From IMG/VR virus record IMGVR_UViG_3300024331_000007, positions 128,001 to 192,000 of that record: a stretch of DNA of 64,000 bases; one strand, written 5' to 3'. The notes beneath the pieces are model-generated. The model made no database searches and had not been told where the DNA came from. It worked only from the letters and a program-made list of their open reading frames with translations. Source of the DNA: a virus (lineage: Duplodnaviria; Caudoviricetes). The position numbers were made by a program, and so were the translations under genes. Shown here piece by piece: positions 1-64,000 of this stretch. How positions within the stretch are numbered: the stretch's first letter is position 1; every line of letters begins with the position of its first letter.

Positions 1-173
1 TTATCCTCTTCCTCAAGATCAGATTGTCGTTCAAATGCCTGTTCTTCAAGTCTAGTAATTCTATCAATGAGCATGGCAACTCCAATTACTGGAAGTAGCA
101 TGCTGTATTGATTTTTCTCATTCAACTCCATGACTTCCTTAGCCAATCCTTTAAGATCGTCGGGAATGTTCAT
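1..173 (-). CDS. hypothetical protein, runs off window edge
   Basis: Read by hand: MNIPDDLKGLAKEVMEL..., open to position 1; N-terminus resembles ORF 51535-51867 (MNVPEDLQGL). Confidence 0.5.
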   Translation of the reverse strand, partial: MNIPDDLKGLAKEVMELNEKNQYSMLLPVIGVAMLIDRITRLEEQAFERQSDLEEED

Positions 174-214
174 GGTTGCAAAATCAGCAATGTTTAGGTA
201 GCCGTTGTCACCGT

Positions 215-400
215 TCATTTGCAACCTCTGCAAGGTTCTCGCTTAATGTTTACGTGAAGTTTGGCTTGGTTTTCGTCAATATCTGGATGTTGCTTAAAAT
301 AAGCTTTAACTTTTTCGTCCGTTTGGCGCAACTCCTCAATACTACTTGCTTCATACAAATAAGTATTGTTGACAAAGACTTCAAATTTGAGTGCAGACAT
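215..400 (-). CDS. hypothetical protein
   Basis: ORF track; start trimmed to MSALKFEV to avoid overlap. Confidence 0.5.
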   Translation of the reverse strand: MSALKFEVFVNNTYLYEASSIEELRQTDEKVKAYFKQHPDIDENQAKLHVNIKREPCRGCK

Positions 401-407
401 AATTCTC

Positions 408-812
408 CTACTTCCACATATCGGCAAGCGTAGTATGTAAAATTGCCAATGCCTCACGACGAGCTTCGACATACATGAGTCCGCGAGCCACAGCGTCGTT
501 GGGTCCAGTTTTATCAGTTAATCTTTCGTCGGGCAAATTTCCACCCAAACGTGCAATACTACGAAGCGTCCGTTCCAGTTCCTTGATTCTTTCTTCCTTC
601 TTTTCGAGTGACATATTTTCCTTTTTGATATCCTTGTAGGTTTCTGACAACGTTCCGTTTCTTTCAGCCTGACGCATGATTTCTTTTTCTTTATCCGTCA
701 ACTTTCTTAAGAGCAACGAACTAAAAGGCCAGATTGAAAATACTCCAAATTTGGTTGAGAATGCAACTAAATTGTTGCTCACATATTTTCTTGCCATGTA
801 TTCTTCTCTCAT
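408..812 (-). CDS. hypothetical protein
   Basis: ORF in tightly packed, stop/start-overlapping minus-strand run. Confidence 0.6.
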   Translation of the reverse strand: MREEYMARKYVSNNLVAFSTKFGVFSIWPFSSLLLRKLTDKEKEIMRQAERNGTLSETYKDIKKENMSLEKKEERIKELERTLRSIARLGGNLPDERLTDKTGPNDAVARGLMYVEARREALAILHTTLADMWK

Positions 813-1156
813 ATAGTTACTCGGACTCCTGTGTGGCGTCGTATGTATCCGCCATAACCATCATCTGAAGATGACGAAGAATCATCCTCTAACATTTTGA
901 GCATGAGTAATTGATCTTGTTCTTTCTGAGATAATGGTCGCCACGCAAAATGTTTGCCGCGATGGGCCACAATGGTTACGATCAGACCGTTTACACCAGC
1001 AATCAAAGAAGCAAGTATCGTCCAGACCTCACCTTTTTCATGCTCCAACGTAGTTCTGAAATGATGATTGTATTCTCCCATCAGAAAAAACCAATTGATA
1101 AAGGAACACATAAACCATACATATAAAAATTGCTGTTGAGTGATATGAATATGCAT
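809..1156 (-). CDS. small two-TM membrane protein (paralog array member)
   Basis: Two hydrophobic segments, then GKHFAWRP...QLLMLKMLE; similar to the next ORFs. Confidence 0.7.
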   Translation of the reverse strand: MHIHITQQQFLYVWFMCSFINWFFLMGEYNHHFRTTLEHEKGEVWTILASLIAGVNGLIVTIVAHRGKHFAWRPLSQKEQDQLLMLKMLEDDSSSSSDDGYGGYIRRHTGVRVTI

Positions 1157-1434
1157 TATTCTTCCAACTTTCGCAGCATTAATCGCTGCTCAATTTCGCT
1201 GTGTGTTTCTGGTCGCCACGCCCAATGTTTGAAACATCCTGTCAATAGTAAAGGTAGTGTGGCAGCGGGTCCAAAAATAACACATAAGACAACCAAAACT
1301 CTATCTCGAAAAAATGGTTCGTTGTCAGTGGTGTAGCTCCTGAGGAATCCGCTGACCATCCCCCAATTAAGAGTATCACATATTATCCACATAACCAAAA
1401 ATAAAATAACGGAGTGATGCATTGAACCTCTCAA
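1156..1434 (-). CDS. small two-TM membrane protein (paralog array member)
   Basis: Two hydrophobic segments, VIFGP, FKHWAWRP...QRLMLRKLEE. Confidence 0.7.
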   Translation of the reverse strand: MRGSMHHSVILFLVMWIICDTLNWGMVSGFLRSYTTDNEPFFRDRVLVVLCVIFGPAATLPLLLTGCFKHWAWRPETHSEIEQRLMLRKLEE

Positions 1435-1709
1435 TCTGCGTAGTACTCAAGAGTTTCAAGCATATCCCACCCGTCTTTCTTACTTTTGCCCCAGAATCGT
1501 CGGGTCCAATGCTTAAAACCAAACTGTTGAAATGTTGCAATGAATGCCGCAGGGCCAAGAACCAAATCAAACAGGATGAATAAAATATCTGTTTTGAGTT
1601 TTCGTGAACGCGGATGCTTCCATGTCATATAACCATCTTGAAAACCCCATGCGGCAAAACCAAACGCCAACCAACATGATGCCAGTATGTAATAAACAAT
1701 GTGTGTCAT
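1431..1709 (-). CDS. small two-TM membrane protein (paralog array member)
   Basis: Hydrophobic N-terminus, LVLGP, GFKHW. Confidence 0.7.
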   Translation of the reverse strand: MTHIVYYILASCWLAFGFAAWGFQDGYMTWKHPRSRKLKTDILFILFDLVLGPAAFIATFQQFGFKHWTRRFWGKSKKDGWDMLETLEYYAD

Positions 1710-2008
1710 GATTCCAACTTGTCTAAGAACCTACGTCCTTTTGAATTGTATTTCCAAAAACCAAATTTGGATTTTATACCGTGTTTATGATCCTCTATCA
1801 TTATTTCCAAAACAACCCACCATGACAATAGTCCACATATAATCATAAGGCCGAGAGCGTCTTTGTCTGGACCATCCAGAGTCAATAGATTTTTCGGCTC
1901 TCCGTCCCATAATGAAAACCAACAAAATAGCCACGCACTAAAACCAAACATCAGCCAAATTAGCCCAAAGCCAATGAAAAGTGAAATACAATAGAGTACC
2001 TCTCGCAT
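1706..2008 (-). CDS. small two-TM membrane protein (paralog array member)
   Basis: Start trimmed to MREVLY; ends SKGRRFLDKLES. Confidence 0.7.
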   Translation of the reverse strand: MREVLYCISLFIGFGLIWLMFGFSAWLFCWFSLWDGEPKNLLTLDGPDKDALGLMIICGLLSWWVVLEIMIEDHKHGIKSKFGFWKYNSKGRRFLDKLES

Positions 2009-2268
2009 CATGACTCCAGTTTTTCTAGGAATCTTTGCCCTTTTGATTTGTGTTTGTTTTTCCAGTTCGGCAATAACATATTGCCCTCTTTCAGCATCAT
2101 CGATGTTGTTACCAACCCACAAACTATACACGCAAGGGAACAACACCAAAGCTCGCGTTCTATTTTACCATTTTCGAAATAGGAGGTAAACAACAGCAGA
2201 ATATATGTAATAAGACCACACGTAAACCAACATACGAGGAATGCCAAAACAATCTGAGCAAATGTCAT
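2008..2268 (-). CDS. small two-TM membrane protein (paralog array member)
   Basis: Ends SKGQRFLEKLES, nearly identical to the neighbour's tail. Confidence 0.7.
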   Translation of the reverse strand: MTFAQIVLAFLVCWFTCGLITYILLLFTSYFENGKIERELWCCSLACIVCGLVTTSMMLKEGNMLLPNWKNKHKSKGQRFLEKLES

Positions 2269-2519
2269 AATTCAAACTTTCTGAGAACGTGCTCGTTTTT
2301 GCTTTGATACATTGTTCGATCTGCAATAAATCGGAATAGACCAATGATCAATAGCAATGGACCCACTACAAATATTTGAGGAATGAATCGAGAAATGTTC
2401 ACCCAAACAACTTTCATATTCACGCCGGGATTTTTTAATCTCTGCATCAGGACGCCGAGAAGGATCGCTGCAAATCCAGAACCAACCCACCAGAATAAAA
2501 ACCATGCACCTGTTTTCAT
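2265..2519 (-). CDS. small two-TM membrane protein (paralog array member)
   Basis: WWVGSGF...FVVGPLLL; ends HVLRKFEL. Confidence 0.65.
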   Translation of the reverse strand: MKTGAWFLFWWVGSGFAAILLGVLMQRLKNPGVNMKVVWVNISRFIPQIFVVGPLLLIIGLFRFIADRTMYQSKNEHVLRKFEL

Positions 2520-2539
2520 GATTCCAACTTTCTCACAAA

Positions 2540-3928
2540 TTACCCTTTCGCTATAGACCCCAACAATGACTTCAACAAGTCTTTCTTATTCTCTGTCGTT
2601 CCTCCGATTGACACTGTATCTGAGGACGATGCTTCTTTTTTGTTTCGAATCTTTGCCAGCATATTGCTTCCAGTCATTGTTGCCTCATCAACTGGTGCCT
2701 GTGTTGAATTTGTTATTCGAAGAGAATTTACATCGAAGTCCAAATCAACTTTGCTTCCAACCCCGCTACTGTTACGAGTCTTCATAAATTGCAATTGAAT
2801 TGCGCCACGTTCCTTCATACTGCGGCTAGTGAAAATTCCAAACACATTATCAGCAGTGAACAGTTTTGAAATACCACCAGCAATTGATCCTGATGAAAAC
2901 TCCAACTCGTCAAAACCACTGCGATTCAATTGGGATGCTGTAGCCAGTAGTGCTCTTTGTTCGATTGCAAAATTTCTCAACTCTTCACAAACCAGCTTGT
3001 CCTTTGTGAATACGTCAGCAACATCAATTTTTGCCCCACTTGGCATAATCAAATCCAAGTAATCAAGGCAAACAAAGTCTGCTTTGAAATCTTCCTGAAT
3101 CGCCAGTTCTTTAATGTACGCCTTGATCTGATTTACTGTACTCTGTGACGGCAGATACTTAATTTTTAGTCGGCCATACTTCTTTTCAGCCATCTTAATC
3201 CTGAGTTCAACATCGTCAATATTCTTGTAAATATCCTTGCTGCAAACACCTGTTACCATGCTGTCCAATCGCATTGCAACAAGGTCTTGACTCAATTCGA
3301 ATGTGATGTAAATTCCATTGAGTCCTGACTCGATCCAATTCAGAGCCAGATTTTGCAGGAACAAACTCTTTCCAGTTCCAGACGCTCCAACAAAAATATT
3401 CAGTTCGCCGCGATTTGATCCACCGTACAACTTCTCGTCAATGTCTTTCCAACCAGTGCTAATCTGACCATTGCTGTTTTTTAAACGCATCAAACGACCT
3501 CGCGGATCACTGAAATATTCAATACCTAAATCTCGCGTAAGGCTTACTTGAACTGCGTCTTTAATTAGCTTTTCAACTGTGTCAAATTCGCCCTTCACTA
3601 ACAGATCGGCGCTTTCTACAATTGCTCTTTCCAATTCTTCGCGCTTAGTAAATTGCTCAAAGTTATCCAGAAACCATTCTTCATGCCCTTCTCGAATATC
3701 GCTAATCAATTCAAGATTCGTATTCGCAACAGCATTCACTTGTTGAACAGTTGGAATAGTGTTGTGAGTCTGAACATGTTCCTGAATAAATTTTGCTGCT
3801 TTGTATAGGCTTCTATCGAAATTCTGCGGATTGTAGATGTTCTGAATGCGTGTGTATAGATTTCCGCTACTGAGTAAAAAATTAAGAAAGACTTCTTGTA
3901 CTTCTGGTCTTGTTTTTTCTGATGACAT
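2540..3928 (-). CDS. dnaB: replicative DNA helicase, T4 gp41/DnaB-like
   Basis: Walker A GASGTGKS, Walker B LDYLDLI, TASQLNR, MKTRNS; 462 aa; adjacent to primase. Confidence 0.93.
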   Translation of the reverse strand: MSSEKTRPEVQEVFLNFLLSSGNLYTRIQNIYNPQNFDRSLYKAAKFIQEHVQTHNTIPTVQQVNAVANTNLELISDIREGHEEWFLDNFEQFTKREELERAIVESADLLVKGEFDTVEKLIKDAVQVSLTRDLGIEYFSDPRGRLMRLKNSNGQISTGWKDIDEKLYGGSNRGELNIFVGASGTGKSLFLQNLALNWIESGLNGIYITFELSQDLVAMRLDSMVTGVCSKDIYKNIDDVELRIKMAEKKYGRLKIKYLPSQSTVNQIKAYIKELAIQEDFKADFVCLDYLDLIMPSGAKIDVADVFTKDKLVCEELRNFAIEQRALLATASQLNRSGFDELEFSSGSIAGGISKLFTADNVFGIFTSRSMKERGAIQLQFMKTRNSSGVGSKVDLDFDVNSLRITNSTQAPVDEATMTGSNMLAKIRNKKEASSSDTVSIGGTTENKKDLLKSLLGSIAKG

Positions 3929-4256
3929 GTATTACTGCCGCCTTGAGTATAATGTAAAGGTACTCTTTTATATAGTCCTTTCAAGTATACTTCTACGCAG
4001 TGTAAACAGTCAATGATTACTTCGCGGGTTTCTTTCCTAGCTTGTATGATGCAAACAATTTCTTTCTTCGGTTCTCTTGCCAAACACGATAAAAAGATCG
4101 CAGCAACAAGATCAAACTACAAATTCCGACTGCTAGGGAAGTGAATTGAAAAATTTGGTACAAGGTAATATGCATAGTGTTCACCATGATAGCAAAAATT
4201 CAACAGAAGTGCAACCAAAATTTATCTTGATTGCTTTGAAGCCTTTAGTCGCTGCA

Positions 4257-4988
4257 TCAATAATTTCTGTTTGGTCTTAAACAGCACGGTATTGTTTTCA
4301 TTCCTTTATTCCACGGAACCCTTCCACGCATTTTATTTTTAGTTTCTTCGGAATGGCGTTTTCCAAGATGAGAATTGGACATCTTTTTCTTTGATTCTTT
4401 GGATGCTTTGTTACCTAAATTATTTTGACTACCTATCAACGAAGAAGAGATTTTCTTTTTAGTTTCGACGGAAACTAAATGACCAGTTAGAGTGTTTCTA
4501 ATTTTCTGTTTGGTTGTATTTGACGGTGGTGTTCGTAGCAAAGTGGCTGTTCTAATTTTATTTTTAGTCGCTACTGCTTTGTCTTTTCCATATATTTCTT
4601 CATAGGAACGTCCCTTGTTCCTGCCACACTGGACGGCTGACATTTTCTTTTTAGTTTCTTCAGAATGAAACTTATTTTTGAATTTTGCTTTACCAAACCG
4701 ATGACTTTTATTGAGTAGCAAAGGATTGCACCAAGATTCAAAAATTTTGAACTGTTCAAAATTGTATGCATCATCTCCGGTATTAAACTCAGCCAATATT
4801 ATCCAATCATATTCATCAAAGTTGTTGCGAACAATATTACACGATGTTCGATACATTGGAAGATCAATGTCAGACGGCACATTTAGTTTTACATTCTTTT
4901 CTCTATAACCGATGTAAAATTGTTTTGTAATTTTGTGGATACACAGATATACATATGGACGAACTTGCGATGATTTATAAATATTCAT
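4257..4988 (-). CDS. free-standing GIY-YIG homing endonuclease with NUMOD3 repeats
   Basis: YVY...FYIGYR motif; repeated HSEETKKKMS-type NUMOD3 units; RVPWNKG. Confidence 0.85.
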   Translation of the reverse strand: MNIYKSSQVRPYVYLCIHKITKQFYIGYREKNVKLNVPSDIDLPMYRTSCNIVRNNFDEYDWIILAEFNTGDDAYNFEQFKIFESWCNPLLLNKSHRFGKAKFKNKFHSEETKKKMSAVQCGRNKGRSYEEIYGKDKAVATKNKIRTATLLRTPPSNTTKQKIRNTLTGHLVSVETKKKISSSLIGSQNNLGNKASKESKKKMSNSHLGKRHSEETKNKMRGRVPWNKGMKTIPCCLRPNRNY

Positions 4989-5053
4989 GCTGTTGCTCCA
5001 ATAAGCGATAGGGTAGTTGGGGAGGCCAATCCCGCGAACTACATCTATTTATA
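4989..5053 (-). ncRNA. late promoter plus conserved structured leader of GIY-YIG gene (copy 1)
   Basis: TATAAATA-G-AT-GTAGTT-CGC-GGGA/TCCC-C-AACTAC-CCTATCG-(GCT...GGAGC)-AACAGC-ATG; same architecture at 17432, 49882, 53622. Confidence 0.8.
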
Positions 5054-6070
5054 AGGGTTCCTAAATTGTTGCTGTACCCTTATCAGAGCCGCGTTATCGG
5101 TTGCATTTTTTAGCAAATGAGTAACACAAAATAACGAACCATATTTTACATATGCCGCATTTATGTCTTTGACATCCCATTGTGGTATACTCACACTCCA
5201 CCCATTATCAATAGCGGTATCAATTACACTATTATTTCGTATCACTTTTCCATTTTTATCTATTTTGGGTTTATTTAGCCCAGCCTTGTCAAGATCGGGA
5301 ACAACAATGATTTTCTTTTGAAGATCGCAAATCATTTCCGTTTGCTCGTCGCTAATTTCGTTGTGCATGACGGATAAACATTTCACACTTAGCGCATCCA
5401 GTAATCCTTCAGTGACAAATACCCATTCATGCTCTGGTTGAACATATTCCATACCAAACACAAATTCACAGGTCTTTCTCATGATATATCGCATCCTCTC
5501 GGCTGGATTGATCGAGCGAGCAGAATAGCCGATGATTGTATCGTGAAGAATGAATGGCAGAATTACGCGGGAACGATATACAAGATCAGGAGAAACAAGA
5601 AATGGAAAATCGGCGGGTGTAAAACCGCGAGTCTTCAAAAAGTTAACATGTGCTGGATACTTTGAAATATCATTTTCCAACAGCGTGCAATCTTTGGGCA
5701 TTTCAATTGCTTTAATGTCACGGCGTACAATTGCCCTCGGTTCAAACCCAGCTTCTTTTGCTGCGCGTAGACTTTCCAACTTGAGTTGACTAATCGTACT
5801 TTCGTCTACATTTAACCATTTAAGAAGATTGATAAACTTTGGATACAGTGGCTTGCCCGGTGTATATGAAGCTGTAGCGCCACAATTAAAACAATGAAAA
5901 CTACATGATCCTGCTGCGTTATCGAATTTCATTCCGCCACGCCCGCGTTTGTCTGGACTTTGACCGCGATGTTCACAGCACGGAGCATTACGAGACAGCC
6001 AGCCGCTTGGAGAGGTTTTAACTCTGCCGCGATGCCAATAATCGTATGCTGTTTGGGCGATAATGTTCAT
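5045..6070 (-). CDS. dnaG: DNA primase, T4 gp61/DnaG-like
   Basis: N-terminal Zn finger (CCEH...HCFNCG), TOPRIM VTEGLLDALS and PDLDKAG; start trimmed to MNIIAQ. Confidence 0.9.
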   Translation of the reverse strand: MNIIAQTAYDYWHRGRVKTSPSGWLSRNAPCCEHRGQSPDKRGRGGMKFDNAAGSCSFHCFNCGATASYTPGKPLYPKFINLLKWLNVDESTISQLKLESLRAAKEAGFEPRAIVRRDIKAIEMPKDCTLLENDISKYPAHVNFLKTRGFTPADFPFLVSPDLVYRSRVILPFILHDTIIGYSARSINPAERMRYIMRKTCEFVFGMEYVQPEHEWVFVTEGLLDALSVKCLSVMHNEISDEQTEMICDLQKKIIVVPDLDKAGLNKPKIDKNGKVIRNNSVIDTAIDNGWSVSIPQWDVKDINAAYVKYGSLFCVTHLLKNATDNAALIRVQQQFRNPYK

Positions 6071-6145
6071 TCTTGTGAGTATAGCACAAAAAACAGGTCG
6101 CGTCCACAACGAACAGCGACCCACCCAAACTGAAAAAGTCAATTA

Positions 6146-6979
6146 CTAAATACGGATGTTGCCCCCGCTAATGTAAGTCGCGACATTGGATGGGCTTAGG
6201 TTTCCAGAACGAGAAGGATCAATGGAATCCAGAACGAAACGAATTTGGGCAAAGCTGCCCGAAACAGATTGAAACACCAAACCAGCGGCATTTGCATAAA
6301 AAGTTGACGATACATTCGCCCAATCGGTGGGCAATGGAATTGAAACCATTGTTCCCTGAGCGACGATGTTTCCAGTATAGAGAACCAAATTTGCGCAAAG
6401 AGTTGCCAGAGTGCTGTTCATTGGTCTGTTTGTTAGATCGATTGGATTGCTAGTAACGCCCACATCAACAACATCCAAAAATGTTACTGGTGTTGGATCG
6501 GGATATGCAAGAACTGGACCTTTTGCCAGCGTTGTTGTTAAACGAGAACCAAAGTTGTCATTGATGTAAATTGGATAAATGTTAAGATTTGCGTCAGTTC
6601 CAGTCAGCGCAATTTCATACATACCAAAATCCAACGGTGCTAGTTCGCTGGGCGTAAACACGATTTCAACTACTCCATTCGTCGAGTCAATAGATGTGGC
6701 GTTTGCAGTAATCAGTTCATTCTGGGTGTTTGGCTCGAACAAGCCGCACTGAATTGCAACATTACTGTTGGCAAGATTGATGCGCTTCTGGTCTGAATTT
6801 AGACACTGAATCTTGATCGGATTGTTGACACCTGAATAGAGAACTAGCGGAGTACTATACACGGTTCGGACCTCATTATAGCCTACGACTCCAATACCAC
6901 TTGTTGCATCGGAGATGCCGACAATGTAGGCTAATATCTTGGTTTGACGGCCTTCAAAATAGGCTTTTACGGTCTGCAT
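6146..6979 (-). CDS. late, probably virion-associated beta-rich protein
   Basis: 277 aa, beta-strand-like composition, GCTAAATA late-promoter-like site directly upstream. Confidence 0.55.
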   Translation of the reverse strand: MQTVKAYFEGRQTKILAYIVGISDATSGIGVVGYNEVRTVYSTPLVLYSGVNNPIKIQCLNSDQKRINLANSNVAIQCGLFEPNTQNELITANATSIDSTNGVVEIVFTPSELAPLDFGMYEIALTGTDANLNIYPIYINDNFGSRLTTTLAKGPVLAYPDPTPVTFLDVVDVGVTSNPIDLTNRPMNSTLATLCANLVLYTGNIVAQGTMVSIPLPTDWANVSSTFYANAAGLVFQSVSGSFAQIRFVLDSIDPSRSGNLSPSNVATYISGGNIRI

Positions 6980-6984
6980 ACCTA

Positions 6985-7003
6985 TATTTAGCTTTTATAA
7001 ATA
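6985..7003. promoter_or_regulatory. back-to-back T4-type late promoters
   Basis: GCTAAATA on minus (6985-6992) and TATAAATA on plus (6996-7003) between divergent genes. Confidence 0.7.
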
Positions 7004-7036
7004 CTTTCGGCAATCAAAACATTCTAAAGGGAAAAC

Positions 7037-7417
7037 ATGACAAGCAAGCTCTATCAAACACTTTCGGAAAAATTTCCATTCATTTCAGTCATACTTTACG
7101 GGGATTCTCAGGACGAGTATGTTGGTATCATCCAAAACGCGGACAATATCATTACCAGCATCTACGATTTCGGTCTTTTGAAGTCCGACGAAGAAAAACA
7201 CCTGTTCCTCGAATTGGGCGAAAAATGGTACTACGAGTCCAATCGTCAATTGCCCATCAACATCTATTTGAAGGATGAATGGCAGTCTTTTGACAAGGTT
7301 TTCAAGACTTTTATCACAAAGGAACTTCAAGTAATTCACGGACCATCCACAAGCCTATCGGCGCTCTCTCAGAAGAAAAAACGCCGGTCGATTATGGTTG
7401 TGAAGAAGTTGAGCTAA
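7037..7417 (+). CDS. conserved phage hypothetical protein (late)
   Basis: 126 aa plus-strand ORF behind TATAAATA, with GGGAAA RBS-like site. Confidence 0.75.
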   Translation: MTSKLYQTLSEKFPFISVILYGDSQDEYVGIIQNADNIITSIYDFGLLKSDEEKHLFLELGEKWYYESNRQLPINIYLKDEWQSFDKVFKTFITKELQVIHGPSTSLSALSQKKKRRSIMVVKKLS

Positions 7418-8991
7418 TTTTCGTACATTGACGAGCTACGAGTTTCATGTCGAGTTTTTCGGCCTAGATGATTGTTTTTTTGAATGTAAACCAACTTGTT
7501 CAGAAGATCGGGATGCGTTCTCATCAAAATTTTCTTCTGTTTTCGCAATCTGGAATCCATTCTCAGAGGCTTATCATATGCAAACTGCCACGTTGAAAAA
7601 TTCCTGATTGGATAGTAACCATCATCCACAATTGTACCAACGAAGTTCATCTTTTCAGAAAATTTCTTGTTCGGTTGAGAAAGGCGGATAATATTCATTG
7701 TCTCAATCGCCTGATTAAATGCCGGGGCTTCGTTTTGTAAAATGTTTCTTGTGAATCGATGCTTGTCATTATGTGCTGATCCGCTAACCACATTGGTTCG
7801 CTCGGCCATCTTTTCCATTTTGTTTAGATTCGTTTTGTTTGCTGGAAGGATGACAACAGAATACGAATCAACTCGTTCATTATTTTTACCAGTTCTCGCG
7901 CTAAGCTGTCTGTTATACTGTTCGGCTGTTATTCTTCCAGCAGCCAATTCAAATACTTCAGGCAAAGCGTATACTTTTACGAAATGTCCCCTTTTATCAT
8001 AGTGGGCCACGCGCAGAAATGCCTGAGCCATGCTATTGTAGCACGAAGTTTCTGAACGATAATCATGCCAAAAATAAAGCAGGTTGTGAAACCCAACCTC
8101 AGTTGAACGACTACATGTTCTATCAATTACAAGCAACGTCAATACGCCAACCTTTGCATCTGGCGCGTCATCTTCCCACTCGTATGCTGTGGTTTTGTCG
8201 ATAAATTTGCATCGTATTCCAAGATTGTGTAATTCTTGAATCACAGCATGGTTGTTTTTGAGTTTAATACGATCTTGACTTCCGCCAATGTCTCGTAGAA
8301 CTGAAATAATTTTTCCAGTTTTCTTTCCGTTTCGAACCCAATCTTTGCAAATGTCAAGACCATGCGGAGTTAATCCATCATTGTCATAAAACTGTTCAGG
8401 CGCAGTTACAAGTTTTTTGTCTAGGAACCATTCTGCTCCGCGATATGATGATGGCGGTAAGAATGGTCGAGGAGCGGGGAAATTTTTGGAGAACTCTCTA
8501 CAATAAATTAGTTCTTCATTTGTGGCTGAATAATATCTGAATCGAACCAATTCGCCTAGTTTTTCTGTCTTCCGATAAAATGTTCCCAGACATTGTTTCT
8601 TGGCAGTTCCGTAATCGCTTTCGTCAATATGCACGTAGCAAAGAATGCCAGATGAAACTTTAGCCTTAATTTTTGCAACCTGAATCGAAATTTTGTCCAT
8701 CGAAGACACGATCAATGGTGTGATTCCATAGCTTTCCATTTCTTCAATTTGCTTCTTAGTATCTTTGCGCTGGAGAGCAGTTACATAAAAATGATGACAT
8801 TTGGCAAAATTTCTAGGTCTTGCCTTCGTAAACAACGATGCAATTTCAACCATGATTCTTTTGCCCGATTTGACTGGAGCTAGGATAGCCTCGTGTCTAT
8901 TGGCCGTCGCTATATATTTTGTCGTGTGGTCGTACAATTCAAAACGATTTGTTTTAAAATACAAAAGATCATGAAGATTTTGAGAACTCAT
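7414..8991 (-). CDS. divergent SF2 helicase-like ATPase
   Basis: APVKSGK (Walker A-like), HIDESD (DExD-like), YSAT (motif III), QAFLRVAHYD (motif VI-like). Confidence 0.55.
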   Translation of the reverse strand: MSSQNLHDLLYFKTNRFELYDHTTKYIATANRHEAILAPVKSGKRIMVEIASLFTKARPRNFAKCHHFYVTALQRKDTKKQIEEMESYGITPLIVSSMDKISIQVAKIKAKVSSGILCYVHIDESDYGTAKKQCLGTFYRKTEKLGELVRFRYYSATNEELIYCREFSKNFPAPRPFLPPSSYRGAEWFLDKKLVTAPEQFYDNDGLTPHGLDICKDWVRNGKKTGKIISVLRDIGGSQDRIKLKNNHAVIQELHNLGIRCKFIDKTTAYEWEDDAPDAKVGVLTLLVIDRTCSRSTEVGFHNLLYFWHDYRSETSCYNSMAQAFLRVAHYDKRGHFVKVYALPEVFELAAGRITAEQYNRQLSARTGKNNERVDSYSVVILPANKTNLNKMEKMAERTNVVSGSAHNDKHRFTRNILQNEAPAFNQAIETMNIIRLSQPNKKFSEKMNFVGTIVDDGYYPIRNFSTWQFAYDKPLRMDSRLRKQKKILMRTHPDLLNKLVYIQKNNHLGRKTRHETRSSSMYEN

Positions 8992-9043
8992 CGAATATCT
9001 TTCCTTTCATGTATGGCAATTTTAAGTATACACCCAATCACAA

Positions 9044-9583
9044 CTATTGTATATCAAAATTTTGGTTTAGGCCATCAATCTCTTGATCAATTTGATTTAT
9101 CTCTTCAATGGCCTTTTTCACGGCTCCGCTTAAATCTGTATCCACAAAGTCACGAATGATCGTCATGATTTCATCTACGGCATCGGGAGGATTCCAAACT
9201 TTCAAAACAACATTGTCATCTTCGCCATTACCATCTGGAACATCCAAACGCGGAAGGTTCGGCAACACCGCTAGAATTTGCCAAATCTTGTCTTCCACTT
9301 CTTTGAGAGCCTGTTTTTGAATTGGAACCTCGACCTTAATTATAGCCGCCTCATTCAAAAATGGTTCAATTGGTTGCTTGGCTCTCTTTGCCATCGCAAT
9401 GTCTTCGCTGATGACATTCAGGCGAGCAAGATTGATTTCCAGAGCAGCAATCAAAATCTTTCGATGCGCATTCAAATCCAACACTTCGTCAATCTTGTCT
9501 TCAGGCTTCGTTTTGTCATGGCGCAATGCAAGTCTGCGCTTGTACTCTTCGGGATTCGCTTCGATTTCTTTTATATCATGCAT
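9044..9583 (-). CDS. stand-alone seryl-tRNA synthetase N-terminal (tRNA-binding coiled-coil) domain protein
   Basis: MHDIKEIEANPEEYKRRLALR...LAVLPNLPRLDVPDGNGEDDNVVLKVW follows the SerRS N-terminal pattern; no class II catalytic domain follows. Confidence 0.8.
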   Translation of the reverse strand: MHDIKEIEANPEEYKRRLALRHDKTKPEDKIDEVLDLNAHRKILIAALEINLARLNVISEDIAMAKRAKQPIEPFLNEAAIIKVEVPIQKQALKEVEDKIWQILAVLPNLPRLDVPDGNGEDDNVVLKVWNPPDAVDEIMTIIRDFVDTDLSGAVKKAIEEINQIDQEIDGLNQNFDIQ

Positions 9584-10079
9584 ATTGCACCAACTTTACT
9601 AGCATTTTTACAGAATCAGTTGGACATTCAATGTGATCCAGTGCATGAATGTCACCTTGTACCGCTGCCATTTGCACTTCTTCACATGGCCTCTTGATGT
9701 ATTTGATAATTGTTGGTTGTTCTGTCACTGCCGCTATTTGCGCTTCAACACAAGCATATGGCATGTACGCAATTGCATACGGAGCACAACTGACAGCAAA
9801 AAGTTGCATTTCTTTTCCAACGGGTGTCATATATTCCAGAACTGACAAATCGCGATCAATCGCATATCGCTGAACATCTTTGTGTGGACTTTTGATGAAT
9901 CGAATGTTTCGCTGATTCTTTTTTACCGCCGCCATTTGAACGGGCAACTTTGGATTTCGAATCAGCTTCAAACGAAACGGTTGTTCGAGCACAGCCGCAA
10001 TCTGTTCCTCGACTGTTTCCATGCGAGGAACTTTTTCATACGTTTCTGTGCTGAACAATTTTCTTGCCATTACGACCAC
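9576..10079 (-). CDS. helical repeat protein (DUF4116-like QxAAVxxxxxxIxYIxxP repeats)
   Basis: About six ~22-aa repeats such as VQMAAVKKNQRNIRFIKSP. Confidence 0.65.
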   Translation of the reverse strand: MVVMARKLFSTETYEKVPRMETVEEQIAAVLEQPFRLKLIRNPKLPVQMAAVKKNQRNIRFIKSPHKDVQRYAIDRDLSVLEYMTPVGKEMQLFAVSCAPYAIAYMPYACVEAQIAAVTEQPTIIKYIKRPCEEVQMAAVQGDIHALDHIECPTDSVKMLVKLVQYA

Positions 10080-10527
10080 TCCATTAAAAATAAAACATAT
10101 GCTGCTTTACTTTTAAACTTGATAAACGTGTATCCCTCGCCGATAACGTCAGATCGAATCAGAGTTGCATTATATCTGTCTTTGTATCTCTGATTAATCT
10201 CTTTCCAAGACAATCTCGCCGAATCCCCGTTGACAACAGCTACCCATGCTTTAGTATGAGCGGCATATATGTCTTCGATTTTAACAGTTACACTCACAAC
10301 CACTCCAACAGAAAAAGCATGTATTCCGATTCTGATTTGAAAACAACCTCTCGGTATCCACTTTTATCAGCTATCAATGTTACGTTGTATCTCTGATTAA
10401 AAAAATTTTCAATGCCTTCGCTGATAATATCTGGACATGATGTTTGAAAATCTAAAACGGCAACATCCCATGCTTTGCCTAATGGCTTGTGTACTCCCCA
10501 ATCTGCTTTTACCGTGTAACTCATCAT
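10070..10527 (-). other. two tandem paralogous small ORFs (10070-10303, 10294-10527)
   Basis: Both 77 aa, share KAW...F..RYN.TLI...FKS...Y.LFL.EW. Confidence 0.65.
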
Positions 10528-10534
10528 TGCCTAT

Positions 10535-10816
10535 CTATTCCGCTAGCTTAGCTAGCATTGCAATTTCGTCAGTTGGATTCTTGATATAGTGAATGGCTTT
10601 TCCATCTTGATTCACCGCTGAAGATTGTGCCTCTGGAGATGGAGTCTCAATGTATTGAATATAGAGAGGGTGTCCATCCAATGCCGCCAACTCTTCATCG
10701 ACTGACGGGCGTTTAATGTATCGAATTGTTGATGGTTCTTCGGCAATCGCAGCAAGGCGGCTTCGCTTTGTCATGCACATCAACGTCAAACGAATTACAT
10801 TCGGCATTATTTCCAT
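10535..10816 (-). CDS. helical repeat protein, paralog of 9576-10079
   Basis: RLAAIAEEPSTIRYIKRPS, ELAALDGHPLYIQYIETPS repeats; ends AMLAKLAE. Confidence 0.6.
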   Translation of the reverse strand: MEIMPNVIRLTLMCMTKRSRLAAIAEEPSTIRYIKRPSVDEELAALDGHPLYIQYIETPSPEAQSSAVNQDGKAIHYIKNPTDEIAMLAKLAE

Positions 10817-10824
10817 AGGAACTC

Positions 10825-11446
10825 CTAAACTGTTAGTAGGTGCATCATGATTTCATCTTGTTCTGCTTTTTCAATGTCTTCAACCTGCATCCAAAATGGG
10901 GTATAACCATCATGAACAGCGACCCAAACACCGCCATACTGATTTTCAATTTCATCGGGCGATTTGCCTTTATACTGTTCCAAACTTATGAAAGTGTCAT
11001 AGTTTGGATGTTTGCCAATACTTAAAATTTTCACGATGTATTTCTGCCCACCCCGAAACATTCTGACGTATTCGCCAACCTCGAAAGTCTCTTCCATTTG
11101 ACACTCGCTATCAGTTTCCATTTTCGTGAAGTTTTCCAATAACTCCATGATTTGACGCAATCTGCAATTTCAATTCTTTTGGGTCAAACTTTTTTCCATC
11201 TGTGATAGCAATAAGAATTGAATTTGTTTTGCGAAGATTTGTGACTAAAACATTTTGAAGATCGCGAGTCAAGGTAGCCTTTTCCCGATAAATTCTTTCA
11301 GTTTGGGCCATTAGTTCCGCTTTGATTTCCGCAAATCTCTCAGGAGATGCGGAGCGAATTTCTTCAAATGTATCTCTTATATCCATATCTTTTCCTTTCA
11401 AATGCTTCAAAACTTTGGGATGGCGATTTTCTAGCCATCCCAACAC
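10825..11446 (-). other. two hypothetical ORFs (10825-11160 SH3-like; 11111-11446 coiled-coil)
   Basis: ORF track; packed minus-strand run. Confidence 0.5.
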
Positions 11447-11453
11447 TTGCCAA

Positions 11454-12563
11454 TTATTCTCCGTATGCCAGCGGATTGCCCATCAGGGACATCTTCGCAA
11501 CATCGGACCACTCTTCATAATCCTCGTTGAAGGTCTTCACCAGTCCAGCCAGCTTGATAACTGTGCGGAGTGAAAGTTCGTTGAAGCCCTTGGCATTCTC
11601 GCGAAGGAACTCCATGATTTCCTTGCCAGCCTTCTTTGAAAGGTTGAACTGATCCAACATTCCATGATTCTTCACAAGGTCTTCGATGCGAAGCATCTTC
11701 TCACGGAAAGTATGCACAGTCAAATCAAGAAAATGCGCACGAGACATGAGAGCGGAGAGGTGACCACGAAGACGCTCACCGCGAACCTTGCGGAAGTTGA
11801 TGTTTGAAATGAAGATCACGCTTCCTTTAAACTCATAACTGTTAGGAATGTCTTCCTTCGTTAAGGTATGAGAAGCAACATTCCAATAAATCATACGTTT
11901 CGCTGAAGTGTCCAGCGCCGCCTTCAGGATGTTCAACGCGGTTTCGTCTGTAAAAACCATGTCGCAATCGTCCAGAACCAGAACGTCATTGTCGTTGCTA
12001 AACTCATGCAGCTTCATGTACAGACCAATCGGAGTCATGGCACCCGACACAATCTCGTAACGTTTAGGTGTATCTTCAAACTGATCAATCATGCCAGCTT
12101 CACCAAGAGTCTTTTCGACGCCGAAAGTCTTTCCAACTCCCGGTGCTCCAGTGACGAACAGAGCGCGAATATCTCCGCGACGTGCGCCGAGTGTGAGCTT
12201 GTTCAGAACTGAAAAACGCTTGTTTACGCGAACTACAATCTGCTCGTCGGTTTCGGTGGTTTCAACATCAGGAATCGAATCATCTTCCAGAAGAGAAACA
12301 GCGGCAGTTGTGGAAGATGCAGCGGCATTGCGACGAGCAATGGGAGACTTCTTAACGGGATTGAACTCGCCGTTAATCGTAAAATCCTTCTCAGAGCGAA
12401 CCTTGATGCGAGCCTTTGGACGGCCATACAACTTCATGCCGTCAACAGTTACGAAACCTTCGCCAGTCTTTGCGCCGACTTTGTAGCCTTCAAGAATGGT
12501 AAAGGTCTGATTCTTGATGTTCTGTCCGCGAGACTTGCCACGATTAATGGTTACTGTCGCCAT
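11454..12563 (-). CDS. P-loop (AAA-type) ATPase
   Basis: GAPGVGKT Walker A, VLVLDDCD Walker B, FISN sensor; own sigma70 promoter upstream. Confidence 0.8.
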   Translation of the reverse strand: MATVTINRGKSRGQNIKNQTFTILEGYKVGAKTGEGFVTVDGMKLYGRPKARIKVRSEKDFTINGEFNPVKKSPIARRNAAASSTTAAVSLLEDDSIPDVETTETDEQIVVRVNKRFSVLNKLTLGARRGDIRALFVTGAPGVGKTFGVEKTLGEAGMIDQFEDTPKRYEIVSGAMTPIGLYMKLHEFSNDNDVLVLDDCDMVFTDETALNILKAALDTSAKRMIYWNVASHTLTKEDIPNSYEFKGSVIFISNINFRKVRGERLRGHLSALMSRAHFLDLTVHTFREKMLRIEDLVKNHGMLDQFNLSKKAGKEIMEFLRENAKGFNELSLRTVIKLAGLVKTFNEDYEEWSDVAKMSLMGNPLAYGE

Positions 12564-12678
12564 TGGTCGTTTTCCCTTTCGATACTGTGTGATTTTGACT
12601 TCGTTTCGGGAGCTTGTTTGCCTCTCCCCATCAACATGTATAGAATATCAAAGTTGATGGCAAAAGTCAACCAAATTT

Positions 12679-12885
12679 TCAGTTAGTTGTGGAAATTTTC
12701 GGATTTTCCATCTTCCAAAGCGAAGAAAGTAGAGGACTTACTGGCGTAATAGCCGGGTCATCGATAAAGCCAAAGATCGTTGAATTGTACGTTTTGACCG
12801 TGATTTGTTTGCGACGGCGAATATCAATAACCATTCCCCGTTTTCCCCACGGTTGAACGTCAACCACGCTGCCAACTGTAATCAT
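12679..12885 (-). CDS. small SH3-like hypothetical protein
   Basis: ITVGSVVDV...GMVIDI; follows promoter 12910-12938. Confidence 0.55.
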   Translation of the reverse strand: MITVGSVVDVQPWGKRGMVIDIRRRKQITVKTYNSTIFGFIDDPAITPVSPLLSSLWKMENPKISTTN

Positions 12886-12975
12886 CGCATTCCTTTCGAC
12901 TACCTACATAGGATAGCAAAGTTAAGGCTAAAAGTCAACCAAATTTTTAGATTTTAACCCCTCAAAATGAATGGT

Positions 12976-13155
12976 TTAGCCAACTCTATACTGCCCGAAA
13001 TGATAATGAAGATCGGAAATTGCGACCTCTTCAGCCTCGGTCATAAACTCAGCATCGGCAACCCGTTCTACCAGTGCATTAAAATCCTCAAACATATCGT
13101 CTGGGATCATATAGATACGGCCATCGTCGTCCATCACTCGGATTTGCTTTTCCAT
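12976..13155 (-). CDS. small acidic hypothetical protein (59 aa, below ORF-track cutoff)
   Basis: Read by hand: MEKQIRVMDDDGRIYMIPDD...; AAGGAG RBS and promoter 13179-13207 upstream. Confidence 0.6.
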   Translation of the reverse strand: MEKQIRVMDDDGRIYMIPDDMFEDFNALVERVADAEFMTEAEEVAISDLHYHFGQYRVG

Positions 13156-13206
13156 CGAATCTCCTTGCCAATGTATTTATAATAGCAAACTTTGGTGGAA
13201 AGGTCA

Positions 13207-13238
13207 AATGAAAAGCCCGAATCATCTTCGGGCTTCTC
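13207..13238 (-). terminator. intrinsic terminator
   Basis: GAGAAGCCCGA/TCGGGCTTTTC stem followed by T-rich tail on minus. Confidence 0.6.
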
Positions 13239-13721
13239 ATTAAATCAAATTGGTGTTTTCTCATAAATTCAAAGTTAAGTTAAACTGAGGCTTACATATG
13301 GATACCCTCTCTCGGTTAACTGCGTTCAGGCTATGGCCTCTTTGCTACGTTCTAAAACCTTATGTAATGACTATAGCAAACCTCGATCAGAATGTCAACC
13401 AAAAAGTTTAGCCTTCCAAATAAGCAAACACCGAAAGGCAAAGAATGAAAAGCACAACCGCAATTGGAATACTGAAGTACATTGAAATTTCAACCATTGG
13501 CGGAATGAGCAAACCCAATCCAACAGATACGATAGCAAACATCAGATAGTTGAATAAATTGGATTCTCTCGGCATCGGTTCCTTTCAATTCTAGGCCAGT
13601 ATACCAAACTTTTATTCCTTTGTCAAGGCAAGGATGCCGAAAACCCCTTAAATCGCCAAAAACGTCAAAAACAGCTTTTTTGCGCTAATAGAATCAACAA
13701 CTTACAGACGCACTTTTTGGG

Positions 13722-14813
13722 TTAAAGGTCCAACATGTGATCTAATGCCACATGCGCCCAATACTTCACCACGTCGCGAACCTTGATTTGATTTACAACA
13801 TTTCCAGAGACAAGATTCTCAAGTGCCCATGCCAAATGTTGTGGAGTGATTCGATACATTGTTGTGCAGAGGCAACCTTGCTCAGTCAGATTGAAAATCG
13901 TCTTTCCAAGTGGAGCGTACTTTTTCGCAAGACGATTCACAAGATGAATTTCGGTTCCGATTGCAAACTCTGTTCCAACAGGAGCAGCATCAACAATCTT
14001 GATGAGGCTTTCTGTCGAACCAACGGCATCTGCTTTCTGGCAAACTTCCCATTTGCATTCTGGATGAACAATCACTTTGATGTTTGGATGAGCAGCACGA
14101 ACATCATCAACGTGACTCGCAAGGAATCTCTGGTGAACGGCACAATGTCCTTTCCACAAAAGAATTTTACTGTGGTCATAATCAGCTTTACTCAAACTAC
14201 CCTGTAGCGCCCACGGATCATACACAGACATTTCATTCAAGGGAATGCCCATATTGTATCCAGTATTACGTCCAAGATGCTGATCTGGCAGAAATAAAAT
14301 TCGCTTTGCTTGCTTGAATGCCCACTCGAAAGCACGTTGCGCATTCGAAGAAGTACAAACCAACCCTCCGTGCTCACCCACAAATGCTTTGATAGCAGCC
14401 GTCGAGTTCATATATGTAATCGGAAGTGTTTCATCTGCCAGATGAAGCTTTTCCAATGTTTCCCAACACGCTTCAACTTGAGAAATTTCTGCCATATCAG
14501 CCATCGAACATCCAGCGTTTAAATCTGGAAGAATAACAATTTGGTCATGGCCCAAAATATCTGCGCTCTCAGCCATAAAATGAACGCCACAATAAACAAT
14601 GTACTTCGCATTTGTTTTCGCGCCATCTTTGGCGAGTTTAAAACTGTCACCTGTGAAGTCCGCAAACTTGATTACTTCGTCGCGCTGATAATGATGCCCC
14701 AAAATGACAACAGAATTACCCAGCGTCTTTCGAGCCGCAGCGATTCTATCGTCCATTGTATTATCGGGGTATTGCAGGTAATTTTCCAGTGTGCAAACTT
14801 GACCAGTTGCCAT
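13722..14813 (-). CDS. nadA: quinolinate synthase A
   Basis: ILGHHYQRDEV, CGVHFMAESA, AGCSMADMA, YMNSTAAIK, CTSSNA, LPDQHLG, WKGHCAVH, VHPEC, GTEIHLV, CLCTTM; 4Fe-4S cysteines present. Confidence 0.97.
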   Translation of the reverse strand: MATGQVCTLENYLQYPDNTMDDRIAAARKTLGNSVVILGHHYQRDEVIKFADFTGDSFKLAKDGAKTNAKYIVYCGVHFMAESADILGHDQIVILPDLNAGCSMADMAEISQVEACWETLEKLHLADETLPITYMNSTAAIKAFVGEHGGLVCTSSNAQRAFEWAFKQAKRILFLPDQHLGRNTGYNMGIPLNEMSVYDPWALQGSLSKADYDHSKILLWKGHCAVHQRFLASHVDDVRAAHPNIKVIVHPECKWEVCQKADAVGSTESLIKIVDAAPVGTEFAIGTEIHLVNRLAKKYAPLGKTIFNLTEQGCLCTTMYRITPQHLAWALENLVSGNVVNQIKVRDVVKYWAHVALDHMLDL

Positions 14814-14832
14814 GTCTCAACCTCTCATTCAC

Positions 14833-14861
14833 AGTATATCAAAAATGACTGAAATGGTCAA
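14833..14861 (-). promoter_or_regulatory. sigma70-type early promoter for nadA
   Basis: TTGACC-N17-TATACT. Confidence 0.7.
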
Positions 14862-15202
14862 TTCTGGCGTATCTCTACTTCTTTCAAGTCTTTGAGTTGA
14901 TCGTAAACTTCTGGAGCTACGTTGATACAACCCATTGTTACACCCTGTCTCTTTTTTGGGTCATCGCTTGCAAGCCTTTCGGCACGGTGTTGTGTGGGAT
15001 TACGCAACCACACACGATGAATTGCAAATGCATAGTTTTCTGTTTCTTTGAAAACCAACACGTCGCCGCCATATCCCAATTGTTTGGTCAACATATGGCG
15101 TACCTCAAAAACACCTGTCGGCGTTTTGCTTCCTACCAAAGCGTGATGGCAATGGCCTTGGAAGCAGATTAACGCCGACGAGAGAATTACAAGAGCAGTC
15201 AT
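14858..15202 (-). CDS. small secreted L,D-transpeptidase (YkuD)-like protein
   Basis: Hydrophobic N-terminus; TPTGVF, FAIHRVW, TMGCINV (His/Cys catalytic motif). Confidence 0.7.
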   Translation of the reverse strand: MTALVILSSALICFQGHCHHALVGSKTPTGVFEVRHMLTKQLGYGGDVLVFKETENYAFAIHRVWLRNPTQHRAERLASDDPKKRQGVTMGCINVAPEVYDQLKDLKEVEIRQN

Positions 15203-16141
15203 TTACTCACTGATCTTCTTTGTTTCGGTTGGTGTTACGGTAATAGCAGGTGTTACTGTAACTGCTGGAGCAGGTGCAGGAGTTGCTGCTGGTGTTGGAA
15301 CAACGATGATAGCTGGTGTGTTATTAACTGGTGCTGGAGCAGGTGCAGGAGTTGGCTCAGGAACCATTGCGAGGCAATCTTCCAAAGTCAGCTTGGCACG
15401 TTTTGCTGCGTCCGTTGAGCAAAGCAACTTTGCAGCCGCAGTGAAGTTATGCAAGAGAGCAAATTCACGCGCTGTTTCGCGAGTATCGCAACCCTTGTCA
15501 ATCTTGCCGCCGCCCAGCGATGCGCCGAAGAATGGCGAGGAAGCACCCGCTGAATAACTCTTCACGCATGGAGCAGAAGGAATTGCATCAGGAGCATATG
15601 CCATTGGAGTCTGACGAACTTCGTTGTAGGATGAGCTAACAGATGTGCTGTTACCTGAACCTGTGCTGTTGTTTGAAGATGCAGCAGAGCCACCCTGTCC
15701 ACCTGTCGCAGAAGCGTTACCGCCTGTTGCTGAAGATGAAGAGTTTCCGCTGTTGCTGACTCCCGACTTGCTGGAGCTAGAACTTGAGCTAGTATTTGTG
15801 TTGTTGTTCGTGGAATTTCCAGAGTCAGTTACGTTACCGCCCTGTCCAATTCCAATTCCAATTCCGACACCAACACCTGTTCCTTCGCCGCCGTTTCCGC
15901 CCTGTCCACCTTGACCGCCATTGCCTCCCTGACCACCATTACCTCCGTTGCCAGTTCCGCCGTTACCTCCGCCGTTGTTACCACCCTTATGACAGCTTGG
16001 ATCGCTCTTACCGCTGGAGTGATACTTGTTTCCCTTGCCACAATCTGTTCCGCTTCCAGTCGTATCAGCAAGCATAGAAACTGGGAATGCTGAGAGAGCA
16101 AGAGCAAAAACTGAGAGTGCCATAATCTTTGTGAATTTCAT
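15203..16141 (-). CDS. secreted Gly/Ser/Asn-rich low-complexity protein with Pro/Ala tail
   Basis: Signal peptide MKFTKIMALSVFALALSAFPVSMLA; GGNGGQ repeats; Cys-containing C-terminal domain. Confidence 0.7.
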   Translation of the reverse strand: MKFTKIMALSVFALALSAFPVSMLADTTGSGTDCGKGNKYHSSGKSDPSCHKGGNNGGGNGGTGNGGNGGQGGNGGQGGQGGNGGEGTGVGVGIGIGIGQGGNVTDSGNSTNNNTNTSSSSSSSKSGVSNSGNSSSSATGGNASATGGQGGSAASSNNSTGSGNSTSVSSSYNEVRQTPMAYAPDAIPSAPCVKSYSAGASSPFFGASLGGGKIDKGCDTRETAREFALLHNFTAAAKLLCSTDAAKRAKLTLEDCLAMVPEPTPAPAPAPVNNTPAIIVVPTPAATPAPAPAVTVTPAITVTPTETKKISE

Positions 16142-16216
16142 ATTTTAGTTCCTTTCATTTCTTGGTTTGGGTTATTTGTTAATAGCTGTAGCCTTAACTT
16201 TATTAGCTACAGAAGT

Positions 16217-16759
16217 TTATCGAACTCTGTACGTGGCTGTACTTGAGGGGGTTTCTTTGAACGTAATTGCACTAAGCCACGCGGTTCCGTTTGTCTTTTC
16301 TAAAACTATCGGAGAAAGAATCTCAAAAAAATGCTTTGCAAGATATTCTGAAGTCGGTGCTCCTCTGATAATGTATGTCTTACCAAAGTTCGACTGTCCT
16401 GCCCAAAAACTTTTGTGATTAACTGAATCAACAACATCATTATACCAATCAGTAAAGATATGATATGGTTGGCGTGTTAATTTCTCATCATATGCCATGT
16501 TGATAAACTTTGTATCGTGCAATGAAAGTATAATTCCATGATCACACAAAGCATCAACATGATCCATTAAGATTTGTTTAAGAAATCCATAATCCAAAAT
16601 CATGTCAGTTTGAGGACCATCTTCGATTAAATCACCTGTTAACTCCGCGATGATCGTTCCGCGATGTCCGTGCAGGTTTTTACATTTTGATTCGTGCTTT
16701 GGTACTCGATGTGCGTAATCAAAATCTATTTCTTTGGATATTGACTTCTCTTCAATCAT
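16217..16759 (-). CDS. queD: 6-carboxy-5,6,7,8-tetrahydropterin synthase (QueD/PTPS family)
   Basis: FDYAHRV, CKNLHGH, ILDYGFLK, CDHG, PTSEYLA, ETPSS. Confidence 0.9.
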   Translation of the reverse strand: MIEEKSISKEIDFDYAHRVPKHESKCKNLHGHRGTIIAELTGDLIEDGPQTDMILDYGFLKQILMDHVDALCDHGIILSLHDTKFINMAYDEKLTRQPYHIFTDWYNDVVDSVNHKSFWAGQSNFGKTYIIRGAPTSEYLAKHFFEILSPIVLEKTNGTAWLSAITFKETPSSTATYRVR

Positions 16760-16780
16760 ATTTCCTTCGTAACAGGTTTG

Positions 16781-16809
16781 AGTATAGTGTGACTGTTATC
16801 ACATGTCAA
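16781..16809 (-). promoter_or_regulatory. sigma70-type early promoter for queD
   Basis: TTGACA-N17-TATACT. Confidence 0.75.
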
Positions 16810-16811
16810 AA

Positions 16812-17390
16812 TTATTTTTTGGCTGATCGGTTACGAGTGTGTGACCTAATGGTAATCAACATTTCGTTATGAAGATCAGCGAGAGCGCCAGCATCATTTT
16901 CAGCATCGTGCGGTCTGCCACGAAATTTCAATCCAACGGATTCCAATGCTTCTGATAGCGGCAACTTGTATTTCTGGTTGTATGCACTTCGCCACAAAAT
17001 ACCAAAATCCAAAATGCCATTAATTGACCACGGATTAGGACAGGAATATTTTGCGCAATGTTCGGAGATTGGTTCGTAATCGCTTCCCCACGCATATGTA
17101 ATTTTGGTTTGCGGAGCGAACTCTTTCTTAATTGTTCGCATAACTTCTGGAAAGTAGTGGCCCTCATCAATTATTTTTGAACGAGTGATTCCTGTCAGTT
17201 TTGTGCAATAGTCGCTGACCTCAAAATGCTTACTTTGGGGTCTGACGAAATAACTTTTTCGGCGTATGATCTTGAGCGTTTCGGATTCAACTTCTACGAT
17301 GCCCAATTGTATAATGTGGTTTGTTTGACCATGTGGACAGTCTCCGTTCTCCCAACAAAGCATCTCTGCATCCAAAAACTGTATTTTCAT
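16812..17390 (-). CDS. DEDDh 3'-5' exonuclease (ERI1/KapD-like)
   Basis: FLDAE, IIQLG, CTKLTGIT, AWGSD, GRPHDAENDA; start trimmed to MKIQFL. Confidence 0.85.
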   Translation of the reverse strand: MKIQFLDAEMLCWENGDCPHGQTNHIIQLGIVEVESETLKIIRRKSYFVRPQSKHFEVSDYCTKLTGITRSKIIDEGHYFPEVMRTIKKEFAPQTKITYAWGSDYEPISEHCAKYSCPNPWSINGILDFGILWRSAYNQKYKLPLSEALESVGLKFRGRPHDAENDAGALADLHNEMLITIRSHTRNRSAKK

Positions 17391-17431
17391 AATTATTCTT
17401 TCTGCCAGTGGCGTATTACTTGAAGTATAAC

Positions 17432-17499
17432 ATAAATACAAATGCGATTCGCGGTGTTGAAGCACCCAATCGCCCTAACGCTATTATGGAGCGCCAGCT
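17432..17499 (+). ncRNA. late promoter plus conserved structured leader of GIY-YIG gene (copy 2)
   Basis: ATAAATA...GCGATT-CGC-GGTG/CACC-C-AATCGC-CCTAACG-(CGCT...GGAGCG)-CCAGCT-ATG. Confidence 0.8.
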
Positions 17500-18162
17500 A
17501 TGGATATTTACTCCGCAAAATTTTCCCAAGACAAAAAATTTTATGTTTACGAATATCTTCGCGCACATAAATCAAAATATGGTGATATTGGAAGTCCCTA
17601 CTATGTAGGTAAAGGAACTGGTAGTAGAGCGTTTTCAAACGATCATACCACCAAACCGCCAAAAGACAAAAACAATATTCGTGTTTCAAGTTTGATGAAC
17701 GAAGCTGACGCTTTTCAAAACGAAATGTTCAAAATTATGTTGTCGGGCCGTATTGATCTTGGAACTGGTTGCTTACGAAATAGGACTGACGGCGGCGAAG
17801 GTTCGTCTGGAGCAATTCGTACTCAAGATACAATTCGTAAATGCGTAGAAGTTAGAAAACGAAACAATTCTTACAAACGAACTAAAGAAGCAGACAAAAA
17901 AGCCAATGCAACAAAATTTAAAAATGGAACTCATCGTCGTAGCAAAGACTCTCTTATAAAACAAATCAATACTAGGCGAGAAAAAGGTAACTTGAATACC
18001 TGTACTCTTGAAAGTAGAAGAAAATCAGTAGAAACACGAAAAGCAAATGGAACTCTCGGTCGCACCAAGGAATCTATAGCAAAAGGTCTTGCCACACGAA
18101 TATCAAAATATGGCCCATTTGCAAAACCAAAGTTTGAATTGTATTTGCCTTGTATTCTTTAA
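17500..18162 (+). CDS. free-standing GIY-YIG (LEM-3-like) endonuclease
   Basis: FYVYEYLR...PYYVGKG..R, GCLRNRTDGGEG, basic repeat tail; antisense to neighbours. Confidence 0.85.
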   Translation: MDIYSAKFSQDKKFYVYEYLRAHKSKYGDIGSPYYVGKGTGSRAFSNDHTTKPPKDKNNIRVSSLMNEADAFQNEMFKIMLSGRIDLGTGCLRNRTDGGEGSSGAIRTQDTIRKCVEVRKRNNSYKRTKEADKKANATKFKNGTHRRSKDSLIKQINTRREKGNLNTCTLESRRKSVETRKANGTLGRTKESIAKGLATRISKYGPFAKPKFELYLPCIL

Positions 18163-18169
18163 CAAGGAA

Positions 18170-18480
18170 CAAGGCTAAAACCTCGGAGTAGTTTTTAGGC
18201 TACTGGCACCGCTACGCGGTTGAGAGCAACTGTGTAAGTTGCAATCTCGGCATTGCGGCCACTGTTGTTCACAGCAATTATAGTTTCCATTCCCTTAACG
18301 TCAGGCTTGGTACTCGGTTCGTAACTAACGCTATATTTGACCCGTCGAAACCTTGGCACCCACATTTGAAAAACGTAATACATAAATTGGTGTAGGTGGC
18401 GGGAATCGAACCCGCGTCCGAATCAGTATAACGTGAGTCTCTCTCACACGAACGTCATTCGCAAAAACATCTTTACGAAT
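18170..18480 (-). ncRNA. ssrA: circularly permuted (two-piece) tmRNA
   Basis: Acceptor piece first: T-arm GCGGG-TTCGATT-CCCGC then CACCTAC-A-CCA ending at 18388. Then a 24-nt spacer. Coding piece starts at 18363 (GTGGGTG-CCAAGGTTTCGAC). Acceptor stem GTGGGTG/CACCTAC has G3:U70. Inter-piece helices CGGGTCA/TGATTCG, TATAGCG/CGTTATA, ACGAAC/GTTCGT. ATAATT precedes resume codon GCT; tag 18195-18275 = AVNNSGRNAEIATYTVALNRVAVPVA; stop codon lies in a hairpin. Outer ends approximate. Confidence 0.92.
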
Positions 18481-18482
18481 GT

Positions 18483-19018
18483 TTAGGACTTTTCAGTCCT
18501 GAGCTTCGATGCGGCCTTCACTAAATCCGCATCATATGTCACATGAAACTTTACTTCAAAATCTTCAACCTTCTTTCCAGTCTTCCCATCTAAAACTTGA
18601 GTCCGTTTCAAAGTGCTATTCAACTTTCCATCGCACTTTGTATTCTTTTTCTTCAACTCGTCAATGAAATTGAGAGCCTCAGAACATTTCGCAAAATCTT
18701 TTACAGTGAGGTTCATTAGTTTGAATACCTACGTGAACCTTTCCGATCAGTCAACCACTCCAGATTCACACGCTTCGCAGTTTCAGTATTCTCACCAGCA
18801 TCAACAAGTTTGTTCCAGACAGTCGCAAAATTTCGTGCGGCATCTTCAGGAACGTCAGCAGCAATAAACTGTCCAGTCACACCGTCAAAAACATCAACAG
18901 TGTCCATTAGCGCGTTTGGGTTTTGCGCAGGAACCAAAATTACGTGATTTCCAGCTTCGCGCAACTTTTCTGTGATTGCTTCATCAAACCATTTCGTCAT
19001 TTCGTTCCTACTTTCCAT
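18483..19018 (-). other. two hypothetical ORFs (18483-18716, 18716-19018)
   Basis: ORF track; co-oriented, immediately upstream of tmRNA. Confidence 0.55.
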
Positions 19019-19024
19019 TCATAG

Positions 19025-19582
19025 TTAGTTCGATTGCAAATTCCTTTTATATGGTCTTCGTAGCATATATTCTTTTACTTCTTTGCTTGCCCAATCTGGT
19101 TGAGAATCAAGGTCAACCAATAATCTGTTATGTCCAGCACAAATTTCACCCCTGTAATTATTCGGATTTATTTTCTGACCATCATGGTAATGATCCGAAT
19201 TGAGACGATTTGATTGAACTAAACAATTCGGAAATTGACAAACCCGCATCGCTCCCATTGCTTTGATTTCTTCTACTGTAAAACTTCCCTTCAAAAATCG
19301 ATCAAATCGAACATTACCACATTCTTTACATATAAATTTTTGCCTTCCGTGTTCACATATTTGTGATCCTTTACATTTCTTACAATGGCTTTTTCGCTTT
19401 CCGTGTTCACATATTCCAGCGCCACAACATTCCTTACATTGATATTTTAATCTGTTATGTTCACATATTCCCGAGCCATTACATAACCTACATCTAGTTC
19501 TTTGTTTTTTGTGTTCACATAAACCAGAACCATCACATTCTTTACATCGATCTTTACGTCTTCCATGTTTACAAGTAGTCAT
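19025..19582 (-). CDS. CxxCxGxxICEH-repeat zinc protein fused to an endonuclease VII-like His-Me domain
   Basis: Five CEH-type repeats, then CQFPNC...DHYH...RGEIC..HN resembling the EndoVII DHCH...RGLLC..CN motif. Confidence 0.6.
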   Translation of the reverse strand: MTTCKHGRRKDRCKECDGSGLCEHKKQRTRCRLCNGSGICEHNRLKYQCKECCGAGICEHGKRKSHCKKCKGSQICEHGRQKFICKECGNVRFDRFLKGSFTVEEIKAMGAMRVCQFPNCLVQSNRLNSDHYHDGQKINPNNYRGEICAGHNRLLVDLDSQPDWASKEVKEYMLRRPYKRNLQSN

Positions 19583-19596
19583 GATGTTCCATTTTC

Positions 19597-19625
19597 AGTA
19601 TACAGCTATTTATTGCCGTTGTCAA
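19597..19625 (-). promoter_or_regulatory. sigma70-type early promoter
   Basis: TTGACA-N17-TATACT. Confidence 0.75.
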
Positions 19626-19644
19626 GGTCAGTTATGACCAAAGT

Positions 19645-21591
19645 TTACATTTCCAGAGAAAGTAACACAGCCCTTTCTTTTGAAAGCTTTACAATCTGTG
19701 CAGAATTTTTTGAGATTGATTTGGATCGTTTTCCAGTTGAAAGACTCACTGATTTTTCGTTGATTTTAGTGATTCGCCCAACTTGAAGATTGGTGTAGTT
19801 AAAAGTTGCGTATGCAACCCAATCTCCAATAGTCAACTCTTCGCCAAGAAAATCTTTATATTTGGTTGGCAACACTGGTTTCGGTGGAGCAATAGTTTTT
19901 CTCGCTCTTTTGTCTGCTTTGTTTGCCTCAATAACTTTGGCGATGATTTCATCTTTTTCAGGAGATAGAATGATTACATTCTGCGTTTTTCTCCCCTCTT
20001 CAATAACGAAAATTACTTTGTTTCCAGCAGGATGGGCGTAAATCACTGTGCTGTCATTTGAATCTGGAGAGACTACATAATTGTTTGCCACTAGAAGTTT
20101 ACGAATCGAATCTTCTTTGAAGGAAAGCAAATTAGCAAGACGAGAGTAACGAACATCTCCAAATGTCCCTGAAACTAGATTTGTAACGGTAAACGTCGGA
20201 TCATAATTTGTGATGAGGTATAACTTTGTTGTCTTACATTTTGGACATGTGTACCTAGTAGTTTCAAGTTGATTCCACGAACCCCGCATAACATATGCAG
20301 TATATTCAGATGAAAATGTATGTCTGTATGGGCAACGCAATAATCCAAAAGCCATATGTTTATCCTTGTATGAACATTTGCAACATTGCTTGTTCATCTG
20401 TGAGTCGTATGATTTGTGTTGGCATCTTTTTAATAACGGTTTTCCTAGTTCTAACTCTTATGTGAACGCTTGTTCTGGTCAATTTTTCAACTTTGCCTAA
20501 AATAATTTTTCCATTATATGTGCCGCCATAACCTCTTATGTATCCTGTGCTATATGTTGTGGCAACCCAATCTGAAGGTTTTAGTTCGTTTCCGATGGCG
20601 TCTTTAACGACAACCTTTTTACCTTCTACCAATTCTGTCGGAACTTTGAAAACTTGTGCTGAGGTTTTTGTAATTGTTCGGCTTTTTCCATTGGGTAAAA
20701 CCACAACGCTATTTGTGTTAAAATCAACAACCTTTCCAAAAATAGATTTTCCCGTTGCTGTCTTATAAAAAGCAACCCAATCGTTGATCTGTATTTCCGA
20801 TCCAACACAATCTGTCATCATTGCTCCAATGCCATGAGCAAAGATTGCTCTGGCGTAAGTAAAAATATTTGTTCGGAAGTTTTGTACGGCAATACAATCT
20901 TTCCCTTTTGAATTTTCGCACCGATGAGCATTTGATCATCAGTATGCCACGAATTTTCTTTGAATTTCTCAATTGCCGTCACACGGCCAAACGACAAACT
21001 TTTAGTTCCCCACGCACAAACCCAGCATCCAACTGTTACATCATTTCCTCTTGCATCTTTCATTGAAGCAATCTTTGGCTTGGGTTTCGGTGCTGGTTCT
21101 GCCGCCTTGGCTGCTTTATCCACCTTCGCACATTCAATCAGTTTCGGGAATAATAGATCATCGGAGCAATGCAAGCCAATATACATTTCCGTTGTTTTGC
21201 GCTTCCGTGAGAACTTGAAAAGTACATATTCTTTCAGTTCGTTTTCCAAAATGATTTCAGTTTGTCCTGTTTTAGTTGGCGCGAATCCGTTTGCCTCCAA
21301 TGTATCCAGCAAAGAATCCTTTTTATAATTGCCATACGTGGATGAACCATAATTGTAGAACAATTCCTTAGCAAAGGTAACAACAATCATTTTTTTGAAT
21401 GTCAAGGCAGGATGAACATAATTAGCCAAAACTTTCGCATGTATGTTTGCGCAGTTTGGACATTTGGCAGTGAAACTATCTTTCGATGAAATCCAAAGAT
21501 GTTTGCAACCATATGTACATTCGTAGAGACTATGAATCTCTTTCTTCGTATTTGAATTTTGAAATGGAGTTCGAACTAGAATCGCTGGCAT
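19645..21591 (-). other. three tandem paralogous ORFs with D..G..(I/L)..GDWV SH3-like modules (19645-20397, 20360-20821, 20818-21591)
   Basis: KDFLGEELTIGDWVA, DCVGSEIQINDWVA, DAIGNELKPSDWVA, DARGNDVTVGCWVC; each ends in a short E..(A/L)(M/V/L)L helix. Confidence 0.7.
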
Positions 21592-21993
21592 TAGTCAAAA
21601 TCCTCATCGTCCCAAATTTTGCTGTTTCCATTGAAATGCTTGGAATCAGGATACAGAACAATTTCTTCCTCTTCATCCAACACGTCCCGCCACGTCTTTT
21701 TGTAACGGGATGGGCGTTGGTTCTTAGGAGTAATCACGAAGGATGCTTTGGGTGTACCAACACGATCACGCGCATTGCTCTTAACTGCGGAGACTTTGCT
21801 GAACGTCTGCTTTTTTCTTGACTTCGCCATAGTTCCCTTTCTTAGCAACCGTGAAATAAAACAAGGACAATGAAAACCCACGCAAAGACAGTCCAACGAT
21901 AATCCTTGTTGGCCTCATACTCATTACGAGGATTGCGTCTGCGATGACCGAAGTACGCAATAACAAAGATGATGAAAATCAGAGTCAGCATGT

Positions 21994-22656
21994 TTACCTT
22001 TCTTCGTCCAAATTGATTTCGTCCATACGTCGAACATCAAATTCGTTCAGACAGATGAATCGAGTGCCATTGAGATTCTTCATCCACGAAAAATGCCAAT
22101 GCCCAAAAAACCATATCTTCGGTTGATACGCTTCGAACATTGCCGATAACGCCTGTCCAGTGCGAGTCGGTTTTACTGACTCTTCTCGGTACGATCCATA
22201 ATTGCCAATGTTGAAACGAGTTAAAATCCACTGAGTTGCTTGATTAGGACCATCATGAGTAATCACAACATCGGGCTTGTATTCCAAATACAAATCAAAC
22301 GCTTCGCCCAATTCCTTGATAGTCAATTCCTCTTCAGGCCACCAAGAAATACCCTCGACTCGCATAGCACGATCAATGCTCCATGCGCCACTCAGATAAA
22401 AAACTCTGTGCCCGTCAATCTCAGCCGTTCCATAGTCACCCAAATAGTTTGGATGCGCACGACAGAAAGCAGGAGCATCATGATTCCCGCGAATAAATTT
22501 CATTTGCTTCGGAAAATCTGGGCTCTGAGATTTTGGAAACCCCAACCCCAAATCACCGACTTGAACAACAGTTTCATCTGGAAACTGTGCTTTCAACCGT
22601 TTCAATTCCTTTCTGAATCGATCCAACATTCCGTGTACATCGCCAACCAAAATCAT
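21994..22656 (-). CDS. calcineurin-like metallophosphoesterase
   Basis: GDVHG, GDLG, RGNHD, ITHDGP, FGHWH. Confidence 0.9.
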   Translation of the reverse strand: MILVGDVHGMLDRFRKELKRLKAQFPDETVVQVGDLGLGFPKSQSPDFPKQMKFIRGNHDAPAFCRAHPNYLGDYGTAEIDGHRVFYLSGAWSIDRAMRVEGISWWPEEELTIKELGEAFDLYLEYKPDVVITHDGPNQATQWILTRFNIGNYGSYREESVKPTRTGQALSAMFEAYQPKIWFFGHWHFSWMKNLNGTRFICLNEFDVRRMDEINLDEER

Positions 22657-22673
22657 AGTATGCTCCAGCCTCT

Positions 22674-22702
22674 AGTATATCAAAACAAAAGAGTTGCGTC
22701 AA
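22674..22702 (-). promoter_or_regulatory. sigma70-type early promoter
   Basis: TTGACG-N17-TATACT. Confidence 0.7.
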
Positions 22703-22703
22703 T

Positions 22704-22757
22704 AAAAACACAAAACCCTAAACCTATGAAAATACAGGGCTTAGGGTTTTGTTTTTT
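22704..22757. terminator. intrinsic terminator-like hairpin
   Basis: CAAAACCCTAA/TTAGGGTTTTG stem flanked by A and T tracts. Confidence 0.6.
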
Positions 22758-22766
22758 GGTAGAGAG

Positions 22767-23141
22767 CTACTCGCCAAAAACTATTGGATTTGTCTCAATG
22801 ATTGGTGCATCTTCGGGTGTTGGGACTGCTCCGCGTTTGTAATGTAACTTTCCTTGTCTCAATTCTTCCAGTGCAATCTTTGCAAAACGATGTGGAGGAA
22901 TTTCAATTCGCTTGAAAGGATTAAACTCTGAACCAACATTGCCCACTCCCTTGCGAATCGGCGCTCCATTCATTAATTGCCGGGTGCGATGCATAATAAC
23001 CTGAGCAAGTTGAAAGCGACTTCCTACTATTTCTTGATGCTGTTGAATTGTATTTGCGTCTTTTGATAACATTGGACCCTCAAAATCATTCGTTAGTTGC
23101 TGTTGTGGTTTCTTTCTCGTCTGTTTCTTGACCAGCATCAT
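22767..23141 (-). CDS. rpoZ: RNA polymerase omega subunit-like protein
   Basis: SRFQLAQVIMHRTRQLMNGA...KIALEELRQGKL parallels omega NRY.LV..AAKRARQL..GA...K....AL.EI..GK. Confidence 0.7.
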   Translation of the reverse strand: MMLVKKQTRKKPQQQLTNDFEGPMLSKDANTIQQHQEIVGSRFQLAQVIMHRTRQLMNGAPIRKGVGNVGSEFNPFKRIEIPPHRFAKIALEELRQGKLHYKRGAVPTPEDAPIIETNPIVFGE

Positions 23142-23337
23142 ATCCTTTATTAAAGGCTTCTCGAATCTGACTGGTCAAATATGCGCTTACCATAATGACT
23201 GACATCATCGTAATTGTGTTGTATATTTTCGACACTATGATAACTGCACATAGAAATGCCGCAATCCAATTGTGAGTGTACAGGATGCCGCATTCCAAAA
23301 CAAATAAAGCGAGAAGTTGTGGTATGGATTTGTGCAT
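23086..23337 (-). CDS. small membrane protein
   Basis: Hydrophobic segments; ends AFNKGYDAG. Confidence 0.5.
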   Translation of the reverse strand: MHKSIPQLLALFVLECGILYTHNWIAAFLCAVIIVSKIYNTITMMSVIMVSAYLTSQIREAFNKGYDAGQETDEKETTTATNE

Positions 23338-23587
23338 GGTGGGGACAAAAACTCTATCATGCCATCAAGCATCTAAGTTTGGATATTTGTCAATTTCTTC
23401 AAGCAGCTTATTATACTTGTCCATTGCTGCTGTTTCTTGCCCAGACATTTTTCCCCGTTTCCATTTGGAGTGAAACGATACTACTGGACTGCGACTTCTA
23501 TGCCTTTAGGCTCCATCGCAGTCCATAAAACAATTTGGTGTTAATACTCTCTAAGTTTGTTTCAATCACTTATTAATTTCAGTTAGT

Positions 23588-24073
23588 TTACTTCTTCGCC
23601 GCAATCACCGCCGCTGCCTGAGCAGCCGCCTTCGCACGGATCGAACCACCCCGAGCAGTGCTGACGATTGTCTTCACGATGCTCTCTTGCGCTGGCGTTT
23701 CAGTTGTGTTTGGATTTGCCTTTGTGCTAGTCGCGGTAGACTTCACAAGGTTCTTTGTGGCAGGACGGCCACGCTTTGCAGGTACAGCCGTGCCATTTAG
23801 CTTGGCAACTTGCTTATTAATGTAAGCGGCCTTCTCATCAAGAGACGCGAGATTGACGCCTTCTGGCTTTACTTCCTTGAGATACGCAATTGCTTCCAGC
23901 TTTGTCATAGGCTTTGGCAATGAAACAAGCACAAATTCCTTATGACCGGCCTTTGTCATAACTGCTGGACGCGCATCAGGATCGTTGGCAAACCGCGCCT
24001 TGTAGACACCGTTGGGGTCTGCGCTTGAGCCAGCATATTTGAATGTGCGATTGTCAATGTTCATAGTTTTCAT
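23588..24073 (-). CDS. basic Ala/Lys-rich hypothetical protein with long structured 5' leader
   Basis: Start trimmed to MKTMNID (AAAGGA RBS); KRGRP motif; leader hairpins GTGAG..CTCAC and GTTAGGC/GCCTAAC. Confidence 0.6.
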   Translation of the reverse strand: MKTMNIDNRTFKYAGSSADPNGVYKARFANDPDARPAVMTKAGHKEFVLVSLPKPMTKLEAIAYLKEVKPEGVNLASLDEKAAYINKQVAKLNGTAVPAKRGRPATKNLVKSTATSTKANPNTTETPAQESIVKTIVSTARGGSIRAKAAAQAAAVIAAKK

Positions 24074-24184
24074 TTCCTTTGTTAGGCTTTGCCTAACGTT
24101 ATGTGAGCAACTTTGTTGTCTCACGGTTGAATTTTGCATCTCGAACCAATCAGTCGTTGGATCGGTGCGCGTAGCTTTGGTATC

Positions 24185-24214
24185 AGAATAGCATTATGAA
24201 GTACCAAATGTCAA
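24185..24214 (-). promoter_or_regulatory. sigma70-type early promoter
   Basis: TTGACA-N18-TATTCT. Confidence 0.6.
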
Positions 24215-24530
24215 GAGTTTTTTCCGATTGTTACTGAAATAGTCTTAGTTCTTTGTTTTGAGGCATCTACAGAGTCTCTTTTTTCCAGCCGATAGTTAAG
24301 TTCAAACATTAGCTTGTTTTTGTACAATTCCAGAGCAAAATCCATCGCCCAACCCACTAAAGCGGCACTCCAATAGATGATTATACAGACCAAAGTGAAT
24401 CGAAACCATCCATCGTGGGGAGTTTTCGTGAACTCGGCGGTCTGAATCAGCCAGCCCGTCATTAAAAGCATGTACCAATGTTCTTTTAGAAAACGCCAAA
24501 CTTTTGACATTTGTGTTCCTTCCTGTTGCC

Positions 24531-24560
24531 AGTATATCAAATTCTGGTGTTCCGTGTCAA
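24531..24560 (-). promoter_or_regulatory. sigma70-type early promoter
   Basis: TTGACA-N18-TATACT with TTTGA before -10. Confidence 0.65.
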
Positions 24561-24650
24561 CCCCAAAGTTTGACAATAAACAATTCAAACTCTCAACTTT
24601 GACACTTCGATAAATATAGAAGCCGCATAAATACAGCAGAGGGATCGTTA

Positions 24651-25067
24651 ATGCCAATTAAACAGACTTCAAAAATCCAAGTTCGTTCGGGACTTCAGCA
24701 AAACTTGCCACAACTGGCAAAAGGCGAATTAGGTTGGGCCGTTGATACGCAGCGTCTGTACATCGGCAATGGCAATGTTTCTGATGGCGCTCCATTTCAA
24801 GGAAACACTGAAATTATCACTGTCGTTTCTAGCCCGTCAACACCTATCAACATTCCCGTTTCTGGCACTTTTCAGCAAACACCTGATGGTATTCGTACTG
24901 TATTCACAACAACTGGAAACGTGGCACCAGAACCTAATACGATGATTGTTTGGGTTAATTTTCCCCTCGTACCGGGCATTGGTTTTACAACTACTGGTTC
25001 TCAGGTTACCTTCACAACCGCACCGGGAGCTACAGACAACCTCTTCTGGCAAGGTTGGATTTCATAA
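24651..25067 (+). CDS. late virion-type protein with major-tropism-determinant N-terminal-like domain
   Basis: KIQVRSG...LPQLAKGELGWAVDTQRLYIGNG motif typical of tail-fibre N-termini; GATAAATA at 24609-24616. Confidence 0.7.
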   Translation: MPIKQTSKIQVRSGLQQNLPQLAKGELGWAVDTQRLYIGNGNVSDGAPFQGNTEIITVVSSPSTPINIPVSGTFQQTPDGIRTVFTTTGNVAPEPNTMIVWVNFPLVPGIGFTTTGSQVTFTTAPGATDNLFWQGWIS

Positions 25068-25083
25068 AGAAAAAGGATGGCGA

Positions 25084-26205
25084 TTACTCGCCATCCACAC
25101 GGAATACAGAATCGCCCGAAGGTTCAACCATTTTCCAAATCATTGTATCAATCTTTTTGCCGTCCAACAAACCAAACAAAAGACCTGAATACTTACGATT
25201 TTGTTCCATCGTGAAGTACTCCGCCATCTTCTTACGTGATTCCTTGTAAGGTGTAAATGGGTCAAGTTGAGGGCGATTCACGTAGATCACGTTCACTGCG
25301 TTGTAAATCGCTTCATACTTTTCCGTCAAGGACAAAACAACACCCTTAACCCACGTCTTAAACGTATCAGGCATACGCGCATCTGAAAGCCAACCGTTTA
25401 CGGTTTCCATCTGTCCGTCACGCAACAATTCCCACACAGAACGAACGTTCAAACCCGTCAGAATCTTGTGAAGACGAACATACTCATCAAACTTGACCTT
25501 AACTTTCAGGCCAGTTGAAGGATACGTCAAAACATAACCTTCACGATTCTTGTCATTCTCGGCAAGTGACTCGGAAAGCGTCTTACGATATTCCTTGACG
25601 ACTTCCAAACCCATCGCACGACAATAATCCTTCACATTTGAACGCGAAGCCTCCACACCAGTTTCGATATTCACCGCTCCCAAAATTACCAGACCTTCAA
25701 AATCATAGTCCACGACAATTTTGTTCTCGGAATAAATTACTTCCGAAACAAGCGTATAATCCTTCAGCAACGTCAACGAAGGATATCGCGAACGCAACCA
25801 ATTCGTAGCCCATTCCGCTTGTTCTGAATGGAAAGCACCGCGAGTTGCAACGTGATTTAAACCATCCCACGCGAACATCGTACCCATTGAACCATCCAAC
25901 TTCTCAAGGAAAATTGCCTGTTCCTTCGGCAAGTTTTTCTCTAACGTTTCGGGGTGACGATCATCATTCAGATTCCAAAACTTTGCAAATGGACGCGCAA
26001 CAACCTCATTGTTGTCCATGCAATACACAAGACCGCGAGACAAATTCATCTCGTTACCCCAAATCAGCTTAGGGTCGTACTGTGCTTGCGGCGTATAATT
26101 CAACACTGCCAGAGGATACTGACGGTGAATTTTACGCGAGATGTAGCCTTCGTGAATCAAACGATTCAAGTTCTCCACATCCATGATTTGTGACAACTGA
26201 ATCAT
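25084..26205 (-). CDS. rnlA: RNA ligase, T4 Rnl1-like
   Basis: ARPFAKFWN, adenylation motif EKLDGS, TRG, EGYV, KVKVKFDEY. Confidence 0.88.
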   Translation of the reverse strand: MIQLSQIMDVENLNRLIHEGYISRKIHRQYPLAVLNYTPQAQYDPKLIWGNEMNLSRGLVYCMDNNEVVARPFAKFWNLNDDRHPETLEKNLPKEQAIFLEKLDGSMGTMFAWDGLNHVATRGAFHSEQAEWATNWLRSRYPSLTLLKDYTLVSEVIYSENKIVVDYDFEGLVILGAVNIETGVEASRSNVKDYCRAMGLEVVKEYRKTLSESLAENDKNREGYVLTYPSTGLKVKVKFDEYVRLHKILTGLNVRSVWELLRDGQMETVNGWLSDARMPDTFKTWVKGVVLSLTEKYEAIYNAVNVIYVNRPQLDPFTPYKESRKKMAEYFTMEQNRKYSGLLFGLLDGKKIDTMIWKMVEPSGDSVFRVDGE

Positions 26206-27566
26206 TATATTTCCTTATCTTTTCCATTTGGCGTCAATTGACGAACATAATTAAGCTGAGTCGTCTGATTGCCCTTGTTCTTGATGCGTCCCGAAATGTT
26301 GTACGTGTTGCCCTTCGTCCAATTCTTTTTGTCAAAGAAAAACACAACACGATTTCCAAGTACGTTATTTACAAGTGCGTTTACCGCTGTCGAATTGAAG
26401 CGATCCTTGTAAATTGCATCGATGACAGTTATATTCAGATGGACCGTTTCACCGAGATGATTGTCCAGCGGAATGCTCTCATTCGTTGCGTTGCTGAGTG
26501 CTTCGCGCTCTTTGTTGCGCTGAATGTTGCGCTCATAGATCGAAGGAAGCGAAGCAATGAGCATAATCATTGGCCCTGCTTCGGGAACTCCCTCAGTTGT
26601 AGCAGCCTCAACAGCAGCCTTGATAAAATCCTTCGCTGTGCCTTCAAACACAAGCGTAATCATGCTGCAAAAATATTCGCGGACCTGTTCGCCTCGTACA
26701 TAATCTTCAGGAGTAATATCAGAACGGTCTGACGCAAGCATGACCTTAATCATGGAACCGTTTGGAAGTTTTGTTGCGTTCGGATCAGTTTTCGGAGGAT
26801 TCGGATTCGCGTAACTGCCACGAAAATTTTGCGTGTTTGTGCGTTTCACATATTCCCCGTTGATTCTCTGGGCAGCAACCGCAGCCGCGAACACATCAGC
26901 GCGATTGTAAAACTTTGGCTCTACGTTTTCGTCAACCGTTTTCATTACCTTTTCTCCAATTAAGAGCAAAACCACGCTTCTTTGTTGCAGTCACCGTTGA
27001 ACGACTTGATTTCCGTTACCATCCTGCGAACATCTTTCGCAGTGTACGTTACCATTTCATGAGTTGAACCTGTATATGTTATGTCTTTTTCGCGCAACCG
27101 TTTTATGTACGGAGTCTGGGTTGCTCGCATCAACCAAGTTCCAAGACGTTCACATGCAGCGCGTGAATCACGCACAAGAAAAGTGTAATCATAATGCGTT
27201 CCTGAGAAATGCGCCAATGTATTGATCGGCGTTTTCATATACGTCAAAGGTCCGATAAACTCTTTCATTACCTTTTCTCCCATAAATTTGTCATAGTTCA
27301 CAATTCTGTTCATCTTCTATGACTTCATCAAGTTCACGAAACTTTTGAGGTAAAACGCCATCAAAAGCATCAATTACGCTTTCTGGAAGAGTAACATTTT
27401 GAAAGTTAATATCAAACGAATGAAGGATATGGCGAATTACATCTTCGGCCAACCCAGCAGTTCGCATGGTTCCATCTACATACAGGGCATATATATCGCC
27501 CTCCAAAGTATGCACAACTTTGACATCAGAACTGCGAAGAATCATCTTATACCCCTTCAACAACAT
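26205..27566 (-). other. three hypothetical ORFs (26205-26975 with possible OB-fold tail, 26960-27313, 27291-27566)
   Basis: ORF track; operon behind promoter 27571-27599. Confidence 0.6.
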
Positions 27567-27570
27567 ATCC

Positions 27571-27599
27571 AGTATACCAAACTCGCTGAATTAAGTCAA
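27571..27599 (-). promoter_or_regulatory. sigma70-type early promoter
   Basis: TTGACT-N17-TATACT. Confidence 0.75.
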
Positions 27600-27641
27600 G
27601 TATATAAACACTATTGATTTTAAAGGGTTTAGAGACAGAAA

Positions 27642-27665
27642 GAGCGGGGCGCTTTGGCCTCGCTC
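27642..27665 (-). terminator. intrinsic terminator
   Basis: GAGCGAGG/CCCCGCTC-type stem followed by TTTCT on minus. Confidence 0.55.
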
Positions 27666-27689
27666 AATCGATTTGACAAAAACTAAAAG

Positions 27690-27938
27690 TTATGCCTTTG
27701 TGTAGCTGACTTCTGAACCCCATCTGTCACGGCGACTCACGCTATACTTGTTCAAACCATCGCGGGTCTTTTCGACGCGAACGTTCAAACCAGCTTGACG
27801 AAGTTCGGACATACGTGCTCTCAGGTTACCGATACCAAACTGGCTCTTTGCCTGACGAGCAGTGAGAGTGCGACCTGTTCCACGAAGATAATCATGGAGG
27901 AACACATTCTGCGTTGTGTTAATGTTTGTAAATGCCAT
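27690..27938 (-). CDS. small helix-turn-helix DNA-binding protein
   Basis: LRGTGRTLTARQAKSQFGIGNLRARMSELRQAG; own early promoter at 27991-28020 and terminator. Confidence 0.7.
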   Translation of the reverse strand: MAFTNINTTQNVFLHDYLRGTGRTLTARQAKSQFGIGNLRARMSELRQAGLNVRVEKTRDGLNKYSVSRRDRWGSEVSYTKA

Positions 27939-27990
27939 ATAGTCTAATTCTCCTTATCAAGCAAATGGCTTGATTTTTGTAATTGTTACC

Positions 27991-28028
27991 AGTATACTGC
28001 ATCTTTTAAAAACGAGTCAAGCTAAATA
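27991..28028. promoter_or_regulatory. abutting divergent early (minus) and late (plus) promoters
   Basis: TTGACT-N18-TATACT on minus (27991-28020) next to GCTAAATA on plus (28021-28028). Confidence 0.6.
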
Positions 28029-28056
28029 TTAACATCACGAAATACAGGAGCGTTTT

Positions 28057-28395
28057 ATGCCATATGCTATTATAGGAACTTTGGTGTTTTTGGCGTTGCT
28101 CGGTGGAATTATCTTTTACGCCATTCAACAGGCAAAGAAACAGGATCAGGAAGAATTAAAGTCTTCCGCTGAATTTGCCGAAGCTTGTACTTTTAAGGAA
28201 CCTGAAATTGCAGAGGAAGCTGTCAAGATTGAATTGGCAATGGAACCAAAAGTTTCCAAAAAACCTGCCAAAATGAAGGCAAAGAAAAAGTCCAAGAAAC
28301 CTGTTAAGAAAGAAGTTATCGTAACTGAAACTTTTGAATTTCCGACCGTTGCTCCAAAGCCACGCAAACCACGAGCAAAGAAACCTACTGTTTAA
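28057..28395 (+). CDS. membrane-anchored protein with Lys/Pro-rich tail (late)
   Basis: Single N-terminal TM; AGGAG RBS; late promoter. Confidence 0.65.
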   Translation: MPYAIIGTLVFLALLGGIIFYAIQQAKKQDQEELKSSAEFAEACTFKEPEIAEEAVKIELAMEPKVSKKPAKMKAKKKSKKPVKKEVIVTETFEFPTVAPKPRKPRAKKPTV

Positions 28396-28563
28396 CAGCG
28401 TTTTTCGCTATTATAATACATAGAAGTCGGTCAATATATTCATCGACTGTTTCGTAAGGCGGTTGAATCTTGCAATTAGGATCGCCGCCTTCAAGGTCGC
28501 ATTCACATCCTGCTTCATATCCATGTCCAGCAGTTCTACGCCACAATTCTTTCGGAACTTCTA

Positions 28564-28878
28564 TCATTCCGCGTCTTCCTTGATTTCTGCGACCAAGGGA
28601 AAAGACTCAGCGCGAGCCTTTACAATAACCAAATCTCGCAAATGAGAAGCAAGCTCTTTTGTAAGACTATTCACGACTTCGCCCTGTCCGACAGAATCAA
28701 TTCGAGAGGTTATGGCCGCAGCAGCATCATATGGGTGACCAAAAACCTCCATTATAACGCGCACAACAAACTCCGCGCTGGTTACTTCGTCATTAAACAA
28801 AACAACGCTGTAGCGAGGTGGGCGCTTGAGGTCGGTTTCAACTTTTACTTTGGTTAGAATATCGCATGCAGTTGTCAT
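28564..28878 (-). CDS. clpS: ATP-dependent Clp protease adaptor ClpS
   Basis: PPRYSVVLFNDEVT..EFVV..I..VFG...A...G.G.V; adjacent to clpX. Confidence 0.85.
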   Translation of the reverse strand: MTTACDILTKVKVETDLKRPPRYSVVLFNDEVTSAEFVVRVIMEVFGHPYDAAAAITSRIDSVGQGEVVNSLTKELASHLRDLVIVKARAESFPLVAEIKEDAE

Positions 28879-28890
28879 ACTTCAACAATA

Positions 28891-30141
28891 CTACGATTTA
28901 GTCTTTTTGGCAACCGATTTTTTCTCAAATATTTCGATTTTTGGTATTTCCTTTTTATCTACACAGTTGCCGTGAAAAGTAACTTTGGCCACTCTTCGCT
29001 TTTGGTACTCTGGAATAATGTATAAATGTGGTAACATGATGGCGTCACAAATAGATCGAAGACCTCGAACTCCAGTTTTTTCAGTTTTTGCTTGATGTGC
29101 AACTCTTTCCAAAAAGTCGTTGGTAAATTCCAAATCTATCCCATCCACGTTAAAGTAGAATTTGTATTCAGCTAGAATGTTGTTCTTTGCATTAGTAAGA
29201 ACTTCCAAGAGTTCAACTTCAGTTAGCTCTTTTGTGTGGGTTTTCATTGGAAATCTCCCCACAAATTCTGGAATCATACCAAACTCTACGAAATCTTCAG
29301 TGACATATTCGGCATCAAGATTTTGGGTAGCTGCAACTGCGGCATCTCCGAAGCCAAGTCCCTTCTTTTTCTTTAATCGAGTAGTCACAATGTCCGTCAT
29401 TCCGATGAACGCACCACCACAAATGAATAACATATTCGAAGTATTAACTTCCACTACCTTTGGCGCTCTTTTTGAGTCTGGATTTAACGTAACTGGTATG
29501 ACCGTTCCTTCAACCATCTTCAATAATGCAGACTGGATGCCTGATACTTTAGCTTCCGATGCAGTGGCGCGATTCTTCGTAGTGATCTTGTCAATTTCAT
29601 CTATGAACACAATACCATTTTCGGCTGCATTGATGTCACCATTAGCTTCCATTAGCAAGCGTGTGATGATAGTATCAACATTTTGACCAATATATCCAGC
29701 TTCAGTAAGAGTTGTGGCATCTACAGCTATGAAAGGAACATCCAGAAACTTTGCAACGGTACTCACCAGCAGGCTTTTTCCACTTCCACTCGGCCCGGTA
29801 ATCATTAAGTTACTCTTATTCAGATCACTTCCTTCGTGTTCGTAGAGCATCCTCTTATAATGATTTACCACGCTGACGCAAATAGCCATTTTTGCCGTCT
29901 CTTGGCCGATCACAAACTGGTCCATGAACTCTCTAATCTTTATACTATTGAGTTGTTCAACCAATTGCTTCTTTTCTGCCACTTGCGAAGGAACAATCTC
30001 AGACGCAGGGGTGCTCTTGAGCAGGCCGTTGAACAGGATTATGCATTTGTCGCATATCGAGTAGTCACCGCTTACGACCATCTTGAGGCTCTCACCTCTA
30101 CTTTTTTTGCAGAAAGTACATTTGATGGGATTTTTAGTCAT
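28891..30141 (-). CDS. clpX: ATP-dependent Clp protease ATP-binding subunit ClpX
   Basis: C4 Zn domain, VIGQETAK, GPSGSGKS, DATTLTEAGYIG, FIDEIDK, LGF loop, GMIPEFVGR, TGVRGLRS. Confidence 0.93.
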   Translation of the reverse strand: MTKNPIKCTFCKKSRGESLKMVVSGDYSICDKCIILFNGLLKSTPASEIVPSQVAEKKQLVEQLNSIKIREFMDQFVIGQETAKMAICVSVVNHYKRMLYEHEGSDLNKSNLMITGPSGSGKSLLVSTVAKFLDVPFIAVDATTLTEAGYIGQNVDTIITRLLMEANGDINAAENGIVFIDEIDKITTKNRATASEAKVSGIQSALLKMVEGTVIPVTLNPDSKRAPKVVEVNTSNMLFICGGAFIGMTDIVTTRLKKKKGLGFGDAAVAATQNLDAEYVTEDFVEFGMIPEFVGRFPMKTHTKELTEVELLEVLTNAKNNILAEYKFYFNVDGIDLEFTNDFLERVAHQAKTEKTGVRGLRSICDAIMLPHLYIIPEYQKRRVAKVTFHGNCVDKKEIPKIEIFEKKSVAKKTKS

Positions 30142-30405
30142 TGTTAGGCTGATTTGTGTTTCTTAGTTTTGAAAAGGCTTTTGAATGAGAAATGATTGTA
30201 TCTATGAGCATATACCAACCACAAAATAGAAGCAGCACAAGTCAAAAACAATAAAGCTCTGTACTCGTCATATGAGACGCACAGAACAACAAACAGGAAA
30301 AAGACAAGCATTGGAAATTGCTTTACGGTTGCTCGTATCATTGCTACTTCCTATTACGAAGATTGTTACCACTCAATGATACTATTTATGAAAACTGTGC
30401 GAATT

Positions 30406-30951
30406 TTAGGGTTTCAATTTGGCTTTGCGCCTAATAGCGCGGAAGGTAGCCCTTCTAGCCTTTTTGACGGCCTTTTCAATGCGGTGTTCCTTGCGAACAG
30501 AGGACCATTTGTAGGAAAAACGCTTTCTAATGTAGTTCAGGGTATGAAATACTGGCTCATTCCCATTTATTCCATCCGAAACAACCAACAAACCAACACA
30601 TTCTGCTTTTGGCGCAAAATCTTTTACCTCGTAATAGATATTTGCTGCTGTTTCGCCAGATTCAACGAAGTCATCAACTATAACATAGCGTTTTGACTTT
30701 GAAAATCCCTCGACTCTGGATACGCTGTGAGATGTTGCCTCTCTTTTGCGAACCATTATAAGGTTTTTCTTGAGTTTTGTGGCAATAATAGGCGCAATGA
30801 TAGCTCCGCTCATTCCACGGAATGCAATGGAGTCAAAATTTTTCTTTGGAAGTATTCGGATGGCGTTATTGATTAGATGGCGCAGTTTCAGCGGAGTTAA
30901 AAGATACGCCAAATAAGGTGAAACAATATTATGAACCGGGCGTCTGGGCAT
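30406..30951 (-). CDS. type I phosphoribosyltransferase-like protein
   Basis: PRPP-binding motif YVIVDDFVESGET. Confidence 0.75.
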   Translation of the reverse strand: MPRRPVHNIVSPYLAYLLTPLKLRHLINNAIRILPKKNFDSIAFRGMSGAIIAPIIATKLKKNLIMVRKREATSHSVSRVEGFSKSKRYVIVDDFVESGETAANIYYEVKDFAPKAECVGLLVVSDGINGNEPVFHTLNYIRKRFSYKWSSVRKEHRIEKAVKKARRATFRAIRRKAKLKP

Positions 30952-30954
30952 GCG

Positions 30955-31698
30955 TTACTTTAATTTAACCAACACGGCTGTTGAATTATCATCTCGCTGA
31001 ATATTCGCCATTGCTTTCACTAAGTCTTCCGCATCAGCACCCTTTTCAATAAAATCTACAACAATTGGAAGGGTATCTCCAGCAATATGAGACGGGTCCA
31101 TAAGACCATCGGAACAGATTAGAATCCAACTGTTCTCGTTCACAGGAATGTGAAAGATTTCAGGTTCACGTAGGAGAACTCGATTTAAATCCCTATCTCC
31201 CAATGCGCGACTCATTTGAAGTCCCGGTCCATCAATTTGCCATTTGTCAAATAGGTAACCGTTGACGCTTATTTTGCCGCCACGCGCTTCGGCTGCTTGA
31301 GCTTCCGCCAAATTTGTTCGAACATTGTGTTCTGGAGACTTCCAGATTTGTCCGTTCGCATCCTTTATGATAACTGGACTATCGCCCAAAACTGCAATAT
31401 GAGCAACGTTATCCTTCAACCACACGATGCTTGCTGAGGAACCACAGGTATGATCGTTTGTTAACGATGCTAATTTGTTATAAATTTGAAGTAGTGTTGA
31501 ATCTGGGTCTTTCTTTGTTTCTTTAGAAAGTGAATGAAACTCGCGAGGTGCTGCCGACGATGCAATTTCTGCTACCCATTTACCGCCGTGTCCGTCGAAC
31601 ACGCCAAGAAGAACTCCAACTGTTTTCGTTATTTTGAAAAAGGATCGGTCTTCTTGGTATGCTCTACGATTTTGTGCTGAAAATTGTGTTACTTCCAT
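30955..31698 (-). CDS. PP2C-family protein Ser/Thr phosphatase
   Basis: RAYQED, GVFDGHGG, VLGDS, MSRALGD, LICSDGL, DDNST. Confidence 0.9.
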   Translation of the reverse strand: MEVTQFSAQNRRAYQEDRSFFKITKTVGVLLGVFDGHGGKWVAEIASSAAPREFHSLSKETKKDPDSTLLQIYNKLASLTNDHTCGSSASIVWLKDNVAHIAVLGDSPVIIKDANGQIWKSPEHNVRTNLAEAQAAEARGGKISVNGYLFDKWQIDGPGLQMSRALGDRDLNRVLLREPEIFHIPVNENSWILICSDGLMDPSHIAGDTLPIVVDFIEKGADAEDLVKAMANIQRDDNSTAVLVKLK

Positions 31699-32839
31699 GA
31701 TGAACTACTTTCTATGTGAATTGCCTGTTTAACTGGTAGTACGATACTACTAATTGATATTTTATGTATTGGGGCAATGTGGTCTAGTTTCTTATGTCAA
31801 GTCAATGTCAAGTATCTCCAAATATTTGTGCCATTGCACATGCGTTTGAAACTTTTTGATGTTAATCTTTAATCGAGTGTTCGAAGTATTTAGTTTGTTG
31901 TTGCCTTCTGCTTAATTATCTCGGCCATATTAAGAGAATCCGAGATAAGTTGCGTGATTCGGCCCATATCGCTTGGATAATCATACGGTGGAGGGGCAAG
32001 TTCATAAATTTCTGTCTGTGCCTGTTTTAGTCTTTCAATTAAAATGTCAACTGCTGTTTTCGCTTCCATTGTTGGACCTCAATTCTTAATATTTGGGTGG
32101 TATCCTGAATCTTTTTGCGTCTTTAGCTTGCTCTTTTCTCGCTTTCAAATCGTATATCAATGCCAGAATCAAGCCAATCACTGTGAAGAAAGGAATTTGA
32201 ATTGCCAGTAATGACCAGCTAATTGTAATACTGCAAATTAGCATTATTATCAGACCTGCTACAAACATTACAAGTGAACTAAAAAGCCAAGGAAAAATGA
32301 TCTGATGGTTTCTATTCAAAAAATTCATTTCTGCTTCTTCGAAGCTATCGGATGAACGGATTCATGAGCCGACAATGTGAAAAATATGCCGCTTGCAAAA
32401 GAAGATAGACCGAGCATAACCACAAGAACAATTCCATGATGAGGAATATGTAGCAACGGTCCTGCTAAAATTCCAGAAAGCAAAGCAAAACACATCCATC
32501 CAATCAAATATTTTAGTTCCTTGCTCATGTATTACTTCTTTCTGTTCTTTGCGCTTTCTTTCTCAAGTTGCGTCACAAGTTTGTGAATGCGTCGTCCTGC
32601 TTCTTTTCGTTCGACGCCCAATTTTCTTAAATTAAGCCACGAATTTTTACAATCTCCACTGCCCCAACATTTATCACAAATGTCTGGGGTCATTGCCGTT
32701 GAAGCAATAAAAGCGTCCTTTTGCCAAGTCGCCCCACTACCATATAATTTGTATCCTGATCCATTGCAATGATTACATGGATGTTGAACTACTTGCTCTC
32801 TCATAAAACCTTTCAGTACGTATGTTTGTGTTCTCTTTG

Positions 32840-32868
32840 AGTATAATAAGGTTTTCAAGAGTTGTCAA
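32840..32868 (-). promoter_or_regulatory. sigma70-type early promoter
   Basis: TTGACA-N17-TATACT. Confidence 0.75.
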
Positions 32869-32871
32869 GGA

Positions 32872-32959
32872 AAAACAGGGATGGTTGCGGAATTGAACCG
32901 CAAATTATTTGATGCAACAAGTTAATATTAACGGTCCACGCCATCCCTGCATATTTATA
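32872..32959 (-). ncRNA. late-promoter-driven tRNA-like small RNA (non-canonical)
   Basis: TATAAATA (32952-32959) directly before GCAGGGATGG; closes with CCATCCCTGT plus T-tract; T-arm TTGCGG-TTCAATT-CCGCAA; no clean anticodon arm, no CCA. Confidence 0.55.
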
Positions 32960-33091
32960 AAAACAAATATAGGAATCGACACCACGCCCAAACATAGCCA
33001 GAGATAACGAAGAATGCCGCGCCAGTCAGAACAACCAGCGCGGATTCCAGTTTGGTCATATGCTCAAAATGCAACTTCATATGATCCTTTC

Positions 33092-33964
33092 TTATTCATA
33101 AGATTCTAATGCCGCCAATAGAGGTTCAATTGGCGATGCATAAAAACCAGACGAGTTGAGACAGTTGAACTCAACCACTTTGTATGTTCCATCTGCCATT
33201 AGGGCAATGTCCATCACAATATTCTGAGATGGCATCCACTCTTGTGCCATTCGGTTCGCCTGAATCCAAACCGCTTCAGAAATTGGCTCACGAATACGAA
33301 GCAAACCATCATGCTTGTATTGAGAACCTGTTACGACTTTACCGTTCACGATAAAGAAACGCCACTCCTGAACGATCTTTTGAACTGGACTGATTACGAG
33401 TCGGTCATCATCCTTCAGATGCTCATTCTCAATCATCCACCACTCTCTATCGCTAATGGTCGGAGAAGTTCGAGAATCATACTCAAGAACCATTCCAGTC
33501 AGGACTTTCGGATCGGCAGACTTGATGAAGACTGGCTCTGTAATCCAATTCTTCCTAAGGTCACCAACAGTCAGGTAAGACTGAGCCTCGTTCAAAAGGT
33601 CTGGGCGTTTGCCAACCCAATTTTGTGGATCAAACCATGCGTTAGTGAAGAACACACCCGGCTTGATTGGAAGATGTTCAGCAATTTCAACAAGACGAGT
33701 GCTGCCGTAAAACATTGTCGGACCCGACACATCTATATCGTCCATGCCAACAATGTTGTCTGTGAATGGGATAACACCAATTGCGTGACGAGTGCTACCG
33801 CGCTTGTCAATGGCCTCAACCAATGGCGCGACATTATTGTCCAGACACGCGAACGTGACGCCAGAGTTTTGAATTAGCCATTTCATTGAATTGCCTTTCT
33901 TATTTCTGTTCGGCCAGCACATCAGCGAAATATGCCATCCACCACCAATCGGGGATTCGGTCAA
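33092..33964 (-). CDS. ATP-grasp domain protein (R2K/DUF4343-like)
   Basis: FYGST, VFIK, EWRFFIVNGKVVTGSQY, VMDIA, VVEFNCLNSSGFY; true start probably MKWLIQ. Confidence 0.75.
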   Translation of the reverse strand: MTESPIGGGWHISLMCWPNRNKKGNSMKWLIQNSGVTFACLDNNVAPLVEAIDKRGSTRHAIGVIPFTDNIVGMDDIDVSGPTMFYGSTRLVEIAEHLPIKPGVFFTNAWFDPQNWVGKRPDLLNEAQSYLTVGDLRKNWITEPVFIKSADPKVLTGMVLEYDSRTSPTISDREWWMIENEHLKDDDRLVISPVQKIVQEWRFFIVNGKVVTGSQYKHDGLLRIREPISEAVWIQANRMAQEWMPSQNIVMDIALMADGTYKVVEFNCLNSSGFYASPIEPLLAALESYE

Positions 33965-34390
33965 ATTCGCAGTATTCGTCTGGATCAGATGAGTTGCGAC
34001 GATTTATGTCTTTCTCAAGTTCCAGCTTATCTTCATCTGAAATGCCGTTGAACATTGTTTTGTCCGTATCGTTACAACCATGATTGCCATACGTTTCAGA
34101 TGCCATATCAAGCAATCGAGACGCCAACAAAAATCCACCCTTGTTCATTGCGTTTCCTTTCTACTCAAAAGACCAATATCTAACTCGGCGTTTACGAATA
34201 CGAAAACCGTCTATCCTGAAGTTGTCAACAAAAAAGTCAGATATAGTCCACCACAGCAGACAACCAATTGCCCACACGCCAATACATATCGCCGCTAAAA
34301 GAATTAAGAAGCTAATGCCTAAGATAATATCAAATATGATTGTGAGTATTGGTGCAATGATGTCAAACATGAAATGCCTTTCTGAGAGGT

Positions 34391-34465
34391 TGGTAGCCGA
34401 CCCCAGATTTGAACTGAGATAGCTAGTTTCGAAGACTAGCGTCCTATCCGTTGGACGAATCGGCC
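34391..34465 (-). tRNA. trnR-UCG: tRNA-Arg (UCG)
   Basis: Cloverleaf: CTAGT-CTTCGAA-ACTAG, T-loop TTCAAAT, encoded CCA. Confidence 0.9.
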
Positions 34466-34472
34466 ATAAATT

Positions 34473-34547
34473 TGGTAGGCAATGAAGGAATCGAACCTTC
34501 GTCTACGATTTAGAAGATCGTCGTCCTGTCCGTTGAACGAATCGCCC
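34473..34547 (-). tRNA. trnR-UCU: tRNA-Arg (UCU)
   Basis: ACGAT-CTTCTAA-ATCGT, GAAGG-TTCGATT-CCTTC, encoded CCA. Confidence 0.92.
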
Positions 34548-34557
34548 ATAAAACTAT

Positions 34558-34917
34558 TTATGCGATGCTGAAATACATCAGAATCACATATAAAACTTTA
34601 CATCCATAGTGAAGTGCCTGATCGGTAGTAAAGCCAAATCTGCCGTCACACTTCAAAAAGTCAATGAACATATGTAAAACAAGTTCAAGCATTGCCAAAA
34701 ATAAACTGCCTGTTACAAGCCCGACCATACCTGCATGAATCAGAGCATGACTTAACAGCATGATCTGCCACGAATAGCCGGGAATCGGATTCTTGTGATT
34801 CTTCCCTTTTGAGAGAAACTCGCCCTGTAAAGGAAAATCGCAAATTTCATGTCCGACAATCAACCAAAATAGAATTGGCATTAGTTCCTCACGGGGTATT
34901 TCCAAATTCCCCATCAA
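34558..34917 (-). CDS. DUF3307-like membrane protein
   Basis: GHEICDFPLQ, HALIH, HMFIDFLK, DQALH. Confidence 0.75.
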   Translation of the reverse strand: MMGNLEIPREELMPILFWLIVGHEICDFPLQGEFLSKGKNHKNPIPGYSWQIMLLSHALIHAGMVGLVTGSLFLAMLELVLHMFIDFLKCDGRFGFTTDQALHYGCKVLYVILMYFSIA

Positions 34918-35431
34918 GCCAGTTGATAGCCGGGATTACTACTGCAAAGCCAAAAATGACGTTGATTATAATCCCCAGAACGCCTGTAAAATCATACCAC
35001 CATTGATTGTTCCACACATATTGCATGTGATCATACCACAGGTTGACGTAAATCAGTACAATTGTTGAAACGAGAAGAAAAATCCATGTGCTCAGTTTCA
35101 TCAGTGTATAATGCTCCCCGACATTGTTGAAACGGTATTCATAAAACCCTTTCTTTATTCGCTTACAATTTCGCTCGGTGCCTCGCTAGTCGGTTCGCTT
35201 ACCTCAGATGGTTTCTGAATCAAATGTAGTAACCAATTCACTACTAAAATCGAGGTTGTCACAAAGCTAATAAAAGCAAAAACATAGCACCAAATCAAGG
35301 TCAGTCTAAACCACCAAGCCGTTGAAATTGGTTCGGAAAAAGTATACATCCAGCACAACAAATATGAAAATCCTATCGAACTGGCAGGCAATAATGTCAA
35401 CAAATACTTTTTCATGGTAACCTCTCAAAGT

Positions 35432-35524
35432 TGGTAGGGGATGAGTGATTCGAACACTCCCGTTGCACCAATCTAGTGCTCTCCAGTGTTTATAAGGCAC
35501 CGCCGCACACCAATGCTATCCCCC
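35432..35524 (-). tRNA. atypical 93-nt tRNA with UAU anticodon (nominally Ile) and long variable arm
   Basis: GGGGGAT/ATCCCCT-A-CCA; D-arm GCAT-TGGT-GTGC; anticodon loop CT-TAT-AA; variable hairpin GCACT-AGATT-GGTGC; T-arm GAGTG-TTCGAAT-CACTC. Confidence 0.8.
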
Positions 35525-35555
35525 ACAAATTGTTGATACTGCTACCAATATAACA

Positions 35556-35584
35556 AGTATACCATTTGGTAGCAACTCTGTCAA
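35556..35584 (-). promoter_or_regulatory. sigma70-type early promoter for the UAU tRNA
   Basis: TTGACA-N17-TATACT about 30 nt upstream of the tRNA 5' end. Confidence 0.75.
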
Positions 35585-36031
35585 TAACTATTTATCTGTG
35601 ATTCCTAACGCCTTGATGTTTATTACTGTGAATATATTATTCTGCGTATCATAGATAAGTATGTCTCCCGGTTTAGAATGAGACATAATCTCAACAATTG
35701 CTTCATTCAATATACCAACCTCGCGCATATTTTCTAACATTTGGGCATGTTGTTCTTCGCTGCGAAGTCGAAGTATTGGTTCAAATCGTCGCGCATTATC
35801 ATTGGTGATATGAATGCCAGCACGTAGATGACAATGTAAAATGAAACTATACCAGCAAACCAGCCAATGATCTTAACAACACTATCCTTTCTTTTCTTTG
35901 GAATGCTGTTTTTCTTAGCAGTATCGTATTCAACCAAGCAATAGTCGCACATGCGAATGTTATCTTCGATATTCTCGTTTCCTCTTACTCCGCCTTTTGC
36001 ACCGCGACAAATCTCACAGTTGTCCAATTCT

Positions 36032-36406
36032 TTAGTCATTCTCATTCCTATCTATACTTTCAAGATATCTGCACCAATCGCCATCTCCCCAATCAGTCAT
36101 TGTATCAGACGAAACTACTGGCTGCACAAGTTTGTGAGTTCTCTCAAAAATATCTGGTTTTACTGGATAAAATTCTCCAGCATCTCCCTTGACAATCCAA
36201 TCGTCCTTAGATGCATGCATATCACCATCCAAAGTTCTTATTGTAAGATCGCCATAATAATACATCACTGGAGGGTCTTGGCCGCTCAAAGGGTCAAACT
36301 TTGTTTCAGCATTTATCCAATCAATAATTTCTTGAGCATTTTGATATGTTTGCTTGAATTGAATAGCATCGACAATGATTGGAACTTTACGGAATCTTTG
36401 GATCAT
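36032..36406 (-). CDS. PGDYG-like conserved phage protein
   Basis: FRKVP...DAIQF...IRTLDGDMHASKDDWIVKGDAGEFYPVKPDIF. Confidence 0.7.
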   Translation of the reverse strand: MIQRFRKVPIIVDAIQFKQTYQNAQEIIDWINAETKFDPLSGQDPPVMYYYGDLTIRTLDGDMHASKDDWIVKGDAGEFYPVKPDIFERTHKLVQPVVSSDTMTDWGDGDWCRYLESIDRNEND

Positions 36407-36723
36407 GAGATTTTCCTTCCAATATCATTATACCACTGAACCAATTATTATTTTTCTTTTTCTTTGTGAATGGTATGATATGCGTTTGGAAAATGTAATT
36501 TGGTCAATTCCATCCCATCATCGTCGCCTTCAATTTGCGGATATTTTTCAAACAAACGAACGCATTGTTTACAAGTCTGTGATAATCCCTGTCGTAGATT
36601 ACACCAAATATGATGGCAGTCCATAAATCATCCTTAATAGATTTGTGACTTATTTATCTTGACTAGGTTACAATAGGAGAAACCTTCGTCACCAAATCAG
36701 CGTTCAATAAAGTGACCTTCGTT

Positions 36724-37050
36724 TTAAACCTTTTGAGTTCCTCTGAGACGAGGAATCATCCAATCCGCCAATATAAATCTATTTGAAAGTTGCCACGCAT
36801 CTTTGACTTGAGGTTCGCAAAATCTTTTATCGATTCCCGGCCAATCCTGAAATACGGCTGACCATGCTTCGTTCTCAGTTTTAGCGTCTACCATAGCAAC
36901 AATGGTATTATATTCCTTATCCTTGCTATGGAAACCGCTTCCTGAACACCACCAACCCAAAATTGCTTCATTGGGAGGATACGTTAACGGCCTGTAATCC
37001 TCGTCGTAGCAATACCATGACATCCAGTACCTATTCATTTTTGGCCCCAC
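36724..37050 (-). CDS. conserved phage hypothetical protein
   Basis: RYWMSW...DYRPL...LGWWCSG...DWP pattern. Confidence 0.6.
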   Translation of the reverse strand: MGPKMNRYWMSWYCYDEDYRPLTYPPNEAILGWWCSGSGFHSKDKEYNTIVAMVDAKTENEAWSAVFQDWPGIDKRFCEPQVKDAWQLSNRFILADWMIPRLRGTQKV

Positions 37051-37538
37051 TGCTTTTCTGCTATAACAACTTTAAGATGCTGAATCAATTCATCCATTGA
37101 ATCTACTACAGGCATTCCGTTAAGGTGAGCAGTAATTTCGACATTCGCTTTACGATAAAATCCCGGCTCACAAAGTACAATACCCGGCTTGTTAATGTAT
37201 TGTCCCAATTCCAACAGAGTGATTGGAGATTTACTTTCAGCAGTCATCACGAAAACTCGATAGTCGGCAACTTTCAAGTAATGTTGTTCCCACGTAACCT
37301 GTGCCACAAATTCAGAATTGTCCAAATCCTGTTTCCAATTTTTATCCCAATTGTCGCGGCGGGGATTGTACAGAATAACACGATAATCATTTAATGCTGT
37401 GACTAAATTTTTCTGCCAATCCCAAACTGCTCCCTGATCGATACTGCCGCCTAAGAAAATACTGAATGTTCCTATACGATCAAATGGTTGAAGCTTCTCT
37501 GGAGCCTTTACTTCCTTCATTAAAATATCTCCTTGCAA
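37035..37538 (-). CDS. nucleoside 2-deoxyribosyltransferase-like protein
   Basis: IFLGGSID...WQ, NPRRD.W, QVTWE, SPITLLELG, GFYRKANV. Confidence 0.8.
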   Translation of the reverse strand: MQGDILMKEVKAPEKLQPFDRIGTFSIFLGGSIDQGAVWDWQKNLVTALNDYRVILYNPRRDNWDKNWKQDLDNSEFVAQVTWEQHYLKVADYRVFVMTAESKSPITLLELGQYINKPGIVLCEPGFYRKANVEITAHLNGMPVVDSMDELIQHLKVVIAEKQWGQK

Positions 37539-38383
37539 TACGGTACATTAACAGGATTCGAGATTCGGGCCGCTTCTCGTATTCTGCCACATTTCGGACA
37601 GGTGTAAACTGCCGCAGGAAAACTGTAATTGCATGGGATGGTAAACAGTCCAAACAAAACTTTTCGTCTTCCCTTACATAAAATAAGTGTTCTCATTTCC
37701 AATCATCCTCATCTTTTTCCTTAATATGGCGATAATACGAAACACCAACCACAAGAATAAAAAGCACAAATGCCACATTCCCAATCTGATCTGGTGTCAT
37801 CGCGGAGTTCTGAGCCTCGCCAATCTATAAAGTTCTTTCAATTGCTCAATATGATAATTTGCTTCATGAACTGACATTGGACTACTCAGTTCTGGATGAC
37901 ATTTTTCTCGACTTGTATAAACAGGGTATTCATCTTCATAGAATCCCCAAATCTCATTGCTATGCGAAATTACTAAATCTTTTTGGAGTTCCTTGATGTG
38001 ATATGCAAGGGATTCGACAAATTTTCTGGGCAAAACAATAACTTCTTGTTTCTCGTCTGCCGCATCCAGAAAAGTTTGGATTGGATCATCACTCCAGAAT
38101 TGATTAATGTCCCGCTTTCTCGGCATCGCGGCTCGCTTTCCTTTGTTCTTTTTGGATTTGCTTATACGCCTTTTTGCAGGGTGTCACGATCCATGCATCA
38201 ACCCACCAAATAACCAAACCAATTACAACACCATTCCAAAAACCATCCCACCACTGTGTATTAAAATCTATCATATTTGTTTACCTGCTTTCATGAATGA
38301 GACTATGGCATACGAGTTTGGGACATAAACAAACTCCAGTCTTTATTGTAGCAAGAACTGGAGTCGTGTACAAATTGAATTTT

Positions 38384-38459
38384 TGGTGGATGCGGCAGGG
38401 ATCGAACCTGCGACAAACTGATTAAGAGTCAGCTACTCTACCAACTGAGTTACGCATCC
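38384..38459 (-). tRNA. trnK-CUU: tRNA-Lys (CUU)
   Basis: GGATGCG/CGCATCC, GCTGA-CTCTTAA-TCAGT, TTCGATC, encoded CCA. Confidence 0.95.
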
Positions 38460-39573
38460 ATTTAAACTTTCAGTGATTCTCGTATCTTCCAATATATTAG
38501 CAAAACTAGATTTGCTTCGCAAGCCACAACCAAAGATTTAACTATAGCAATACAAATGGTTGTGTGGAGAATCAATAAATTATACGCGAGTACGAACACT
38601 ATGCCAGCGGCACATGCTTGAAACCAATCCTTTACTTTAAACATGTGATAAACCTATGCAAGATGAAGTGCTTGGATGGTTCACAAGCTATGCATCTATT
38701 TATCGTTTCTATGAATCAAGAGTAGAAAAGAAGTCACTCCTTCTTCGTTTAAACTGCTTGAATCTTGGAAATTTTCCATGTTGGCGTTCAGCAAGAAAGT
38801 TTCCAAGAAACTGGTTACCTAAAACAAAACAAATACCAAGGACCGCTCCAATCACAATTGAATTTGGATCGATAGTCATTCAGCCCTTTCTCACAGACTC
38901 ACTTGTTTTGTTACCAGTTCGCCACATCCCAAACAAGTATTTGTGTAGGTTGTGCGAATCGCTCTGATAGTTCTCGGTTGATGCTTTTCGCCAACAGTAT
39001 ACAGCCATGGTGTCAAATCATTTTCCGCATCATACACATTCACTGATCCTATCTCTTTCCATTTGGAAGGATCGTATGAATGACGGTGAAATAACCGCGC
39101 AAAAATTTCTTTCATTCCGTAACCTCTGGCGCTAATTTGAACCACATATGAACGTATTTCATGTGAAAAACTTGTGTTTGCTGAATGCCGTCAACATCCC
39201 AAATCTTCACTGTCATATAACGGCCATCTGGAGTATCGTACAGAACATACCACAAAGCCTCGGCTGTACGAGTAACAATCGACTTGTGTTGTTCCAAAGC
39301 CTCTTCGGTCACATGGAACAACTTCTCAAACTCAACTTCTGAAAATTTACGAGGGCCTACAACAAGAGTACTCATAGTTTTACGCCTTCATTCATCTTCT
39401 CGCGAAAAATTTCCTCGGCCTTTTCAGGAGACATGGCAATCAGCATAGACGCACGATTGACAGCTTCGGTGATCTTTTCAACAACGCCAATTTCACGAGC
39501 CTTTTGCAAAGCCTCACGCGCTGCCTTCTCAAACGATGGATTTGACATTTGCTTCATTTAGCCCTACTCCTTT

Positions 39574-39906
39574 TTACAGAATATCGTAGTCACGCCAAAC
39601 GCGAACACCAAAAACATTTTCCTTGCTGCCGTGGTAACCGTTTTTATAACCAGCCTTCATAATAACTCGGACATTTTCACGAGTTGCACGGTTACGAATC
39701 AAATTCATCACAGGTTTAATTTCACTTGCAACAGGAACTGGTACAAAGAAACTATCAGATGTGCCAGCCCTCATTTTCTTAAAAGGCATCTGCGCCAATC
39801 CAACGAGATTTCGGGCGCGAGTCGGTCGTTCTTTTGATTCGAGTTCAAACATCTTTAGCCTTTCATCTTCCAATAGTATATCGAAGTTTGGCCTGAATGT
39901 CAACAA
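39574..39906 (-). CDS. small DNA-binding-like hypothetical protein
   Basis: MPFKKM...DSFFVP...GVRVWR pattern. Confidence 0.5.
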   Translation of the reverse strand: MLTFRPNFDILLEDERLKMFELESKERPTRARNLVGLAQMPFKKMRAGTSDSFFVPVPVASEIKPVMNLIRNRATRENVRVIMKAGYKNGYHGSKENVFGVRVWRDYDIL

Positions 39907-39933
39907 AAAGCTGGAGTCAAATTCGACTCCAGC
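39905..39933 (-). terminator. intrinsic terminator
   Basis: GCTGGAGTC/GACTCCAGC stem then TTTTT on minus. Confidence 0.7.
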
Positions 39934-40003
39934 CTAAATACAGCAAATTCAGTAACTTAAAGGTTAAAAACAGGATATCATAACCAGTTTCATTTGTCAA
40001 GTA

Positions 40004-41545
40004 TTATTGTATCCATTGCACGATTACTATTCCTGTTGCACCATTTCCGCCAGAGGTTCCTGAATTTGACGATCCTCCGCCTCCGCCTGAACCAAACGCT
40101 TCTCCGTTTGAACCATTGCCAACTGATCCTCCATAGAATCCGCGACCACCACCACCAAAAATACTGGCTCCGCCAGTTACGCCTGCTGATGATGAATTTG
40201 AGGTTCCTGTTGATCCGTCTCCACCATTAACCGAATCGGCATCTCCGCCTGTAGGAGTTCCACCAGCACCACCGTAATTTGCATTCGGAGAGTTTCCGCC
40301 AACACCACCTCCGCCGCCTCCACCAGTCACAGTTGAAATTGTTTGAGTTCCGCTGGCAATTGCTGAATTATTACCATTTCCGCCGCCTGTTCCCGCTGAT
40401 CCTATTCCTCCAGTACCAACAGTAACAGCAATCGTATTTCCTGATGTATATCCAGTTGACAGAACTTTCGCCGCAGCGCCTGCTCCACCACCTGAACCAC
40501 TAACGCCCGATGCACCACCACCACCTGCTCCACCACCTCCGACTATTGTCCATTGAAATGCGGTGCTGGTTGTAACTCCCGCTGGAATAGTAAATGTTCC
40601 AGAAGTAGTAAATGTCTGCTTATGCAATGTTTGGGTGAAGCATCCCAAAGAACTTCCAGTTGTTGATATTCCAATTGTTGCTTGACCCGCTGCGCAGGTA
40701 GTAGGAGAAGATGCAAATGCAGTTGCTGTTCCTGCATTTCCAGTAATAGCAATTGCCCAAGTTCCTGATGCGCCTGTTCCTGTTACGCTGGGCGCTCCGA
40801 TAGTATTATATGAAACAATAAAAGCAGTGGAACCATTATATACTTGTGGCGATGATGCTCCCGATCCACCACTATTAAAGGTTAATGTGCTTGCAACTGA
40901 ACCAGACTGCCCCGTAATGTTTATTGGCCATGTTCCAGATGCTCCAGAACCAGTAGTTGACGGTGCGCCAAAGCTATGAAAGTCATATGTTATTGCAGAA
41001 GAACCATTAAATGTTGTACCGGGCGCAGCACCACCTGATGCTGCTGCGGTCAACGCATTTGTTGTCGCTCCAGTACCTGAAATTGTATTACATCCAAATG
41101 TTTGTGTTGAATTGTCAAAGGTTAATGCATTTGACCCACCACTACAACTTAGAAGTGTCTTCCACGAACCTGTTCCTGCTCCAGTTCCAACAAAAATTTG
41201 ATTTATAGCGTCAGAAAGGGTGATGGAAATTTGGGGTGTTGTTGTTTGATTAGCAACATTGAGCGCAAACATACTATTTGAACCAGTTGGAGAAACCTGT
41301 GTTACTGTTCCAGTTCCAGCCGAAATTGTCACGCATTGAAATACATGAGGTGTAACTGAATCATTATACTGAAGTGCATTATTCAGACCGTGACAAGTTG
41401 GCACTGGACCAGTTCCGCCATATAATGTCCCCAAAACACCCTTTACCTGAATAGGTGTTGATGGGCCTAAATTTATTTGTTGAGCCTGAGCAACGAAGGG
41501 GATTGAAAGCATCAAAACTGCCAGAACTGTGAATAATCTTTTCAT
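40004..41545 (-). CDS. Gly/Ser/Thr-rich tail-fibre-like protein with N-terminal signal peptide
   Basis: Start trimmed to MKRLFTVLAVLMLSIPFVAQA; repeated GASGTW motifs; C-terminal glycine-rich domain (QTFTTSGTFTIP...GGGGAGG...G.GATGIVIVQW). Confidence 0.75.
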   Translation of the reverse strand: MKRLFTVLAVLMLSIPFVAQAQQINLGPSTPIQVKGVLGTLYGGTGPVPTCHGLNNALQYNDSVTPHVFQCVTISAGTGTVTQVSPTGSNSMFALNVANQTTTPQISITLSDAINQIFVGTGAGTGSWKTLLSCSGGSNALTFDNSTQTFGCNTISGTGATTNALTAAASGGAAPGTTFNGSSAITYDFHSFGAPSTTGSGASGTWPINITGQSGSVASTLTFNSGGSGASSPQVYNGSTAFIVSYNTIGAPSVTGTGASGTWAIAITGNAGTATAFASSPTTCAAGQATIGISTTGSSLGCFTQTLHKQTFTTSGTFTIPAGVTTSTAFQWTIVGGGGAGGGGASGVSGSGGGAGAAAKVLSTGYTSGNTIAVTVGTGGIGSAGTGGGNGNNSAIASGTQTISTVTGGGGGGGVGGNSPNANYGGAGGTPTGGDADSVNGGDGSTGTSNSSSAGVTGGASIFGGGGRGFYGGSVGNGSNGEAFGSGGGGGSSNSGTSGGNGATGIVIVQWIQ

Positions 41546-41555
41546 TGTTAACCTC

Positions 41556-42104
41556 TTACCCAAAAATAATGATCTTTCCCGAAACATTGATGTCAGATGA
41601 AATCCCATAAACATTAGCTGAATCGAATCCTGCTGCAACATTTGACGTATCAAGCCAGAATTGCCCCAATGAATTTGCATTTGTCATAGTAAATGTTACA
41701 GCAACGGGAGTATGACCAACAGAATGTCCAAATACAAATGGTCCAGCAGCAGACGAAACAAAAGAAGATACTCTAATATTAGCTGTTCCCGATGAACCCG
41801 CAGTTCCTTGATTTCCCTGTGGTCCTGTAGCTCCAGCAGTGCCTTGATTTCCTTGAGGACCAGCAACACCTGCAGTTCCTTGATTTCCCTGTGGTCCTGT
41901 AGCTCCAGCAGTGCCTTGATTTCCTTGAGGACCAGCAACACCTGCGGTTCCTTGGTTTCCCTGTGGGCCTTGAGGACCAGCACCAATAAAAGATATCAAC
42001 TGCGAGATTGAGGCACTTTCCGTGGTCGAATTTTGAACAATTGGAAAAATTGCAGTATTCGCAATCGATCCCGCTGCGGGAAGTTGACTAATTTTTATAG
42101 ACAT
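41556..42104 (-). CDS. collagen-like virion-type protein (late)
   Basis: [10 protein letters not shown]-terminus, Gly-X-Y run; CATAAATA at 42135-42142. Confidence 0.8.
41800..41943. repeat. exact 72-bp tandem duplication within the collagen region
   Basis: 41800-41871 = 41872-41943, encoding [24 protein letters not shown]-type units. Confidence 0.85.
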
Positions 42105-42153
42105 GTGTTGAATACTCCAATCGTGATTCTGTTATATTTATGCCAACCAAAAC

Positions 42154-42181
42154 AAAACCGCGAATCTTTCGACTCGCGGTT
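42154..42181 (-). terminator. intrinsic terminator
   Basis: AACCGCGA/TCGCGGTT stem, T-tract on minus. Confidence 0.6.
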
Positions 42182-42209
42182 CTGGCTATTTCTATTAATT
42201 GTATTTTGG

Positions 42210-42794
42210 TTATCCCAATGGTTGTTCGTATGTTTCGAAGAAAAGGTACTCTCTCCACATTGGGTCACTCTCGCCCATATTCCTGAGAATGAAACGACTT
42301 GTGTGCGAACTCAATGGTTTTGGTGTGTATCTCAGCTTCATATCCTTCAATTCGCTCAACAATTTGTCACCCTTATGCTTGTTACAAGGCATACAGCAAG
42401 TAACAAGGTTTTCCCATGTATTCTTACCACCACGGGAACGCGGGTAAACGTGATCCATTGTCAATTTGCTAGTTGGAAAGACTTCTCCGCAATATAGACA
42501 CATGTTCTTATCACGATTGAAGATGTTCTTTCTCGTGACAATCTGTGTCCTGATTGGAATATAACGGTACTCCAAAAGCCTAATAACACTCGGCAGAAAG
42601 AAGTCAACCGTTACCAATTCACCCGTGTGTTCGTCCCACATTTTACCACTGTAGAACATTTTATCCTCGTGAACCTTTTCAGCCTTAGCCGCACCCTTGA
42701 CAATGAGTTTCATTGCCCTTTTGGCGCTGCAAATATTCAGCGGCTCAAAAGCGTTGTTGAGAACCAAAACGGGTTTTTGACATAGGGTAGACAT
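42210..42794 (-). CDS. HNH endonuclease (McrA-like)
   Basis: VLVLNNAFEPL, PSVIRL, RDKNMCLYCG, TMDHVYPRSRGG..TWENLVTCC..CN. Confidence 0.9.
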   Translation of the reverse strand: MSTLCQKPVLVLNNAFEPLNICSAKRAMKLIVKGAAKAEKVHEDKMFYSGKMWDEHTGELVTVDFFLPSVIRLLEYRYIPIRTQIVTRKNIFNRDKNMCLYCGEVFPTSKLTMDHVYPRSRGGKNTWENLVTCCMPCNKHKGDKLLSELKDMKLRYTPKPLSSHTSRFILRNMGESDPMWREYLFFETYEQPLG

Positions 42795-43816
42795 TTTGTA
42801 CCTCTTTCTGTATTATTTACTGCTCCAACTTCCGAATCATTTGTTGCTCAATTGACTGCCATGCGGCATTCCATGCACGAAGTTTCGACTTTTGCCAGCC
42901 ACTGAGGAATCTCCATGACTCAAGTCCAATTATCTCAAAATAGGTTGTTTTGAATACCTTGTTTGGGTCCACATCATTTTCTGGTGAAAAATATCCAATG
43001 ATAAACTTCGCTGTCGCAGCCCATTCCGATGAATATGAATTTGTATTAGAGTCCAAATCCTCAGCAACTAATGCATTTGGATAAATGGCCCGTACTTTGT
43101 CCTTCGATGTTTGTCTTTTCATTTCTCAAACTTTTGAAGCATTATTTGCTGAATCATAACCCATGTGCTTATCCAAGCTTCGTCAATCGTTTCGGACCAT
43201 CGTCCTTTTAATCTGAAATGTGAATTTACCCTCTGATAATCACCTGTAATCATCAGCAATTCTTCCGATGTAATGAGAGTCGGCTCTCCGACTCCGTACA
43301 ACTTCAGTGCATGAACATGATTAGTATACTTGTGAGTATCCTTGAATACGATTGCGTTTGGAAATATCCCTCTTACCTTTGAAATGACATCCTGAATCTC
43401 AGTAGAAACCGATGGCATTGGCTCGTACTTCCACTCTTTAAACGTAGGTCCGACAAACCAATCGTTCGAGTCATCCAATCCCATGTGTTTTCCTTTACTT
43501 GTTGAATTTCCAAATTTCATTTAACTGCCGTTGGGCAATCGAATAGTTTCTAAACTTTTTCTCATGGGTTTTTAGCTGATCTTGTATTCTTTTTAAGCGA
43601 GGTAAAATATCTTTGTGAAATGATTCTATGACCGCTGATTGCCCATTTTTGTTTACATAACTAGTGTAAACCAAATTTTGAAAAGAGTCAAGAGAAAAAT
43701 AAAATTCGGTCAATTCTCTGTCAAGCTCAATCATTTCAACAACTAACGATGGCAATCTCGATGCCCACGATAGCTCTTGCGCAGCAAGCATCGCATCAAA
43801 AATTAGATATTTGGCT

Positions 43817-44023
43817 TCATCCTGCGTCATTTCCGCCATTTGGCTTTGCTCCGTAGTCCGTCACATACCAACCATTGCCCTTAAAATGCAATGCGGAACT
43901 GGTCAATGGTCTTTCAACTGGTTCTCCGCATACAGGACAAACCTTTTCCTCAGGTGCTTTGAAACTCTGCAACTTCTCGTAAACATGTTCACATTTTGTG
44001 CAGCGATACTCATATAACGGCAT
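43817..44023 (-). CDS. FmdB-family zinc-ribbon protein
   Basis: MPLYEYRCTKC...CPVCG...FKGNGWYVTDY. Confidence 0.85.
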   Translation of the reverse strand: MPLYEYRCTKCEHVYEKLQSFKAPEEKVCPVCGEPVERPLTSSALHFKGNGWYVTDYGAKPNGGNDAG

Positions 44024-44037
44024 ATCAATATTTATCC

Positions 44038-44382
44038 TCATCGAACATGAAAATCACAACGAACACTGAGCCAACCATCAATTCGTTTGAATCCCTTGTC
44101 TCCGCATCTGTCACAAGTTTCATTGCTTTTGCGTTCGGCTTTATCAATTGCAATATCTGTCTCTTCGTTTCCGCCAGAAGTGTAAACTCGTAAGTCGCCA
44201 AACTTTTCTTTGATTTGATCGATATGAAACTCTGGCAAATCTTTAGTCAAAACAAGAAGTTCGTCAAACAGTTCTTTTATGATTAATAACCAACCATCGC
44301 CGACCTCGAATCCATAAGATCGACGGCCTTGAAACCACGAAGCAGGATAGTTGGAACGTAATTGTTCCCTCAACTCTTTCAT
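44038..44382 (-). CDS. conserved phage hypothetical protein
   Basis: VGDGW..II, QIKEKFGDLRVY, C..CG...GWLSVRC. Confidence 0.65.
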   Translation of the reverse strand: MKELREQLRSNYPASWFQGRRSYGFEVGDGWLLIIKELFDELLVLTKDLPEFHIDQIKEKFGDLRVYTSGGNEETDIAIDKAERKSNETCDRCGDKGFKRIDGWLSVRCDFHVR

Positions 44383-44402
44383 TTGAACTCTCTTTCCAGT
44401 AG

Positions 44403-45555
44403 TTACCAGCTTACAATCACCGATCTAAAATCTTGATCTGATAACTTACAAGCCAACCCTTTTAATGGCAACATTTGACACAGCATAATTTTAATGTGCA
44501 TTAATTTCCACTCTTCTTGGTAACCATTGTTACCACATTTAAACTCAAGATTATATTTCTTCTGCCTAATTGCGTAAGCAATTTCGTCCTGTAATTGACT
44601 AATCAACCTTGGCATATCTTTTTCTGCTTCGCATCTACCAGCTTCCATCTGAAGCATTACTCTTGTGTGGGTTTCGCGTTGGTTTTTACGATCTTCCTCC
44701 TGCCTGAGTTTTTCTTTCTCAATCCTCTCAAGCATTGCTTTATTTTCTAATTTCTCCACTGACTCGATATCAATCATACTCACCAACTTATCTCAAGTTT
44801 GTTTACACTAGGCTTCAATCGGCACACAAATCCGCTGAGTGTTAATGTCGGTATCAACAACGAAACCAAAAAGGTATCCTTTGGTGATTCGCCAATTGTA
44901 TAATGAACAACATTTGACATTCCGCCCTTTACCACTCTTCTGATGCGATCTTCAATCGTTTGCAATTCATCAGGAAATTCTTGTTCCGCAGTTGCCTGTG
45001 CGTTTAGCATACGATCAAAAATCAGTTTCTGACTTTCAATCTCACTTTCTAGCGCAACAAGTTCTTCCTTATATTTCTCGTCAATTTTTTGCCGCTGAAT
45101 TGCACGGACTTCCTCAAGGTTTATCATACTCACCAACTTATCTCAAGTTTGCCTTCGGTTAAACGGCATACATATCCATGCAATGGCAGAACATCCAATA
45201 GCATCTTGACAAGGTAGGTATCGCGAACGTTCCATGAATATTGAAAAGTAAACATTGATCCGCCGTTTGAAACATTTTCTCTAATATTGCATTCGATGCT
45301 TGCCAAAACAGTAGGAAATGCTTCTTCTGCTTTTTCACGATCAAGTTCAGCATCAATTAATTTCTGTTTTTGTTTGTCAGCGGCAGCTTGCAACGATAAT
45401 GTTTTGTTGCGTCGTTCAATTTCAATCTGTCGTTCAATTCTTTCCAATTGAAGTTTTCTAATTTCTTCAAGTTCAATCATGCTCTCAATGCCTCTCGAAT
45501 CTCCATCAACATTCTGCCAAGATGGTTTTCTCCAACTCCTTCGCACATCCCCCAA
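44403..45555 (-). other. three tandem paralogous coiled-coil ORFs (44403-44786, 44780-45136, 45130-45555)
   Basis: Shared SMI(D/N/E)(I/L)E start, coiled coil, A...P..L..I...I, and L...G..C.L...(I/V)SW end. Confidence 0.7.
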
Positions 45556-45926
45556 TACGTGTCATTCCACGTATTATCCTCAATCAATTCAGCATCACCT
45601 GTTGCCAACAGCAATTCTCTGTAAAAAGGATGTGTGAACTTCTGAACAAGAACTTCCATCATCACATCATTCTTGATTGTCTGCCAATCAGGTCGCAAGG
45701 TAACTGTGTATCCGAGTTTCTTTGATTCACCGGGAGTTTTTGCTTGAGCAACCGCGAGTCGTTCTTCTCTAATTAAAGTCTTTGATGCTTGGAAAGCGTG
45801 TTCGGTTGTAGCGCACGAAATTTTTCCACCAGCACAATCATCGATCCAGATTGTCATGCTATCGGCTGAATGAAAATTACTGAGGAATCTAAACGGACCA
45901 AAAAAGCCTAATATACGGTTGCTCAT
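45477..45926 (-). CDS. ybiA: NADAR family protein
   Basis: FLSNF, TTEHAFQASK, KKLG, W...K..VM...L..KF, LLATGDAELIE..TWND.YWG...G.N.LGRMLMEIR. Confidence 0.9.
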   Translation of the reverse strand: MSNRILGFFGPFRFLSNFHSADSMTIWIDDCAGGKISCATTEHAFQASKTLIREERLAVAQAKTPGESKKLGYTVTLRPDWQTIKNDVMMEVLVQKFTHPFYRELLLATGDAELIEDNTWNDTYWGMCEGVGENHLGRMLMEIREALRA

Positions 45927-45983
45927 AATACACATCCTTTGCATTAGTATAGCTCTTTTGAATGAGAGGGTCAAGACCAAAAG

Positions 45984-46005
45984 AAAAGGTCAGCTTTCGC
46001 TGACC
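45984..46005 (-). terminator. intrinsic terminator after tRNA cluster
   Basis: GGTCAGC-GAAA-GCTGACC-TTTT on minus. Confidence 0.75.
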
Positions 46006-46019
46006 AAATTCTTGAATTA

Positions 46020-46102
46020 TGGAGCTAATGGAGGGAATCGAACCCACGGTGTTTGTATGGCAGTTTACAAAACTGCTGCTGTCGCCACTGAGCCACATTA
46101 GC
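46020..46102 (-). tRNA. trnT-UGU: tRNA-Thr (UGU) with enlarged variable loop
   Basis: GCTAATG/CATTAGC-T-CCA; GCAGT-TTTGTAA-ACTGC; T-loop TTCGATT; 83 nt. Confidence 0.8.
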
Positions 46103-46744
46103 TTAAATTGTTCGGCCTTTATACCATCCAACAGGAATCTCTGAATCTTTGGCCGTCTTCTTATTTATGCTTCCGTTAGTAATCCACATCGTTCCAAACT
46201 GAGTATTCTTTGGACCTTGAGAATGGCCTATTCTTGCGAGAGTTGCATATCTTTTCTTATTTGCTTCTTCAGTTTGAGCCTGTTGAATTGCCTTTGCTTG
46301 ATACTTTTTACGATCTTCTTCGCTCATTGCGAATATTCCCCGTTTTAAGTCTCTAGCTCTCACTCCACCCTTCGAATTGATTTCTTGTTTTCGTTCTTTC
46401 GAGTAGCCGTGTATCCCAAGTTTCTTTTTGACAATTACCAATCCACCCGCCAACTGCTCTTGAGGTGTCCAACCGCCCTTCCCACCCAAATGAACATTAT
46501 AGGTGTCTTTACGAGCAATAAATTCTTCGTTAACCAACTCTCGCTCTTTTTCAAACATTTCGGAGCGTGTAACAAAGTTGAATAACGTCACTCGTTTGAA
46601 GTTTTCAGGTCCGTACTTCTTTACAGCCTTTCGGAAGATGCGACCAGACCCTAAGTATCCATCATCAATATTATCGGTAATGTGTGTTCCGATGTATATT
46701 TTTCCATTGATGAGATTTGTGGTTTGGTACACTGTGTAATGCAT
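46103..46744 (-). CDS. Seg-like GIY-YIG homing endonuclease inside tRNA cluster
   Basis: MHYTVYQTTNLINGKIYIGTH...DDGYLGSG; start trimmed; stop codon abuts tRNA 5' end. Confidence 0.88.
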   Translation of the reverse strand: MHYTVYQTTNLINGKIYIGTHITDNIDDGYLGSGRIFRKAVKKYGPENFKRVTLFNFVTRSEMFEKERELVNEEFIARKDTYNVHLGGKGGWTPQEQLAGGLVIVKKKLGIHGYSKERKQEINSKGGVRARDLKRGIFAMSEEDRKKYQAKAIQQAQTEEANKKRYATLARIGHSQGPKNTQFGTMWITNGSINKKTAKDSEIPVGWYKGRTI

Positions 46745-46750
46745 TTGATT

Positions 46751-46825
46751 TGGAGCCTCGTGACGGAACTGACCCGTCAACTAAACTTTACAAGAGTCTT
46801 ATTTTTCCAGTTAAACTAACGAGGC
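46751..46825 (-). tRNA. trnT-UGU: tRNA-Thr (UGU), degenerate T-loop
   Basis: GCCTCGT/ACGAGGC-T-CCA; AGACT-CTTGTAA-AGTTT; T-loop GTCAGTT is non-canonical. Confidence 0.65.
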
Positions 46826-46829
46826 AAAA

Positions 46830-46904
46830 CATCGCAGTGGTTCGGGGTGCTGTCCTCATATTGAGGCCCGTATATTGCTTACGTCTACCAGTGAATCCAC
46901 TGCG
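46830..46904 (-). ncRNA. tRNA-sized structured element between two tRNAs, unassigned
   Basis: Closing stem CGCAGTGG/CCACTGCG; inner CGGG/CCCG and CCTCA/TGAGG; contains TGGTAGACGTAA. Confidence 0.4.
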
Positions 46905-46911
46905 GGAATGT

Positions 46912-46986
46912 TGGAGCCGAATAACAGACTTGAACTGTTTCCTTATCTTTACGAGAGATATATTCTACCAGTTAAAATAATTCGGC
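46912..46986 (-). tRNA. trnT-CGU: tRNA-Thr (CGU)
   Basis: GCCGAAT/ATTCGGC-T-CCA; TATCT-CTCGTAA-AGATA; T-loop TTCAAGT. Confidence 0.85.
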
Positions 46987-47348
46987 AAAACTTATATTTT
47001 GGGGTTAATAGACTTCAATGCCATATACTTCCCCGCCGATCCACGTATCCTTTCTTACCATTGTTCACCGCCGATGTAGGTATCTTTGCTGATAATCTTA
47101 ATCTTGCGGCCCATACCATCACACGAATCAAACTCGTGACCGCGAATGCCTGTGTTCGGAGCGTCAAAATCATGTCCAATCGTTAGGGTCATATCGTCTC
47201 TCTCGGATGGAGCTAGTTTGTTTCTGTTCGTTTAAGAAATCTTCCTTAGCCCAAAGTCTCTTTTTCCATTCTGGTAACTGTTCGTACTTTTTCTCAGCCT
47301 GTTCAAAAACTCTTACTAACCACTTGCCTTCCATAACACATCCTAATT

Positions 47349-47423
47349 TGGAGCCGATTTAGGGAATTGAACCCTAGTTTCAACCATACCAAGGTAGCGT
47401 AATAGCCACTATACGAAATCGGC
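47349..47423 (-). tRNA. trnT-GGU: tRNA-Thr (GGU)
   Basis: GCCGATT/AATCGGC-T-CCA; CTACC-TTGGTAT-GGTTG; T-loop TTCAATT. Confidence 0.88.
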
Positions 47424-47438
47424 GTAAATCTAAAAATT

Positions 47439-47513
47439 TGGCTGGTCCACAAGGATTCGAACCTTGAATGTCTGAGTCAGAGTCAGAAGTGATAGCCGTT
47501 TCACCATAGACCA
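47439..47513 (-). tRNA. trnQ-CUG: tRNA-Gln (CUG)
   Basis: TGGTCTA/TGGACCA-G-CCA; TCTGA-CTCTGAC-TCAGA; TTCGAAT. Confidence 0.92.
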
Positions 47514-47520
47514 ATATACT

Positions 47521-48087
47521 TTATTTAGCACACGAAACATGTCTCTTTGCCGTCCATGTGTCTTTTGCACCATTTTTGTGCTCATTTACCCATTTTATTA
47601 TGTATTCCTTCAACTGTTTATGCCATTTTACTTTGTCAAAACCAGTTGGAGTCCAATGTTGACTGTCACTTCTCTGCGCATTCTGCAAATACTCGTTAAT
47701 CTCACCTGTCATTGATACCATCGGCAAATAAATCCAACGAGGTGTGTAAGCAAAAGACAGCTTATCAGCAAAACACAACTGAGAAGGGTCTTTATCATGC
47801 TTTTTGGCATAGTATCGACTATGATACAGGCAAAAATCGCCCCATTTGTCGCCAAACAGTTTGCGCATAATTCCTGCGCCAAATTCTACGTGTGTCTCGC
47901 CTTCTGGTCCATCCATGTTTGGTTTTCCAAAATAGCCAAAATCGTGTACAAAAAATGCAACCCATAATCTAGGGTCTAATGGAAAACCATACAACTCATA
48001 CCACGCTCGTGCCACAAAAAATGGATGTAGGAAAAAGCAGTGAGCGCCAAATAAAACGCTCTTTGTTCCAATTCTCATAATCCTCAA
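47521..48087 (-). CDS. HD-like hypothetical protein
   Basis: LHP...VHDFGY...H...YHSR...ADK pattern. Confidence 0.55.
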   Translation of the reverse strand: MRIMRIGTKSVLFGAHCFFLHPFFVARAWYELYGFPLDPRLWVAFFVHDFGYFGKPNMDGPEGETHVEFGAGIMRKLFGDKWGDFCLYHSRYYAKKHDKDPSQLCFADKLSFAYTPRWIYLPMVSMTGEINEYLQNAQRSDSQHWTPTGFDKVKWHKQLKEYIIKWVNEHKNGAKDTWTAKRHVSCAK

Positions 48088-48089
48088 AT

Positions 48090-48322
48090 GTTTGGGGATT
48101 CTTCAGAGACATAGTGTGAATATAAAACTGAAGAATCCCTCAAACGGGGGAGTCAACGGTTTCGGGTCCGTTAACGCCTCTCCACCAATCGGTTAGAATG
48201 AACCGATACATTGGGCAAATAGCTCAGAAAATTCTCTGAACGATTTACGTCTACCACTCAGTCAAAAATGGACTGAGACATTGCCGATGTAGCCCCGCTC
48301 CACTCACTCGTACGGAGTGAGA
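48090..48322 (-). ncRNA. multi-hairpin structured RNA; 5' part (48238-48322) has a hatchet-ribozyme-like layout
   Basis: At least six hairpins in 235 non-coding nt; the ribozyme resemblance is from memory and untested. Confidence 0.5.
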
Positions 48323-48325
48323 CGA

Positions 48326-48490
48326 TTAATGAAATAAATTTAATGCGTTCTTCAATGTAATTAAGGCATTCGCCGCATTACATGCCGCTTGAGAGAAACG
48401 CATTGAATCTTGTGAATCCTGCGCTTCCGAAGCCTTTTTAATTAAGGCTTCAACTTGTTTTGCTACTGTTTCATTCATTGTTTCATCCAT
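48326..48490 (-). CDS. small hypothetical protein (54 aa, below ORF-track cutoff)
   Basis: Read by hand: MDETMNETVAKQVEALIKKASEAQDSQDSMRFSQAACNAANAL...; GGAG upstream. Confidence 0.6.
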   Translation of the reverse strand: MDETMNETVAKQVEALIKKASEAQDSQDSMRFSQAACNAANALITLKNALNLFH

Positions 48491-48626
48491 TGGGTTTTAT
48501 CTCCAAATTGTGACGTTGTGTTACGTTAATGATATTCCACGGCAAAACATTGAAACTTTTGGTTATGTGGAACGGCTTCATGAACTTATATCTAAGTATG
48601 CCCTATATTTTAGACAATGTCAACTA

Positions 48627-48959
48627 CTATATTCGAAACGGAGGTTGAAATAGCTTACCATAATGTTTCTGAACAACTTGCAACATTTTTTTACGACCAG
48701 ATGGATTTGCGCTGTGAACTTGAACACCATTCACTGGCCAAACATTGTTTTCTTCCATCCAACACAATATATCGTAACCAGTTTTTTCTTCATCAGCATA
48801 ACCCATTGTTTGGGTCATATTCAAATCGTGATCAAGTGACGCAACTTCGACTTCTCCTGTCGCCAGAAGTTCAATTGCCTCTTCGTATGTTTTTACCCAC
48901 ACCGCGCCTATTGCGCCGTGATGAAATGGGTTTCTTTGATCGTCCAGCCACAGAAACAT
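48627..48959 (-). CDS. cyclic-phosphate-processing receiver-like domain protein
   Basis: LWLDDQR.P, WVKTYEE, SLDHDL, TGYD...W, VHSANP.G. Confidence 0.8.
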   Translation of the reverse strand: MFLWLDDQRNPFHHGAIGAVWVKTYEEAIELLATGEVEVASLDHDLNMTQTMGYADEEKTGYDILCWMEENNVWPVNGVQVHSANPSGRKKMLQVVQKHYGKLFQPPFRI

Positions 48960-49112
48960 TTTTCTTCCTCTTCTTTGGTTGAGCTAGTTTTCGAACTTTA
49001 TCACTGCTCAATGCATCCACTAATGATTTACGCATTCCCAACGGTAACGGATCATGTTTGTCGTGGTAGGTCAAATAACTCAATATTGCCGCGTCTGAGA
49101 ACGAAACGGTTA

Positions 49113-49715
49113 TCATTTTTCCACCACTATAACAGGAACGCAATCTCGTCCGCAGCTTTCTGGCGTCTCGTATGTCATAAACCTACCATCATGCTCAGAG
49201 ATTTCTTTGTGATAGTCTCCGAGAATTGCAAACCATTGTCCATTCGACCGCCATACAGTATCATCACCGATTCCATCAAACTCGTAGGTATCGTACAGCA
49301 TTGCATATCCGCTCTTGGAAAACTTAATCATCGCCTTAACTTTTGTATTTTCTGGTAATGTTGCGGCGGTATAATTTGCCGCAATAACTAATTTGGTTCC
49401 ATGTTCCGTCTGTACGAAAGACGTGACTTTATTGTCTTTGTTGATTGGATCGGCGACTACCACAAGTGCCGCATGTTCTTTTGCTCTGCGAAGTTCAATA
49501 GGAATGATTACTAGTGATGCAACAACGATAAAAATTCCAACAGTAATCCAAAGAGTTTTCTTAAACTTTGATCGGGTGTCCCATAATGGATCGCGATCAT
49601 CATGCTGCATTTGCACACCTTGCATACCACCGACTTGCATACCAGTATTCTTCGAACCAATCATTCCATTCGGTACTCCACCCATATGTTTTACCTTTTC
49701 TTTCGTATCCGACAA
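49113..49715 (-). CDS. single-TM membrane protein
   Basis: One TM segment (LWITVGIFIVVASLVIIP). Confidence 0.55.
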   Translation of the reverse strand: MSDTKEKVKHMGGVPNGMIGSKNTGMQVGGMQGVQMQHDDRDPLWDTRSKFKKTLWITVGIFIVVASLVIIPIELRRAKEHAALVVVADPINKDNKVTSFVQTEHGTKLVIAANYTAATLPENTKVKAMIKFSKSGYAMLYDTYEFDGIGDDTVWRSNGQWFAILGDYHKEISEHDGRFMTYETPESCGRDCVPVIVVEK

Positions 49716-49831
49716 AACTTGGTTGTCAGTTTAAATATTTTGGCGTCATAGTTATTGCCAAGTCAATACCCGATTTTAGGGCCAAGAATCAACGCCCCTG
49801 CCACGCAACTATAAGTTGTGACATCTTCCAC

Positions 49832-49860
49832 AGTATAACCAAACATCAAACTATTGTCAA
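49832..49860 (-). promoter_or_regulatory. sigma70-type early promoter
   Basis: TTGACA-N17-TATACT. Confidence 0.7.
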
Positions 49861-49881
49861 GAAATATATCAGTGTATTAGA

Positions 49882-49946
49882 ATAAATAGATGTAGTTCGC
49901 GGATTCGCCGTCCCAACTACCCTATCGTCTCTGGAGACAACAGCTT
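49882..49946 (+). ncRNA. late promoter plus conserved structured leader of GIY-YIG gene (copy 3)
   Basis: ATAAATAGAT-GTAGTT-CGC-GGA/TCC-C-AACTAC-CCTATCG-(GTCT-CTGG-AGAC)-AACAGC-TT-ATG. Confidence 0.8.
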
Positions 49947-50693
49947 ATGCCTATTTACTCTGCAAAATATTCACAACTCAAAGAGTTCTACGTCTACAAA
50001 TATCTTCGTTCGCGAAAATCCAAATTTGGTGAAATCGATAGTCCGTATAATATCGGCAAAGGTAAGGGGAAACGCGCTTTCTCTAAACAGCATACTATAA
50101 AACCACCCAAAGATAAATCAAAAATTCAATTTATCTCGGAAAATATGAATGAGGCCGATGCCTTTCAACTTGAAATGCTACTCATTCATTGGTTTGGCAG
50201 AATCAACAAAGGAACTGGTTCTCTTCGCAATATGACAGAAGGCGGAACTGGTTGTACGGGAACTGTTATTTCCGCCGAAACTAGAAAAATACAATCTCTA
50301 CAACGAGCAAATAAAATGTGGGTCAATGATGGCAATAAACAACTATTGATTCGCCCAAATTTATTCCGTCAATATAAACAAAAAGGTTATAAAAATGGTA
50401 TGTTGAAATCTTCAGTGAAAGAGCTTGTTTGGATGCATGATCCTAAAACAATGAAATCTACAATGGTCAAAATTTCAAATATTTCTTCGTGTATCTCCAA
50501 AGGTTACATTTTAGGTAGACCCTCTCCATCGGAAGAAACAAGAACAAGGATCAGCAAATCTACTAAAGGAAAGCAAATTACACAAACTCACAAAGACAAT
50601 ATAAGAAAATCTAAGCTTGGAAAGAAACGAAGCGCAGAAGCCTGTAAACGAATTAGCGAAGGAATAATCGCAGCCAAGAAACGCAAACTCTAA
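49947..50693 (+). CDS. free-standing GIY-YIG (LEM-3-like) endonuclease
   Basis: FYVYKYLR...PYNIGKGKG.R, GSLRNMTEGG.G, NUMOD-like tail. Confidence 0.85.
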   Translation: MPIYSAKYSQLKEFYVYKYLRSRKSKFGEIDSPYNIGKGKGKRAFSKQHTIKPPKDKSKIQFISENMNEADAFQLEMLLIHWFGRINKGTGSLRNMTEGGTGCTGTVISAETRKIQSLQRANKMWVNDGNKQLLIRPNLFRQYKQKGYKNGMLKSSVKELVWMHDPKTMKSTMVKISNISSCISKGYILGRPSPSEETRTRISKSTKGKQITQTHKDNIRKSKLGKKRSAEACKRISEGIIAAKKRKL

Positions 50694-51352
50694 ATTCCGT
50701 ATTGCTTTTGGGTCATGGTTTTTACTGGTTTTCTAACGGCAATCATTTTTGCTTTATGAAACTGCACATTGACCGTATCCCAGTTTACAACATTCCACCA
50801 AGCAGCAAGATATTCGTCTCTTTTATTCAAATACTGCCAAAGATACGCATGTTCCCATAAATCGATACCAATAATAGGAACGTCGCCATTCGTTAATGGG
50901 CTATCTTGGTTCGGCAACGACACAATTTCCAGCTTGTCTTTCGGATAGATGAGCCAAACCCAACCAGAACCAAATCTCTTTGTGCCAGCCTCGTTAAACT
51001 TTTTCTTGAACTTGTCAAATGTGCCAAAGTCTTTTGTGATTTGTTTGGCAATGTCTCCAGTTGGAGGACCTCCGCCTTTTGGCTTCATGAGATTCCAAAA
51101 CAAGGTATGATTTGCATCTCCGCCGCCTTGATTGCGCACTGCATCCTGAATAGCCTTTGGCATTTTCTTCCAATTGGTTACCAGAATCTCTGGCGAATAC
51201 TTCTGATACTTTGGATAATCCTTTAATGCTTCATTCAGCTTGTCAACATATGCTTGATGATGCTTATCGTGATGCAGCTTCATGATTTCCTCACTGATAT
51301 GAGGTTCAAGAGCGTTGTATGCGTATGAAAGTTCAGGTAGTTTGTATGCCAT
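50690..51352 (-). CDS. sodA: Fe/Mn superoxide dismutase
   Basis: LPELSYAYNALEPHIS, HHDKHH, NHTLFW, FGSGWVWL, DLWEHAY; all four metal ligands present. Confidence 0.95.
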   Translation of the reverse strand: MAYKLPELSYAYNALEPHISEEIMKLHHDKHHQAYVDKLNEALKDYPKYQKYSPEILVTNWKKMPKAIQDAVRNQGGGDANHTLFWNLMKPKGGGPPTGDIAKQITKDFGTFDKFKKKFNEAGTKRFGSGWVWLIYPKDKLEIVSLPNQDSPLTNGDVPIIGIDLWEHAYLWQYLNKRDEYLAAWWNVVNWDTVNVQFHKAKMIAVRKPVKTMTQKQYGI

Positions 51353-51985
51353 ATTATAATCTCGTCTTTTGCAGCGCCTTAATTACAGCCGTCGCCATCT
51401 TCAGGTATTCTTCATATTTCCAAGCTGTCGAAGGGTTTCCCTTCACATTTTTTAAATAACGCCAATCATATTCGCCTTCAACCTTGCACAATGTTTTTGC
51501 AACGGCCTTAATTAATTTTTCATGATCAAACTTTTTAATTGCCATGCTTCACTCCATCAACTGCTTCGCCCAATGCAGTCGTATAAATTCCCGCTGTCAT
51601 TGAGGCATCAACTATATCCTGCTTCAACTTTCCAATTTGTACTGTAAGACCATCGGCGCGTTCAGTCTCTTTTCTGATTTTCTTTTTGCACTCGTAGTGA
51701 ATATACGATTCAAGATTCGCCGCGTCTGTTTCCAAATCTCCGATTCGCTCAACAAGAGCCATGAGAAATTCTGGAGAGATTGGCATTCTCTCAGCGTCTT
51801 TGCTGGCAAGGTCCAAACAATGATTGTACAAACCCTGCAAATCTTCTGGCACGTTCATTATATCCATTCCTGTGAACCGCGATACGAAAATCTATGATTC
51901 ATCAATTCCTGTAAATCTTGATGCGAGTGATAGACGGGCATTGTTCTTGCCCATCTAACTACCATCGCAATTAGTAATCTTTGCA

Positions 51986-52549
51986 TTAATAAAATTCCAC
52001 CACTTGATCGGCAAGTCCGTACTTTACGGCTTCCTTTGCCGTCAACCAAACATCTTGCGGTGGAAGCAAATACTTTTTTATCTGTGGTTCTGTTAGACCT
52101 GTGCAAAGTTTGATATGAGTCATTACGCGCTGCGTTGCATTATTGAACTCAGTAACCTTGGCCATCAGTTCATGTTCTTTACCGTGCGATCCCCACGAAA
52201 ACTGGTGTGACAGAATCGCAGTGTTTCTTGTGATGAACCGCTTTCCCTTAGTTCCAGCGATGAACGCGAACAATCCAGCACTGCTAATTTGTCCCAATCC
52301 ATATGTACAGATCGGAACGCGGCTTCCTTTCATAGTATCAATTAATGCGAAACAGCTTGGCATTTCTCCACCCGCTGAATTGAAAATCATCTTCATCATT
52401 TTCGGCGGTGTGTCCATAAGATTGCGTTGAAGGATAAACGTTATCGCCTCGCCAGTTGAGCTAGGGTCAAAATCCTTGTTGAAAAGAAAATAGTGGTGAT
52501 CTTCTAATGTTGGGATGTTTGGAACTTTAACATCTTCTTGTAGGCCCAA
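51986..52549 (-). CDS. clpP: ClpP-family protease subunit
   Basis: FNSAGG, GQISSAG (catalytic Ser), SHQ (His), D.WLTAKEAVKYGLADQV. Confidence 0.85.
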   Translation of the reverse strand: MGLQEDVKVPNIPTLEDHHYFLFNKDFDPSSTGEAITFILQRNLMDTPPKMMKMIFNSAGGEMPSCFALIDTMKGSRVPICTYGLGQISSAGLFAFIAGTKGKRFITRNTAILSHQFSWGSHGKEHELMAKVTEFNNATQRVMTHIKLCTGLTEPQIKKYLLPPQDVWLTAKEAVKYGLADQVVEFY

Positions 52550-52572
52550 TGTATTCTCCGTTTAGCTGAAAT

Positions 52573-52594
52573 GGCTGAGGGTTTGCCCTCAGCC
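52573..52594. terminator. terminator-like hairpin
   Basis: GGCTGAGGG-TTTG-CCCTCAGCC. Confidence 0.55.
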
Positions 52595-52600
52595 TCAAAG

Positions 52601-53140
52601 TTACTTCTTTGCTGCTGGTGCTGAAACATTTGACGCTGCCGTGGCCTTCTTCATTGCCTTCACTTCATCTGGCGTAAGCTTAATCCACTGCTTTGAAGAA
52701 GCACTGTACACAACATCGTCTCCCCACTTATTTGCATCCTTAACTTTTTGAATTGCTTTTTGAATCTTCTCTTGGTCCTTATCCCATTCTGGCCCGTATT
52801 TTGCATTCAATTTGTTTTGAAGTTCTTTCAACTCATCCTGATATCTTGCGGAGAGGAGATTTAAATCACCGAGTACAGAAACAACCTCTGAATCACCGGG
52901 AATGGTCGAATCCCCCAATGAAATTTCCTTTGGCGTCAACACTTCGCCTTTTGGTCCTTCGACTGTCTTGACTGGTATTTGTTTTATGGTGGCATCAACC
53001 GCAGTATTATCAGACGAAGAATGCAATGCATCCTTTGTTTCGGATGATTTTGGTGTGGTCTGCGCTGCGAGAAATGAAGAAAATAACACCAATAGTAAAA
53101 TTGTAAATGAACGATGCATGGATTCTCCTAATATAAACAA
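52601..53140 (-). CDS. exported hypothetical protein
   Basis: Signal-peptide-like MHRSFTILLLVLFSSFLAAQ. Confidence 0.55.
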   Translation of the reverse strand: MFILGESMHRSFTILLLVLFSSFLAAQTTPKSSETKDALHSSSDNTAVDATIKQIPVKTVEGPKGEVLTPKEISLGDSTIPGDSEVVSVLGDLNLLSARYQDELKELQNKLNAKYGPEWDKDQEKIQKAIQKVKDANKWGDDVVYSASSKQWIKLTPDEVKAMKKATAASNVSAPAAKK

Positions 53141-53152
53141 CTATATCTCTTC

Positions 53153-53182
53153 ATTATAAGTTCAACGCAAAGAAAGAGTCAA
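53153..53182 (-). promoter_or_regulatory. sigma70-type early promoter
   Basis: TTGACT-N18-TATAAT. Confidence 0.65.
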
Positions 53183-53183
53183 G

Positions 53184-53603
53184 TTAAAGTTTTATCTCAG
53201 TCGGCATTCCTCTTTCATCAAAGAAACGAACCCGACGAACTCCATATTCCCTTACCAAATTCATGCACTTCTCGCAAGGACGCGAACACCCATATTTAAC
53301 AATCGTTTGCTGTGCATTTGTGGTGGTACGGCTAACGTACAAAATAAGATTCTTCGACTTCTCATAGTGCCAACGACGAACTAGACACATTACTTCAGCA
53401 TGAACATTTCCGTTGTAAGTATCATACTGTGCATGTTTAGAAGTACGAGTCCAATCATTAAACCCAATAGCAAGCAAATTTGAACCAGCGTACAGAGAAG
53501 CCCCGAGTTTTTGACCAACAGCCGATCCAGTGCTATGCATAGATGCGGCAGTAGCAGTATCAAATCCCCTTTTCCAACTTTTGCTGATTTTCATTTTATC
53601 CAT
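53184..53603 (-). CDS. cytidine/deoxycytidylate deaminase-like zinc protein
   Basis: HAE...SRPCEKC motifs. Confidence 0.8.
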   Translation of the reverse strand: MDKMKISKSWKRGFDTATAASMHSTGSAVGQKLGASLYAGSNLLAIGFNDWTRTSKHAQYDTYNGNVHAEVMCLVRRWHYEKSKNLILYVSRTTTNAQQTIVKYGCSRPCEKCMNLVREYGVRRVRFFDERGMPTEIKL

Positions 53604-53621
53604 GATTTCCTACTTTCAGTG

Positions 53622-53692
53622 ATAAATAGTTATGCAGTTCGCGAGTCTCGTGAACTCCAACTGCCCTAACGCCATTTCGAGACAATCAGCAT
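53622..53692 (+). ncRNA. late promoter plus conserved structured leader of GIY-YIG gene (copy 4)
   Basis: ATAAATAGTTAT-GCAGTT-CGC-GAGT/ACTC-C-AACTGC-CCTAACG...GAGACAATCAGC-AT-ATG. Confidence 0.8.
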
Positions 53693-54421
53693 ATGAATAT
53701 TTATTATGTATACGCATATCTAAGAGAGAATTCTTCTGTCAATGGTCCAGCAGGATCACCATATTATATTGGCAAAGGAAAAAGAAATAGAGCATATCAA
53801 GATCATTTTGATTGCGCTGCCAATAAACCCAAAAATAAAAATTTCATCCTTAAAATTTTTGACCATTGTTCCAACGACGAAGCGAAGTTTTTAGAAACAG
53901 GGTTGATTAAAATATTTGGTCGTATTGATTTGAAAACCGGATGCCTGCGAAATCTGACACATGGCGGAGACGGTTCTTCTGGGTACAAACATACTGCTGC
54001 AACAAAAACAAAACTTAGAAAGAATGCTATAAGTAGGCAATACTCAATCAAAACTCGACAACTAATGTCTGGGGCTCACAAAGGATCAAAAAATCACAAT
54101 TTTCAAAAATGCATCCCTGAAGAATTAATAAGAAAACGAGTAGAAACAAGAAGAAAAAATAATAATTACGAAGCATCGGATAAAACCAAATTTAGAATCT
54201 CACAATCGTTGATGGGAAGCAAAAATCCCATGTTTGGAACAATAAAACCAAAAGGCTCCGAAAGCCCTTATGCAAAAGCAATTAAATGTACGGAAACAAA
54301 TCAAATTTTTGGTTCTATAACCGATGCTGGTAAAATATTAGAAATACCCCGATCAGACATAAGCAATGTTCTTACTGGTCATCAAAAATCAACCAAGGGA
54401 TTACATTTTGAATTCATCTAA
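53693..54421 (+). CDS. free-standing GIY-YIG (LEM-3-like) endonuclease with NUMOD3 and C-terminal HTH
   Basis: YYVYAYLR...PYYIGKGK..R, GCLRNLTHGGDG, GSKNPMFG, C.ETNQIFGS...I..VL.G.QKSTKG. Confidence 0.85.
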   Translation: MNIYYVYAYLRENSSVNGPAGSPYYIGKGKRNRAYQDHFDCAANKPKNKNFILKIFDHCSNDEAKFLETGLIKIFGRIDLKTGCLRNLTHGGDGSSGYKHTAATKTKLRKNAISRQYSIKTRQLMSGAHKGSKNHNFQKCIPEELIRKRVETRRKNNNYEASDKTKFRISQSLMGSKNPMFGTIKPKGSESPYAKAIKCTETNQIFGSITDAGKILEIPRSDISNVLTGHQKSTKGLHFEFI

Positions 54422-54885
54422 TAAAGATTTAGGTGGCCCAGAGCCGAATCCAATTTTTCTTTTGTAACTGGCCCCACGGCTGTTATTGTATGTACTCGAT
54501 CTTTCGTTCCATAAAATTGCTCATTTGTGTCATGAAACTCACCATAAACAATGTTTGTGTCATCAGAAATCAAATCTTGAATTTCATTGGAAACCTTCCG
54601 AAGTTCTTTTGAGTTGCGAACAGCAAGAACAATCGCCGTCATTTCACGATATTCAACATTTGAATTTGCAAACATTCGTTCAGTAAATCGTCCTATATGA
54701 TAACCTTGCGCTATCAGCCTTCCGTGAACCATCGGAAAAGACTCAACAGTATCTTCAAATAATTCTGGATGATAGCAATCCTCTGGAATATTGAATTCTG
54801 TTGGCGGCTCAATACCCTTATGCAAAAGTTGTACAGTTTGTGGGACAATCACATAAATTCTCTCGTCAAGCATAAACCCTCTCAA
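54418..54885 (-). CDS. peptidyl-tRNA hydrolase type 2 (Pth2)-like protein
   Basis: RIYVIV, GRLIAQGYH, IVLAV.N..EL, HD, T.TAVGP....LD..LGHLNLY follow the Pth2 pattern. Confidence 0.6.
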   Translation of the reverse strand: MRGFMLDERIYVIVPQTVQLLHKGIEPPTEFNIPEDCYHPELFEDTVESFPMVHGRLIAQGYHIGRFTERMFANSNVEYREMTAIVLAVRNSKELRKVSNEIQDLISDDTNIVYGEFHDTNEQFYGTKDRVHTITAVGPVTKEKLDSALGHLNLY

Positions 54886-55929
54886 TTCTCAAGTCTGCAA
54901 AGCAGCATTTCTTCTTTTGACCCTGTAGTCAGTGTATAGGAAGGAACATACAACTTTTTGTTTACGCCTTGTATTTCAAATAATATCCTATCCGCATGAA
55001 TGACTACATTTTTAATGGTTACGACATATCTCTCTTTTGTGACATCGGCAATTCCATGAGGATAGTAAAATAGAGTTAGCCCAATCAAAAATGTATACAT
55101 TCAATTCTCCAAAGTTGCAAGCATCGCCTCTTCATTTGTGGCGTGTTCCAAATACCAACTCTTAACCCATTTCGTATCGCCGTCAAAGAACGTTATTTCA
55201 AAATCAGCGTCAGTTGGGCAGTCTTCGGTGATTTTTGCCATGTAACGTTTGGATGTATCGTCTCTATGATACCAAACATAGTCGCCAATTTCGAATCCCC
55301 ATCCATCCGACATTTAACTCTCCAGTTCCAACTTGTAAAGGAACAGTCTTTCCTGTGATGCATATTCCAATTGCCACGGCGGAACCCATCTCCATCTCTG
55401 TATCCCAAACACAATCTTGACTTCAGTTGGTTCAATCTCCACAATCTTTGCTGGTATAATTGTTGGCGGAATCGTTTTGGGATAGCCGCCTTCTCGAAAT
55501 TCGAACAGAACATCGTCTCCAACCTTTATCTCATGTCCATTTTTATCCAGCATAAATAGTCTCCGTGAACACTTCGTCAAAATTCGCGTTTGCGGTTGGA
55601 ATCGTTGCTTTGGGTGTTTTTGCTATCGCCGTTCATGTTTCTCAACTCGTCCCACGAAACGCATATTACAACCCGCCCAAATTTAAAGGTAACACTGCGT
55701 TTGTTTAACTTTCCAACTTGTACAGCATCAACTCACCTTTTGTCGGTGTCTGAATCTGGTCTGAATATACGGTCATGTAATCGGAACCTTCCCAACGAGG
55801 GTTTATCTGTACTGTGACCATGTTATAACTTATGTCTTTGTCCAGAACTTTCATCATGTGGCGAGAATCTGGTTTGAGTACAAAATACTCATCCAACGAA
55901 TATACCCAAACCAAATCTCCGTTTCTCAT
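54882..55929 (-). other. run of small SH3-like ORFs sharing the C-terminal ..L..LE(N/S) helix (54882-55100, 55101-55313, 55314-55580, 55705-55929)
   Basis: GD.V beta-barrel starts; tails MLLCRLEN, MLATLEN, LFLYKLELES, LMLYKLES. Confidence 0.7.
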
Positions 55930-56132
55930 TAGCTCACCTTAGCGACTAGTCCATTTATCATTGTCACTTCCGCATACCACTTGCGATTGGTATAAGCACA
56001 CGGTCCTACGACACAAAACTTGCCGTTCGGCGTATACTCAGGCTTAAACATCGTTGTCTCGACATAATTCAAAGGCTTGCCGACTGCCGCTTTCAAATCA
56101 TTCTTTGTTTTATATCCCGATACTCCCATCAT
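55929..56132 (-). CDS. conserved phage hypothetical protein
   Basis: GYKTK.DLKAAVGKPL.Y.ET.MF.PEY...VVGP...RKWYA.V. Confidence 0.65.
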   Translation of the reverse strand: MMGVSGYKTKNDLKAAVGKPLNYVETTMFKPEYTPNGKFCVVGPCAYTNRKWYAEVTMINGLVAKVS

Positions 56133-56622
56133 ATCGTTTCCTCTTTCTTCCGATCAAAAGTCCCATACATGAAAACTAAAATTGCCAACAGGAGATAGTA
56201 GATGGCCGATTGTTTATCTCCAGCATCGAAAAAATGACCTGAATAGATAACCAAACCAGCACTGGAGATTTGAAATACAAATGCTAATGTTTCCAGAATT
56301 GCTTTTTTAAACATGATGCCTCATTTCTCAAAAGTTTTCAGAACATCGATTGAAGTCTTAGCCTTCGTTAAAAAGTCAGCTTTCTTTTCATCCGTTCCAG
56401 ACGCAAGAAATAACGCCAATTCCAACACTCGGATATATTTTGCGTTTGCGCTTATCTCTCGCTGAAAATATTCAGCCTGTCCTGCACTACTTGCGGCCCT
56501 TTCCTTGAAATGCTCTAGCTCTCGCATCACCTCATGAAGCTGACGCATTGCACGTTCATATTCTATGCGTACATCGTCTCTTCCGTAATAACCTCTATCC
56601 ATCCCGTCAAGTCCGATTGGCA

Positions 56623-57327
56623 TTAGTTCTCCAGCTTGGACACCATTGCATTACTTGTGTACATCTCAATGTTGTACTTGAAACGCCTCTTGGCGTCATA
56701 AATGTCCATTGCAATTTGAACGGCATTCCATGCCGCATCGATTGCATAATTCTCGTGACGATCCTGAGTCCAGCCGATAAACTCCGCAGGAAGGTCCATG
56801 TCGATATAGCGTCGTCTACCTGCCTTGTTCTCGTAAAGCCACTTTCTCAGTTTACGCGCATAAACATATCGCGTCAATCCGTCGCGATTGTACTCAGTCA
56901 ACAGAAAATCCATAATCGCGGTTGGCGAACCATTCATCTCTGGCGTGATTTCTTGCCACCGTCTATCATACTGCTTTGTTCTGACGGACGACACGCGGCT
57001 AAACTCACGCGAAAAATATGCCTTCTTTTTTCCTGCCTTGTATACAACTTTGGAAGCAAACTCAAGCATCGTATCTTCAGGTTCATGCGGCAACTTGTAT
57101 TTCAAGCAATCAATTAATTCGTCATTGCCCATCATTTCCTTTGCGAGAGAAACTAGATATTCTCCCACAAGATGCGTCGGCAAAGGTTGAGGATAAACCC
57201 ACGATCCATCAAGCCGCGCCGTCTGATAGAGGAAAAACGGAGCAATAGGACCGTTGTCATATTTCGTGCTGTCAAAAATGAATGTGTATTTCTCAGGATT
57301 GATCGTGGAACGAAAATTGTGAACCAT
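56623..57327 (-). CDS. hypothetical protein
   Basis: 234 aa ORF; ends MVSKLEN. Confidence 0.6.
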   Translation of the reverse strand: MVHNFRSTINPEKYTFIFDSTKYDNGPIAPFFLYQTARLDGSWVYPQPLPTHLVGEYLVSLAKEMMGNDELIDCLKYKLPHEPEDTMLEFASKVVYKAGKKKAYFSREFSRVSSVRTKQYDRRWQEITPEMNGSPTAIMDFLLTEYNRDGLTRYVYARKLRKWLYENKAGRRRYIDMDLPAEFIGWTQDRHENYAIDAAWNAVQIAMDIYDAKRRFKYNIEMYTSNAMVSKLEN

Positions 57328-57361
57328 TTTATCCCTTCTTTGGTCATTTCTGTTTATCTGT

Positions 57362-57369
57362 GCTAAATA
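57362..57369 (+). promoter_or_regulatory. T4-type late promoter
   Basis: GCTAAATA 32 nt before the endonuclease start; no structured leader copy here. Confidence 0.55.
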
Positions 57370-57400
57370 CCAATAAGCAATTTACTTCGGAGATAACGAA

Positions 57401-58150
57401 ATGATTACTGCATATGTTTATCAGCATACCAACAAAATCACTGGAGAATTTTACATCGGCTATCGTTGCGCAAATGTTTTCAAAAACATACCACCTGAAA
57501 TTGATCTTCCAAAATACATTTGTTCCTCGCCCTCCATAAAATCATCAATTAAAAAGAATCCCGAAAATTGGATGAGGCAAATTCTTTCTTGCTGGTTTGA
57601 TTCCAACGATGCCTATGAATCGGAACAAAAATTGATCCATAATAACTGGCATAATCCTCTTTTGCTAAATCAACAATATCAACTCAATGGAACAAAACAT
57701 TTCAAAGCGCCTAAAGTATTCAGTCAAAAACATCGTGAAAAAATCAGTAAAGGACTGACTGGCCGAGTTCGTTCTAAAGAACATTGTTCTGCGATTAGCA
57801 ATTCCTTGATGGGCAGAACATTATCTTTACAAAGCATTCAAAAACGCAGCGCAAAAATCACCGGGCAAAAACGAACACCTGAACAATGTTCAAATATTTC
57901 TCAATCCCTTATCGGTCATCTTACTTCTGAATCAACACGAGAAAAAATATCTATTGCAAATTCTGGAAAACAGCATCCAAAAGGATTTGATAGTCCGTGC
58001 TCAAAACCATTTCGTTGCATTGAAACCAATCAACTTTTTGGCTCACAGCCACAGGCAGCAGAACTTCTCAATCTAAAACAATCGGACATAAACAATGTTC
58101 TGAAAGGTCGCCAAAAATCTACTAAAGGATTTCATTTTGAGTTTGTGTGA
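57401..58150 (+). CDS. free-standing GIY-YIG endonuclease with NUMOD3 repeats and C-terminal HTH
   Basis: AYVY...FYIGYR...IDLPKY (like 4257-4988); C-terminus like 53693-54421. Confidence 0.85.
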   Translation: MITAYVYQHTNKITGEFYIGYRCANVFKNIPPEIDLPKYICSSPSIKSSIKKNPENWMRQILSCWFDSNDAYESEQKLIHNNWHNPLLLNQQYQLNGTKHFKAPKVFSQKHREKISKGLTGRVRSKEHCSAISNSLMGRTLSLQSIQKRSAKITGQKRTPEQCSNISQSLIGHLTSESTREKISIANSGKQHPKGFDSPCSKPFRCIETNQLFGSQPQAAELLNLKQSDINNVLKGRQKSTKGFHFEFV

Positions 58151-58370
58151 GTTCATCCACTCCACACCAATCTTCCAAAGCACTTTTCCAAGCAAGTTTG
58201 GGTGTGGAAAGAATTTTAGAAATACCTATTGAACATCCATCGCCAGTTGGCAGCGCGATTTGATACGCTTTCTTTTCACACAGAGAAAAACAATATGCTT
58301 TTGGAAATATGCCTAAAACTTGCTGTCTGAAAGTTTGTTTAGTCATTCGTTTCCTCTCACCAACAAATAT

Positions 58371-58399
58371 AGTATACCAAACATTGGGATTAAAGTCAA
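58371..58399 (-). promoter_or_regulatory. sigma70-type early promoter
   Basis: TTGACT-N17-TATACT. Confidence 0.75.
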
Positions 58400-58449
58400 G
58401 AACTTTAACCCCTTTGTTTAGTTATGGTTGAGAGCCGATTTCCACAGGA

Positions 58450-59055
58450 TTAGCCAATCATTGCCCTAATCAATTCGATTTGAGTCTCCAAAACGTGCCT
58501 AACGTTCTGATACGCGGCCTCTTGCTGAGGGAACAACTTACGAGCAGCCTTGAGCAATGGCAGGATAAACTCTTCAGTTTCAGCAATATATGACAACTGC
58601 TTTTCCTTGCCGAAAACGCCATGCATAGATTGGTGATTGTGCATTCTATCGATGCCCTTTGCCAAACTCGCAACGGGATCATTAACCATAGCAGCGTAAT
58701 ACTTGTCAAGCGGCTTTTTGACGCCAGAGACTTGATTGGTCATGAGTTCAACATGATTCGCATTGCGATCTCCAAACATTTCATTGATGACCGACATGCC
58801 AACATTACAATCTTCAACAACGTCATGGAGCCAAATGGTTATCATTGTTTCCTCGGGAAACATTGTTTGGTCCAAAATGGTACGCGCAAAATTTGCCTGA
58901 GAGACTTGATGCTGAAATTCTGGCGTGACCTTATCCTTGCGTAAACCAACATGCTTACTCTGAGCAAAATTCATTGCTCTGAGAGCAGTGTGATATCCAC
59001 GGCCAACTTGCCAATATCGAATAGCAATTCTCATCTTTTCAAAGTCTTGCTTCAT
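58450..59055 (-). CDS. HD-domain hydrolase, RelA/SpoT hydrolase (Mesh1)-like
   Basis: H.G.RKD..TP...H, LHDVVED, V..MT, K..DR.HN. Confidence 0.8.
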   Translation of the reverse strand: MKQDFEKMRIAIRYWQVGRGYHTALRAMNFAQSKHVGLRKDKVTPEFQHQVSQANFARTILDQTMFPEETMITIWLHDVVEDCNVGMSVINEMFGDRNANHVELMTNQVSGVKKPLDKYYAAMVNDPVASLAKGIDRMHNHQSMHGVFGKEKQLSYIAETEEFILPLLKAARKLFPQQEAAYQNVRHVLETQIELIRAMIG

Positions 59056-59077
59056 CGTAGTCTCCTAACCACATTAT

Positions 59078-59106
59078 AGTGTACCAAACTTTATCGATAA
59101 AGTCAA
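59078..59106 (-). promoter_or_regulatory. sigma70-type early promoter
   Basis: TTGACT-N17-TACACT. Confidence 0.65.
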
Positions 59107-59111
59107 GTATA

Positions 59112-59393
59112 TTATCTTTCAAGCATATGCAGCATAACGTAGTTTTTGTCAACCCACGTAACTTGTGATGGCATCTTGTAAACTGTTTTTACCTGTGTTT
59201 CTGCGCGTGTATAACCGTCTTTCCAAGCACGACACAATCCAATTTCATCATGCCGTTGGCGCAGTCGTCCATGACGCCTTACAGTTCCAGCATTGCGAAA
59301 CTCTACAACTTCAAATAGTTGAACATCGCCGCTCGCCCATACAGCAGTAACGTAATCACCAATTTCAATCGAGTGTCCAATTGCATCAATCAT
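59112..59393 (-). CDS. SH3-like small protein
   Basis: DAIGHSIEIGDYV; ends VMLHMLER. Confidence 0.6.
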   Translation of the reverse strand: MIDAIGHSIEIGDYVTAVWASGDVQLFEVVEFRNAGTVRRHGRLRQRHDEIGLCRAWKDGYTRAETQVKTVYKMPSQVTWVDKNYVMLHMLER

Positions 59394-61178
59394 ATGTCCA
59401 CCTTCATCGGATACGCAAGAACATGCTTGTTTGGTTTACAATATGTTTTCTTATTTTTATGAACCCAAACATTATATCCGTCTTCCTCATCAAGATTTCC
59501 GCTGGAATAATTTTCTGCGTCTTCCAAATGTATCTCTTCGTGACAATACTTGCAAATAACAATGATTCCCAATTTAGCGGCAACTATCCGTGATTCTTCC
59601 TGTTTACGAAAAATATTAGTGAAGAAATTCATTTCGGCTCCCATTCATAAGTATTTGCCAGCGGTCCCGGTCTAGCTAATGCCTTGGACCAGCCCGTTTC
59701 GTCACACCAAAAAGTATCAGTGTCTTCGTGATCCCAATACCCAATTCTCGCTACATATTTTCGTTTCAGCCTCTTCCCGCAATTCTCACAAAGAACAATC
59801 ATTCCTAACTTTTCAGCCATTAGTTCAGATTCTGGAATGCGTATGCTCATGGCAGTTTCCTTGGTTTCGCATATGAAGACGATGGATTGGCTTTCGATAC
59901 GCGGTCAGAACAATACCCCAATTTTGAATCTTCGTGCTTCCAAGTTCCAAGTCTTCCAACTTGCTCTAATCGCCTTCCGCAATTTGCACACAGAACAACC
60001 ATTCCTAACTTCTCTGCCATCAATTCGCTATCTGGAATATCAAGTTTCACTATGCGCTCCAATCAACTTTGCGGGGTGTGGCAATGAAGTTTGGATTATT
60101 TTGTTTGCAACGCATTCTGTATTCACCAGTCTTCTCGTTAAGATGTGCATATATTTCTTCATGAAACAGGTGCCGCCAAGGATGCATTTGCATCGATCTA
60201 ACTATAGAAGCCAAGTCTTCACTGATCAAATAAATTCGCTTATGACAATGGATACAAATATGAACAATACCCAATTGTTCTCCCATCAAGTCGCCTTCGG
60301 ATATTTCGGCTTTCTTAATTTTCGATGCCATCTTGTTTACTTCCTATTCTTGGAAAAGCATACAACAATTTGCCAGCGTAACACGCTCGCAATTTTGTTT
60401 CGTCATGAATCCACAAATTTTTATCTGGCGTATTGAACATCTTAAAATCTGCTTCATCATTCGTGATGGAGATTATCTTATTACAATTTATACAAAATCG
60501 CAGGATTCCAAATTTTTCCGCCACCAATTCATTTTTGGATATTCTAGTTTTCATCTTCATCCTCAAACTTCATAATGTCTTCGTGCCAGTCACGATAATC
60601 AGCTTCATCCATAGGAACAGCAATTCCATCCAAAGGATCGTTCCAACATGCTTTACGTCCATCGCTCTGATCACCTGCGTTGTGAACCCACATATGATAA
60701 TCTTCACAAATTGGCCTGCGACAGTTCCAACAAATTTTCGTCAATCCCATAACCGCAGCAAGATACCATTCCTTTTCTTTCTGCTGATTAACTTTGAATT
60801 GTTCTTCTGGCGTCATTCGTTGTAATCCCATTTATCGTAGATGTGTTTGAATATGCGATAATCATCACTGATCTTGTCAAACCAACTAGACAAATCATCG
60901 GCTTCCAAATCAATGTTGTAAGTTTTATCCTTCACAACAACTGTGATCTTTTTTGGTCCTGCTGGAGGATTGAACATTTCTTCCAAGGTTTTAAGACTCG
61001 CGGGTGATGCGTGTGTTGAAGATTTATCGCATACGACACCCTCAGATGCCGTATGAATCCAGCCAATGACATTTCCAACTTTGTCCGAAACAGAATGCAC
61101 ACGGTTGCGGCAATTTTCGCAAAGGAAAATTATACCCATCTTCGCTGCGACGTAATCGTTCTGTTCCTGTTCTGTCAT
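59390..61178 (-). other. array of seven paralogous small Zn-binding ORFs
   Basis: 59390-59644, 59629-59850, 59847-60062, 60050-60331, 60315-60566, 60544-60831 and 60813-61178 all carry (L/Y)(M/V/L)A.(K/Q)(L/M/F)G...CxxC...W.H...C. Confidence 0.75.
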
Positions 61179-61550
61179 GGTGCTCCTACCATTTTTTGTC
61201 CCAAATGAAAATCAGCCAATAGATGACATAGAACCAACTACAGATAAAGTGGATAATAAGCCATCCAATTGAATGCCATGAGTGCCACGACAAAAATGCC
61301 GCCAAAATACCACCGAGCAATCCACCACCACTAGCTTCATTATTATTTTCCATTTAATTCCTCCATGATTCGATCTGTTTCCGCACTCAGTTCTTCGTAT
61401 GTTACACCAAACTTTTTCAGAATTACTGTTCTGGCTGCAACGTACTCTCGTTCCAATTTTGCTTTCTCTTCTGCATTGCTTGCAACTTTTGTCATGTCCA
61501 TGTGTTCGAACATGAGAAATTCTATTGATGACCACGCATCATTGTACGTC

Positions 61551-61880
61551 TTAGCTTTCATGCTTTGCACTCAAAGAAAATTTATACAACATCACAACGT
61601 TTTCGTCAACCTTCACTGTATTGTCGGGTCGAATTGTTGGCTTGTATCCACTTTTTGGCGCTCCCTTTAAAATATCAACAATCTCACAAACCACATATGG
61701 ATCACCCATGACATAACAGCCAGCGGGAATATTATAATTCTTGCTCTTTTTCAAACGGATGCGCGTGATTTGACTTAACAGCATTTCACCGTTGATCGTT
61801 CGTGCCAGAAAATCTCCCACCTTCATAGTTGTGCCCATGAAATCTTGGCAGGATTCGAGGTTTGGGTTTACAGTTCCCAT
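61551..61880 (-). CDS. SH3-like small protein
   Basis: QDFMGTTMKVGDFL; ENVVMLYKF near C-terminus. Confidence 0.55.
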   Translation of the reverse strand: MGTVNPNLESCQDFMGTTMKVGDFLARTINGEMLLSQITRIRLKKSKNYNIPAGCYVMGDPYVVCEIVDILKGAPKSGYKPTIRPDNTVKVDENVVMLYKFSLSAKHES

Positions 61881-61942
61881 GTAACCATTATACCAAACTT
61901 ACAATCTGTTGTCAAATGTATTGAAAATAAAGGACTTAAACA

Positions 61943-61966
61943 CAAAGGCCGCTTTCGCGGCCTTTG
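61943..61966. terminator. bidirectional-looking intrinsic terminator after nrdJ
   Basis: CAAAGGCCGC-TTTC-GCGGCCTTTG. Confidence 0.75.
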
Positions 61967-61967
61967 T

Positions 61968-64000
61968 TTAGGAACATTTCGATCCACCACATTGCAAACA
62001 TTTAGAACATCCACTTTCATAAACCATCTGTGAACTTCCGCAGTTTGAACATGTGGCTCCTGCAATCTTCTCTCCGTCTTTAATGTATCCACCCAACAAC
62101 TTTTTCAAATGGAATAGAAAGCTGGCAAATGTCACACCTTCGATCTTGTCAATTTCTGCAACGATGTTCTTGATTCTAACTCCATGTCGAAGCAGCAATC
62201 CGATTGTTCGCGCAATCTTCGTGCTGTTGCTATCGTGTTGAAATTTCTCCTCAACTCCAGCCACATACTTTTCAGGTATTCCCTTTGTACGCGCCATCGC
62301 CAACAGACGTTCCAACGCATCATTTGTGGTGACTGTCTTTTCCATTGCGTTTGTCTGAACGAATAACGCAATCGGTGCTTTATTCTCATTCAGCGTAACT
62401 GTGACGTACCATTTGCGACTGCTTCCTCCCTCGTGATCACGCAAAACCTTTACCTCAGCACTGCTTGTATCAGGCATCTTAATGTCACTAATGATTACTT
62501 CTTCATCCATATCATTTTTCTGATCGGCTGCGGACAATACAGCAGTCATTGAACCAGATCGATATGTTGTGAGTCCCTTGATGTATCCAGTCTTATAAGC
62601 ATCCAAATAAATGTTTTGAAAGTCTTCAAAACTGTAATCATTTGGGAGGTTGACTGTCTTTGAACATGCACTATCGACGGCCTTTGCAAATCCTTTTAGA
62701 TCACTGACATGTTCATTAACTGAAAGATTGTCAGTAGTGACGGCCCAATCAGCTTTTTCATCCCACAATCCATGAGCCTTCAGGAAACGAACACCATAAT
62801 CCTCGCAAAGAACTTCCTTTGTCAATCCACGATTTTTGTCAATTTTATAGACACCGCCGTGTTTATCTGTTCCTCGAAGAATCTGTTCATCTCCTTCCTG
62901 AGCAAACTTAAACATTTCTGTCTCAAACCACTCGCCCTGATACCAACGAGGTGTATCAGAAGCAATGTGCTCTGGCATATCAGCAACGATTACAGTACGG
63001 ATGTAGCCATGCAAGAAGATAGGCTCAATTCCACCGCTTACAATGTTTGCAAAAATACTGGAATTTCCATTTGGTTGCATTGAGAACAATGAACTGTTGC
63101 GAATACCATACTTACGCATTCTTTCACGCAACGATTTTGGCAGATCAATGTTGTCCCAATATGGACTGAGAACATGCTTCTCAGGATCACAGAACTCAAA
63201 CATTCCTTTTTCCTCGGCAATTTCAATAGATGCTTCAACACCAGCATGCATGAAAGCCTTCAACAACTCTGAACGGACTTCATCGGCCTTTGCTGAACCA
63301 AAACGCACTCGCATCATATACAATGCACTCCCCCAGCCCATAAGACCGCATCCAATACGACGCTTTTTTCGCATGGATTCAACATATTCTGGTAATGGAG
63401 CGTCACTGTATTGATTCACATTGTCAAGGAAACGAACTAGATACTTCACATACTTCTTTACCTTATTCAAATCAAAACTAGTATGTGTTCTGTTCACAAA
63501 CTGTGTAAGATTGAGAGTTCCAAGGCAGCAAATACCACCGGGAGATAGCATCTGTTCGCCACAAGGATTTGTGCTGGCGATCTTTTCAAGATAATTAAGC
63601 TGATTGAACTTATTGGATCGGTCCAGAAATAAGATTCCGGGTTCATTGCGGTTATAGGTGCTTTGAGTAATGAGATTCCACAGCCATTCAACCTTGACCG
63701 TCTTGTAAACGACGACTGGATAGCCTTTTTCCTGCCAATCAACAATGTCGCCTTTCCATTCTTCCTTGTATTGCGCATGGGTTGTTTCTGGAAAAATTAA
63801 GTCCCACGTAACATGATCCAGTTCCAATTGATCAGCACCCATCTTTTTCAGTTCATAAATTGCCAGAACTTTTTCCATGAATGCATCAACACAATTCACG
63901 CTTACATTGAACTTCTGTAATCGGTTACTGGTTTGCTTGGCTGTAATGAACTCAACGATATCTGGATGCCAAACATCCAACACTCCCATCATTGCGCCTT
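61968..64000 (-). CDS. nrdJ: class II (B12-dependent) ribonucleotide reductase, 5' part outside window
   Basis: GAMMGVL.VWHPDI.EFI.AK, TNPCGEQ, CCLGTLNL, RRIGCG, QPNGNSS, SGGIEP, SACSKTVN, KGLTTYRSGS, C-terminal CxxC/CxxC. Confidence 0.93.
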   Translation of the reverse strand, partial: GAMMGVLDVWHPDIVEFITAKQTSNRLQKFNVSVNCVDAFMEKVLAIYELKKMGADQLELDHVTWDLIFPETTHAQYKEEWKGDIVDWQEKGYPVVVYKTVKVEWLWNLITQSTYNRNEPGILFLDRSNKFNQLNYLEKIASTNPCGEQMLSPGGICCLGTLNLTQFVNRTHTSFDLNKVKKYVKYLVRFLDNVNQYSDAPLPEYVESMRKKRRIGCGLMGWGSALYMMRVRFGSAKADEVRSELLKAFMHAGVEASIEIAEEKGMFEFCDPEKHVLSPYWDNIDLPKSLRERMRKYGIRNSSLFSMQPNGNSSIFANIVSGGIEPIFLHGYIRTVIVADMPEHIASDTPRWYQGEWFETEMFKFAQEGDEQILRGTDKHGGVYKIDKNRGLTKEVLCEDYGVRFLKAHGLWDEKADWAVTTDNLSVNEHVSDLKGFAKAVDSACSKTVNLPNDYSFEDFQNIYLDAYKTGYIKGLTTYRSGSMTAVLSAADQKNDMDEEVIISDIKMPDTSSAEVKVLRDHEGGSSRKWYVTVTLNENKAPIALFVQTNAMEKTVTTNDALERLLAMARTKGIPEKYVAGVEEKFQHDSNSTKIARTIGLLLRHGVRIKNIVAEIDKIEGVTFASFLFHLKKLLGGYIKDGEKIAGATCSNCGSSQMVYESGCSKCLQCGGSKCS

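Follow-up and report, generated by a model that had tools for sequence, protein, structure and literature searches.

Why do so many small genes of one phage end in nearly the same short peptide? The question came from a stretch of 64,000 nucleotides (here, the window) of a 360-kb uncultured phage genome, in which the original prediction had described a common C-terminal helix on ∼17 otherwise unrelated proteins as a possible address label. All 15 C-terminal strings that it quoted lie exactly at the ends of minus-strand genes, and both of the near-terminal variants that it placed at 809 and 61551 are present (Table 1). The original list omitted three window carriers (1431, 10294, and 56321) as well as the degenerate tail copy at 20360.

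Definition and enrichment of the tail

We defined the tail as the pattern [MLFVI][LIVM]xx[LF]E at most 5 residues before the stop codon (exact-terminus form, [MLFVI][LIVM]xx[LF]Ex). The gene set comprised 586 genes called by our own procedure, 92 of which carry the tail; this procedure missed ∼15 carriers, the convincing ones among 20 further pattern-bearing open reading frames (ORFs) in uncalled space, including window genes 1156, 2008, and 54882. Genome-wide, ∼105 of ∼600 genes (∼1 in 6) end in the tail. The pattern occupies the exact C-terminus of 49 genes, against 0.52 expected from its internal rate (binomial P of ∼2e-78), and 1,000 rounds of shuffling the last 15 residues of each protein produced on average 0.5 exact-terminal tails and never more than 4. 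Another 43 genes carry the pattern 1 to 5 residues from the C-terminus; across the whole proteome, 92 of 135 matches fall at most 5 residues from the stop. The motif is thus nonrandom, as had been proposed, and has far more carriers than first stated. In a pattern-free profile of the last 14 positions, small genes show M/L at positions −8/−7, K (−4), L (−3), and E (−2), whether coupled or not. Counted as independent sequence clusters, with families A and B (see below) merged on purpose, 24 carry the tail versus 2.6 ± 1.4 in shuffles (maximum, 7).

The tail is a self-capped helix of about three turns that is conserved at the peptide level. Its layout is [ST]-x-[DE]-E-hydrophobic-[ML]-[LIV]-x-[KR]-[LF]-E, followed by 0 to 2 residues and the stop, and its consensus, SDEEAMLWKLEN, contains four acidic residues and a single basic one, for a net charge of approximately −3. 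The residues after the conserved Glu (S, N, Q, E, K, NA, NL, ES, and others) are polar and variable. Their number ranges from 0 to 15, the upper value occurring in relatives; the tail ends 1 or 2 residues short of the stop in 118 of 131 family A sequences.

Carrier families and folds

The carriers form at least four expanded, tandemly arrayed families, accompanied by ∼10 singletons and two 250-amino-acid (aa) fusion proteins. Family A is a KOW/Tudor-like barrel, family B has a dsRBD-like α-β3-α arrangement, family C consists of four genes, and family D consists of six proteins with two transmembrane (TM) segments, each segment a hydrophobic span. The idea of ∼17 otherwise unrelated proteins is therefore wrong, since the window holds paralogue families (the six two-TM paralogues at 809 to 2519, 8 or 9 members of family A, counting the C-terminal domains of the proteins at 19645 and 20818, two of B, and one of C) plus three singletons. 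Members of one family owe their tail to common descent. The carriers do span membrane proteins, SH3-like barrels, and other proteins, as originally described, and the tail is the sole segment that they have in common. Hidden Markov models (HMMs) built without tails detected 33 family A and 43 family B members and gave zero cross matches, and hhalign compared the two families at a probability of 0.4% without tails; with tails, only 11 tail columns aligned (E value, 4e-4). Between families, the tail is thus the only alignable segment. We also observed that genes of families A and B are interspersed within the same arrays. The string reported for the helical-repeat protein at 10535 is exact, but its membership is doubtful: it lacks Leu-Glu, and its tail is probably the last unit of its own NPxxE repeat.

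Table 1. Tail-bearing and related genes in the window, with the ClpX and ClpP-like genes discussed in the text
Position	Strand	Product	C-terminus	Remarks
809..1156	-	Family D membrane protein	QLLMLKMLED (internal)	Followed by 24-residue Ser/Asp/Gly-rich extension
1156..1434	-	Family D, two TM	KHWAWRP...QRLMLRKLEE	Free ORF, absent from gene calls
1431..1709	-	Family D membrane protein	GWDMLETLEYYAD	
1706..2008	-	Family D, two TM	RRFLDKLES	Next gene overlaps by ATGA; Glu codon 2 nt from next start, TTGGAA, hence not a Shine-Dalgarno sequence
2008..2268	-	Family D, two TM	GQRFLEKLES	CTGGAG 5 nt upstream of next ATG
2265..2519	-	Family D, two TM	EHVLRKFEL	TTTGAA, without GGAG
10294..10527	-	Family C	FKSESEYMLFLLEWL	Three paralogues at genome 125.6 to 126.4 kb, immediately upstream of window
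10535..10816	-	NPxxE helical-repeat protein	IAMLAKLAE	Doubtful member
19645..20397	-	250 aa; Cys-rich N-terminal part, C-terminal family A barrel	RAVLLSLEM	No coupled start downstream; CTGGAA
20360..20821	-	Family A	LTDEQAMLQMFIQG	Degenerate tail
20818..21591	-	257-aa paralogue of 19645; C-terminal MKDxxGxxVxVGxWV barrel	QSLLMALEQ	TTGGAG 5 nt upstream of next ATG
28891..30141		ClpX with zinc-finger N-domain		
42817..43122	-	Family B (dsRBD-like)	AWNAAWQSIEQQMIRKLEQ	
43119..43520	-	Family B-like	EAWISTWVMIQQIMLQKFEK	TTTGAG, 2-nt spacing
∼51986..52549		ClpP-like protease		
54882..55100	-	72 aa; probably degenerate family A member	SKEEMLLCRLEN	
55101..55313	-	Family A	NEEAMLATLEN	Model, five-strand barrel plus helix 60-69
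55314..55580	-	Family A	ERLFLYKLELES	Tail kept in orthologues P0006, P0010, and P0011
55705..55929	-	Family A	KGELMLYKLES	No coupled start
56321..56623	-	100-aa all-helical singleton	SIDVLKTFEK	
56623..57327	-	234 aa	SNAMVSKLEN	Orthologue tail peptide identical
59112..59393	-	Family A	KNYVMLHMLER	Uncoupled, CTTGAA
61551..61880	-	Family A-like	VVMLYKFSLSAKHES	Degenerate tail plus extension

The AF2 model of family A (pLDDT, 83) has five strands and a helix at residues 60 to 69, and this predicted fold fits the KOW/Tudor-like SH3 barrel, which is defined by five strands and a conserved G-D/K turn after strand 1. Foldseek matched it to Tudor and PWWP structures (E value, ∼4e-4) and to chromo-barrel structures, and PDB profile searches matched the body alone to the KOW domains of Spt5, L24, and NusG. 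In the Pfam scan, KOW (PF00467) exceeded the cutoff in one member only, and no other model reached its cutoff in the scanned members and relatives. The nearest named Atlas cluster, by feature and structure likeness, is DUF7205 (PF23835), whose HMM had no match in this genome or in the scanned members or relatives, apart from a precomputed match to P0006 graded “weak.”

The family B model (pLDDT, 92.9; DSSP, H3-10, E15-20, E26-34, E43-50, and H53-73) has a predicted α-β-β-β-α topology that fits the dsRBD (PF00035). Its best Foldseek matches were mostly dsRBDs, at E values of only 0.01 to 0.1; its Atlas neighbors were dsrm (TM score, 0.57 to 0.60), and there was no match to the Pfam dsrm profile. 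We call family B dsRBD-like rather than a member of the dsRBD family. The tail is modeled as the last third of helix α-2, with which it is continuous (pLDDT, >90). Neither the KOW nor the dsRBD profile includes the tail, unlike the phage families.

Conservation in orthologues and metagenomic relatives

Three orthologue pairs shared with a syntenic related contig (L006) have identities of 0.75 to 0.92 in the tail versus 0.21 to 0.38 in the body, including the singleton at 56321 (0.75 versus 0.38); in a fourth pair, the values are 0.83 and 0.78. Five of the nine codons for NAMVSKLEN (gene 56623) are silently changed in the L006 orthologue, and the tail of gene 55705 is likewise retained there despite synonymous changes. 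From such comparisons, the tail appears to be under purifying selection between orthologues.

The family A profile matched 333 clusters at 50% identity, and among the matches listed, the tail was terminal in 135 of 152 small proteins. Tail columns carry 2.3 to 4.2 bits and most body columns 0.3 to 1.7 bits, so that the tail is the best-conserved segment across hundreds of metagenomic relatives, although part of this conservation is ascertainment because the query profile was tail dominated.

Dual coding of the gene end

The gene end is dual coded: where the next ATG follows the Glu codon at a distance of 5 nt, Leu-Glu is encoded as YTG-GAG, which forms the Shine-Dalgarno (SD) sequence of the next gene. 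TGGAG is enriched 5.6-fold upstream of starts. Genome-wide, 41% of Leu codons end in G and 25% of Glu codons are GAG. NTGGAG occurs in 23 of 27 tails at 5-nt spacing, in keeping with the purine-rich GGAG-type core expected of an SD ∼5 to 9 nt before the next start. The corresponding counts are 1/16 at 2-nt spacing and 5/31 without a coupled start (1/8 in the strictest uncoupled set); codons there are near background, and the peptide is still kept. Since the SD is present in a subset of tails only, it is a feature of those genes and not what defines the tail. The stop/start overlap (TAATG or NNATGA) fixes the one or two residues that follow the Glu, and the last codon of LENx tails ends in A, as the ATGA overlap requires.

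Some RNA-level constraint does extend into the peptide. The exact tail is retained in 33/40 coupled versus 20/36 uncoupled members of families A and B (P = 0.013), and uncoupled family B members often end in KLAE or KLAS, so conservation of the Glu is partly an RNA-level effect. In the 2-nt class, 7/16 tails have another SD-like 4-mer formed by Arg(AGG)-Lys codons, and the basic positions may therefore also bear some RNA constraint.

This arrangement resembles classic translational coupling in trp and phage early operons, where the SD likewise lies in the last codons of the upstream gene and genes overlap by ATGA or TAATG; the phage tail shares GGAG 5 nt before the ATG, an overlap-fixed frame, and codons tuned where spacing fits. 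Unlike classic coupling, the SD here is carried by one conserved peptide helix on ∼100 genes and the helix is kept without coupling. Dual coding is seen here with unusual clarity: selection acts on the same nine bases both for Lys-Leu-Glu and for the ribosome-binding site of the following gene. The two spacing classes, 5 nt and 2 nt, provide an internal control that separates peptide and RNA pressures.

Could the tail be merely the amino acid reading of that ribosome-binding site and overlap? The TGGAG enrichment, the 5-nt tails, and the ATGA-forced final codon all favor this, but as the sole explanation it is refuted by the 2-nt class, the uncoupled tails, and the orthologue comparison, in which tails differ synonymously and not in peptide, and we regard it as very improbable. 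For an in-frame GGAG, any codon with a final G suffices; Leu is not required. The best SD is AAGGAG, with which the ribosome-binding-site matrix of this genome agrees; because AAGGAG would encode Lys-Glu, GGAG cannot account for the Leu. The M-L-x-K part lies 9 to 21 nt upstream of the SD. The caveat of the original prediction, that GGAG could explain Leu-Glu but not the upstream hydrophobic/K register, was correct as worded. GGAG accounts for the codon choice at Leu-Glu where spacing fits and raises retention of the exact tail, but it explains neither the Leu itself nor the upstream M-L-x-K register. The original prediction would have been refuted by enrichment confined to Leu-Glu and to genes with a start 5 to 9 nt downstream; the enrichment extends beyond both.

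The helix as a proposed shared contact and its alternatives

Based on the same helix on different folds, the family A conservation, and the signs of purifying selection, we infer that the tail helix most likely serves as a shared protein-protein contact, and we give the whole reading, a dual-coded gene end whose helix is such a contact, a probability of roughly 0.5. The helix would dock on one common partner or drive coassembly, and the variable domain ahead of it would supply specificity. The tail could have spread between families by tandem duplication in coupled arrays and occasional 3′-end exchange. Should the helix prove to be a common docking element, one-sixth of the phage genes would form a single interaction network; a 12-residue peptide could then fish out its hub and make ∼100 functionally uncharacterized genes testable as one system.

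A purely structural helix, serving the fold or stability of each family with no shared partner, is possible at clearly less than even odds; likeness across families would then come from generic rules of helix design (a Ser N-cap, an acidic first turn, and an Asn C-cap), the Leu-Glu/SD overlay, and occasional 3′-end exchange between neighboring array genes. The PWWP and chromo-barrel folds, relatives of the family A fold, normally have a C-terminal helix behind the barrel, and this, together with the position of the family B tail inside α-2 (pLDDT, >90), makes a purely intramolecular role possible. The mixing of A and B genes in arrays and the higher retention of the exact tail in coupled genes also fit a structural origin, as do two tandem-domain relatives in which the internal copy keeps only a degenerate helix. 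Against it, one M-L-x-K-L-E register recurs across four architectures and 24 sequence clusters, the family D membrane proteins offer no soluble domain against which the helix could pack, and the polar positions of family A are as conserved as the hydrophobic ones. Synonymous codons vary freely among paralogues, giving no sign of recent gene conversion.

Other functions for the peptide fare less well. A C-terminal degron or tether for the phage ClpX and ClpP, timing ∼100 small early proteins or making them adaptors that deliver targets, seems improbable to us. The phage does encode ClpX and a ClpP-like protease (Table 1), the late-promoter-like TAAATA lies upstream of 1/30 tail genes versus 44/235, consistent with early proteins, and the XB tail of SspB (ALRVVK-COOH) bears a loose likeness to the phage tail. 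The activity of known ClpX C-degrons relies on their terminal residues and a free carboxylate. The phage tail shares the C-terminal position of the ssrA (LAA-COOH), MuA-type, and XB tails, but it is a capped helix rather than an unstructured end, it lacks an LAA-type nonpolar or basic extreme C-terminus, and relatives allow up to 15 residues past the motif; the polar, variable last residues, set by the stop/start overlap, argue mildly against a classical C-degron. Packaging or localization (capsid loading or membrane targeting) is very unlikely. Encapsulin cargo-loading and microcompartment encapsulation peptides are likewise short terminal amphipathic helices and act as an address on unrelated enzymes, but this phage offers no candidate shell or compartment, ∼100 different cargoes are implausible for a capsid, and the tail genes look nonlate. 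With acidic residues outnumbering basic ones four to one, the tail consensus also lacks the net positive polar face of MinD/FtsA-type amphipathic helices and is unlike basic membrane-targeting helices. Hardly credible, finally, is a nascent-peptide element, the last 10 to 12 residues acting in the exit tunnel at termination to favor reinitiation at the overlapping start. The distance of 1 or 2 residues from the stop in 118/131 family A sequences and the ATGA or TAATG overlaps throughout the arrays would suit it, but the tail is kept on genes with nothing downstream, appears in the models as a folded helix belonging to the mature protein, and to our knowledge bears no likeness to known arrest peptides.

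Likeness to known systems

The sliding-clamp-binding tails of T4-type proteins (gp43, gp33, and gp55) are comparable: they too are short C-terminal peptides common to unrelated proteins and dock on one hub. The phage tail differs in sequence and has far more carriers, and its consensus does not match the hydrophobic/acidic T4-type clamp motif (xLDFLF or LFDMFDF). At its C-terminus, the DNA polymerase of this phage has a T4/RB69-type tail of its own (NTFDDFFS), which makes the clamp unlikely as the hub.

The ∼100 tailed mini-proteins might even be an adaptor library of small binding domains of several folds (KOW/Tudor-like, dsRBD-like, and membrane anchored), each domain recognizing a different host or phage target, with the constant helix plugging into a single hub such as the phage ClpXP or an RNA-processing machine; we consider this unlikely. 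Such a library would be the bacterial-virus counterpart of the F-box and PRANC families. Poxvirus ankyrin/PRANC F-box-like, cellular F-box, and SOCS-box families likewise combine many paralogues, a variable domain, and a constant C-terminal element, but the constant part in the phage is a helix of ∼12 residues and not a domain, and the likeness is functional speculation only.

The sequence …MLxKLEN followed by TAATG or NNATGA can serve as a marker for such mini-gene arrays in metagenomes. One metagenome contig (L009) carries ∼29 consecutive family A genes, all of them tailed and with the same overlap geometry.

A shared C-terminal tail throughout the genome

All 15 tails quoted in the original prediction were read back exactly, and its two variants (window positions 809 and 61551) match their description. 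The window covers bases 128001-192000 of one 359,890-bp virus record, to which no relative was found in INPHARED by DNA and protein comparison. Its larger genes encode ribonucleotide reductase, a DnaB-like helicase, RNA ligase, NadA, and ClpX with a zinc finger. A hexamer coding model combined with an iterated ribosome-binding-site matrix (consensus, A-G-G-A-G/A; GGAG begins at −10 or −9) yielded 586 genes. Stop positions are independent of start choice, so the tails are likewise unaffected by it.

The pattern [MLFVI][LIVM]xx[LF]Ex, which describes the shared C-terminal helix (M-L-x-K-L-E-x-stop, hereafter “tail”), occurs at the exact C terminus of 49 genes, compared with 0.52 expected from its internal frequency and a mean of 0.5 (maximum, 4) in 1,000 trials in which the last 15 residues of each protein were shuffled. 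An additional 43 genes carry it 1 to 5 residues short of the end, so that, among 135 matches across the whole proteome, 92 are terminal. Almost all exact-terminus carriers (46 of 49) are no longer than 140 residues. About 15 more carriers, among them window genes 1156, 2008, and 54882, lie in uncalled space, and the true total is about 105 of 600 called and uncalled genes. When sequence clusters were counted instead, with families A and B merged, 24 had a tail versus 2.6 ± 1.4 in shuffles. Profiling the last 14 positions without a preset pattern recovered the same register in small genes, both those coupled to the next gene (its start at or overlapping the stop, as TAATG, NNATGA, or ATGA) and those uncoupled. 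The original observation holds and applies across the genome.

Carrier families

The carriers had been described as unrelated proteins, which is correct between sets but not within them, as they fall into at least four expanded families, with singletons besides. Family A (about 35 to 45 genes) begins MKDxxGxxLxxGDxV and ends [ST]xEEAML[WY]KLEN(x). Its AF2 model, based on 141 relatives, has five strands and a helix at residues 60 to 69 (pLDDT, 83), Foldseek matched it to Tudor, PWWP, and chromo-barrel domains, and a PDB profile search matched its body only to the KOW domains of Spt5, L24, and NusG. A two-copy complex prediction run as a homodimer test (alignment A2) scored 0.04 against a mark of 0.42 and speaks neither way. 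Family B (about 45 to 70 genes) begins MTxKExVxxxYPxA and ends AWxxAxxxIxxxMLxKLEx; it was modeled as alpha-beta-beta-beta-alpha (pLDDT, 92.9), the tail forming the last third of the 21-residue alpha-2, and its nearest Foldseek and Atlas neighbors are, weakly, double-stranded RNA-binding domains (dsRBDs). Family C consists of four genes without known fold, ending FxSKxEYVLFMLEW[ST], for which only one external relative was found, and family D consists of two-transmembrane-segment (two-TM) membrane proteins.

Hidden Markov models (HMMs) built without tails recovered 33 A and 43 B members with zero overlap, and hhalign of A against B without tails gave a probability of 0.4%. With tails included, only EAMLwkLENa was aligned to MLxKLE (11 columns; E, 4e-4). 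Pfam and PHROGs searches of 10 + 10 + 10 carriers and relatives returned only KOW, in one member, above the cutoff. The DUF7205 HMM had no match in this genome, and a literature search on DUF7205 and on tandem small phage paralogues with a conserved C terminus found nothing relevant.

Many 140- to 570-nt “gaps” that the called gene set leaves between family B genes (loci L002 and L003) hold more tail-ending open reading frames (ORFs) or fragments of 24 to 40 codons; some of these may be decayed copies. A GIY-YIG-like ORF stands at the head of one family A array. Two helical-repeat proteins with NP[ST]xExxLxAV units of about 23 residues close mini-gene arrays, each overlap-coupled to the final array gene, and their last repeat unit mimics the tail (ALMLAKLIN and IAMLAKLAE).

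Coordinates of carriers and other features
Feature	Coordinates	Strand	Details
Family D	window 809-2519		six consecutive two-TM proteins
Helical-repeat protein	window 10535-10816	-	NP[ST]xExxLxAV units
Helical-repeat protein	genome 70510-70959	+	NP[ST]xExxLxAV units
Two proteins with family A domain	window 19645 and 20818		250 aa; domain at C terminus
GIY-YIG-like ORF	genome 66562-66903	+	113 aa; ...YIGITAKT...
Family A array	genome 66.9-70.5 kb		follows GIY-YIG-like ORF
Family B, most genes	genome 245-268 kb		including the “gaps”
Fragments in family B gaps (examples)	genome 253029-253103; 258048-278
ATGA directly after LEx (examples)	genome 267267, 267995, 254410, 265589
ClpX with zinc finger	window 28891-30141	-
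ClpP-like protease	window about 51986-52549	-	PF00574, E 9.5e-29
DNA polymerase of the family-B type	genome 331879-334542 (L054)	+	887 aa; ends ...KKANTFDDFFS; outside window
Ribonucleotide reductase large subunit, contig L006	L006 3064-6264	+	intein and LAGLIDADG domain
Its counterpart	window 61968-63992	-
Family A array, contig L009	L009 about 1244-8131	-	about 29 genes

Translation signal and peptide

The tail is a dual-coded gene end. We grouped tails according to how far the Glu codon lies from the next start, against a genome-wide background in which 41% of Leu codons end in G and GAG makes up 25% of Glu codons. NTGGAG was present in 23 of the 27 tails at 5 nt (LEx-TAATG or LExx-NNATGA), in 1 of 16 at 2 nt (LEx with ATGA), and in 5 of 31 with no coupled start (1 of 8 in the strictest uncoupled set). 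GGAG is therefore tuned only where it can work as a Shine-Dalgarno (SD) sequence, yet the peptide is found in every class, uncoupled genes included, which refutes an explanation by SD alone. Moreover, GGAG here needs just a G-ending codon before GAG, and the ideal AAGGAG would encode Lys-Glu, so the invariant Leu and the upstream M-L-x-K are peptide constraints.

SD and peptide both act on the tail, and the two are separable. There is some pressure at the RNA level; families A and B retain the exact tail in 33 of 40 coupled versus 20 of 36 uncoupled genes (p, 0.013), and 7 of 16 tails in the 2-nt class have another SD-like 4-mer, from Arg(AGG)-Lys. LEN is followed by A, S, L, or V, since an A-ending codon is imposed there by the ATGA overlap. 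Among the 16 genes with ATGA directly after LEx, the Arg before Lys is AGG in 4 of 7, although AGG makes up only 7% of Arg codons genome-wide, and this codon creates a second SD-like GAGG or AGGA 9 to 11 nt upstream of the start. The majority of family B proteins start Met-Thr, as ATGA overlap requires a second codon beginning with A; the gene junction thus helps to set their N terminus as well.

Conservation in relatives

Window positions 54 to 64 kb have a syntenic counterpart in a 29-kb ENA contig (L006). In three tail-bearing orthologue pairs, tail identity was 75 to 92% and body identity 21 to 38%; a fourth pair had 83% versus 78%, and a fifth kept the pattern with different residues. Genes without a tail lacked such a contrast. 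NAMVSKLEN is unchanged in its L006 orthologue despite five silent codon changes. Recent gene conversion of tails was rejected because synonymous codons vary freely among paralogues. The ribonucleotide reductase domains listed for L006 are from precomputed Pfam matches.

The family A profile reached 333 clusters at 50% identity, and 135 of the 152 small proteins among the matches listed end in the tail; tail columns were the most informative among these relatives, in a search whose query profile favored those columns. A metagenome scan returned 47 loci, of which only about 7 (L009, L010, L012, L015, L021, L024, and L029) hold true family A genes and the remainder are chance matches. The 9,136-bp contig L009 (OBLT010003902.1) is made up almost entirely of its family A genes, which lie back to back, each with the tail and next-start overlap in the geometry seen in the phage, indicating that such arrays are not confined to this phage. 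Two back-translated tail patterns had 0 matches in IMG/VR. External relatives of family B mostly end in MLxxLE or MMRKLLS, whereas in one, alpha-2 is short and canonical and the tail is absent.

Possible roles of the tail

We infer that the tail is a shared contact surface, because its register is common to four architectures, family D offers no soluble part for the helix to pack against, conservation in family A is as strong at polar as at apolar positions, and orthologue tails are under purifying selection. Our leading guess is that the tail serves as a common docking or assembly helix (probability, about 0.4). A helix serving each fold in a purely structural way is a somewhat less likely alternative. 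Against a shared contact, the tail helix is modeled as integral to the family B fold, and PWWP and chromo-barrel folds ordinarily have a helix with the barrel.

As for partners of a docking or assembly helix, phage ClpX/ClpP is a candidate; both are encoded within the window, their genes separated by about 22 kb. A classical C-degron appears unlikely, as the final residues vary and are dictated by the stop/start overlap. The sliding clamp is an unlikely hub because the phage polymerase has its own, different tail, NTFDDFFS, which looks like a T4/RB69-type clamp-binding end and would be a second C-terminal docking peptide in this phage. A membrane-targeting helix was rejected on charge. The T4 prohead-protease site is L/I-x-E; the tail does not match its register (K at P3), and a cut would take off only 1 to 2 residues.

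The late-type motif TAAATA is nearly absent upstream of gap-preceded tail genes (1/30 versus 44/235), suggesting that tail genes are probably early or middle genes.

Follow-up and report, generated by a model that had tools for sequence, protein, structure and literature searches.

A cassette of about 80 bases that precedes homing endonuclease genes of a soil phage carries a late promoter, a second late box in inverted orientation within the first nuclease codons and an RNA fold that suits the strand opposite to the nuclease mRNA. The best explanation, which we hold with moderate confidence, is that the cassette produces a small antisense RNA restraining the homing endonuclease. Sixteen copies reside on the record of this phage (359,890 bp), four of them in the window, by which we mean the whole analyzed stretch of 64,000 nucleotides. 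Altogether, 202 distinct copies were gathered from approximately 160 uncultured viral or metagenome loci; since the copies share descent and most were collected with patterns fixing stem P1 and the adjoining bulge, the family counts given below are not independent events.

Copies of the cassette and their nuclease genes

The initial annotation had listed four copies of a structured leader in the window, all of which were found where it had placed them. The strict pattern TTCGCG-N6-24-CCAA-NNN-CCCTAWCG matched these four and nothing else, compared with 0.00 matches expected (100 shuffles). The compensatory changes in P1 and the inner stem P2 are as described there, and each copy is directly followed by an endonuclease-like open reading frame (NUMOD3, the PHROG 'homing endonuclease' phrog_314 or its relative phrog_15526). 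Its basic proposal, a covarying, portable element acting at the RNA level and joined to a T4-type late promoter ahead of homing endonuclease genes, is upheld. The features are as follows (SD, Shine-Dalgarno sequence).

Copy 1
4976..5053 (-): whole cassette, from the sense late box to the inverted late box (R1, 79.4 bits)
5046..5053 (-): sense late promoter TATAAATA, 3 nt from P1 (in the family usually 5)
5013..5042 (-): P1/P2 hairpin; P1 pairs 5037-5042 with 5013-5018, CGC is at 5034-5036, P2 pairs 5030-5033 with 5020-5023, the lone C is at 5019
4990..5011 (-): P3 helix, CTATCGCT (5004-5011) with AGCAACAG (4990-4997); two A·C on the minus strand are G·U on the plus strand
4996-4999: SD GGAG
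4976..4983 (+): inverted late box TATAAATA, inside nuclease codons 2-4, followed by N5 and then G at 4989
4989..5053 (+): predicted antisense RNA with putative ends, about 65 nt if ending in the U-rich tract; MFE -21.6 kcal/mol, 8-bp P3' plus P1'/P2' hairpin
4257..4988 (-): homing endonuclease gene, 243 aa (NUMOD3, phrog_314)

Copy 2
17432..17511 (+): whole cassette (74.2 bits)
17432..17438 (+): sense late box ATAAATA, N5 to the P1 G at 17444
17444..17473 (+): P1/P2 hairpin (GCGATT/AATCGC; GGTG/CACC)
17475..17497 (+): P3 helix, CTAACGCT with AGCGCCAG, two A·C on the plus strand
17505..17511 (-): inverted late box GTAAATA, codons 2-4
17432..17499 (-): predicted antisense RNA with putative ends, about 67 nt, MFE -22.1 kcal/mol
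17500..18162 (+): endonuclease-like gene, 220 aa (phrog_15526)

Copy 3
49882..49958 (+): whole cassette (72.6 bits)
49882..49888 (+): sense late box ATAAATA, 3-nt spacer to P1
49892..49920 (+): P1/P2 hairpin (GTAGTT/AACTAC; GGAT/GTCC with one U·G)
49922..49943 (+): P3 helix, CTATCGTC with GACAACAG, two A·C on the plus strand
49952..49958 (-): inverted late box GTAAATA, codons 2-4
49882..49946 (-): predicted antisense RNA with putative ends, about 65 nt, MFE -19.1 kcal/mol
49947..50693 (+): endonuclease-like gene, 248 aa (phrog_15526)

Copy 4
53622..53704 (+): whole cassette (69.4 bits)
53622..53628 (+): sense late box ATAAATA, N5 to the P1 G at 53634
53634..53664 (+): P1/P2 hairpin (GCAGTT/AACTGC; GAGT/ACTC)
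53666..53689 (+): P3 region, three A·C and a bulge on the plus strand, pairing only on the minus strand
53698..53704 (-): inverted late box ATAAATA, codons 2-4
53622..53692 (-): putative antisense transcript
53693..54421 (+): homing endonuclease gene, 242 aa (NUMOD3, I-HmuI NUMOD-like, phrog_314)

The nuclease proteins of copies 2 and 4 are 37% identical. Copy 4, whose SD is weak (GAG), has the same core as a fifth copy at G000:254648. The geometry of the window copies is looser than the family norm: copies 1 and 3 have a sense spacer of only 3 nt, and in copies 2-4 the predicted antisense start precedes GCUG by 1-2 nt.

The cassette precedes nucleases of at least four unrelated families, whose genes begin with one and the same 5' module that extends through the first four codons. 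The cassette therefore cannot be a site for the cognate endonuclease, which had been one of the suggested functions, and is part of the phage expression system rather than of one enzyme. Alternatively, the cassette could act at the level of DNA, as a strand-specific single-stranded hairpin or recombination site that allows exchange of the 5' module among endonuclease genes or is used as a target or landing pad. The nearly exclusive Watson-Crick pairing of P1 and P2 would be compatible with such an element, and DNA hairpins also tolerate G·T. However, the cassette is bounded on either side by an exact late-promoter box whose N5 distance to the start is the one seen in this phage. A search for a conserved 3' partner site after the nuclease genes gave none, and the cassette is not accompanied by a transposase or recombinase. 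We thus judge a DNA element to be very unlikely.

Pairing and strand preference of the fold

The sequence CCTAWCG had been taken for an invariant, unpaired linker. Neither property was found: across the family it varies as YCTAWYR, and CTAWCG is base-paired, forming together with CAGC the two strands of one 8-bp helix (P3). Its two strands vary together (CTA/CAG in 175 copies, TTA/CAA in 11, one exception). The invariant A of CTA sits opposite the C of CAG, and among the 935 cells of 187 copies the non-Watson-Crick oppositions on the sense strand comprised 112 A·C, a single G·U and 17 others. Since A·C oppositions in the sense orientation are G·U wobbles on the other strand, P3 fits only the opposite strand. 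The bulge preceding P2 was likewise less constant than assumed. It is CGC in most copies, but reads CAC in 6 of 192, which on the antisense strand again amounts to G·U; the base in the middle of the bulge is paired with the lone C.

Folding energies point in the same direction. The antisense strand had the lower MFE in 168 of 187 copies (mean -16.7 versus -13.2 kcal/mol for the sense strand), P3 accounting for all of the difference, and the shuffle z-scores were -2.0 and -1.2, respectively. RNAalifold predicted P3 only in the antisense orientation, in which 99.1% of the cells in the wider family are paired and the covariation score reached 0.368, as against 0.139 in shuffles, none of 500 attaining the observed value. 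P1 and P2 can fold on both strands because they are almost purely Watson-Crick, and they gave almost no strand signal (-9.2 kcal/mol sense, -9.4 antisense).

The equal stability of P1/P2 on the mRNA, where the hairpin begins at the predicted +1, would allow for a cis-regulatory leader on the sense strand, i.e. a hairpin sequestering the ribosome-binding site, a switch responding to a protein or ligand, or a stabilizer of the mRNA 5' end. The SD indeed lies within P3, and the nearly constant CGC with the lone C could be a protein site common to all copies. Yet P3 is weak on this strand (mean -2.8 kcal/mol), where it carries the A·C oppositions, and the supposedly unpaired linker is paired. Such a leader moreover has no counterpart in Rfam, and it does not explain why conservation continues past the ATG into the first codons as TATTTA, which is kept in three reading frames at promoter spacing. 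A sense-strand leader is therefore improbable in our view. The same pairing and strand preference speak against the pocket for a ligand or protein that had been derived from the unpaired CGC and CCTAWCG; only two to four conserved unpaired bases are left, which is too few, and no conserved unpaired pocket of the riboswitch type was found on the mRNA strand. The suggestion of a guide RNA fails as well, the variable parts being loops of 4-7 nt and thus too short, and that of a ribozyme on the sense strand finds no support.

Late promoters at both ends of the cassette

In all four window copies ATAAATA lies 3-5 nt ahead of P1, and of the 187 family members 179 carry TAAATA. In the phage, ATAAATA is enriched ahead of ORFs on the same strand: it was located at most 90 nt upstream of an ORF start on the same strand in 43% of cases, compared with 8-16% for control words of similar composition and 30% for TAAATAA, which contains the box core. 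Ahead of ORFs of at least 100 aa, the arrangement TAAATA-N5-ATG was counted 22 times in this genome, while each of the other spacings from 0 to 12 gave 0-1 cases. According to this spacing, the 22 late genes are apparently leaderless. The phage also encodes a gp55-like late sigma factor (matches to phrog_12791 and phrog_234; E 9.5e-66). Together with the TATAAATA-like box and the fixed distance to the start, this cognate factor completes the features by which promoters of the gp55 type are defined.

The TATTTA within the nuclease genes is the inverse of this box. It was found in 162 of 187 copies, in 111 of them 5 nt from CAGC. The sense and the inverted box are both followed by N5 and then T|G. 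Judging from the codons affected, the inverted box is under selection at the nucleotide level. It is kept in three reading frames (108, 18 and 22 copies). The third base of codon 2 was T in each of 121 copies, although 14 different codons were used (background 34%), and the isoleucine codon within the box was ATT in 107 cases, ATA in one and ATC in none, against a background of 42, 41 and 17%. The box lies inside the 5' end of the gene and faces the sense promoter, which is the position expected of an antisense promoter. Both promoters belong to the late class, an observation that offers no obvious timing for antisense repression and counts against it.

The two boxes are perfect complements over 7 nt. 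Hence, a temporal gate of the T4 type might be envisaged, in which AUAAAUA of a read-through RNA pairs with UAUUUAU after the AUG, whereas late transcripts lack the 5' half; this logic is documented for I-TevI, segB and mobE (PMC2988022). We consider it extremely unlikely here. The helix would comprise seven A-U pairs closing a loop of approximately 70 nt, and the predicted accessibility hardly differs between long and late transcripts (unpaired probability 0.42 and 0.42 for the SD, 0.43 and 0.46 for the AUG), so that the notion of a ribosome-binding site hidden on read-through RNA only does not hold. In addition, box variants do not covary (the fifth copy has CTAAATA with TACTTAT), and two thirds of the nuclease genes are inverted relative to their neighbors, which precludes sense read-through.

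The gene order bears on a further possibility. Divergent upstream neighbors were found at 109 of 161 loci, the median gap being 64 nt. Both flanking genes run opposite to the nuclease gene in 57 cases and in its direction in 20. A TAAATA of their own was found in just 31% of the gaps. The inverted box could be an outward promoter that drives the upstream neighbor gene or restores its transcription, with the antisense-strand fold as a 5' leader stabilizing its message; repression of the nuclease would then be incidental or lacking altogether. T4 endonuclease genes contain embedded promoters for downstream host genes (PMC2988022), and the neighbor of copy 4 (53184-53603, minus strand) starts 18 nt past the cassette; the antisense transcript of this copy may run on into it. 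Nevertheless, box and fold are kept equally well in the 52 loci in which the cassette follows the end of a co-oriented upstream gene, leaving nothing to drive, and retention of the inverted box is independent of the orientation of the neighboring gene (85% and 88%). The neighbor of copy 3 possesses a strong sigma-70-like promoter of its own (11/12 matches). Furthermore, a leader common to unrelated neighbors leaves the conserved stem-loop bearing an anti-SD unexplained. Service to the neighbor as the main function is thus possible, but unlikely.

In about a quarter of the 109 divergent loci, and at copy 4, the neighbor starts less than 40 nt beyond the cassette and must be transcribed through it, which argues against efficient termination. 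The P1'/P2' hairpin at the 3' end of the predicted antisense RNA is a weak candidate for an intrinsic terminator: its stem is bulged and AT-rich at the base, its tail (6.7 U in 12) is interrupted by A, and a simple terminator scan did not flag this hairpin in copies 3 and 4.

Putative antisense control and related systems

Antisense control, the reading that we prefer, would proceed as follows. Transcription of the nuclease mRNA would begin from the outer box (N)ATAAATA, on or close to the initial base of P1, while the inverted TAAATA in codons 2-4 would fire on the opposite strand, with a start at or just upstream of the CAGC complement. An end within the U-rich complement of the sense promoter would give an antisense RNA of about 63-69 nt. 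Its 5' part would form the 8-bp stem-loop P3', which contains two conserved G·U pairs and carries an anti-Shine-Dalgarno CC in the loop, and its 3' part the bulged hairpin P1'/P2'; P1/P2 would thereby serve both transcripts, as a hairpin at the 5' end of the mRNA and at the 3' end of the antisense RNA. By its geometry, the overlap of the two transcripts covers the first 53-57 nt of the mRNA including the SD, and ends 0-2 nt before the AUG. Perfectly complementary to this region with its ribosome-binding site, the antisense RNA would most likely reduce translation of the nuclease and invite cleavage of the duplex, an effect to which head-on transcriptional interference may add.

Searches of Rfam gave no match to the cassette, either at the gathering score or at E up to 5, confirming that it falls into no named family there, and GenBank phages, five cultured jumbo phages and the literature did not disclose a match either. 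By analogy, the cassette would work like control of the IS10 RNA-OUT type, but it is not a member of a described antisense RNA family. RNA-OUT of IS10/Tn10 is a small (~65-70 nt) structured antisense RNA directed against RNA-IN; the two promoters face each other and translation is blocked. In both systems the antisense promoter resides inside the 5' end of the nuclease or transposase gene of a mobile element, facing the sense promoter, and the RNAs overlap at their 5' ends over the translation-initiation region, so that a translation block is expected; for the cassette, the transcripts and the block alike are predicted. The cassette differs in lacking any similarity in sequence or in Rfam, in its phage host and homing endonuclease gene, in the gp55-type late boxes at both promoters, in a predicted antisense RNA with two hairpins that halts just before the AUG, and in being common to unrelated nuclease families with 16 copies in one genome. 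The cis-encoded sRNA art200 of IS200 lies opposite the 5' UTR of tnpA, which contains a stem-loop with the SD. This, however, is a bacterial element and not a phage cassette, and its fold is unrelated.

Among T4-related phages, cyanophage S-PM2 has an antisense RNA opposite a homing endonuclease gene, CfrI, which is about 225 nt long, spans F-CphI and psbA and has no known function (PMC2984593, summarising Millard et al. 2010). It differs from the cassette in being a single locus and not a repeated 5' module that brings its own late promoter. Hairpins that sequester the ribosome-binding site and have embedded late promoters are known from I-TevI, which is also subject to autorepression, I-TevII, I-TevIII, segB and Aeh1 mobE (PMC2988022). 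These genes share with the cassette the late promoter directly upstream, an RNA structure around the SD and the theme of low nuclease expression. In the cassette, by contrast, no sequence from upstream of the late start pairs with the SD, and selection has acted on a fold of the other strand; an operator for the cognate nuclease is excluded by the occurrence of the cassette in unrelated families.

As the 16 copies hardly differ in P1, in the bulge and at the helix ends, the antisense RNA of one copy could act in trans on the mRNA of another. We put forward only tentatively, as a rather unlikely extension, that together they form a genome-wide throttle on homing endonucleases, a shared and exchangeable module imposed by the phage lineage on all its selfish nucleases. 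If this is true, the outward promoter would also 'pay' for an inverted insertion by driving the neighboring phage gene.

Cassette copies in the window and the genes behind them

The initial annotation had placed four copies of a structured leader in front of homing endonuclease genes, at 4989-5053 (minus) and at 17432-17499, 49882-49946 and 53622-53692 (plus). Both the coordinates and the gene assignment were confirmed, each copy running right up to the start of an endonuclease-like ORF. The pattern TTCGCG-N6-24-CCAA-NNN-CCCTAWCG matched these four sites alone in 64 kb, with 0.00 matches expected.

Endonuclease-like ORFs behind the four copies
4257-4988, minus: copy 1; NUMOD3, PHROG 'homing endonuclease' phrog_314
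17500-18162, plus: copy 2; phrog_15526
49947-50693, plus: copy 3; phrog_15526
53693-54421, plus: copy 4; NUMOD3, phrog_314, also phrog_15526

The copy 2 and copy 4 proteins share 37% identity, and the copy 4 protein gave no match in a sequence search of the PDB. The window covers bases 128,001-192,000 of an IMG/VR virus record 359,890 bp long. The primase adjoining copy 1 matched PA5oct, Atu_ph07 and Rak2-like jumbo phages at only 23-30% identity.

Further features observed in the window
18234-18453, minus: full-length match to permuted tmRNA (Rfam RF04321; 87.1 bits, gathering score 47), 72 nt downstream of the copy 2 endonuclease ORF; a two-piece tmRNA carried by a phage, next to a selfish nuclease gene
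Within 34394-34547, 38387-38459 and 46023-47513, all minus: eight tRNA genes (Rfam RF00005, 50-71 bits)
49832-49860, minus: strong sigma-70-like promoter (TTGACA, 17 nt, TATACT; 11/12 matches) directed at gene 49113-49715 (minus) and adjoining the copy 3 sense box
50690-51352, minus: Fe/Mn superoxide dismutase-like ORF by eye (motif DLWEHAYL), between copies 3 and 4
51986-52549, minus: ClpP-like ORF, also read by eye, between copies 3 and 4

Spread and novelty of the cassette

A covariance model trained on 14 copies detected 16 copies in the genome of this phage and 10 in five other viral records. Scanning IMG/VR with patterns, together with one scan of metagenomes and a profile search, yielded at least 202 distinct extended copies; the strict pattern used on the metagenomes gave 4 true copies among the matches listed, the rest being mostly chance. 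The fully parsed set comprises 187 of these copies, from 161 loci. The cassette was found at 160 or more loci of uncultured jumbo phages, which form a large group, and the genes behind it belong to several families without detectable sequence similarity to one another.

Genes behind the cassette
GIY-YIG-like, two groups: 68 and 10
HNH group, phrog_655: 36
Further group without Pfam or PHROG match: 36
DUF723/DUF4379 group, phrog_559: 5
Others, including further HNH and GIY-YIG types: 16

No conserved element was found 3' of the 16 nuclease genes of the phage genome, and the unit is therefore regarded as a 5' module. An upstream ATG that is conserved among the window copies is not kept in the wider family.

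Two further sites of the whole phage record were observed. A fifth copy (G000:C1:254626-254704, plus) is identical to copy 4 in P1, P2 and the linker; it has weaker boxes (CTAAATA on the sense side, TACTTAT after the ATG) and precedes a nuclease different from that of copy 4. A degenerate cassette (G000:C1:103326-103721, plus) lacks the TAAATA box, carries CAC in place of CGC and heads a 106-aa ORF without Pfam or PHROG match, whose stop codon shares bases with the ATG of a GIY-YIG-like ORF lacking its own cassette.

That the motif belongs to no named Rfam family, as originally noted, held in searches of the whole window at the gathering score and of five 3-kb loci at E up to 5, which returned nothing on the cassettes. 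Neither megablast nor blastn against 50,697 GenBank phage records gave a cassette match. In the cultured jumbo phages Atu_ph07, Phosso, PA5oct, XacN1 and GAP32, which share the primase at 23-30% identity, the covariance model did not find the cassette (best match E 0.24), and a full-text literature search revealed no published description of the motif. Judged by its sequence, the cassette is an undescribed, unregistered and strongly covarying candidate RNA family. Its known relatives in kind are IS10 RNA-OUT, CfrI and the controls of T4 endonucleases. CfrI is reported to be an antisense RNA opposite a homing endonuclease gene of cyanophage S-PM2 (PMC2984593); the T4 endonucleases are controlled by hairpins and autorepression (PMC2988022).

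The fold and its strand

The covariation of stems P1 and P2 described initially was borne out in the alignment. Two elements thought to be unpaired turned out otherwise. Within the CGC bulge, the central G is paired to the lone C, and the supposedly single-stranded linker forms, together with the CAGC before the ATG, the two strands of one helix (P3). Among the 187 parsed copies, the P3 partners are CTA/CAG in 175 and TTA/CAA in 11, with one exception; the W of the linker covaries with the base preceding CAGC, and covariation is wide in the inner three pairs. The invariance of CGC and the lone C may reflect recognition by a common RNA-binding protein.

On the mRNA strand the 8-bp P3 is poor, the A of CTA facing a C in every copy. 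With A·C and G·U weighted alike in the choice of register, the non-Watson-Crick oppositions at the inner five positions of P3 were A·C in 112 cases, G·U in one and other in 17; the window copies have nine A·C and zero G·U. Since every A·C opposition reads as a G·U wobble on the complementary strand, these counts favor a fold of the antisense RNA, and the stability tests agree. The antisense RNA was predicted to be more stable than the sense RNA in 168 of 187 copies (mean -16.7 versus -13.2 kcal/mol), a gap arising entirely from P3, as P1 and P2 are equal on both strands. Shuffle z-scores were -2.0 for antisense and -1.2 for sense, and RNAalifold predicted P3 in the antisense orientation only. 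In this orientation 99.1% of cells are paired, and the covariation reached 0.368, compared to 0.139 in shuffles (0/500 reached the value) and at most 0.123 with the partners slid.

Other readings of the structure fared less well. The suggested catalytic or guide RNA was rejected: the variable segments are loops of 4-7 nt and the nucleases have their own DNA-binding modules (NUMOD3), which speaks against a guide, and neither an Rfam match nor conserved unpaired cores pointed to a ribozyme. A gate of the T4 type, in which a hairpin tied to a late promoter hides the ribosome-binding site, was unsupported in our tests.

The putative inverted promoter and the proposed antisense RNA

Of the 187 copies, 162 carry TATTTA after the start codon and most others TACTTA; the distance from CAGC is 5 nt in 111 copies. 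All cassette-headed genes begin with M-x-I-Y or a frame-shifted equivalent, TATTTA being retained in each of three frames (M-x-I-Y 108, M-x-F 18, M-Y-L 22). Codon 2 of the main-frame copies ends in T in 121/121 cases, spread over 14 different codons (background 34%), and their Ile codon is ATT in 107 copies, ATA in one and ATC in none (background 42/41/17%). Both biases indicate that the constraint acts on nucleotides. Read on the opposite strand, TATTTA is TAAATA, identical to the sense promoter core; after either box come five bases, the last of them T, and then G (sense 137/179, antisense 111/162).

In the phage genome, which encodes a gp55-like late sigma factor, 43% of the ATAAATA sites have an ORF start on the same strand no more than 90 nt downstream, compared to 8-16% for four control words matched in composition and 30% for TAAATAA, which contains the box core. 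TAAATA-N5-ATG precedes ORFs of at least 100 aa 22 times, each other spacing from 0 to 12 occurring 0-1 times. This spike fits leaderless late mRNAs that would start 6 nt after the box. Examples of such sites are 92053 (plus), 93654 (plus), 134979 (minus) and 243931 (minus) of G000:C1; three of the 22 ORFs are GIY-YIG-like nuclease genes without a cassette (290135 plus, 96015 minus, 107617 minus).

In the model that we propose, the sense mRNA would start at or close to the first base of P1, and the opposite-strand RNA at the complement of CAGC or just upstream. The latter would pass first through P3', whose loop holds the CC of the anti-Shine-Dalgarno sequence, next through P1'/P2' and finally through a U-rich stretch complementary to the sense box. 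Ending there, it would be 63-69 nt long and overlap the mRNA leader across 53-57 nt, including the Shine-Dalgarno sequence. The paired RNA-IN and RNA-OUT of IS10 have the same geometry as this modelled pair. Termination by the P1'/P2' hairpin is doubtful; in copies 3 and 4 the antisense hairpins went unflagged in a simple scan for terminators.

The antisense transcript may also, or instead, provide promoter and leader for a divergent neighbor gene, because such genes are common and close to the cassette. A divergent upstream gene is present at 109 loci and a co-oriented one at 52, so that two thirds of the cassettes run opposite to the neighboring genes, and the divergent gene starts at a median of 64 nt beyond the cassette (18 nt at copy 4). 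The equal retention of the box in co-oriented loci (85% vs 88%) speaks against this as its sole role. Considering both neighbors, in the 161 related loci and the phage genome, nuclease genes were inverted approximately threefold as often as co-oriented (57 vs 20).

To our knowledge, the means by which free-standing homing endonucleases are prevented from harming their own phage are understood for a few T4-family genes only, these means being RNA hairpins and autorepression, and we know of built-in antisense RNAs of the IS10 type so far for bacterial transposases. Given its T4-like promoters, the cassette should be testable in T4-infected E. coli. It is a clean example of a putative promoter written into the opening codons of a gene, where it fixes the N-terminus M-x-I-Y. 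If the antisense model holds, it would be a solution different from the T4 controls, used by several unrelated nuclease families.

Follow-up and report, generated by a model that had tools for sequence, protein, structure and literature searches.

A gene of a large soil phage encodes the N-terminal, tRNA-binding arm of a bacterial-type seryl-tRNA synthetase (SerRS) as a free-standing protein, in which the class II catalytic core has given way to a novel, lineage-specific helix. The gene, P0001, is an intact open reading frame of 179 codons plus stop at positions 9044..9583 (minus strand) of the window, i.e., of the whole 64,000-nucleotide stretch analyzed here, which corresponds to bases 128001-192000 of a 359,890-bp virus record from IMG/VR (~90% complete according to CheckV). 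With a probability of roughly 0.5, we read P0001 as a working SerRS arm and nothing else, that is, as a non-catalytic protein that would recognize tRNAs by their shape. In SerRS, the arm grips the long variable arm and the elbow of tRNA-Ser/Sec, not the anticodon; it works across subunits, as in SLIMP/SerRS2alpha, and it is through the arm that SerRS presents tRNA-Ser to METTL6 (PMC10817482).

An earlier note on this DNA, based on the letters alone, had proposed that the first ~135 aa of the protein follow the bacterial SerRS arm through a PNLP..DVP.G..EDDN...W linker, and had suggested a search with Pfam Seryl_tRNA_N as a check. Both proposals were borne out. The Seryl_tRNA_N profile (PF02403) matched P0001 with an E value of 4e-17 and 62.9 bits (cut-off 28.2), with residues 1-111 aligned to profile positions 1-108 of 108, and hence to the whole model; a genome-wide search with the same profile gave 62.6 bits for P0001. 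Residues 1-135 are homologous to bacterial-type SerRS (TIGR00414; 6r1n, 2dq3, 2dq0, 1sry) and co-linear with it from Met1. Solved SerRS chains cover P0001 residues 2-134/137 at up to 34% identity, and a profile made from SerRS of at least 270 aa aligned to residues 1-135 at 111 bits, after which the alignment stopped while the profile continued for another 130 positions. The homology thus comprises the cap, the coiled-coil arm and the linker, and ends where the catalytic core starts. Scored against the NCBIfam serS model (TIGR00414), P0001 reached 37.9 bits, below the curated cut-off of 301.65, and it aligned to positions 1-134 of a PHROG 426 positions long, a length from which we take this PHROG to be full-length phage SerRS. 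Only four further codons are open ahead of the ATG, and P0001 therefore begins at the same point as SerRS.

Like SerRS, P0001 has N-terminal cap helices (residues 1-27; 9503..9583, minus strand), placed by SerRS column conservation and the AF2 model, followed by an antiparallel coiled-coil arm of ~60 Å (residues 28-106; 9266..9502, minus strand), placed by AF2, VIA and Foldseek. The arm ends in the PNLP..VP.G..E.DN...W linker (residues 107-134; 9182..9265, minus strand), which in full enzymes leads into the catalytic core. Eight columns are invariant or >=90% conserved across 44 SerRS N-regions, and P0001 keeps every one of them. By mean identity, P0001 ranked 22/44 in the cap, 9/44 in the arm and 25/44 in the linker, ranks that flatter it since the 44 N-regions were chosen as its best matches. 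Its arm and linker are as SerRS-like as those of real SerRS are to each other, and the linker is no more degraded. The full conservation of the linker, which has no obvious role lacking the core, would also fit a recent truncation and is a point against a functional reading. The nearest full-length SerRS among 1.84 billion representatives were only 35-39% identical to P0001; the same search found no relative above ~39% identity and no match beyond residue 148. A tblastn search of GenBank phages returned 10 records, all on the first ~74-77% of P0001 and at 29-35% identity, which are probably SerRS genes derived from hosts.

With a 45-row alignment, AF2 modeled P0001 at a pLDDT of 91 (single-sequence AF2 was poor). 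In the model, the cap helices are followed by two arm helices (residues 28-67 and 73-106); residues 107-132 form a coil, and a single long helix spans 133-176. The pLDDT is ~98 in the arm, 73-86 in the linker coil and 73-94 in the tail. The predicted two-helix antiparallel arm has SerRS geometry: Foldseek ranks 1-35 were all SerRS chains, and P. horikoshii SerRS (2dq0) was the top match of an exhaustive VIA search (Z 13.6, rmsd 1.2 Å, 111 residues), far ahead of generic helical hairpins (Z about 9-10). The fold match is not independent of the sequence match because the AF2 input alignment consisted of SerRS sequences only. A prediction with two copies of P0001 (alignment A1) scored 0.00 and is no evidence on dimerization either way. 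The net charge of the arm lies inside the range of the 44 real SerRS arms, towards its acidic end. Most SerRS arms are slightly less acidic than that of P0001, and the pI of the whole protein is 4.6, which is a further point against a functional reading.

Beyond the linker, P0001 departs from SerRS. The core with motifs 1-3 is missing, and its place is taken by a novel acidic helical tail (residues 135-179; 9047..9181, minus strand; net charge -8), in which hydrophobic residues, as read from the sequence, recur in 3-4 heptad spacing over ~six heptads. No homologue of the tail was found among the 1.84 billion representatives, with the SerRS profile or in the phage genome (i.e., no paralogue), and a wide VIA search gave no compact-bundle structural match that included the tail. 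The tail bears a by-eye likeness to the first helix of the SerRS core (D-F-x-x-A-A-K), which was not supported by the SerRS profile. The chance that 45 codons would stay open by accident is ~6%, as estimated from ~41% GC. The tail probably stabilizes the lone hairpin or docks a partner.

P0001 is a real, intact gene of phage-typical composition. Its CAI and GC lie at the 24th and 59th percentile, respectively, of 376 phage genes, so the gene was not freshly imported. In a second soil metagenome run, contigs carry identical pieces of P0001 (9024-9185 and 9358-9650), which confirm its tail, stop and start regions. The stretch was present in two soil DNA sequencing runs only, in identical copies, and no RNA runs were listed among the runs holding it; no polymorphism was found in P0001 between the two soil runs, and hence they provide no selection test. 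The ATG of P0001 overlaps the stop of the upstream gene (9576..9583, minus strand; ATGCATGA), an overlap read from the sequence that suggests translational coupling to that gene. No terminator-like sites occur in the tightly packed minus-strand gene run from ~11446 down to 9044, the sole minus-strand terminator-like match being at 8099-8081, within the downstream gene. From these sequence features, we infer that P0001 is made as a protein.

The upstream gene of the same operon (9576..10079, minus strand) encodes a 167-aa repeat protein (phrog_17056, phrog_5925) with homologues in two relatives of the phage, L006 and L009. Downstream, 52 nt from P0001, lies a gene for a 525-aa protein (7414..8991, minus strand) that had no Pfam or PHROG match; its Atlas feature and structure neighbors are viral ResIII/DEAD clusters, and it is described here as a divergent SF2 (ResIII/DEAD-like) helicase-like protein. 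Neither neighbor has a tRNA link, and P0001 is a singleton, both of which tell against a functional reading.

Like the arm gene, the helicase-like gene is missing from close relatives, which were found via a gp41-like helicase (2540-3928; 71-85% identity). The backbone common to these relatives comprises an AAA ATPase, the genes at 6146-6979 and 5045-6142, and the gp41-like helicase. Between the AAA ATPase (11454-12563) and the gene at 6146-6979, the phage carries a phage-specific variable insert of ~4.5 kb (6980..11453), which contains the arm gene, the 525-aa gene and several small genes; the same interval measures only ~1-1.3 kb in relatives L006, L007 and L009, according to tblastn synteny. 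PF02403 had no match in these three relatives, and an arm-only gene was found in 0/27 related or huge-phage viral records. Full-length serS was found in three unrelated huge phages (L088, L089 and L094). Scans of viral contigs for close relatives, with P0001 and with its 525-aa neighbor as queries, gave no matches.

A catalytic half encoded elsewhere, which would make P0001 a simple split gene, was searched for and not found. PF00587 (tRNA-synt_2b) had no match in P0001 and none at E <=1 in the 359,890-bp record (14/14 control genomes were positive). When all six frames were searched without filters (hmmsearch, full-length SerRS HMM, E <=50), only the arm ORF was recovered, the rest being noise and none of it near the gene. 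There were likewise no tRNA-synt_1 or tRNA-synt_2 cores in the phage record, and the next gene follows after 52 nt, too short a gap for a serS remnant. The statements of the earlier note that a ~45-aa helical tail replaces the class II core, and that neither neighbor supplies that core, therefore hold for the protein (AF2 helix 133-176), for the repeat protein and helicase-like neighbors, and for the whole ~90%-complete record. A SerRS split over two genes of this record is very unlikely. Lacking a class II core, P0001 cannot activate serine or charge tRNA.

With a very low probability, P0001 is half of a two-piece synthetase, the core of which would lie in the ~10% of the phage that is missing from the record or be supplied by the host as an arm-less SerRS-like core. 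The SerRS arm does act across subunits, and functions are split in SLIMP/SerRS2alpha (PMC10817482); moreover, the conserved linker could dock onto a core, and the estimated completeness of the record is only ~90%. Nonetheless, the searches above detected no core in 359,890 bp, and none was detected in the fetched flanks of the sister genes described below. The arm is also devoid of motif 1, which forms the SerRS dimer interface.

P0001 is not the sole protein with this architecture. A screen for protein-like tails, followed by a profile search, identified six related arm-only proteins of 192-227 aa (P0110, P0150, P0152, P0155, P0156 and P0157) on phage-like or unclassified contigs. All six start with M-L-D-R and form one clade (99% SH-aLRT support), and they end in non-SerRS helical tails with a common motif (A-L-x-R-I-x-x-L-D-x-E); the tails are 80-115 aa long, compared with 45 in P0001. 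No PF00587 gene was present in the fetched flanks of the six genes (~6-10 kb where the contig allows; the contigs of P0150 and P0156 are <2 kb). The arm-only contigs are dense arrays of small same-strand ORFs. PHROG matches on two of them (L101 and L098) include homing endonucleases and RNA ligase, and large ORFs near P0155 and P0157 (on 405-435-kb contigs) had no PHROG matches, so that for the latter gene layout is the sole basis for a viral assignment.

The sister genes appear to be maintained. Among sister pairs with computable dS, dN/dS was about 0.16-0.40 in the arm region; in the tail, the closest pairs gave 0.15-0.28 and pairs further apart 0.54-0.69, values that are rough since synonymous sites are near saturation. 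This indicates purifying selection on the sister arm-only proteins as stand-alone proteins. The best-placed gene, P0110, lies inside a 16-tRNA array that is followed by genes for an RNA ligase, a CCA-adding enzyme and PTH2 (Pth2). A search of viral_contigs and metagenome_contigs with the family alignment (A3) gave no matches. Several other candidates for stand-alone arms were discarded: P0002, P0003, P0004 and P0153 are frameshifted or contig-cut cellular serS, and the tails of most other odd-tailed short library matches look like out-of-frame junk. A further arm-only gene may be represented by P0046, which is 192 aa long and encoded on a contig of 785 bp.

P0001 shares with this family a SerRS arm, the lack of a core, a non-SerRS helical tail and a viral-type context. 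Its arm is 29-39% identical to those of the six sister proteins, and a quick ML tree placed it outside their clade on a long terminal branch (1.23, compared with a median of 0.49); a single origin of P0001 and the sister clade is compatible with the well-supported branches of that tree. The linker is retained in P0110 as well, and the distance from the linker Trp to the start of the tail motif is 30 residues in both proteins (E-R-M in P0110, E-E-I in P0001). Scored with the sister tail HMM, the P0001 tail reached a weak 5.9 bits, a value also reached by 23/5000 shuffles (empirical p ~0.005), by 3/2426 natural 45-residue windows of the proteins of this phage (p ~0.001) and by 0/459 C-terminal windows. 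An hhalign comparison of P0001 with the sister family aligned the arm only and did not extend into the tail. The likeness of the tails is therefore a hint only, and either there is one old arm-only family or the same domain was captured twice independently. Arm-only genes in large phage-like elements, P0001 among them, form a small, previously undescribed set.

The evidence from the genome and from the sister family also bears on whether P0001 might be a dead remnant, i.e., an ancestral phage serS truncated behind codon ~135 when a rearrangement introduced the SF2-helicase gene. In that case, the ORF would survive by chance or be on its way to being lost, and the tail would be read-through. 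We think this unlikely, even if several features are as expected for a remnant: the gene is a singleton in a hyperplastic insert, the nearest relatives lack it, it has a long terminal branch (1.23 against the median of 0.49), its linker is intact, as it would be soon after truncation, and full-length serS is known in huge phages. Against it, the 3' part of serS could not be traced in any frame of the whole genome, and no recent donor is visible, the nearest full-length SerRS being only 35-39% identical. Codon usage is fully phage-like, the native SerRS start is retained with coupled translation, and the tail is an open, regular heptad repeat of 45 codons with an AF2 pLDDT of 73-94. Moreover, the sister family illustrates that selection keeps truncated arms of this type.

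For P0001 as a working arm, what is established about the arm within SerRS, together with the setting of P0110 among tRNA genes, leads us to infer that P0001 would bind tRNAs with long variable arms. The suggestion of the earlier note that a free arm could sequester or shield class II tRNAs gains indirect support from the sister family, which is kept by purifying selection and has one member, P0110, within a phage tRNA array. Such a free arm would bind host and phage tRNA-Ser and possibly other long-armed phage tRNAs. Bound tRNAs might be held, shielded or presented to another factor, or host SerRS might be outcompeted. P0001 might act as a shield, serve phage repair and processing enzymes as a chaperone or adaptor, or compete with host SerRS; a role in tRNA maintenance is favored by the context of P0110. 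An isolated arm may bind tRNA only weakly, since in complete SerRS the core of the partner subunit takes part in binding.

The phage itself is rich in tRNA-related genes. ARAGORN detected 52 tRNAs in its record, among them Ser(GGA) and Ser(UGA), Tyr, and five Leu, of which only the two Leu(UAG) are clearly long-armed. Variable-region hairpins occur in the phage Gly, Glu and Trp tRNAs, and the phage has three RNA-ligase genes. A bolder reading, which we put forward tentatively and with more doubt than confidence, is that arm-only SerRS proteins are a new class of viral tRNA-shape readers, with which giant phages rich in unusual tRNAs (extra variable arms on Gly, Glu, Trp, Lys and UAU tRNAs) would mark or hold long-armed tRNAs. 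In that case, the arm could block mis-serylation of long-armed tRNAs by host SerRS, which ignores the anticodon, could protect them from host tRNA nucleases, or could pass them to phage repair or processing enzymes in the manner of SerRS and METTL6.

The earlier note had singled out one tRNA of the phage, a long-variable-arm UAU tRNA candidate at 35432-35524 (minus strand), as a possible partner of the arm. This candidate was detected by ARAGORN only at a lowered threshold, and was missed by default ARAGORN, by Rfam tRNA and by an nhmmer profile of the family. The arm-carrying contig L098 has a clean 92-nt tRNA(UAU) with G1-U72, A73-CCA and the same AGATT variable-arm loop as the candidate in the window. 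A pattern derived from these two UAU copies matched at least 120 viral contigs, and 108 of the 120 matches listed were tRNA(UAU) of 88-96 nt; among the matches listed, tRNA(UAU) has an invariant C-AGATT-AG loop and covarying stems. Judging from these sequences, long-arm tRNA(UAU) is a widespread phage tRNA family.

That two arm-carrying contigs, this genome and L098, each have a UAU tRNA-like gene of ~92-93 nt with the same features is what might be expected if P0001 were a dedicated partner of long-variable-arm tRNA(UAU). We nonetheless give this idea hardly any credence, and the suggestion of the earlier note was not supported. The tRNA is common, PF02403 was found in 0/50 viral records with tRNA(UAU) (10 of them at least 90% complete), and no tRNA occurs within 10 kb of P0155 or P0157. 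An obligate pairing of the arm with the UAU tRNA is hence unsupported, given also that the copy in the window is atypical and was not picked up by the family profile.

The arm might instead have been repurposed as a coiled coil that binds a protein (host SerRS, another host factor, or a phage partner such as the neighboring helicase-like or repeat protein) or another nucleic acid, which we also regard as unlikely. Helical hairpins are generic interaction modules, and unrelated ones match the P0001 model at Z of about 8-10 in VIA. The protein is very acidic, with a net charge of -8 in the tail, and its gene is coupled to that of the repeat protein and adjoins the phage-specific helicase-like gene. 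On the other hand, P0001 keeps the most conserved SerRS arm residues and the linker in full, which would be unexpected for a generic coil, and the best-placed sister gene (P0110) lies among tRNA and tRNA-repair genes.

Several known systems resemble P0001 in part. In the SLIMP/SerRS2-alpha system of insect mitochondria, the tRNA-binding arm and the active catalytic site are on separate polypeptides, and SLIMP, a non-catalytic protein that keeps the arm, still binds tRNA-Ser (PMC10817482). SLIMP retains a full-length inactive core through which it dimerizes, whereas P0001 is coreless and stops 45 residues past its linker. The amino acid:carrier-protein (aa:CP) ligases are the reverse case of P0001, with a SerRS-like core and no arm (PMC9437257). 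The free-standing aaRS domains AlaX, YbaK/ProX, Trbp111 and HisZ follow the same theme (PMC9437257), but none of them is a SerRS arm, and the known examples are cellular whereas P0001 is viral. Also related are the aaRS genes that huge phages carry (Al-Shayeb et al. 2020, PMC7162821; phrog_16140; L088, L089, L094), which are likewise SerRS-derived and phage-encoded, and occur in tRNA-rich giant phages. Unlike P0001, the SerRS of L088, L089 and L094 are complete (423-461 aa) and have the core. P0001 is 28-29% identical to two of these huge-phage SerRS and matched the third over 32 residues only, and bacterial SerRS are at least as close to it.

No arm-only form appears among the SerRS paralogues in a review of aaRS, which are SerRS2, SLIMP and the aa:CP ligases (PMC9437257), or in a second review (PMC10817482), and the huge-phage survey describes whole synthetases (PMC7162821). 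In a retron survey, a Seryl_tRNA_N accessory cluster is a bare table entry that is not interpreted. The free-standing SerRS arm in viruses appears to be a kind of viral tRNA-binding protein that was not described before.

Each aaRS domain that was previously found in a freed form (AlaX, YbaK, Trbp111 and the aa:CP ligases) revealed a new activity, and the SerRS arm is the textbook module for recognition of tRNA by shape and not by anticodon. The recurrence of arm-only genes under selection, with one of them (P0110) among tRNA and tRNA-repair genes, makes their role directly testable. If the reading of P0001 is true, the protein would also be a compact, natural binder of class II tRNAs, of use in tRNA biology and orthogonal translation. 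Should P0001 bind long-armed tRNAs, it would show giant phages managing their odd tRNA sets without a synthetase, or, alternatively, manipulating the serine decoding of their hosts without one.

Transfer RNAs with the anticodon UAU, a length of 88–96 nt and a class II-type variable arm form a widespread phage family in IMG/VR (loci L106–L225), to which 108 of the 120 pattern matches listed from these viral loci belong. The variable-arm loop, C-AGATT-AG, is invariant across the family while the stem of the arm covaries, and both G1-U72 and A73-CCA are frequent. The combination of A73 with the long arm is Leu- or Tyr-like, a possible hint at the amino acid accepted. The phage studied here encodes an atypical copy (window 35432–35524, minus strand), and a further member is found at L098:3255–3346, on a contig unrelated to this phage that also carries a SerRS arm.

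Short extra hairpins were also observed in the variable region of tRNAs whose anticodons correspond to Gly, Glu, Trp and Lys, both in this phage (genome 24214–24296, 34654–34737, 35218–35302 and 35313–35402, outside the window), where they are capped by GAAA, UUCG or UAAA loops, and in L098 (3350–3435, 3539–3628 and 4899–4981). Also outside the window, at genome 24352–24428, 24878–24953 and 25202–25279, are three tRNAs of the suppressor type, two of which have the anticodon CUA and one UUA. Despite three RNA-ligase-family (PF09414) genes in this single genome (window 25513–25914, minus strand; genome 193680–194132 and 110119–110562), no PolyA_pol-type CCA-adding enzyme was found in the phage.

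The arm gene is flanked by a gene (window 7414–8991, minus strand) whose 525-aa product contains Walker A/B-like motifs. This protein had no match in Pfam or PHROG and falls into large virus-only Atlas clusters, some of which show a weak ResIII/DEAD signal; the close relatives lack its gene just as they lack the arm gene. Two paralogous repeat proteins (window 9576–10079 and 10535–10816, both minus strand; phrog_17056/phrog_5925, function not assigned) have units of ~22–33 residues and homologues in relatives L006 and L009. Auxiliary genes nearby, all on the minus strand, encode quinolinate synthase NadA (13722–14813, E 1e-98), a QueD-like 6-pyruvoyl-tetrahydropterin synthase (16217–16759) and an RNase T-type exonuclease (16812–17465).

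A homing-endonuclease-like gene with a NUMOD3 motif (window 4257–4988, minus strand) separates the gp41-like helicase from gene 5045–6142. As the latter two directly adjoin in relatives L007 and L009, the NUMOD3 gene looks like a mobile insertion. The helicase match itself is interrupted after residue 337 by ~1.5 kb in two relatives (L009:10001–12909; L008:319–3227), pointing to an inserted intein, intron or endonuclease.

Another arm-bearing protein, P0046 (192 aa, L100:169–747), combines the SerRS arm and linker with a 53-residue, beta-looking tail. The gene is complete on an otherwise context-free 785-bp contig (67% GC), so P0046 may represent a third type of arm-only gene.

What the first reader, a model, noticed from the sequence alone, without database searches (positions are those of the whole stretch)
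18170..18480. Phage-encoded circularly permuted (two-piece) tmRNA with an unusually long tag
The tRNA-like 3' end (T-arm, CACCTAC-A-CCA) comes before the 5' end (GTGGGTG...GGTTTCGAC), separated by a 24-nt spacer. The acceptor stem has the G3:U70 alanine determinant. Three further inter-piece helices pair (CGGGTCA/TGATTCG, TATAGCG/CGTTATA, ACGAAC/GTTCGT). The tag after ATAATT is 26 aa (AVNNSGRNAEIATYTVALNRVAVPVA) versus 10 in E. coli, and it ends -VA rather than -AA. Permuted tmRNAs are established in Alphaproteobacteria, some Betaproteobacteria, marine cyanobacteria and certain mitochondria. The phage tmRNAs I know are one-piece, and the inferred acidobacterial host would be expected to have a one-piece gene. 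This could be an independent permutation. tRNA scanners would miss it or report a fragment. No smpB is present in the window.
Basis: partly seen in the sequence, partly recalled or inferred. Interest (0 to 1): 0.9.

Follow-up and report, generated by a model that had tools for sequence, protein, structure and literature searches.

The report
Jumbo-phage two-piece tmRNA, private tag
A 360-kb soil phage carries a real circularly permuted (two-piece) ribosome-rescue RNA; such phage genes are already known, but this one has an unusually long, conserved tag that does not end in Ala-Ala, and the phage's own ClpX protease subunit has changed at the residues that normally read that ending.

Summary
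The CCA end (18388), the 24-nt spacer and the 5' end (18363) are as described. Covariation across seven related genes supports the fold, with G3:U70 invariant.

- **Prior knowledge:** Phage two-piece tmRNAs are already published (PMC9004378).
- **Detection:** ARAGORN does find this gene.
- **Inheritance:** The gene is syntenic in two related phage contigs. More distant terminase relatives, including cultured Sinorhizobium phage Phosso, carry alpha-type permuted tmRNAs.
- **Host:** An acidobacterial host is supported by NadA. Most Acidobacteriaceae have one-piece tmRNA, but 3 of 151 sampled have only a permuted gene, and it resembles the phage's.
- **Origin:** An independent permutation is therefore unproven and, for this phage, unlikely.

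What is distinctive:
- The 23–27-aa tag family ends -V/L/M-Ala and is under purifying selection.
- No clade-specific Rfam model passes.
- The three phages with this tag encode a ClpX altered at five of the six residues that read Ala-Ala in E. coli. Relatives with -AA tags keep them.

An earlier first-reader note on this same stretch also called it a permuted tmRNA, and another proposed the ClpX link. Expression and processing are untested.

The parts
18486..18499 (-). Upstream GNRA-tetraloop hairpin (GGACU-GAAA-AGUCC). It overlaps the last codons of the upstream 77-aa ORF and may be part of the precursor leader or the 5' end of the acceptor piece.
   Evidence: Sequence. An equivalent hairpin AGUC-GAAA-GACU is present in L063 and L019 with compensatory changes.
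18457..18480 (-). Second leader hairpin (AUUCGUAAAG...UUUUUGCGAAU). It is specific to this phage.
   Evidence: MFE fold. It is absent from the relatives in alignment A1.
18388..18453 (-). Acceptor piece core. It holds the 5' strands of the long-range helices (GUUCGU 18453-18448, a local hairpin 18447-18433, GUUAUA, CUGAUUCG), the T-arm 18415-18399, the acceptor 3' strand 18398-18392, discriminator A 18391 and the encoded CCA 18390-18388.
   Evidence: Rfam alignment, ARAGORN 3' tRNA domain, and covariation of the T stem, acceptor and helices.
18364..18387 (-). The 24-nt intervening sequence predicted to be removed during maturation.
   Evidence: Sequence. Nearly the same spacer occurs in the unrelated contig L080.
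18276..18363 (-). Coding piece, 5' part. It holds the acceptor 5' strand GUGGGUG (18363-18357, G3 pairs U70), GGUUUCGAC, the 3' strands of the helices (18344-18338, 18335-18329, 18322-18317), a hairpin at 18310-18287 in the place of pseudoknot PK1 with a conserved ACGUUAAGGGA loop region, and UAUAAUU before the resume codon.
   Evidence: The hairpin stem differs with compensating changes from the acidobacterial copies (CCA..UGG against GGUC..GGCC) in alignments A2 and A3.
18195..18275 (-). Tag reading frame: resume codon GCU at 18275-18273, 26 codons (AVNNSGRNAEIATYTVALNRVAVPVA), and stop UAA at 18197-18195.
   Evidence: ARAGORN. Homologous open frames are present in L063 (27 aa) and L019 (23 aa). 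16 of 25 aligned residues are identical to L063, 7 of them through synonymous codons, and only the tag frame is free of stops in all three genes.
18147..18185 (-). Inferred H-type pseudoknot after the tag: S1 18185-18181 with 18167-18163, S2 18175-18169 with 18153-18147. It follows a conserved ACUCCG motif and probably marks the 3' region of the coding piece.
   Evidence: Derived by hand. Both stems change with compensation in L063 and L019. The brute-force search also lists alternative pairings, so this is an inference.
18195..18383 (-). Spurious 62-aa ORF that a gene caller would place over the spacer, the coding piece and the tag. It is in frame with the tag.
   Evidence: ORF list; no Pfam match.
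16812..17465 (-). Neighbouring RNase T/DnaQ-like 3'-5' exonuclease gene, syntenic with the tmRNA in related phages. A role in 3' trimming is speculative.
   Evidence: Pfam PF00929 at 59.7 bits. Homologues flank the tmRNA in L019 and L063.
28891..30141 (-). Phage ClpX with zinc-finger N-domain, GYIG pore-1 and LGF ClpP-docking loop. Its ssrA-reading residues are altered: V154I, T199A/S, V202A, R228S, H230R in E. coli numbering.
   Evidence: 316 bits to E. coli ClpX with residue-level alignment; Pfam; comparison with relatives and hosts. The roles of these residues come from PMC7652416.
51986..52549 (-). Phage ClpP-family peptidase, the probable partner of the phage ClpX.
   Evidence: PF00574 at 98.9 bits.

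Best explanation
This is a functional ssrA gene for a two-piece (circularly permuted) tmRNA carried by a roughly 360-kb jumbo myovirus from soil whose host is probably an Acidobacteriaceae bacterium.

Inferred mechanism:
1. One precursor is transcribed from the minus strand.
2. RNase P cuts before G18363. The phage carries its own RNase P RNA, and the host enzyme is also available.
3. The acceptor piece is trimmed to the encoded CCA at 18388, and the 24-nt spacer is lost.
4. The two RNAs stay together through the acceptor stem and three long-range helices.
5. Alanyl-tRNA synthetase charges the RNA, using G3:U70 and A73 as identity elements.
6. Host SmpB delivers it to stalled ribosomes. The phage has no smpB.
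7. Translation resumes at GCU and appends a 26-residue tag ending -VPVA.

The gene belongs to a lineage shared by two collinear phages and by a few Acidobacteriaceae chromosomes. It is not a one-off permutation in this phage.

Second-tier inference, about 35% likely: the tag is a private degron read by the phage's own ClpXP, whose ssrA-reading residues have diverged together with the tag ending.

What is shown: the gene anatomy, conservation, covariation, selection on the tag frame, the gene's distribution, and the ClpX residue changes. What is inferred: transcription, processing sites, charging, tagging, and protease specificity.
For: **Identification**
- ARAGORN calls tmRNA*, and RF04321 scores 87.1 bits.

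**Fold**
- RNAalifold on 3 and on 7 sequences finds 24 of 68 and 14 of 29 pairs with compensatory changes, and G3:U70 is present in 7 of 7.
- In my own controls, 0 of 1000 shuffles reach the observed pairing.

**Tag**
- Homologous open frames are present in L063 and L019, with 7 synonymous codon differences among the 16 residues identical between ours and L063.

**Inheritance**
- Flanking genes are collinear at 40-83% amino-acid identity in L063 and L019.

**Phage context**
- The record has terminase, sheath and portal genes, 52 tRNAs, RNase P RNA at 118 bits and no SmpB.

**Relatives**
- Permuted tmRNAs occur in G009, G015, G020, Phosso and G181.

**Host**
- NadA is 68-75% identical to Acidobacteriaceae NadA.
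- Candidate hosts encode SmpB.

**ClpX link**
-, read against PMC7652416.
Against: - There is no expression or processing data of any kind.
- PK1 is not recognisable; a hairpin stands in its place.
- The tag does not end in Ala-Ala, so its fate is unknown.
- The 5' and 3' ends of the mature pieces other than the CCA end and G18363 are undefined.
- The phage has a UUA-anticodon tRNA that could in principle read the tag's UAA stop.
- The ClpX-tag link rests on one clade of three phages, which is effectively a single evolutionary event, compared with three phages and two bacteria.
Confidence: 0.85

Rival explanations
1. The permuted form arose independently of the alpha, beta and cyanobacterial lineages, either in this phage or in the acidobacteria/phage lineage it belongs to.
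For: - No clade-specific model reaches its cutoff on this gene. One search lists only RF04321, and beta_tmRNA scores 56.6 against 84, matching the tRNA-like domain only.
- The same holds for the acidobacterial copies.
- The T-loop is canonical and GGUUUCGAC is present, unlike alpha-type genes.
- A hairpin replaces PK1.
Against: - It did not arise in this phage: the gene is syntenic in L063 and L019.
- Those two relatives have alpha-like T-loops, and L019 gives a partial alpha_tmRNA match of 35 bits.
- Terminase relatives carry genes that pass alpha_tmRNA at 56-108 bits.
- The acidobacterial copies are not at the locus of the standard tmRNA and share no flanks with each other. That fits acquisition better than permutation in place.
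Confidence: 0.2
2. It is a decoy: only the tRNA-like domain matters, and it titrates host SmpB or blocks host trans-translation, as proposed for mycobacteriophage DS6A. The tag frame would not be used.
For: - The phage has no SmpB.
- TLD-only phage forms are known (PMC4131195, PMC11915505).
- In contig L080 a near-identical tRNA-like domain is followed by a different downstream region.
Against: - The tag frame is open and homologous in three diverged phages, with many synonymous differences.
- The resume context UAUAAU-GCU is conserved.
- Structure after the stop is conserved.
Confidence: 0.06
3. It is a recently captured host gene or an integration-site remnant with no role for the phage.
For: - Similar genes exist in Acidobacteriaceae chromosomes.
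- The tRNA-like domain is 76-82% identical to them.
- tmRNA genes are common integration sites (PMC4383910, listed).
Against: - The gene is complete, not a 3' fragment.
- Its 47% G+C is near the phage's 41% and far from the 57-62% of the bacterial loci.
- It is syntenic in phages whose flanking proteins are only 40-83% identical.
- I did not look for an integrase.
Confidence: 0.05
4. The region encodes the 62-aa protein of ORF 18195-18383 rather than an RNA.
For: An ATG-started ORF of 62 codons exists.
Against: - It has no Pfam match.
- It spans the spacer and the tRNA-like 5' half.
- Covariation is of the RNA type.
- The region upstream of the resume codon aligns as RNA helices, not as codons.
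Confidence: 0.01

Closest known systems
Phage-encoded two-piece tmRNAs of marine myophages (Methylophilales phage Melnitz, pelagimyophages; PMC9004378)
   Same: A permuted ssrA on a lytic myovirus that has no smpB. The RNA type need not match the host's own tmRNA type. The gene is common but not universal within the phage group.
   Different: - Those are alpha-type genes with short -AA tags and, in some cases, a glutamine riboswitch.
- This one passes no clade-specific model.
- It has a 26-aa tag ending -VA.
- It comes from a soil jumbo phage with a probable acidobacterial host.
- It co-occurs with a diverged phage ClpX.
Alphaproteobacterial two-piece tmRNA (Rfam RF01849; Caulobacter type), as carried by terminase relatives Phosso, G009, G015, G020 and G181
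   Same: The gene order is the same: acceptor piece, spacer, coding piece. G3:U70, the encoded CCA and the P2 helices joining the pieces are shared. In related phages (G181 and the two tag-family relatives) the gene also lies about 6.5-11 kb from clpX.
   Different: - RF01849 does not reach its cutoff here.
- The T-loop is canonical rather than GGCNNUA-like.
- The motif is GGUUUCGAC rather than AGGAUCGAC.
- A hairpin stands in place of PK1.
- The tag is about twice as long and does not end in Ala-Ala.
Permuted tmRNA that is the sole tmRNA in three Acidobacteriaceae genomes (G057, G135, G078), probably among the 5 'permuted (beta)' Acidobacteriota entries of the tmRNA database (PMC11915505, Table S2)
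   Same: - The tRNA-like domain is 76-82% identical.
- The 5' start ACG-UCGUG is the same.
- The hairpin replacing PK1 has the same ACGUUAAGGGA loop region.
- The tag is long (30 aa).
- No clade-specific Rfam model passes.
   Different: - The bacterial tags end -AFAAAA and stop at UAG.
- The spacer is about 13 nt.
- Two simple hairpins follow the tag instead of the inferred pseudoknot.
- G+C is about 58%.
- The bacterial ClpX keeps canonical loops.
Mycoplasma 27-aa ssrA tag co-evolved with Lon (PMC8403727, citing Gur and Sauer 2008)
   Same: A long, hydrophobic tag without the canonical Ala-Ala ClpX signal, paired with a change in which protease reads it.
   Different: Here the suspected reader is a phage-encoded ClpX with altered pore loops, and nothing has been measured.

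Membership tests
tmRNA, permuted form (Rfam RF04321) | Score at or above the curated gathering threshold | tested here: met
   87.1 bits against 47, with the full model 1-213 matched.
tmRNA, permuted form | tRNA-like domain with a 7-bp acceptor stem, G3:U70, discriminator A, T-arm and 3' CCA | tested here: met
   Sequence. G3:U70 is invariant in 7 of 7 relatives while other acceptor pairs covary.
tmRNA, permuted form | Circular permutation: the 3' tRNA half lies upstream of the 5' half, separated by an intervening segment | tested here: met
   ARAGORN places the 3' domain before the 5' domain. The spacer is 24 nt, at 18387-18364.
tmRNA, permuted form | Resume codon and short tag reading frame ending in a stop, conserved among relatives | tested here: met
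   The tag is 26 aa; relatives have 27 and 23 aa; synonymous changes are present.
tmRNA, permuted form | Pseudoknot upstream of the tag (PK1) and structured region downstream | tested here: inconclusive
   A hairpin at 18310-18287 is found where PK1 would be. A pseudoknot after the tag is inferred from three sequences only.
tmRNA, permuted form | SmpB partner available | tested here: inconclusive
   SmpB is absent from the phage record and present in candidate-host genomes. The actual host is unknown.
tmRNA, permuted form | Maturation into two RNA pieces, alanylation and trans-translation | not testable with these tools
   No RNA run could be listed for this stretch.
beta_tmRNA (RF01850) | Gathering score of 84 bits over the full model | tested here: not met
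   56.6 bits, model positions 76-171 only.
alpha_tmRNA (RF01849) and cyano_tmRNA (RF01851) | Gathering score reached | tested here: not met
   Neither is listed at gathering threshold for this locus. Terminase relatives do pass RF01849.
ClpX reading the canonical ssrA Ala-Ala end | Y153, V154, T199, V202, R228 and H230 (E. coli numbering; PMC7652416) | tested here: not met
   Only Y153 is kept. The others are V154I, T199A/S, V202A, R228S and H230R. The protein is otherwise a clear ClpX at 316 bits.

The most novel reading that the evidence does not exclude
The phage runs a private tag-and-degrade circuit. [quoted passage not shown] This would separate the fate of phage-rescued products from host quality control. 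In addition, this phage-associated two-piece tmRNA lineage has displaced the native one-piece ssrA in some Acidobacteriaceae.
Probability: 0.3. Interest if true: 0.8.

Novelty: new variant of a known kind. Interest (0 to 1): 0.55.

Why it matters
Phage tmRNAs are catalogued, but why phages carry them is not understood. This case gives a concrete, testable handle: a conserved non-canonical tag together with a phage ClpX changed at the residues shown to read the Ala-Ala end. Simple degradation assays with tagged reporters could show whether a virus has built an orthogonal proteolysis channel. Such a pair would also be useful as a synthetic-biology degron and protease set.

Separately, a few Acidobacteriaceae use only a two-piece tmRNA that resembles the phage gene and sits away from the usual ssrA locus. 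This suggests either a fourth bacterial two-piece lineage or replacement of an essential-pathway RNA by a gene that circulates in phages.

For annotation: ARAGORN missed every relative tested, and GenBank leaves the Phosso gene unannotated.

Tried and rejected
- **Strict IMG/VR pattern with a canonical T-loop.** It found only a chance tRNA-Arg.
- **Tag-motif and TTCGACGGGT patterns.** They gave only L019, L063 and chance hits.
- **Neighbour ORF 17500-18162 as a probe.** No relatives were found.
- **GenBank phage blastn with the gene.** Only T-arm matches of about 40 nt were returned.
- **Public runs.** The listed holders are metagenomes, with the two strongest from soil; one was marked as the possible source of this DNA. 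No RNA holder was listed, and read laying was not used.
- **Synteny test between permuted and standard acidobacterial loci.** No shared flanks were found. This does not fix the direction of transfer.
- **NadA identity.** It does not separate permuted-type from standard-type Acidobacteriaceae (69-72% against 72-73%), so it cannot say which tmRNA type the real host has.
- **Genus-level scan of G135.** Only one genome is held for that genus.
- **ClpX probe in IMG/VR.** It added one record only.
- **Alternative genetic code.** Stop-to-stop statistics gave no clear sign of recoding, and I did not pursue this.
- **The count of structure pairs.** Not used, to avoid typing a 339-character structure string. 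An equivalent control was scripted instead.
- **Complex prediction.** Not used because the tag is shorter than the 30-residue minimum.
- **Correction.** The recount is 22.

Full report
**Observation**

- Rfam's tmRNA_permuted model (RF04321) scores 87.1 bits against a gathering score of 47, over the whole model.
- On the minus strand the order of elements is as follows: the 5' strands of three long-range helices; T-arm GCGGG-UUCGAUU-CCCGC (18415-18399); acceptor 3' strand CACCUAC; A73; CCA ending at 18388; a 24-nt spacer (18387-18364); acceptor 5' strand GUGGGUG from 18363 (G3 opposite U70); GGUUUCGAC; the 3' strands of the helices; a hairpin at 18310-18287; UAUAAUU; resume codon GCU (18275-18273); 26 codons; and UAA at 18197-18195.
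- The 62-aa ORF 18195-18383 that a gene caller would place here is in frame with the tag and has no family match.
- The claim that scanners would miss the gene is wrong for this copy, although ARAGORN missed all six relatives I tested.

**Context**

- The window is bases 128001-192000 of a 359,890-bp IMG/VR virus record estimated to be 90% complete.
- The record is a jumbo myovirus with terminase, tail sheath and portal genes.
- It carries 52 tRNA genes, including two with anticodon CUA and one with UUA.
- It has an RNase P RNA gene scoring 118 bits against a cutoff of 100.
- It has no SmpB and no one-piece tmRNA.
- The nearest cultured phages by terminase are Pseudomonas phage PA5oct (52%), Sinorhizobium phage Phosso (49%) and Agrobacterium phage Atu_ph07 (48%).

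**Relatives and tests of the fold**

- Two IMG/VR contigs, L019 (also fetched as L010; UViG 3300048809_000043) and L063 (UViG 3300028854_000020), are collinear with this phage on both sides of the gene, at 40-83% amino-acid identity. Both carry a permuted tmRNA at the same place.
- In a three-way alignment, 24 of 68 predicted pairs keep pairing through changes on both sides.
- I then added three acidobacterial chromosomal genes and contig L080. In that alignment 14 of 29 pairs are compensatory and G3:U70 is present in 7 of 7.
- My own control gives 95.1% paired cells against 80.3 +/- 1.8% in shuffles (0 of 1000 reach the observed value) and 37-46% when partners are slid by 1-3 columns.

**The tag is real and under selection**

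| Gene | Tag | Length |
|---|---|---|
| This phage | AVNNSGRNAEIATYTVALNRVAVPVA | 26 aa |
| L063 | AANRINGVNEIATYNVVRNQVNVPVLA | 27 aa |
| L019 | ANSVNDGTEVYTHSVKIRVPVMA | 23 aa |

- Against L063, 16 of 25 aligned residues are identical, and 7 of those use different synonymous codons.
- Only the tag frame is free of stops in all three genes.
- After the stop there is a shared ACUCCG motif.
- By my reading there is also an H-type pseudoknot whose two stems both change with compensation in the three phages. A brute-force search lists alternative pairings too, so I mark this as inference.

**How new is a phage two-piece tmRNA?**

It is not new.
- PMC9004378 describes one in phage Melnitz and counts 53 two-piece forms among 133 unique phage tmRNAs.
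- Huge phages with tmRNA and SmpB are reported in PMC7162821.
- The Phosso-like phage AP-J-162 is annotated with a tmRNA (PMC11242549).
- My IMG/VR scan for the permuted arrangement returned 77 contigs. ARAGORN called 22 of them permuted, with tags up to 27 aa. Some of the remainder are real genes that ARAGORN misses, and some are chance matches in coding DNA.
- Among 23 terminase-related IMG/VR records, most of them small fragments, three more carry a permuted tmRNA.
- Phosso has one at 113 bits. It is unannotated in GenBank and has a 410-nt spacer.
- The complete 322-kb phage G181 has one at 116 bits.
- Four of these more distant relatives (Phosso, G009, G015, G020) pass the alphaproteobacterial model RF01849 at 56-108 bits; G181 was not scored against it. 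The relatives whose tags I read have ordinary -AA tags.

**Host and the acidobacterial connection**

- The phage NadA lies in a locally G+C-richer stretch. Its 80 best bacterial matches are all Acidobacteriota, mostly Terracidiphilus and other Acidobacteriaceae, at 68-75% identity.
- Four such genomes have a standard tmRNA at 170-205 bits with the tag ANDNLALAA.
- In a sample of 151 genomes of that family, three (G057, G135, G078) have a permuted tmRNA at 79-82 bits with 30-aa tags ending -AFAAAA.
- Those three have no standard tmRNA above cutoff. They encode SmpB elsewhere.
- In G135 the permuted gene sits among ordinary metabolic genes with no phage genes within about 5 kb.
- The three permuted loci share no flanks with the conserved locus of the standard gene or with each other.
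- Their sequence resembles the phage gene: 76-82% identity in the tRNA-like domain, the same 5' start, and the same hairpin in place of PK1 with a compensated stem and conserved loop region.
- The tmRNA database lists 5 'permuted (beta)' instances in Acidobacteriota without comment. I found no paper that discusses them.
- No claim in this report rests on the unpublished genome G032.

**Independent permutation?**

For this phage the answer is no, because the gene is inherited within its group. For the wider lineage the question is open.
- In favour of a separate origin: no clade-specific model passes on the phage gene or on the acidobacterial genes, and the T-loop, the GGUUUCGAC motif and the PK1 region differ from the alpha type.
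- Against a separate origin: the two collinear phages have alpha-like T-loops and one gives a partial alpha match. Terminase relatives carry true alpha-type genes. The bacterial copies look acquired rather than rearranged in place.
- The phage gene is mosaic. Its tag is closest to L063, but its tRNA-like domain is closer to the acidobacterial genes and to L080 (85%) than to L063 or L019 (63-67%). L080 shares no proteins with this phage. This suggests exchange of RNA modules. Convergence on the consensus T-arm could explain part of it.

**Mechanism and the ClpX lead**

- The inferred maturation route (RNase P at 18363, trimming to CCA 18388, loss of the spacer) follows what is established for two-piece tmRNAs (PMC11915505).
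- An earlier first-reader note suggested a link to a phage ClpX, and I tested it.
- ORF 28891-30141 is a clear ClpX: 316 bits to E. coli ClpX, with a zinc-finger domain, GYIG pore-1 and an LGF loop. A ClpP-family gene lies at 51986-52549.
- PMC7652416 names six E. coli ClpX residues as critical for reading the Ala-Ala-COO- end: Y153, V154, T199, V202, R228 and H230.
- In this phage, and likewise in L063 and L019, five of them are changed: V154I, T199A/S, V202A, R228S/L/F and H230R.
- G009, Phosso and G181 (all with -AA tags) and two Acidobacteriaceae keep SITRDVSGEG and an RKH or RKN loop.
- The match between tag ending and ClpX loops is therefore perfect in eight genomes, but it amounts to one evolutionary event. 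I put the private-degron reading at roughly one in three.
- The 27-aa Mycoplasma tag read by Lon is a precedent for a long tag co-evolving with its protease (PMC8403727).

**Verdict**

This is a real and very probably functional phage two-piece tmRNA. The copy is still a distinct variant: a long, conserved tag that does not end in Ala-Ala; no clade-specific model passing; kinship with a little-noticed acidobacterial two-piece lineage; and a co-diverged phage ClpX. That makes it worth a bench test. Expression, processing, charging and tag fate are all untested.

Noticed in passing
G000:C1:24352-25279 (outside the window): The phage has three suppressor-type tRNA genes: two with anticodon CUA and one with UUA. 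The tag of the tmRNA stops at UAA. Read-through would add KLLRGFSLVPC before the next stop.
   Followed up: partly
L226:1501-2103 (Sinorhizobium phage Phosso, PV764938.1 349596-350198): A strong alpha-type permuted tmRNA (113 bits) is unannotated in GenBank. It has a 410-nt, highly structured intervening sequence where other genes have 13-50 nt. There is no long ORF and no other Rfam hit in it.
   Followed up: partly
L218:47-254 (= L080, IMGVR_UViG_3300030508_000338): A contig that shares no proteins with this phage has a tRNA-like domain and spacer 84-85% identical to ours. The frame after its apparent resume codon stays open for more than 26 codons to the contig end, so it may be a module swap or a different kind of coding piece.
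   Followed up: partly
L318, L319, L320 (G057:C1:728664-728921, G135:C1:1906607-1906866, G078:C1:2046815-2047070): Three Acidobacteriaceae genomes have a permuted tmRNA with a 30-aa tag as their only tmRNA. It lies at loci not syntenic with the standard ssrA locus or with each other.
   Followed up: yes
window 13722-14813 (-): The phage carries quinolinate synthase NadA, 68-75% identical to Terracidiphilus and other Acidobacteriaceae NadA, in a locally G+C-richer stretch (47% against 41%). It is an auxiliary metabolic gene and the best host clue.
   Followed up: yes
G000:C1:19454-20103 (outside the window): The phage has an RNase P RNA gene (RF00010, 118 bits) spanning 650 nt against a 367-position model.
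   Followed up: partly
window 46020-47513 and 34391-34547 (-): A second tRNA cluster lies in the window: four tRNA-Thr, one tRNA-Gln, two tRNA-Arg and one tRNA-Lys. It is far from the main tRNA array at genome 11-43 kb.
   Followed up: no
L347:1410-1782 and L346 (G181, 322-kb phage with terminal repeats): In several jumbo phages the permuted tmRNA lies 6.5-11 kb from a phage clpX (G181, this phage, G001, G024). This looks like a loosely linked translation-quality-control neighbourhood.
   Followed up: partly
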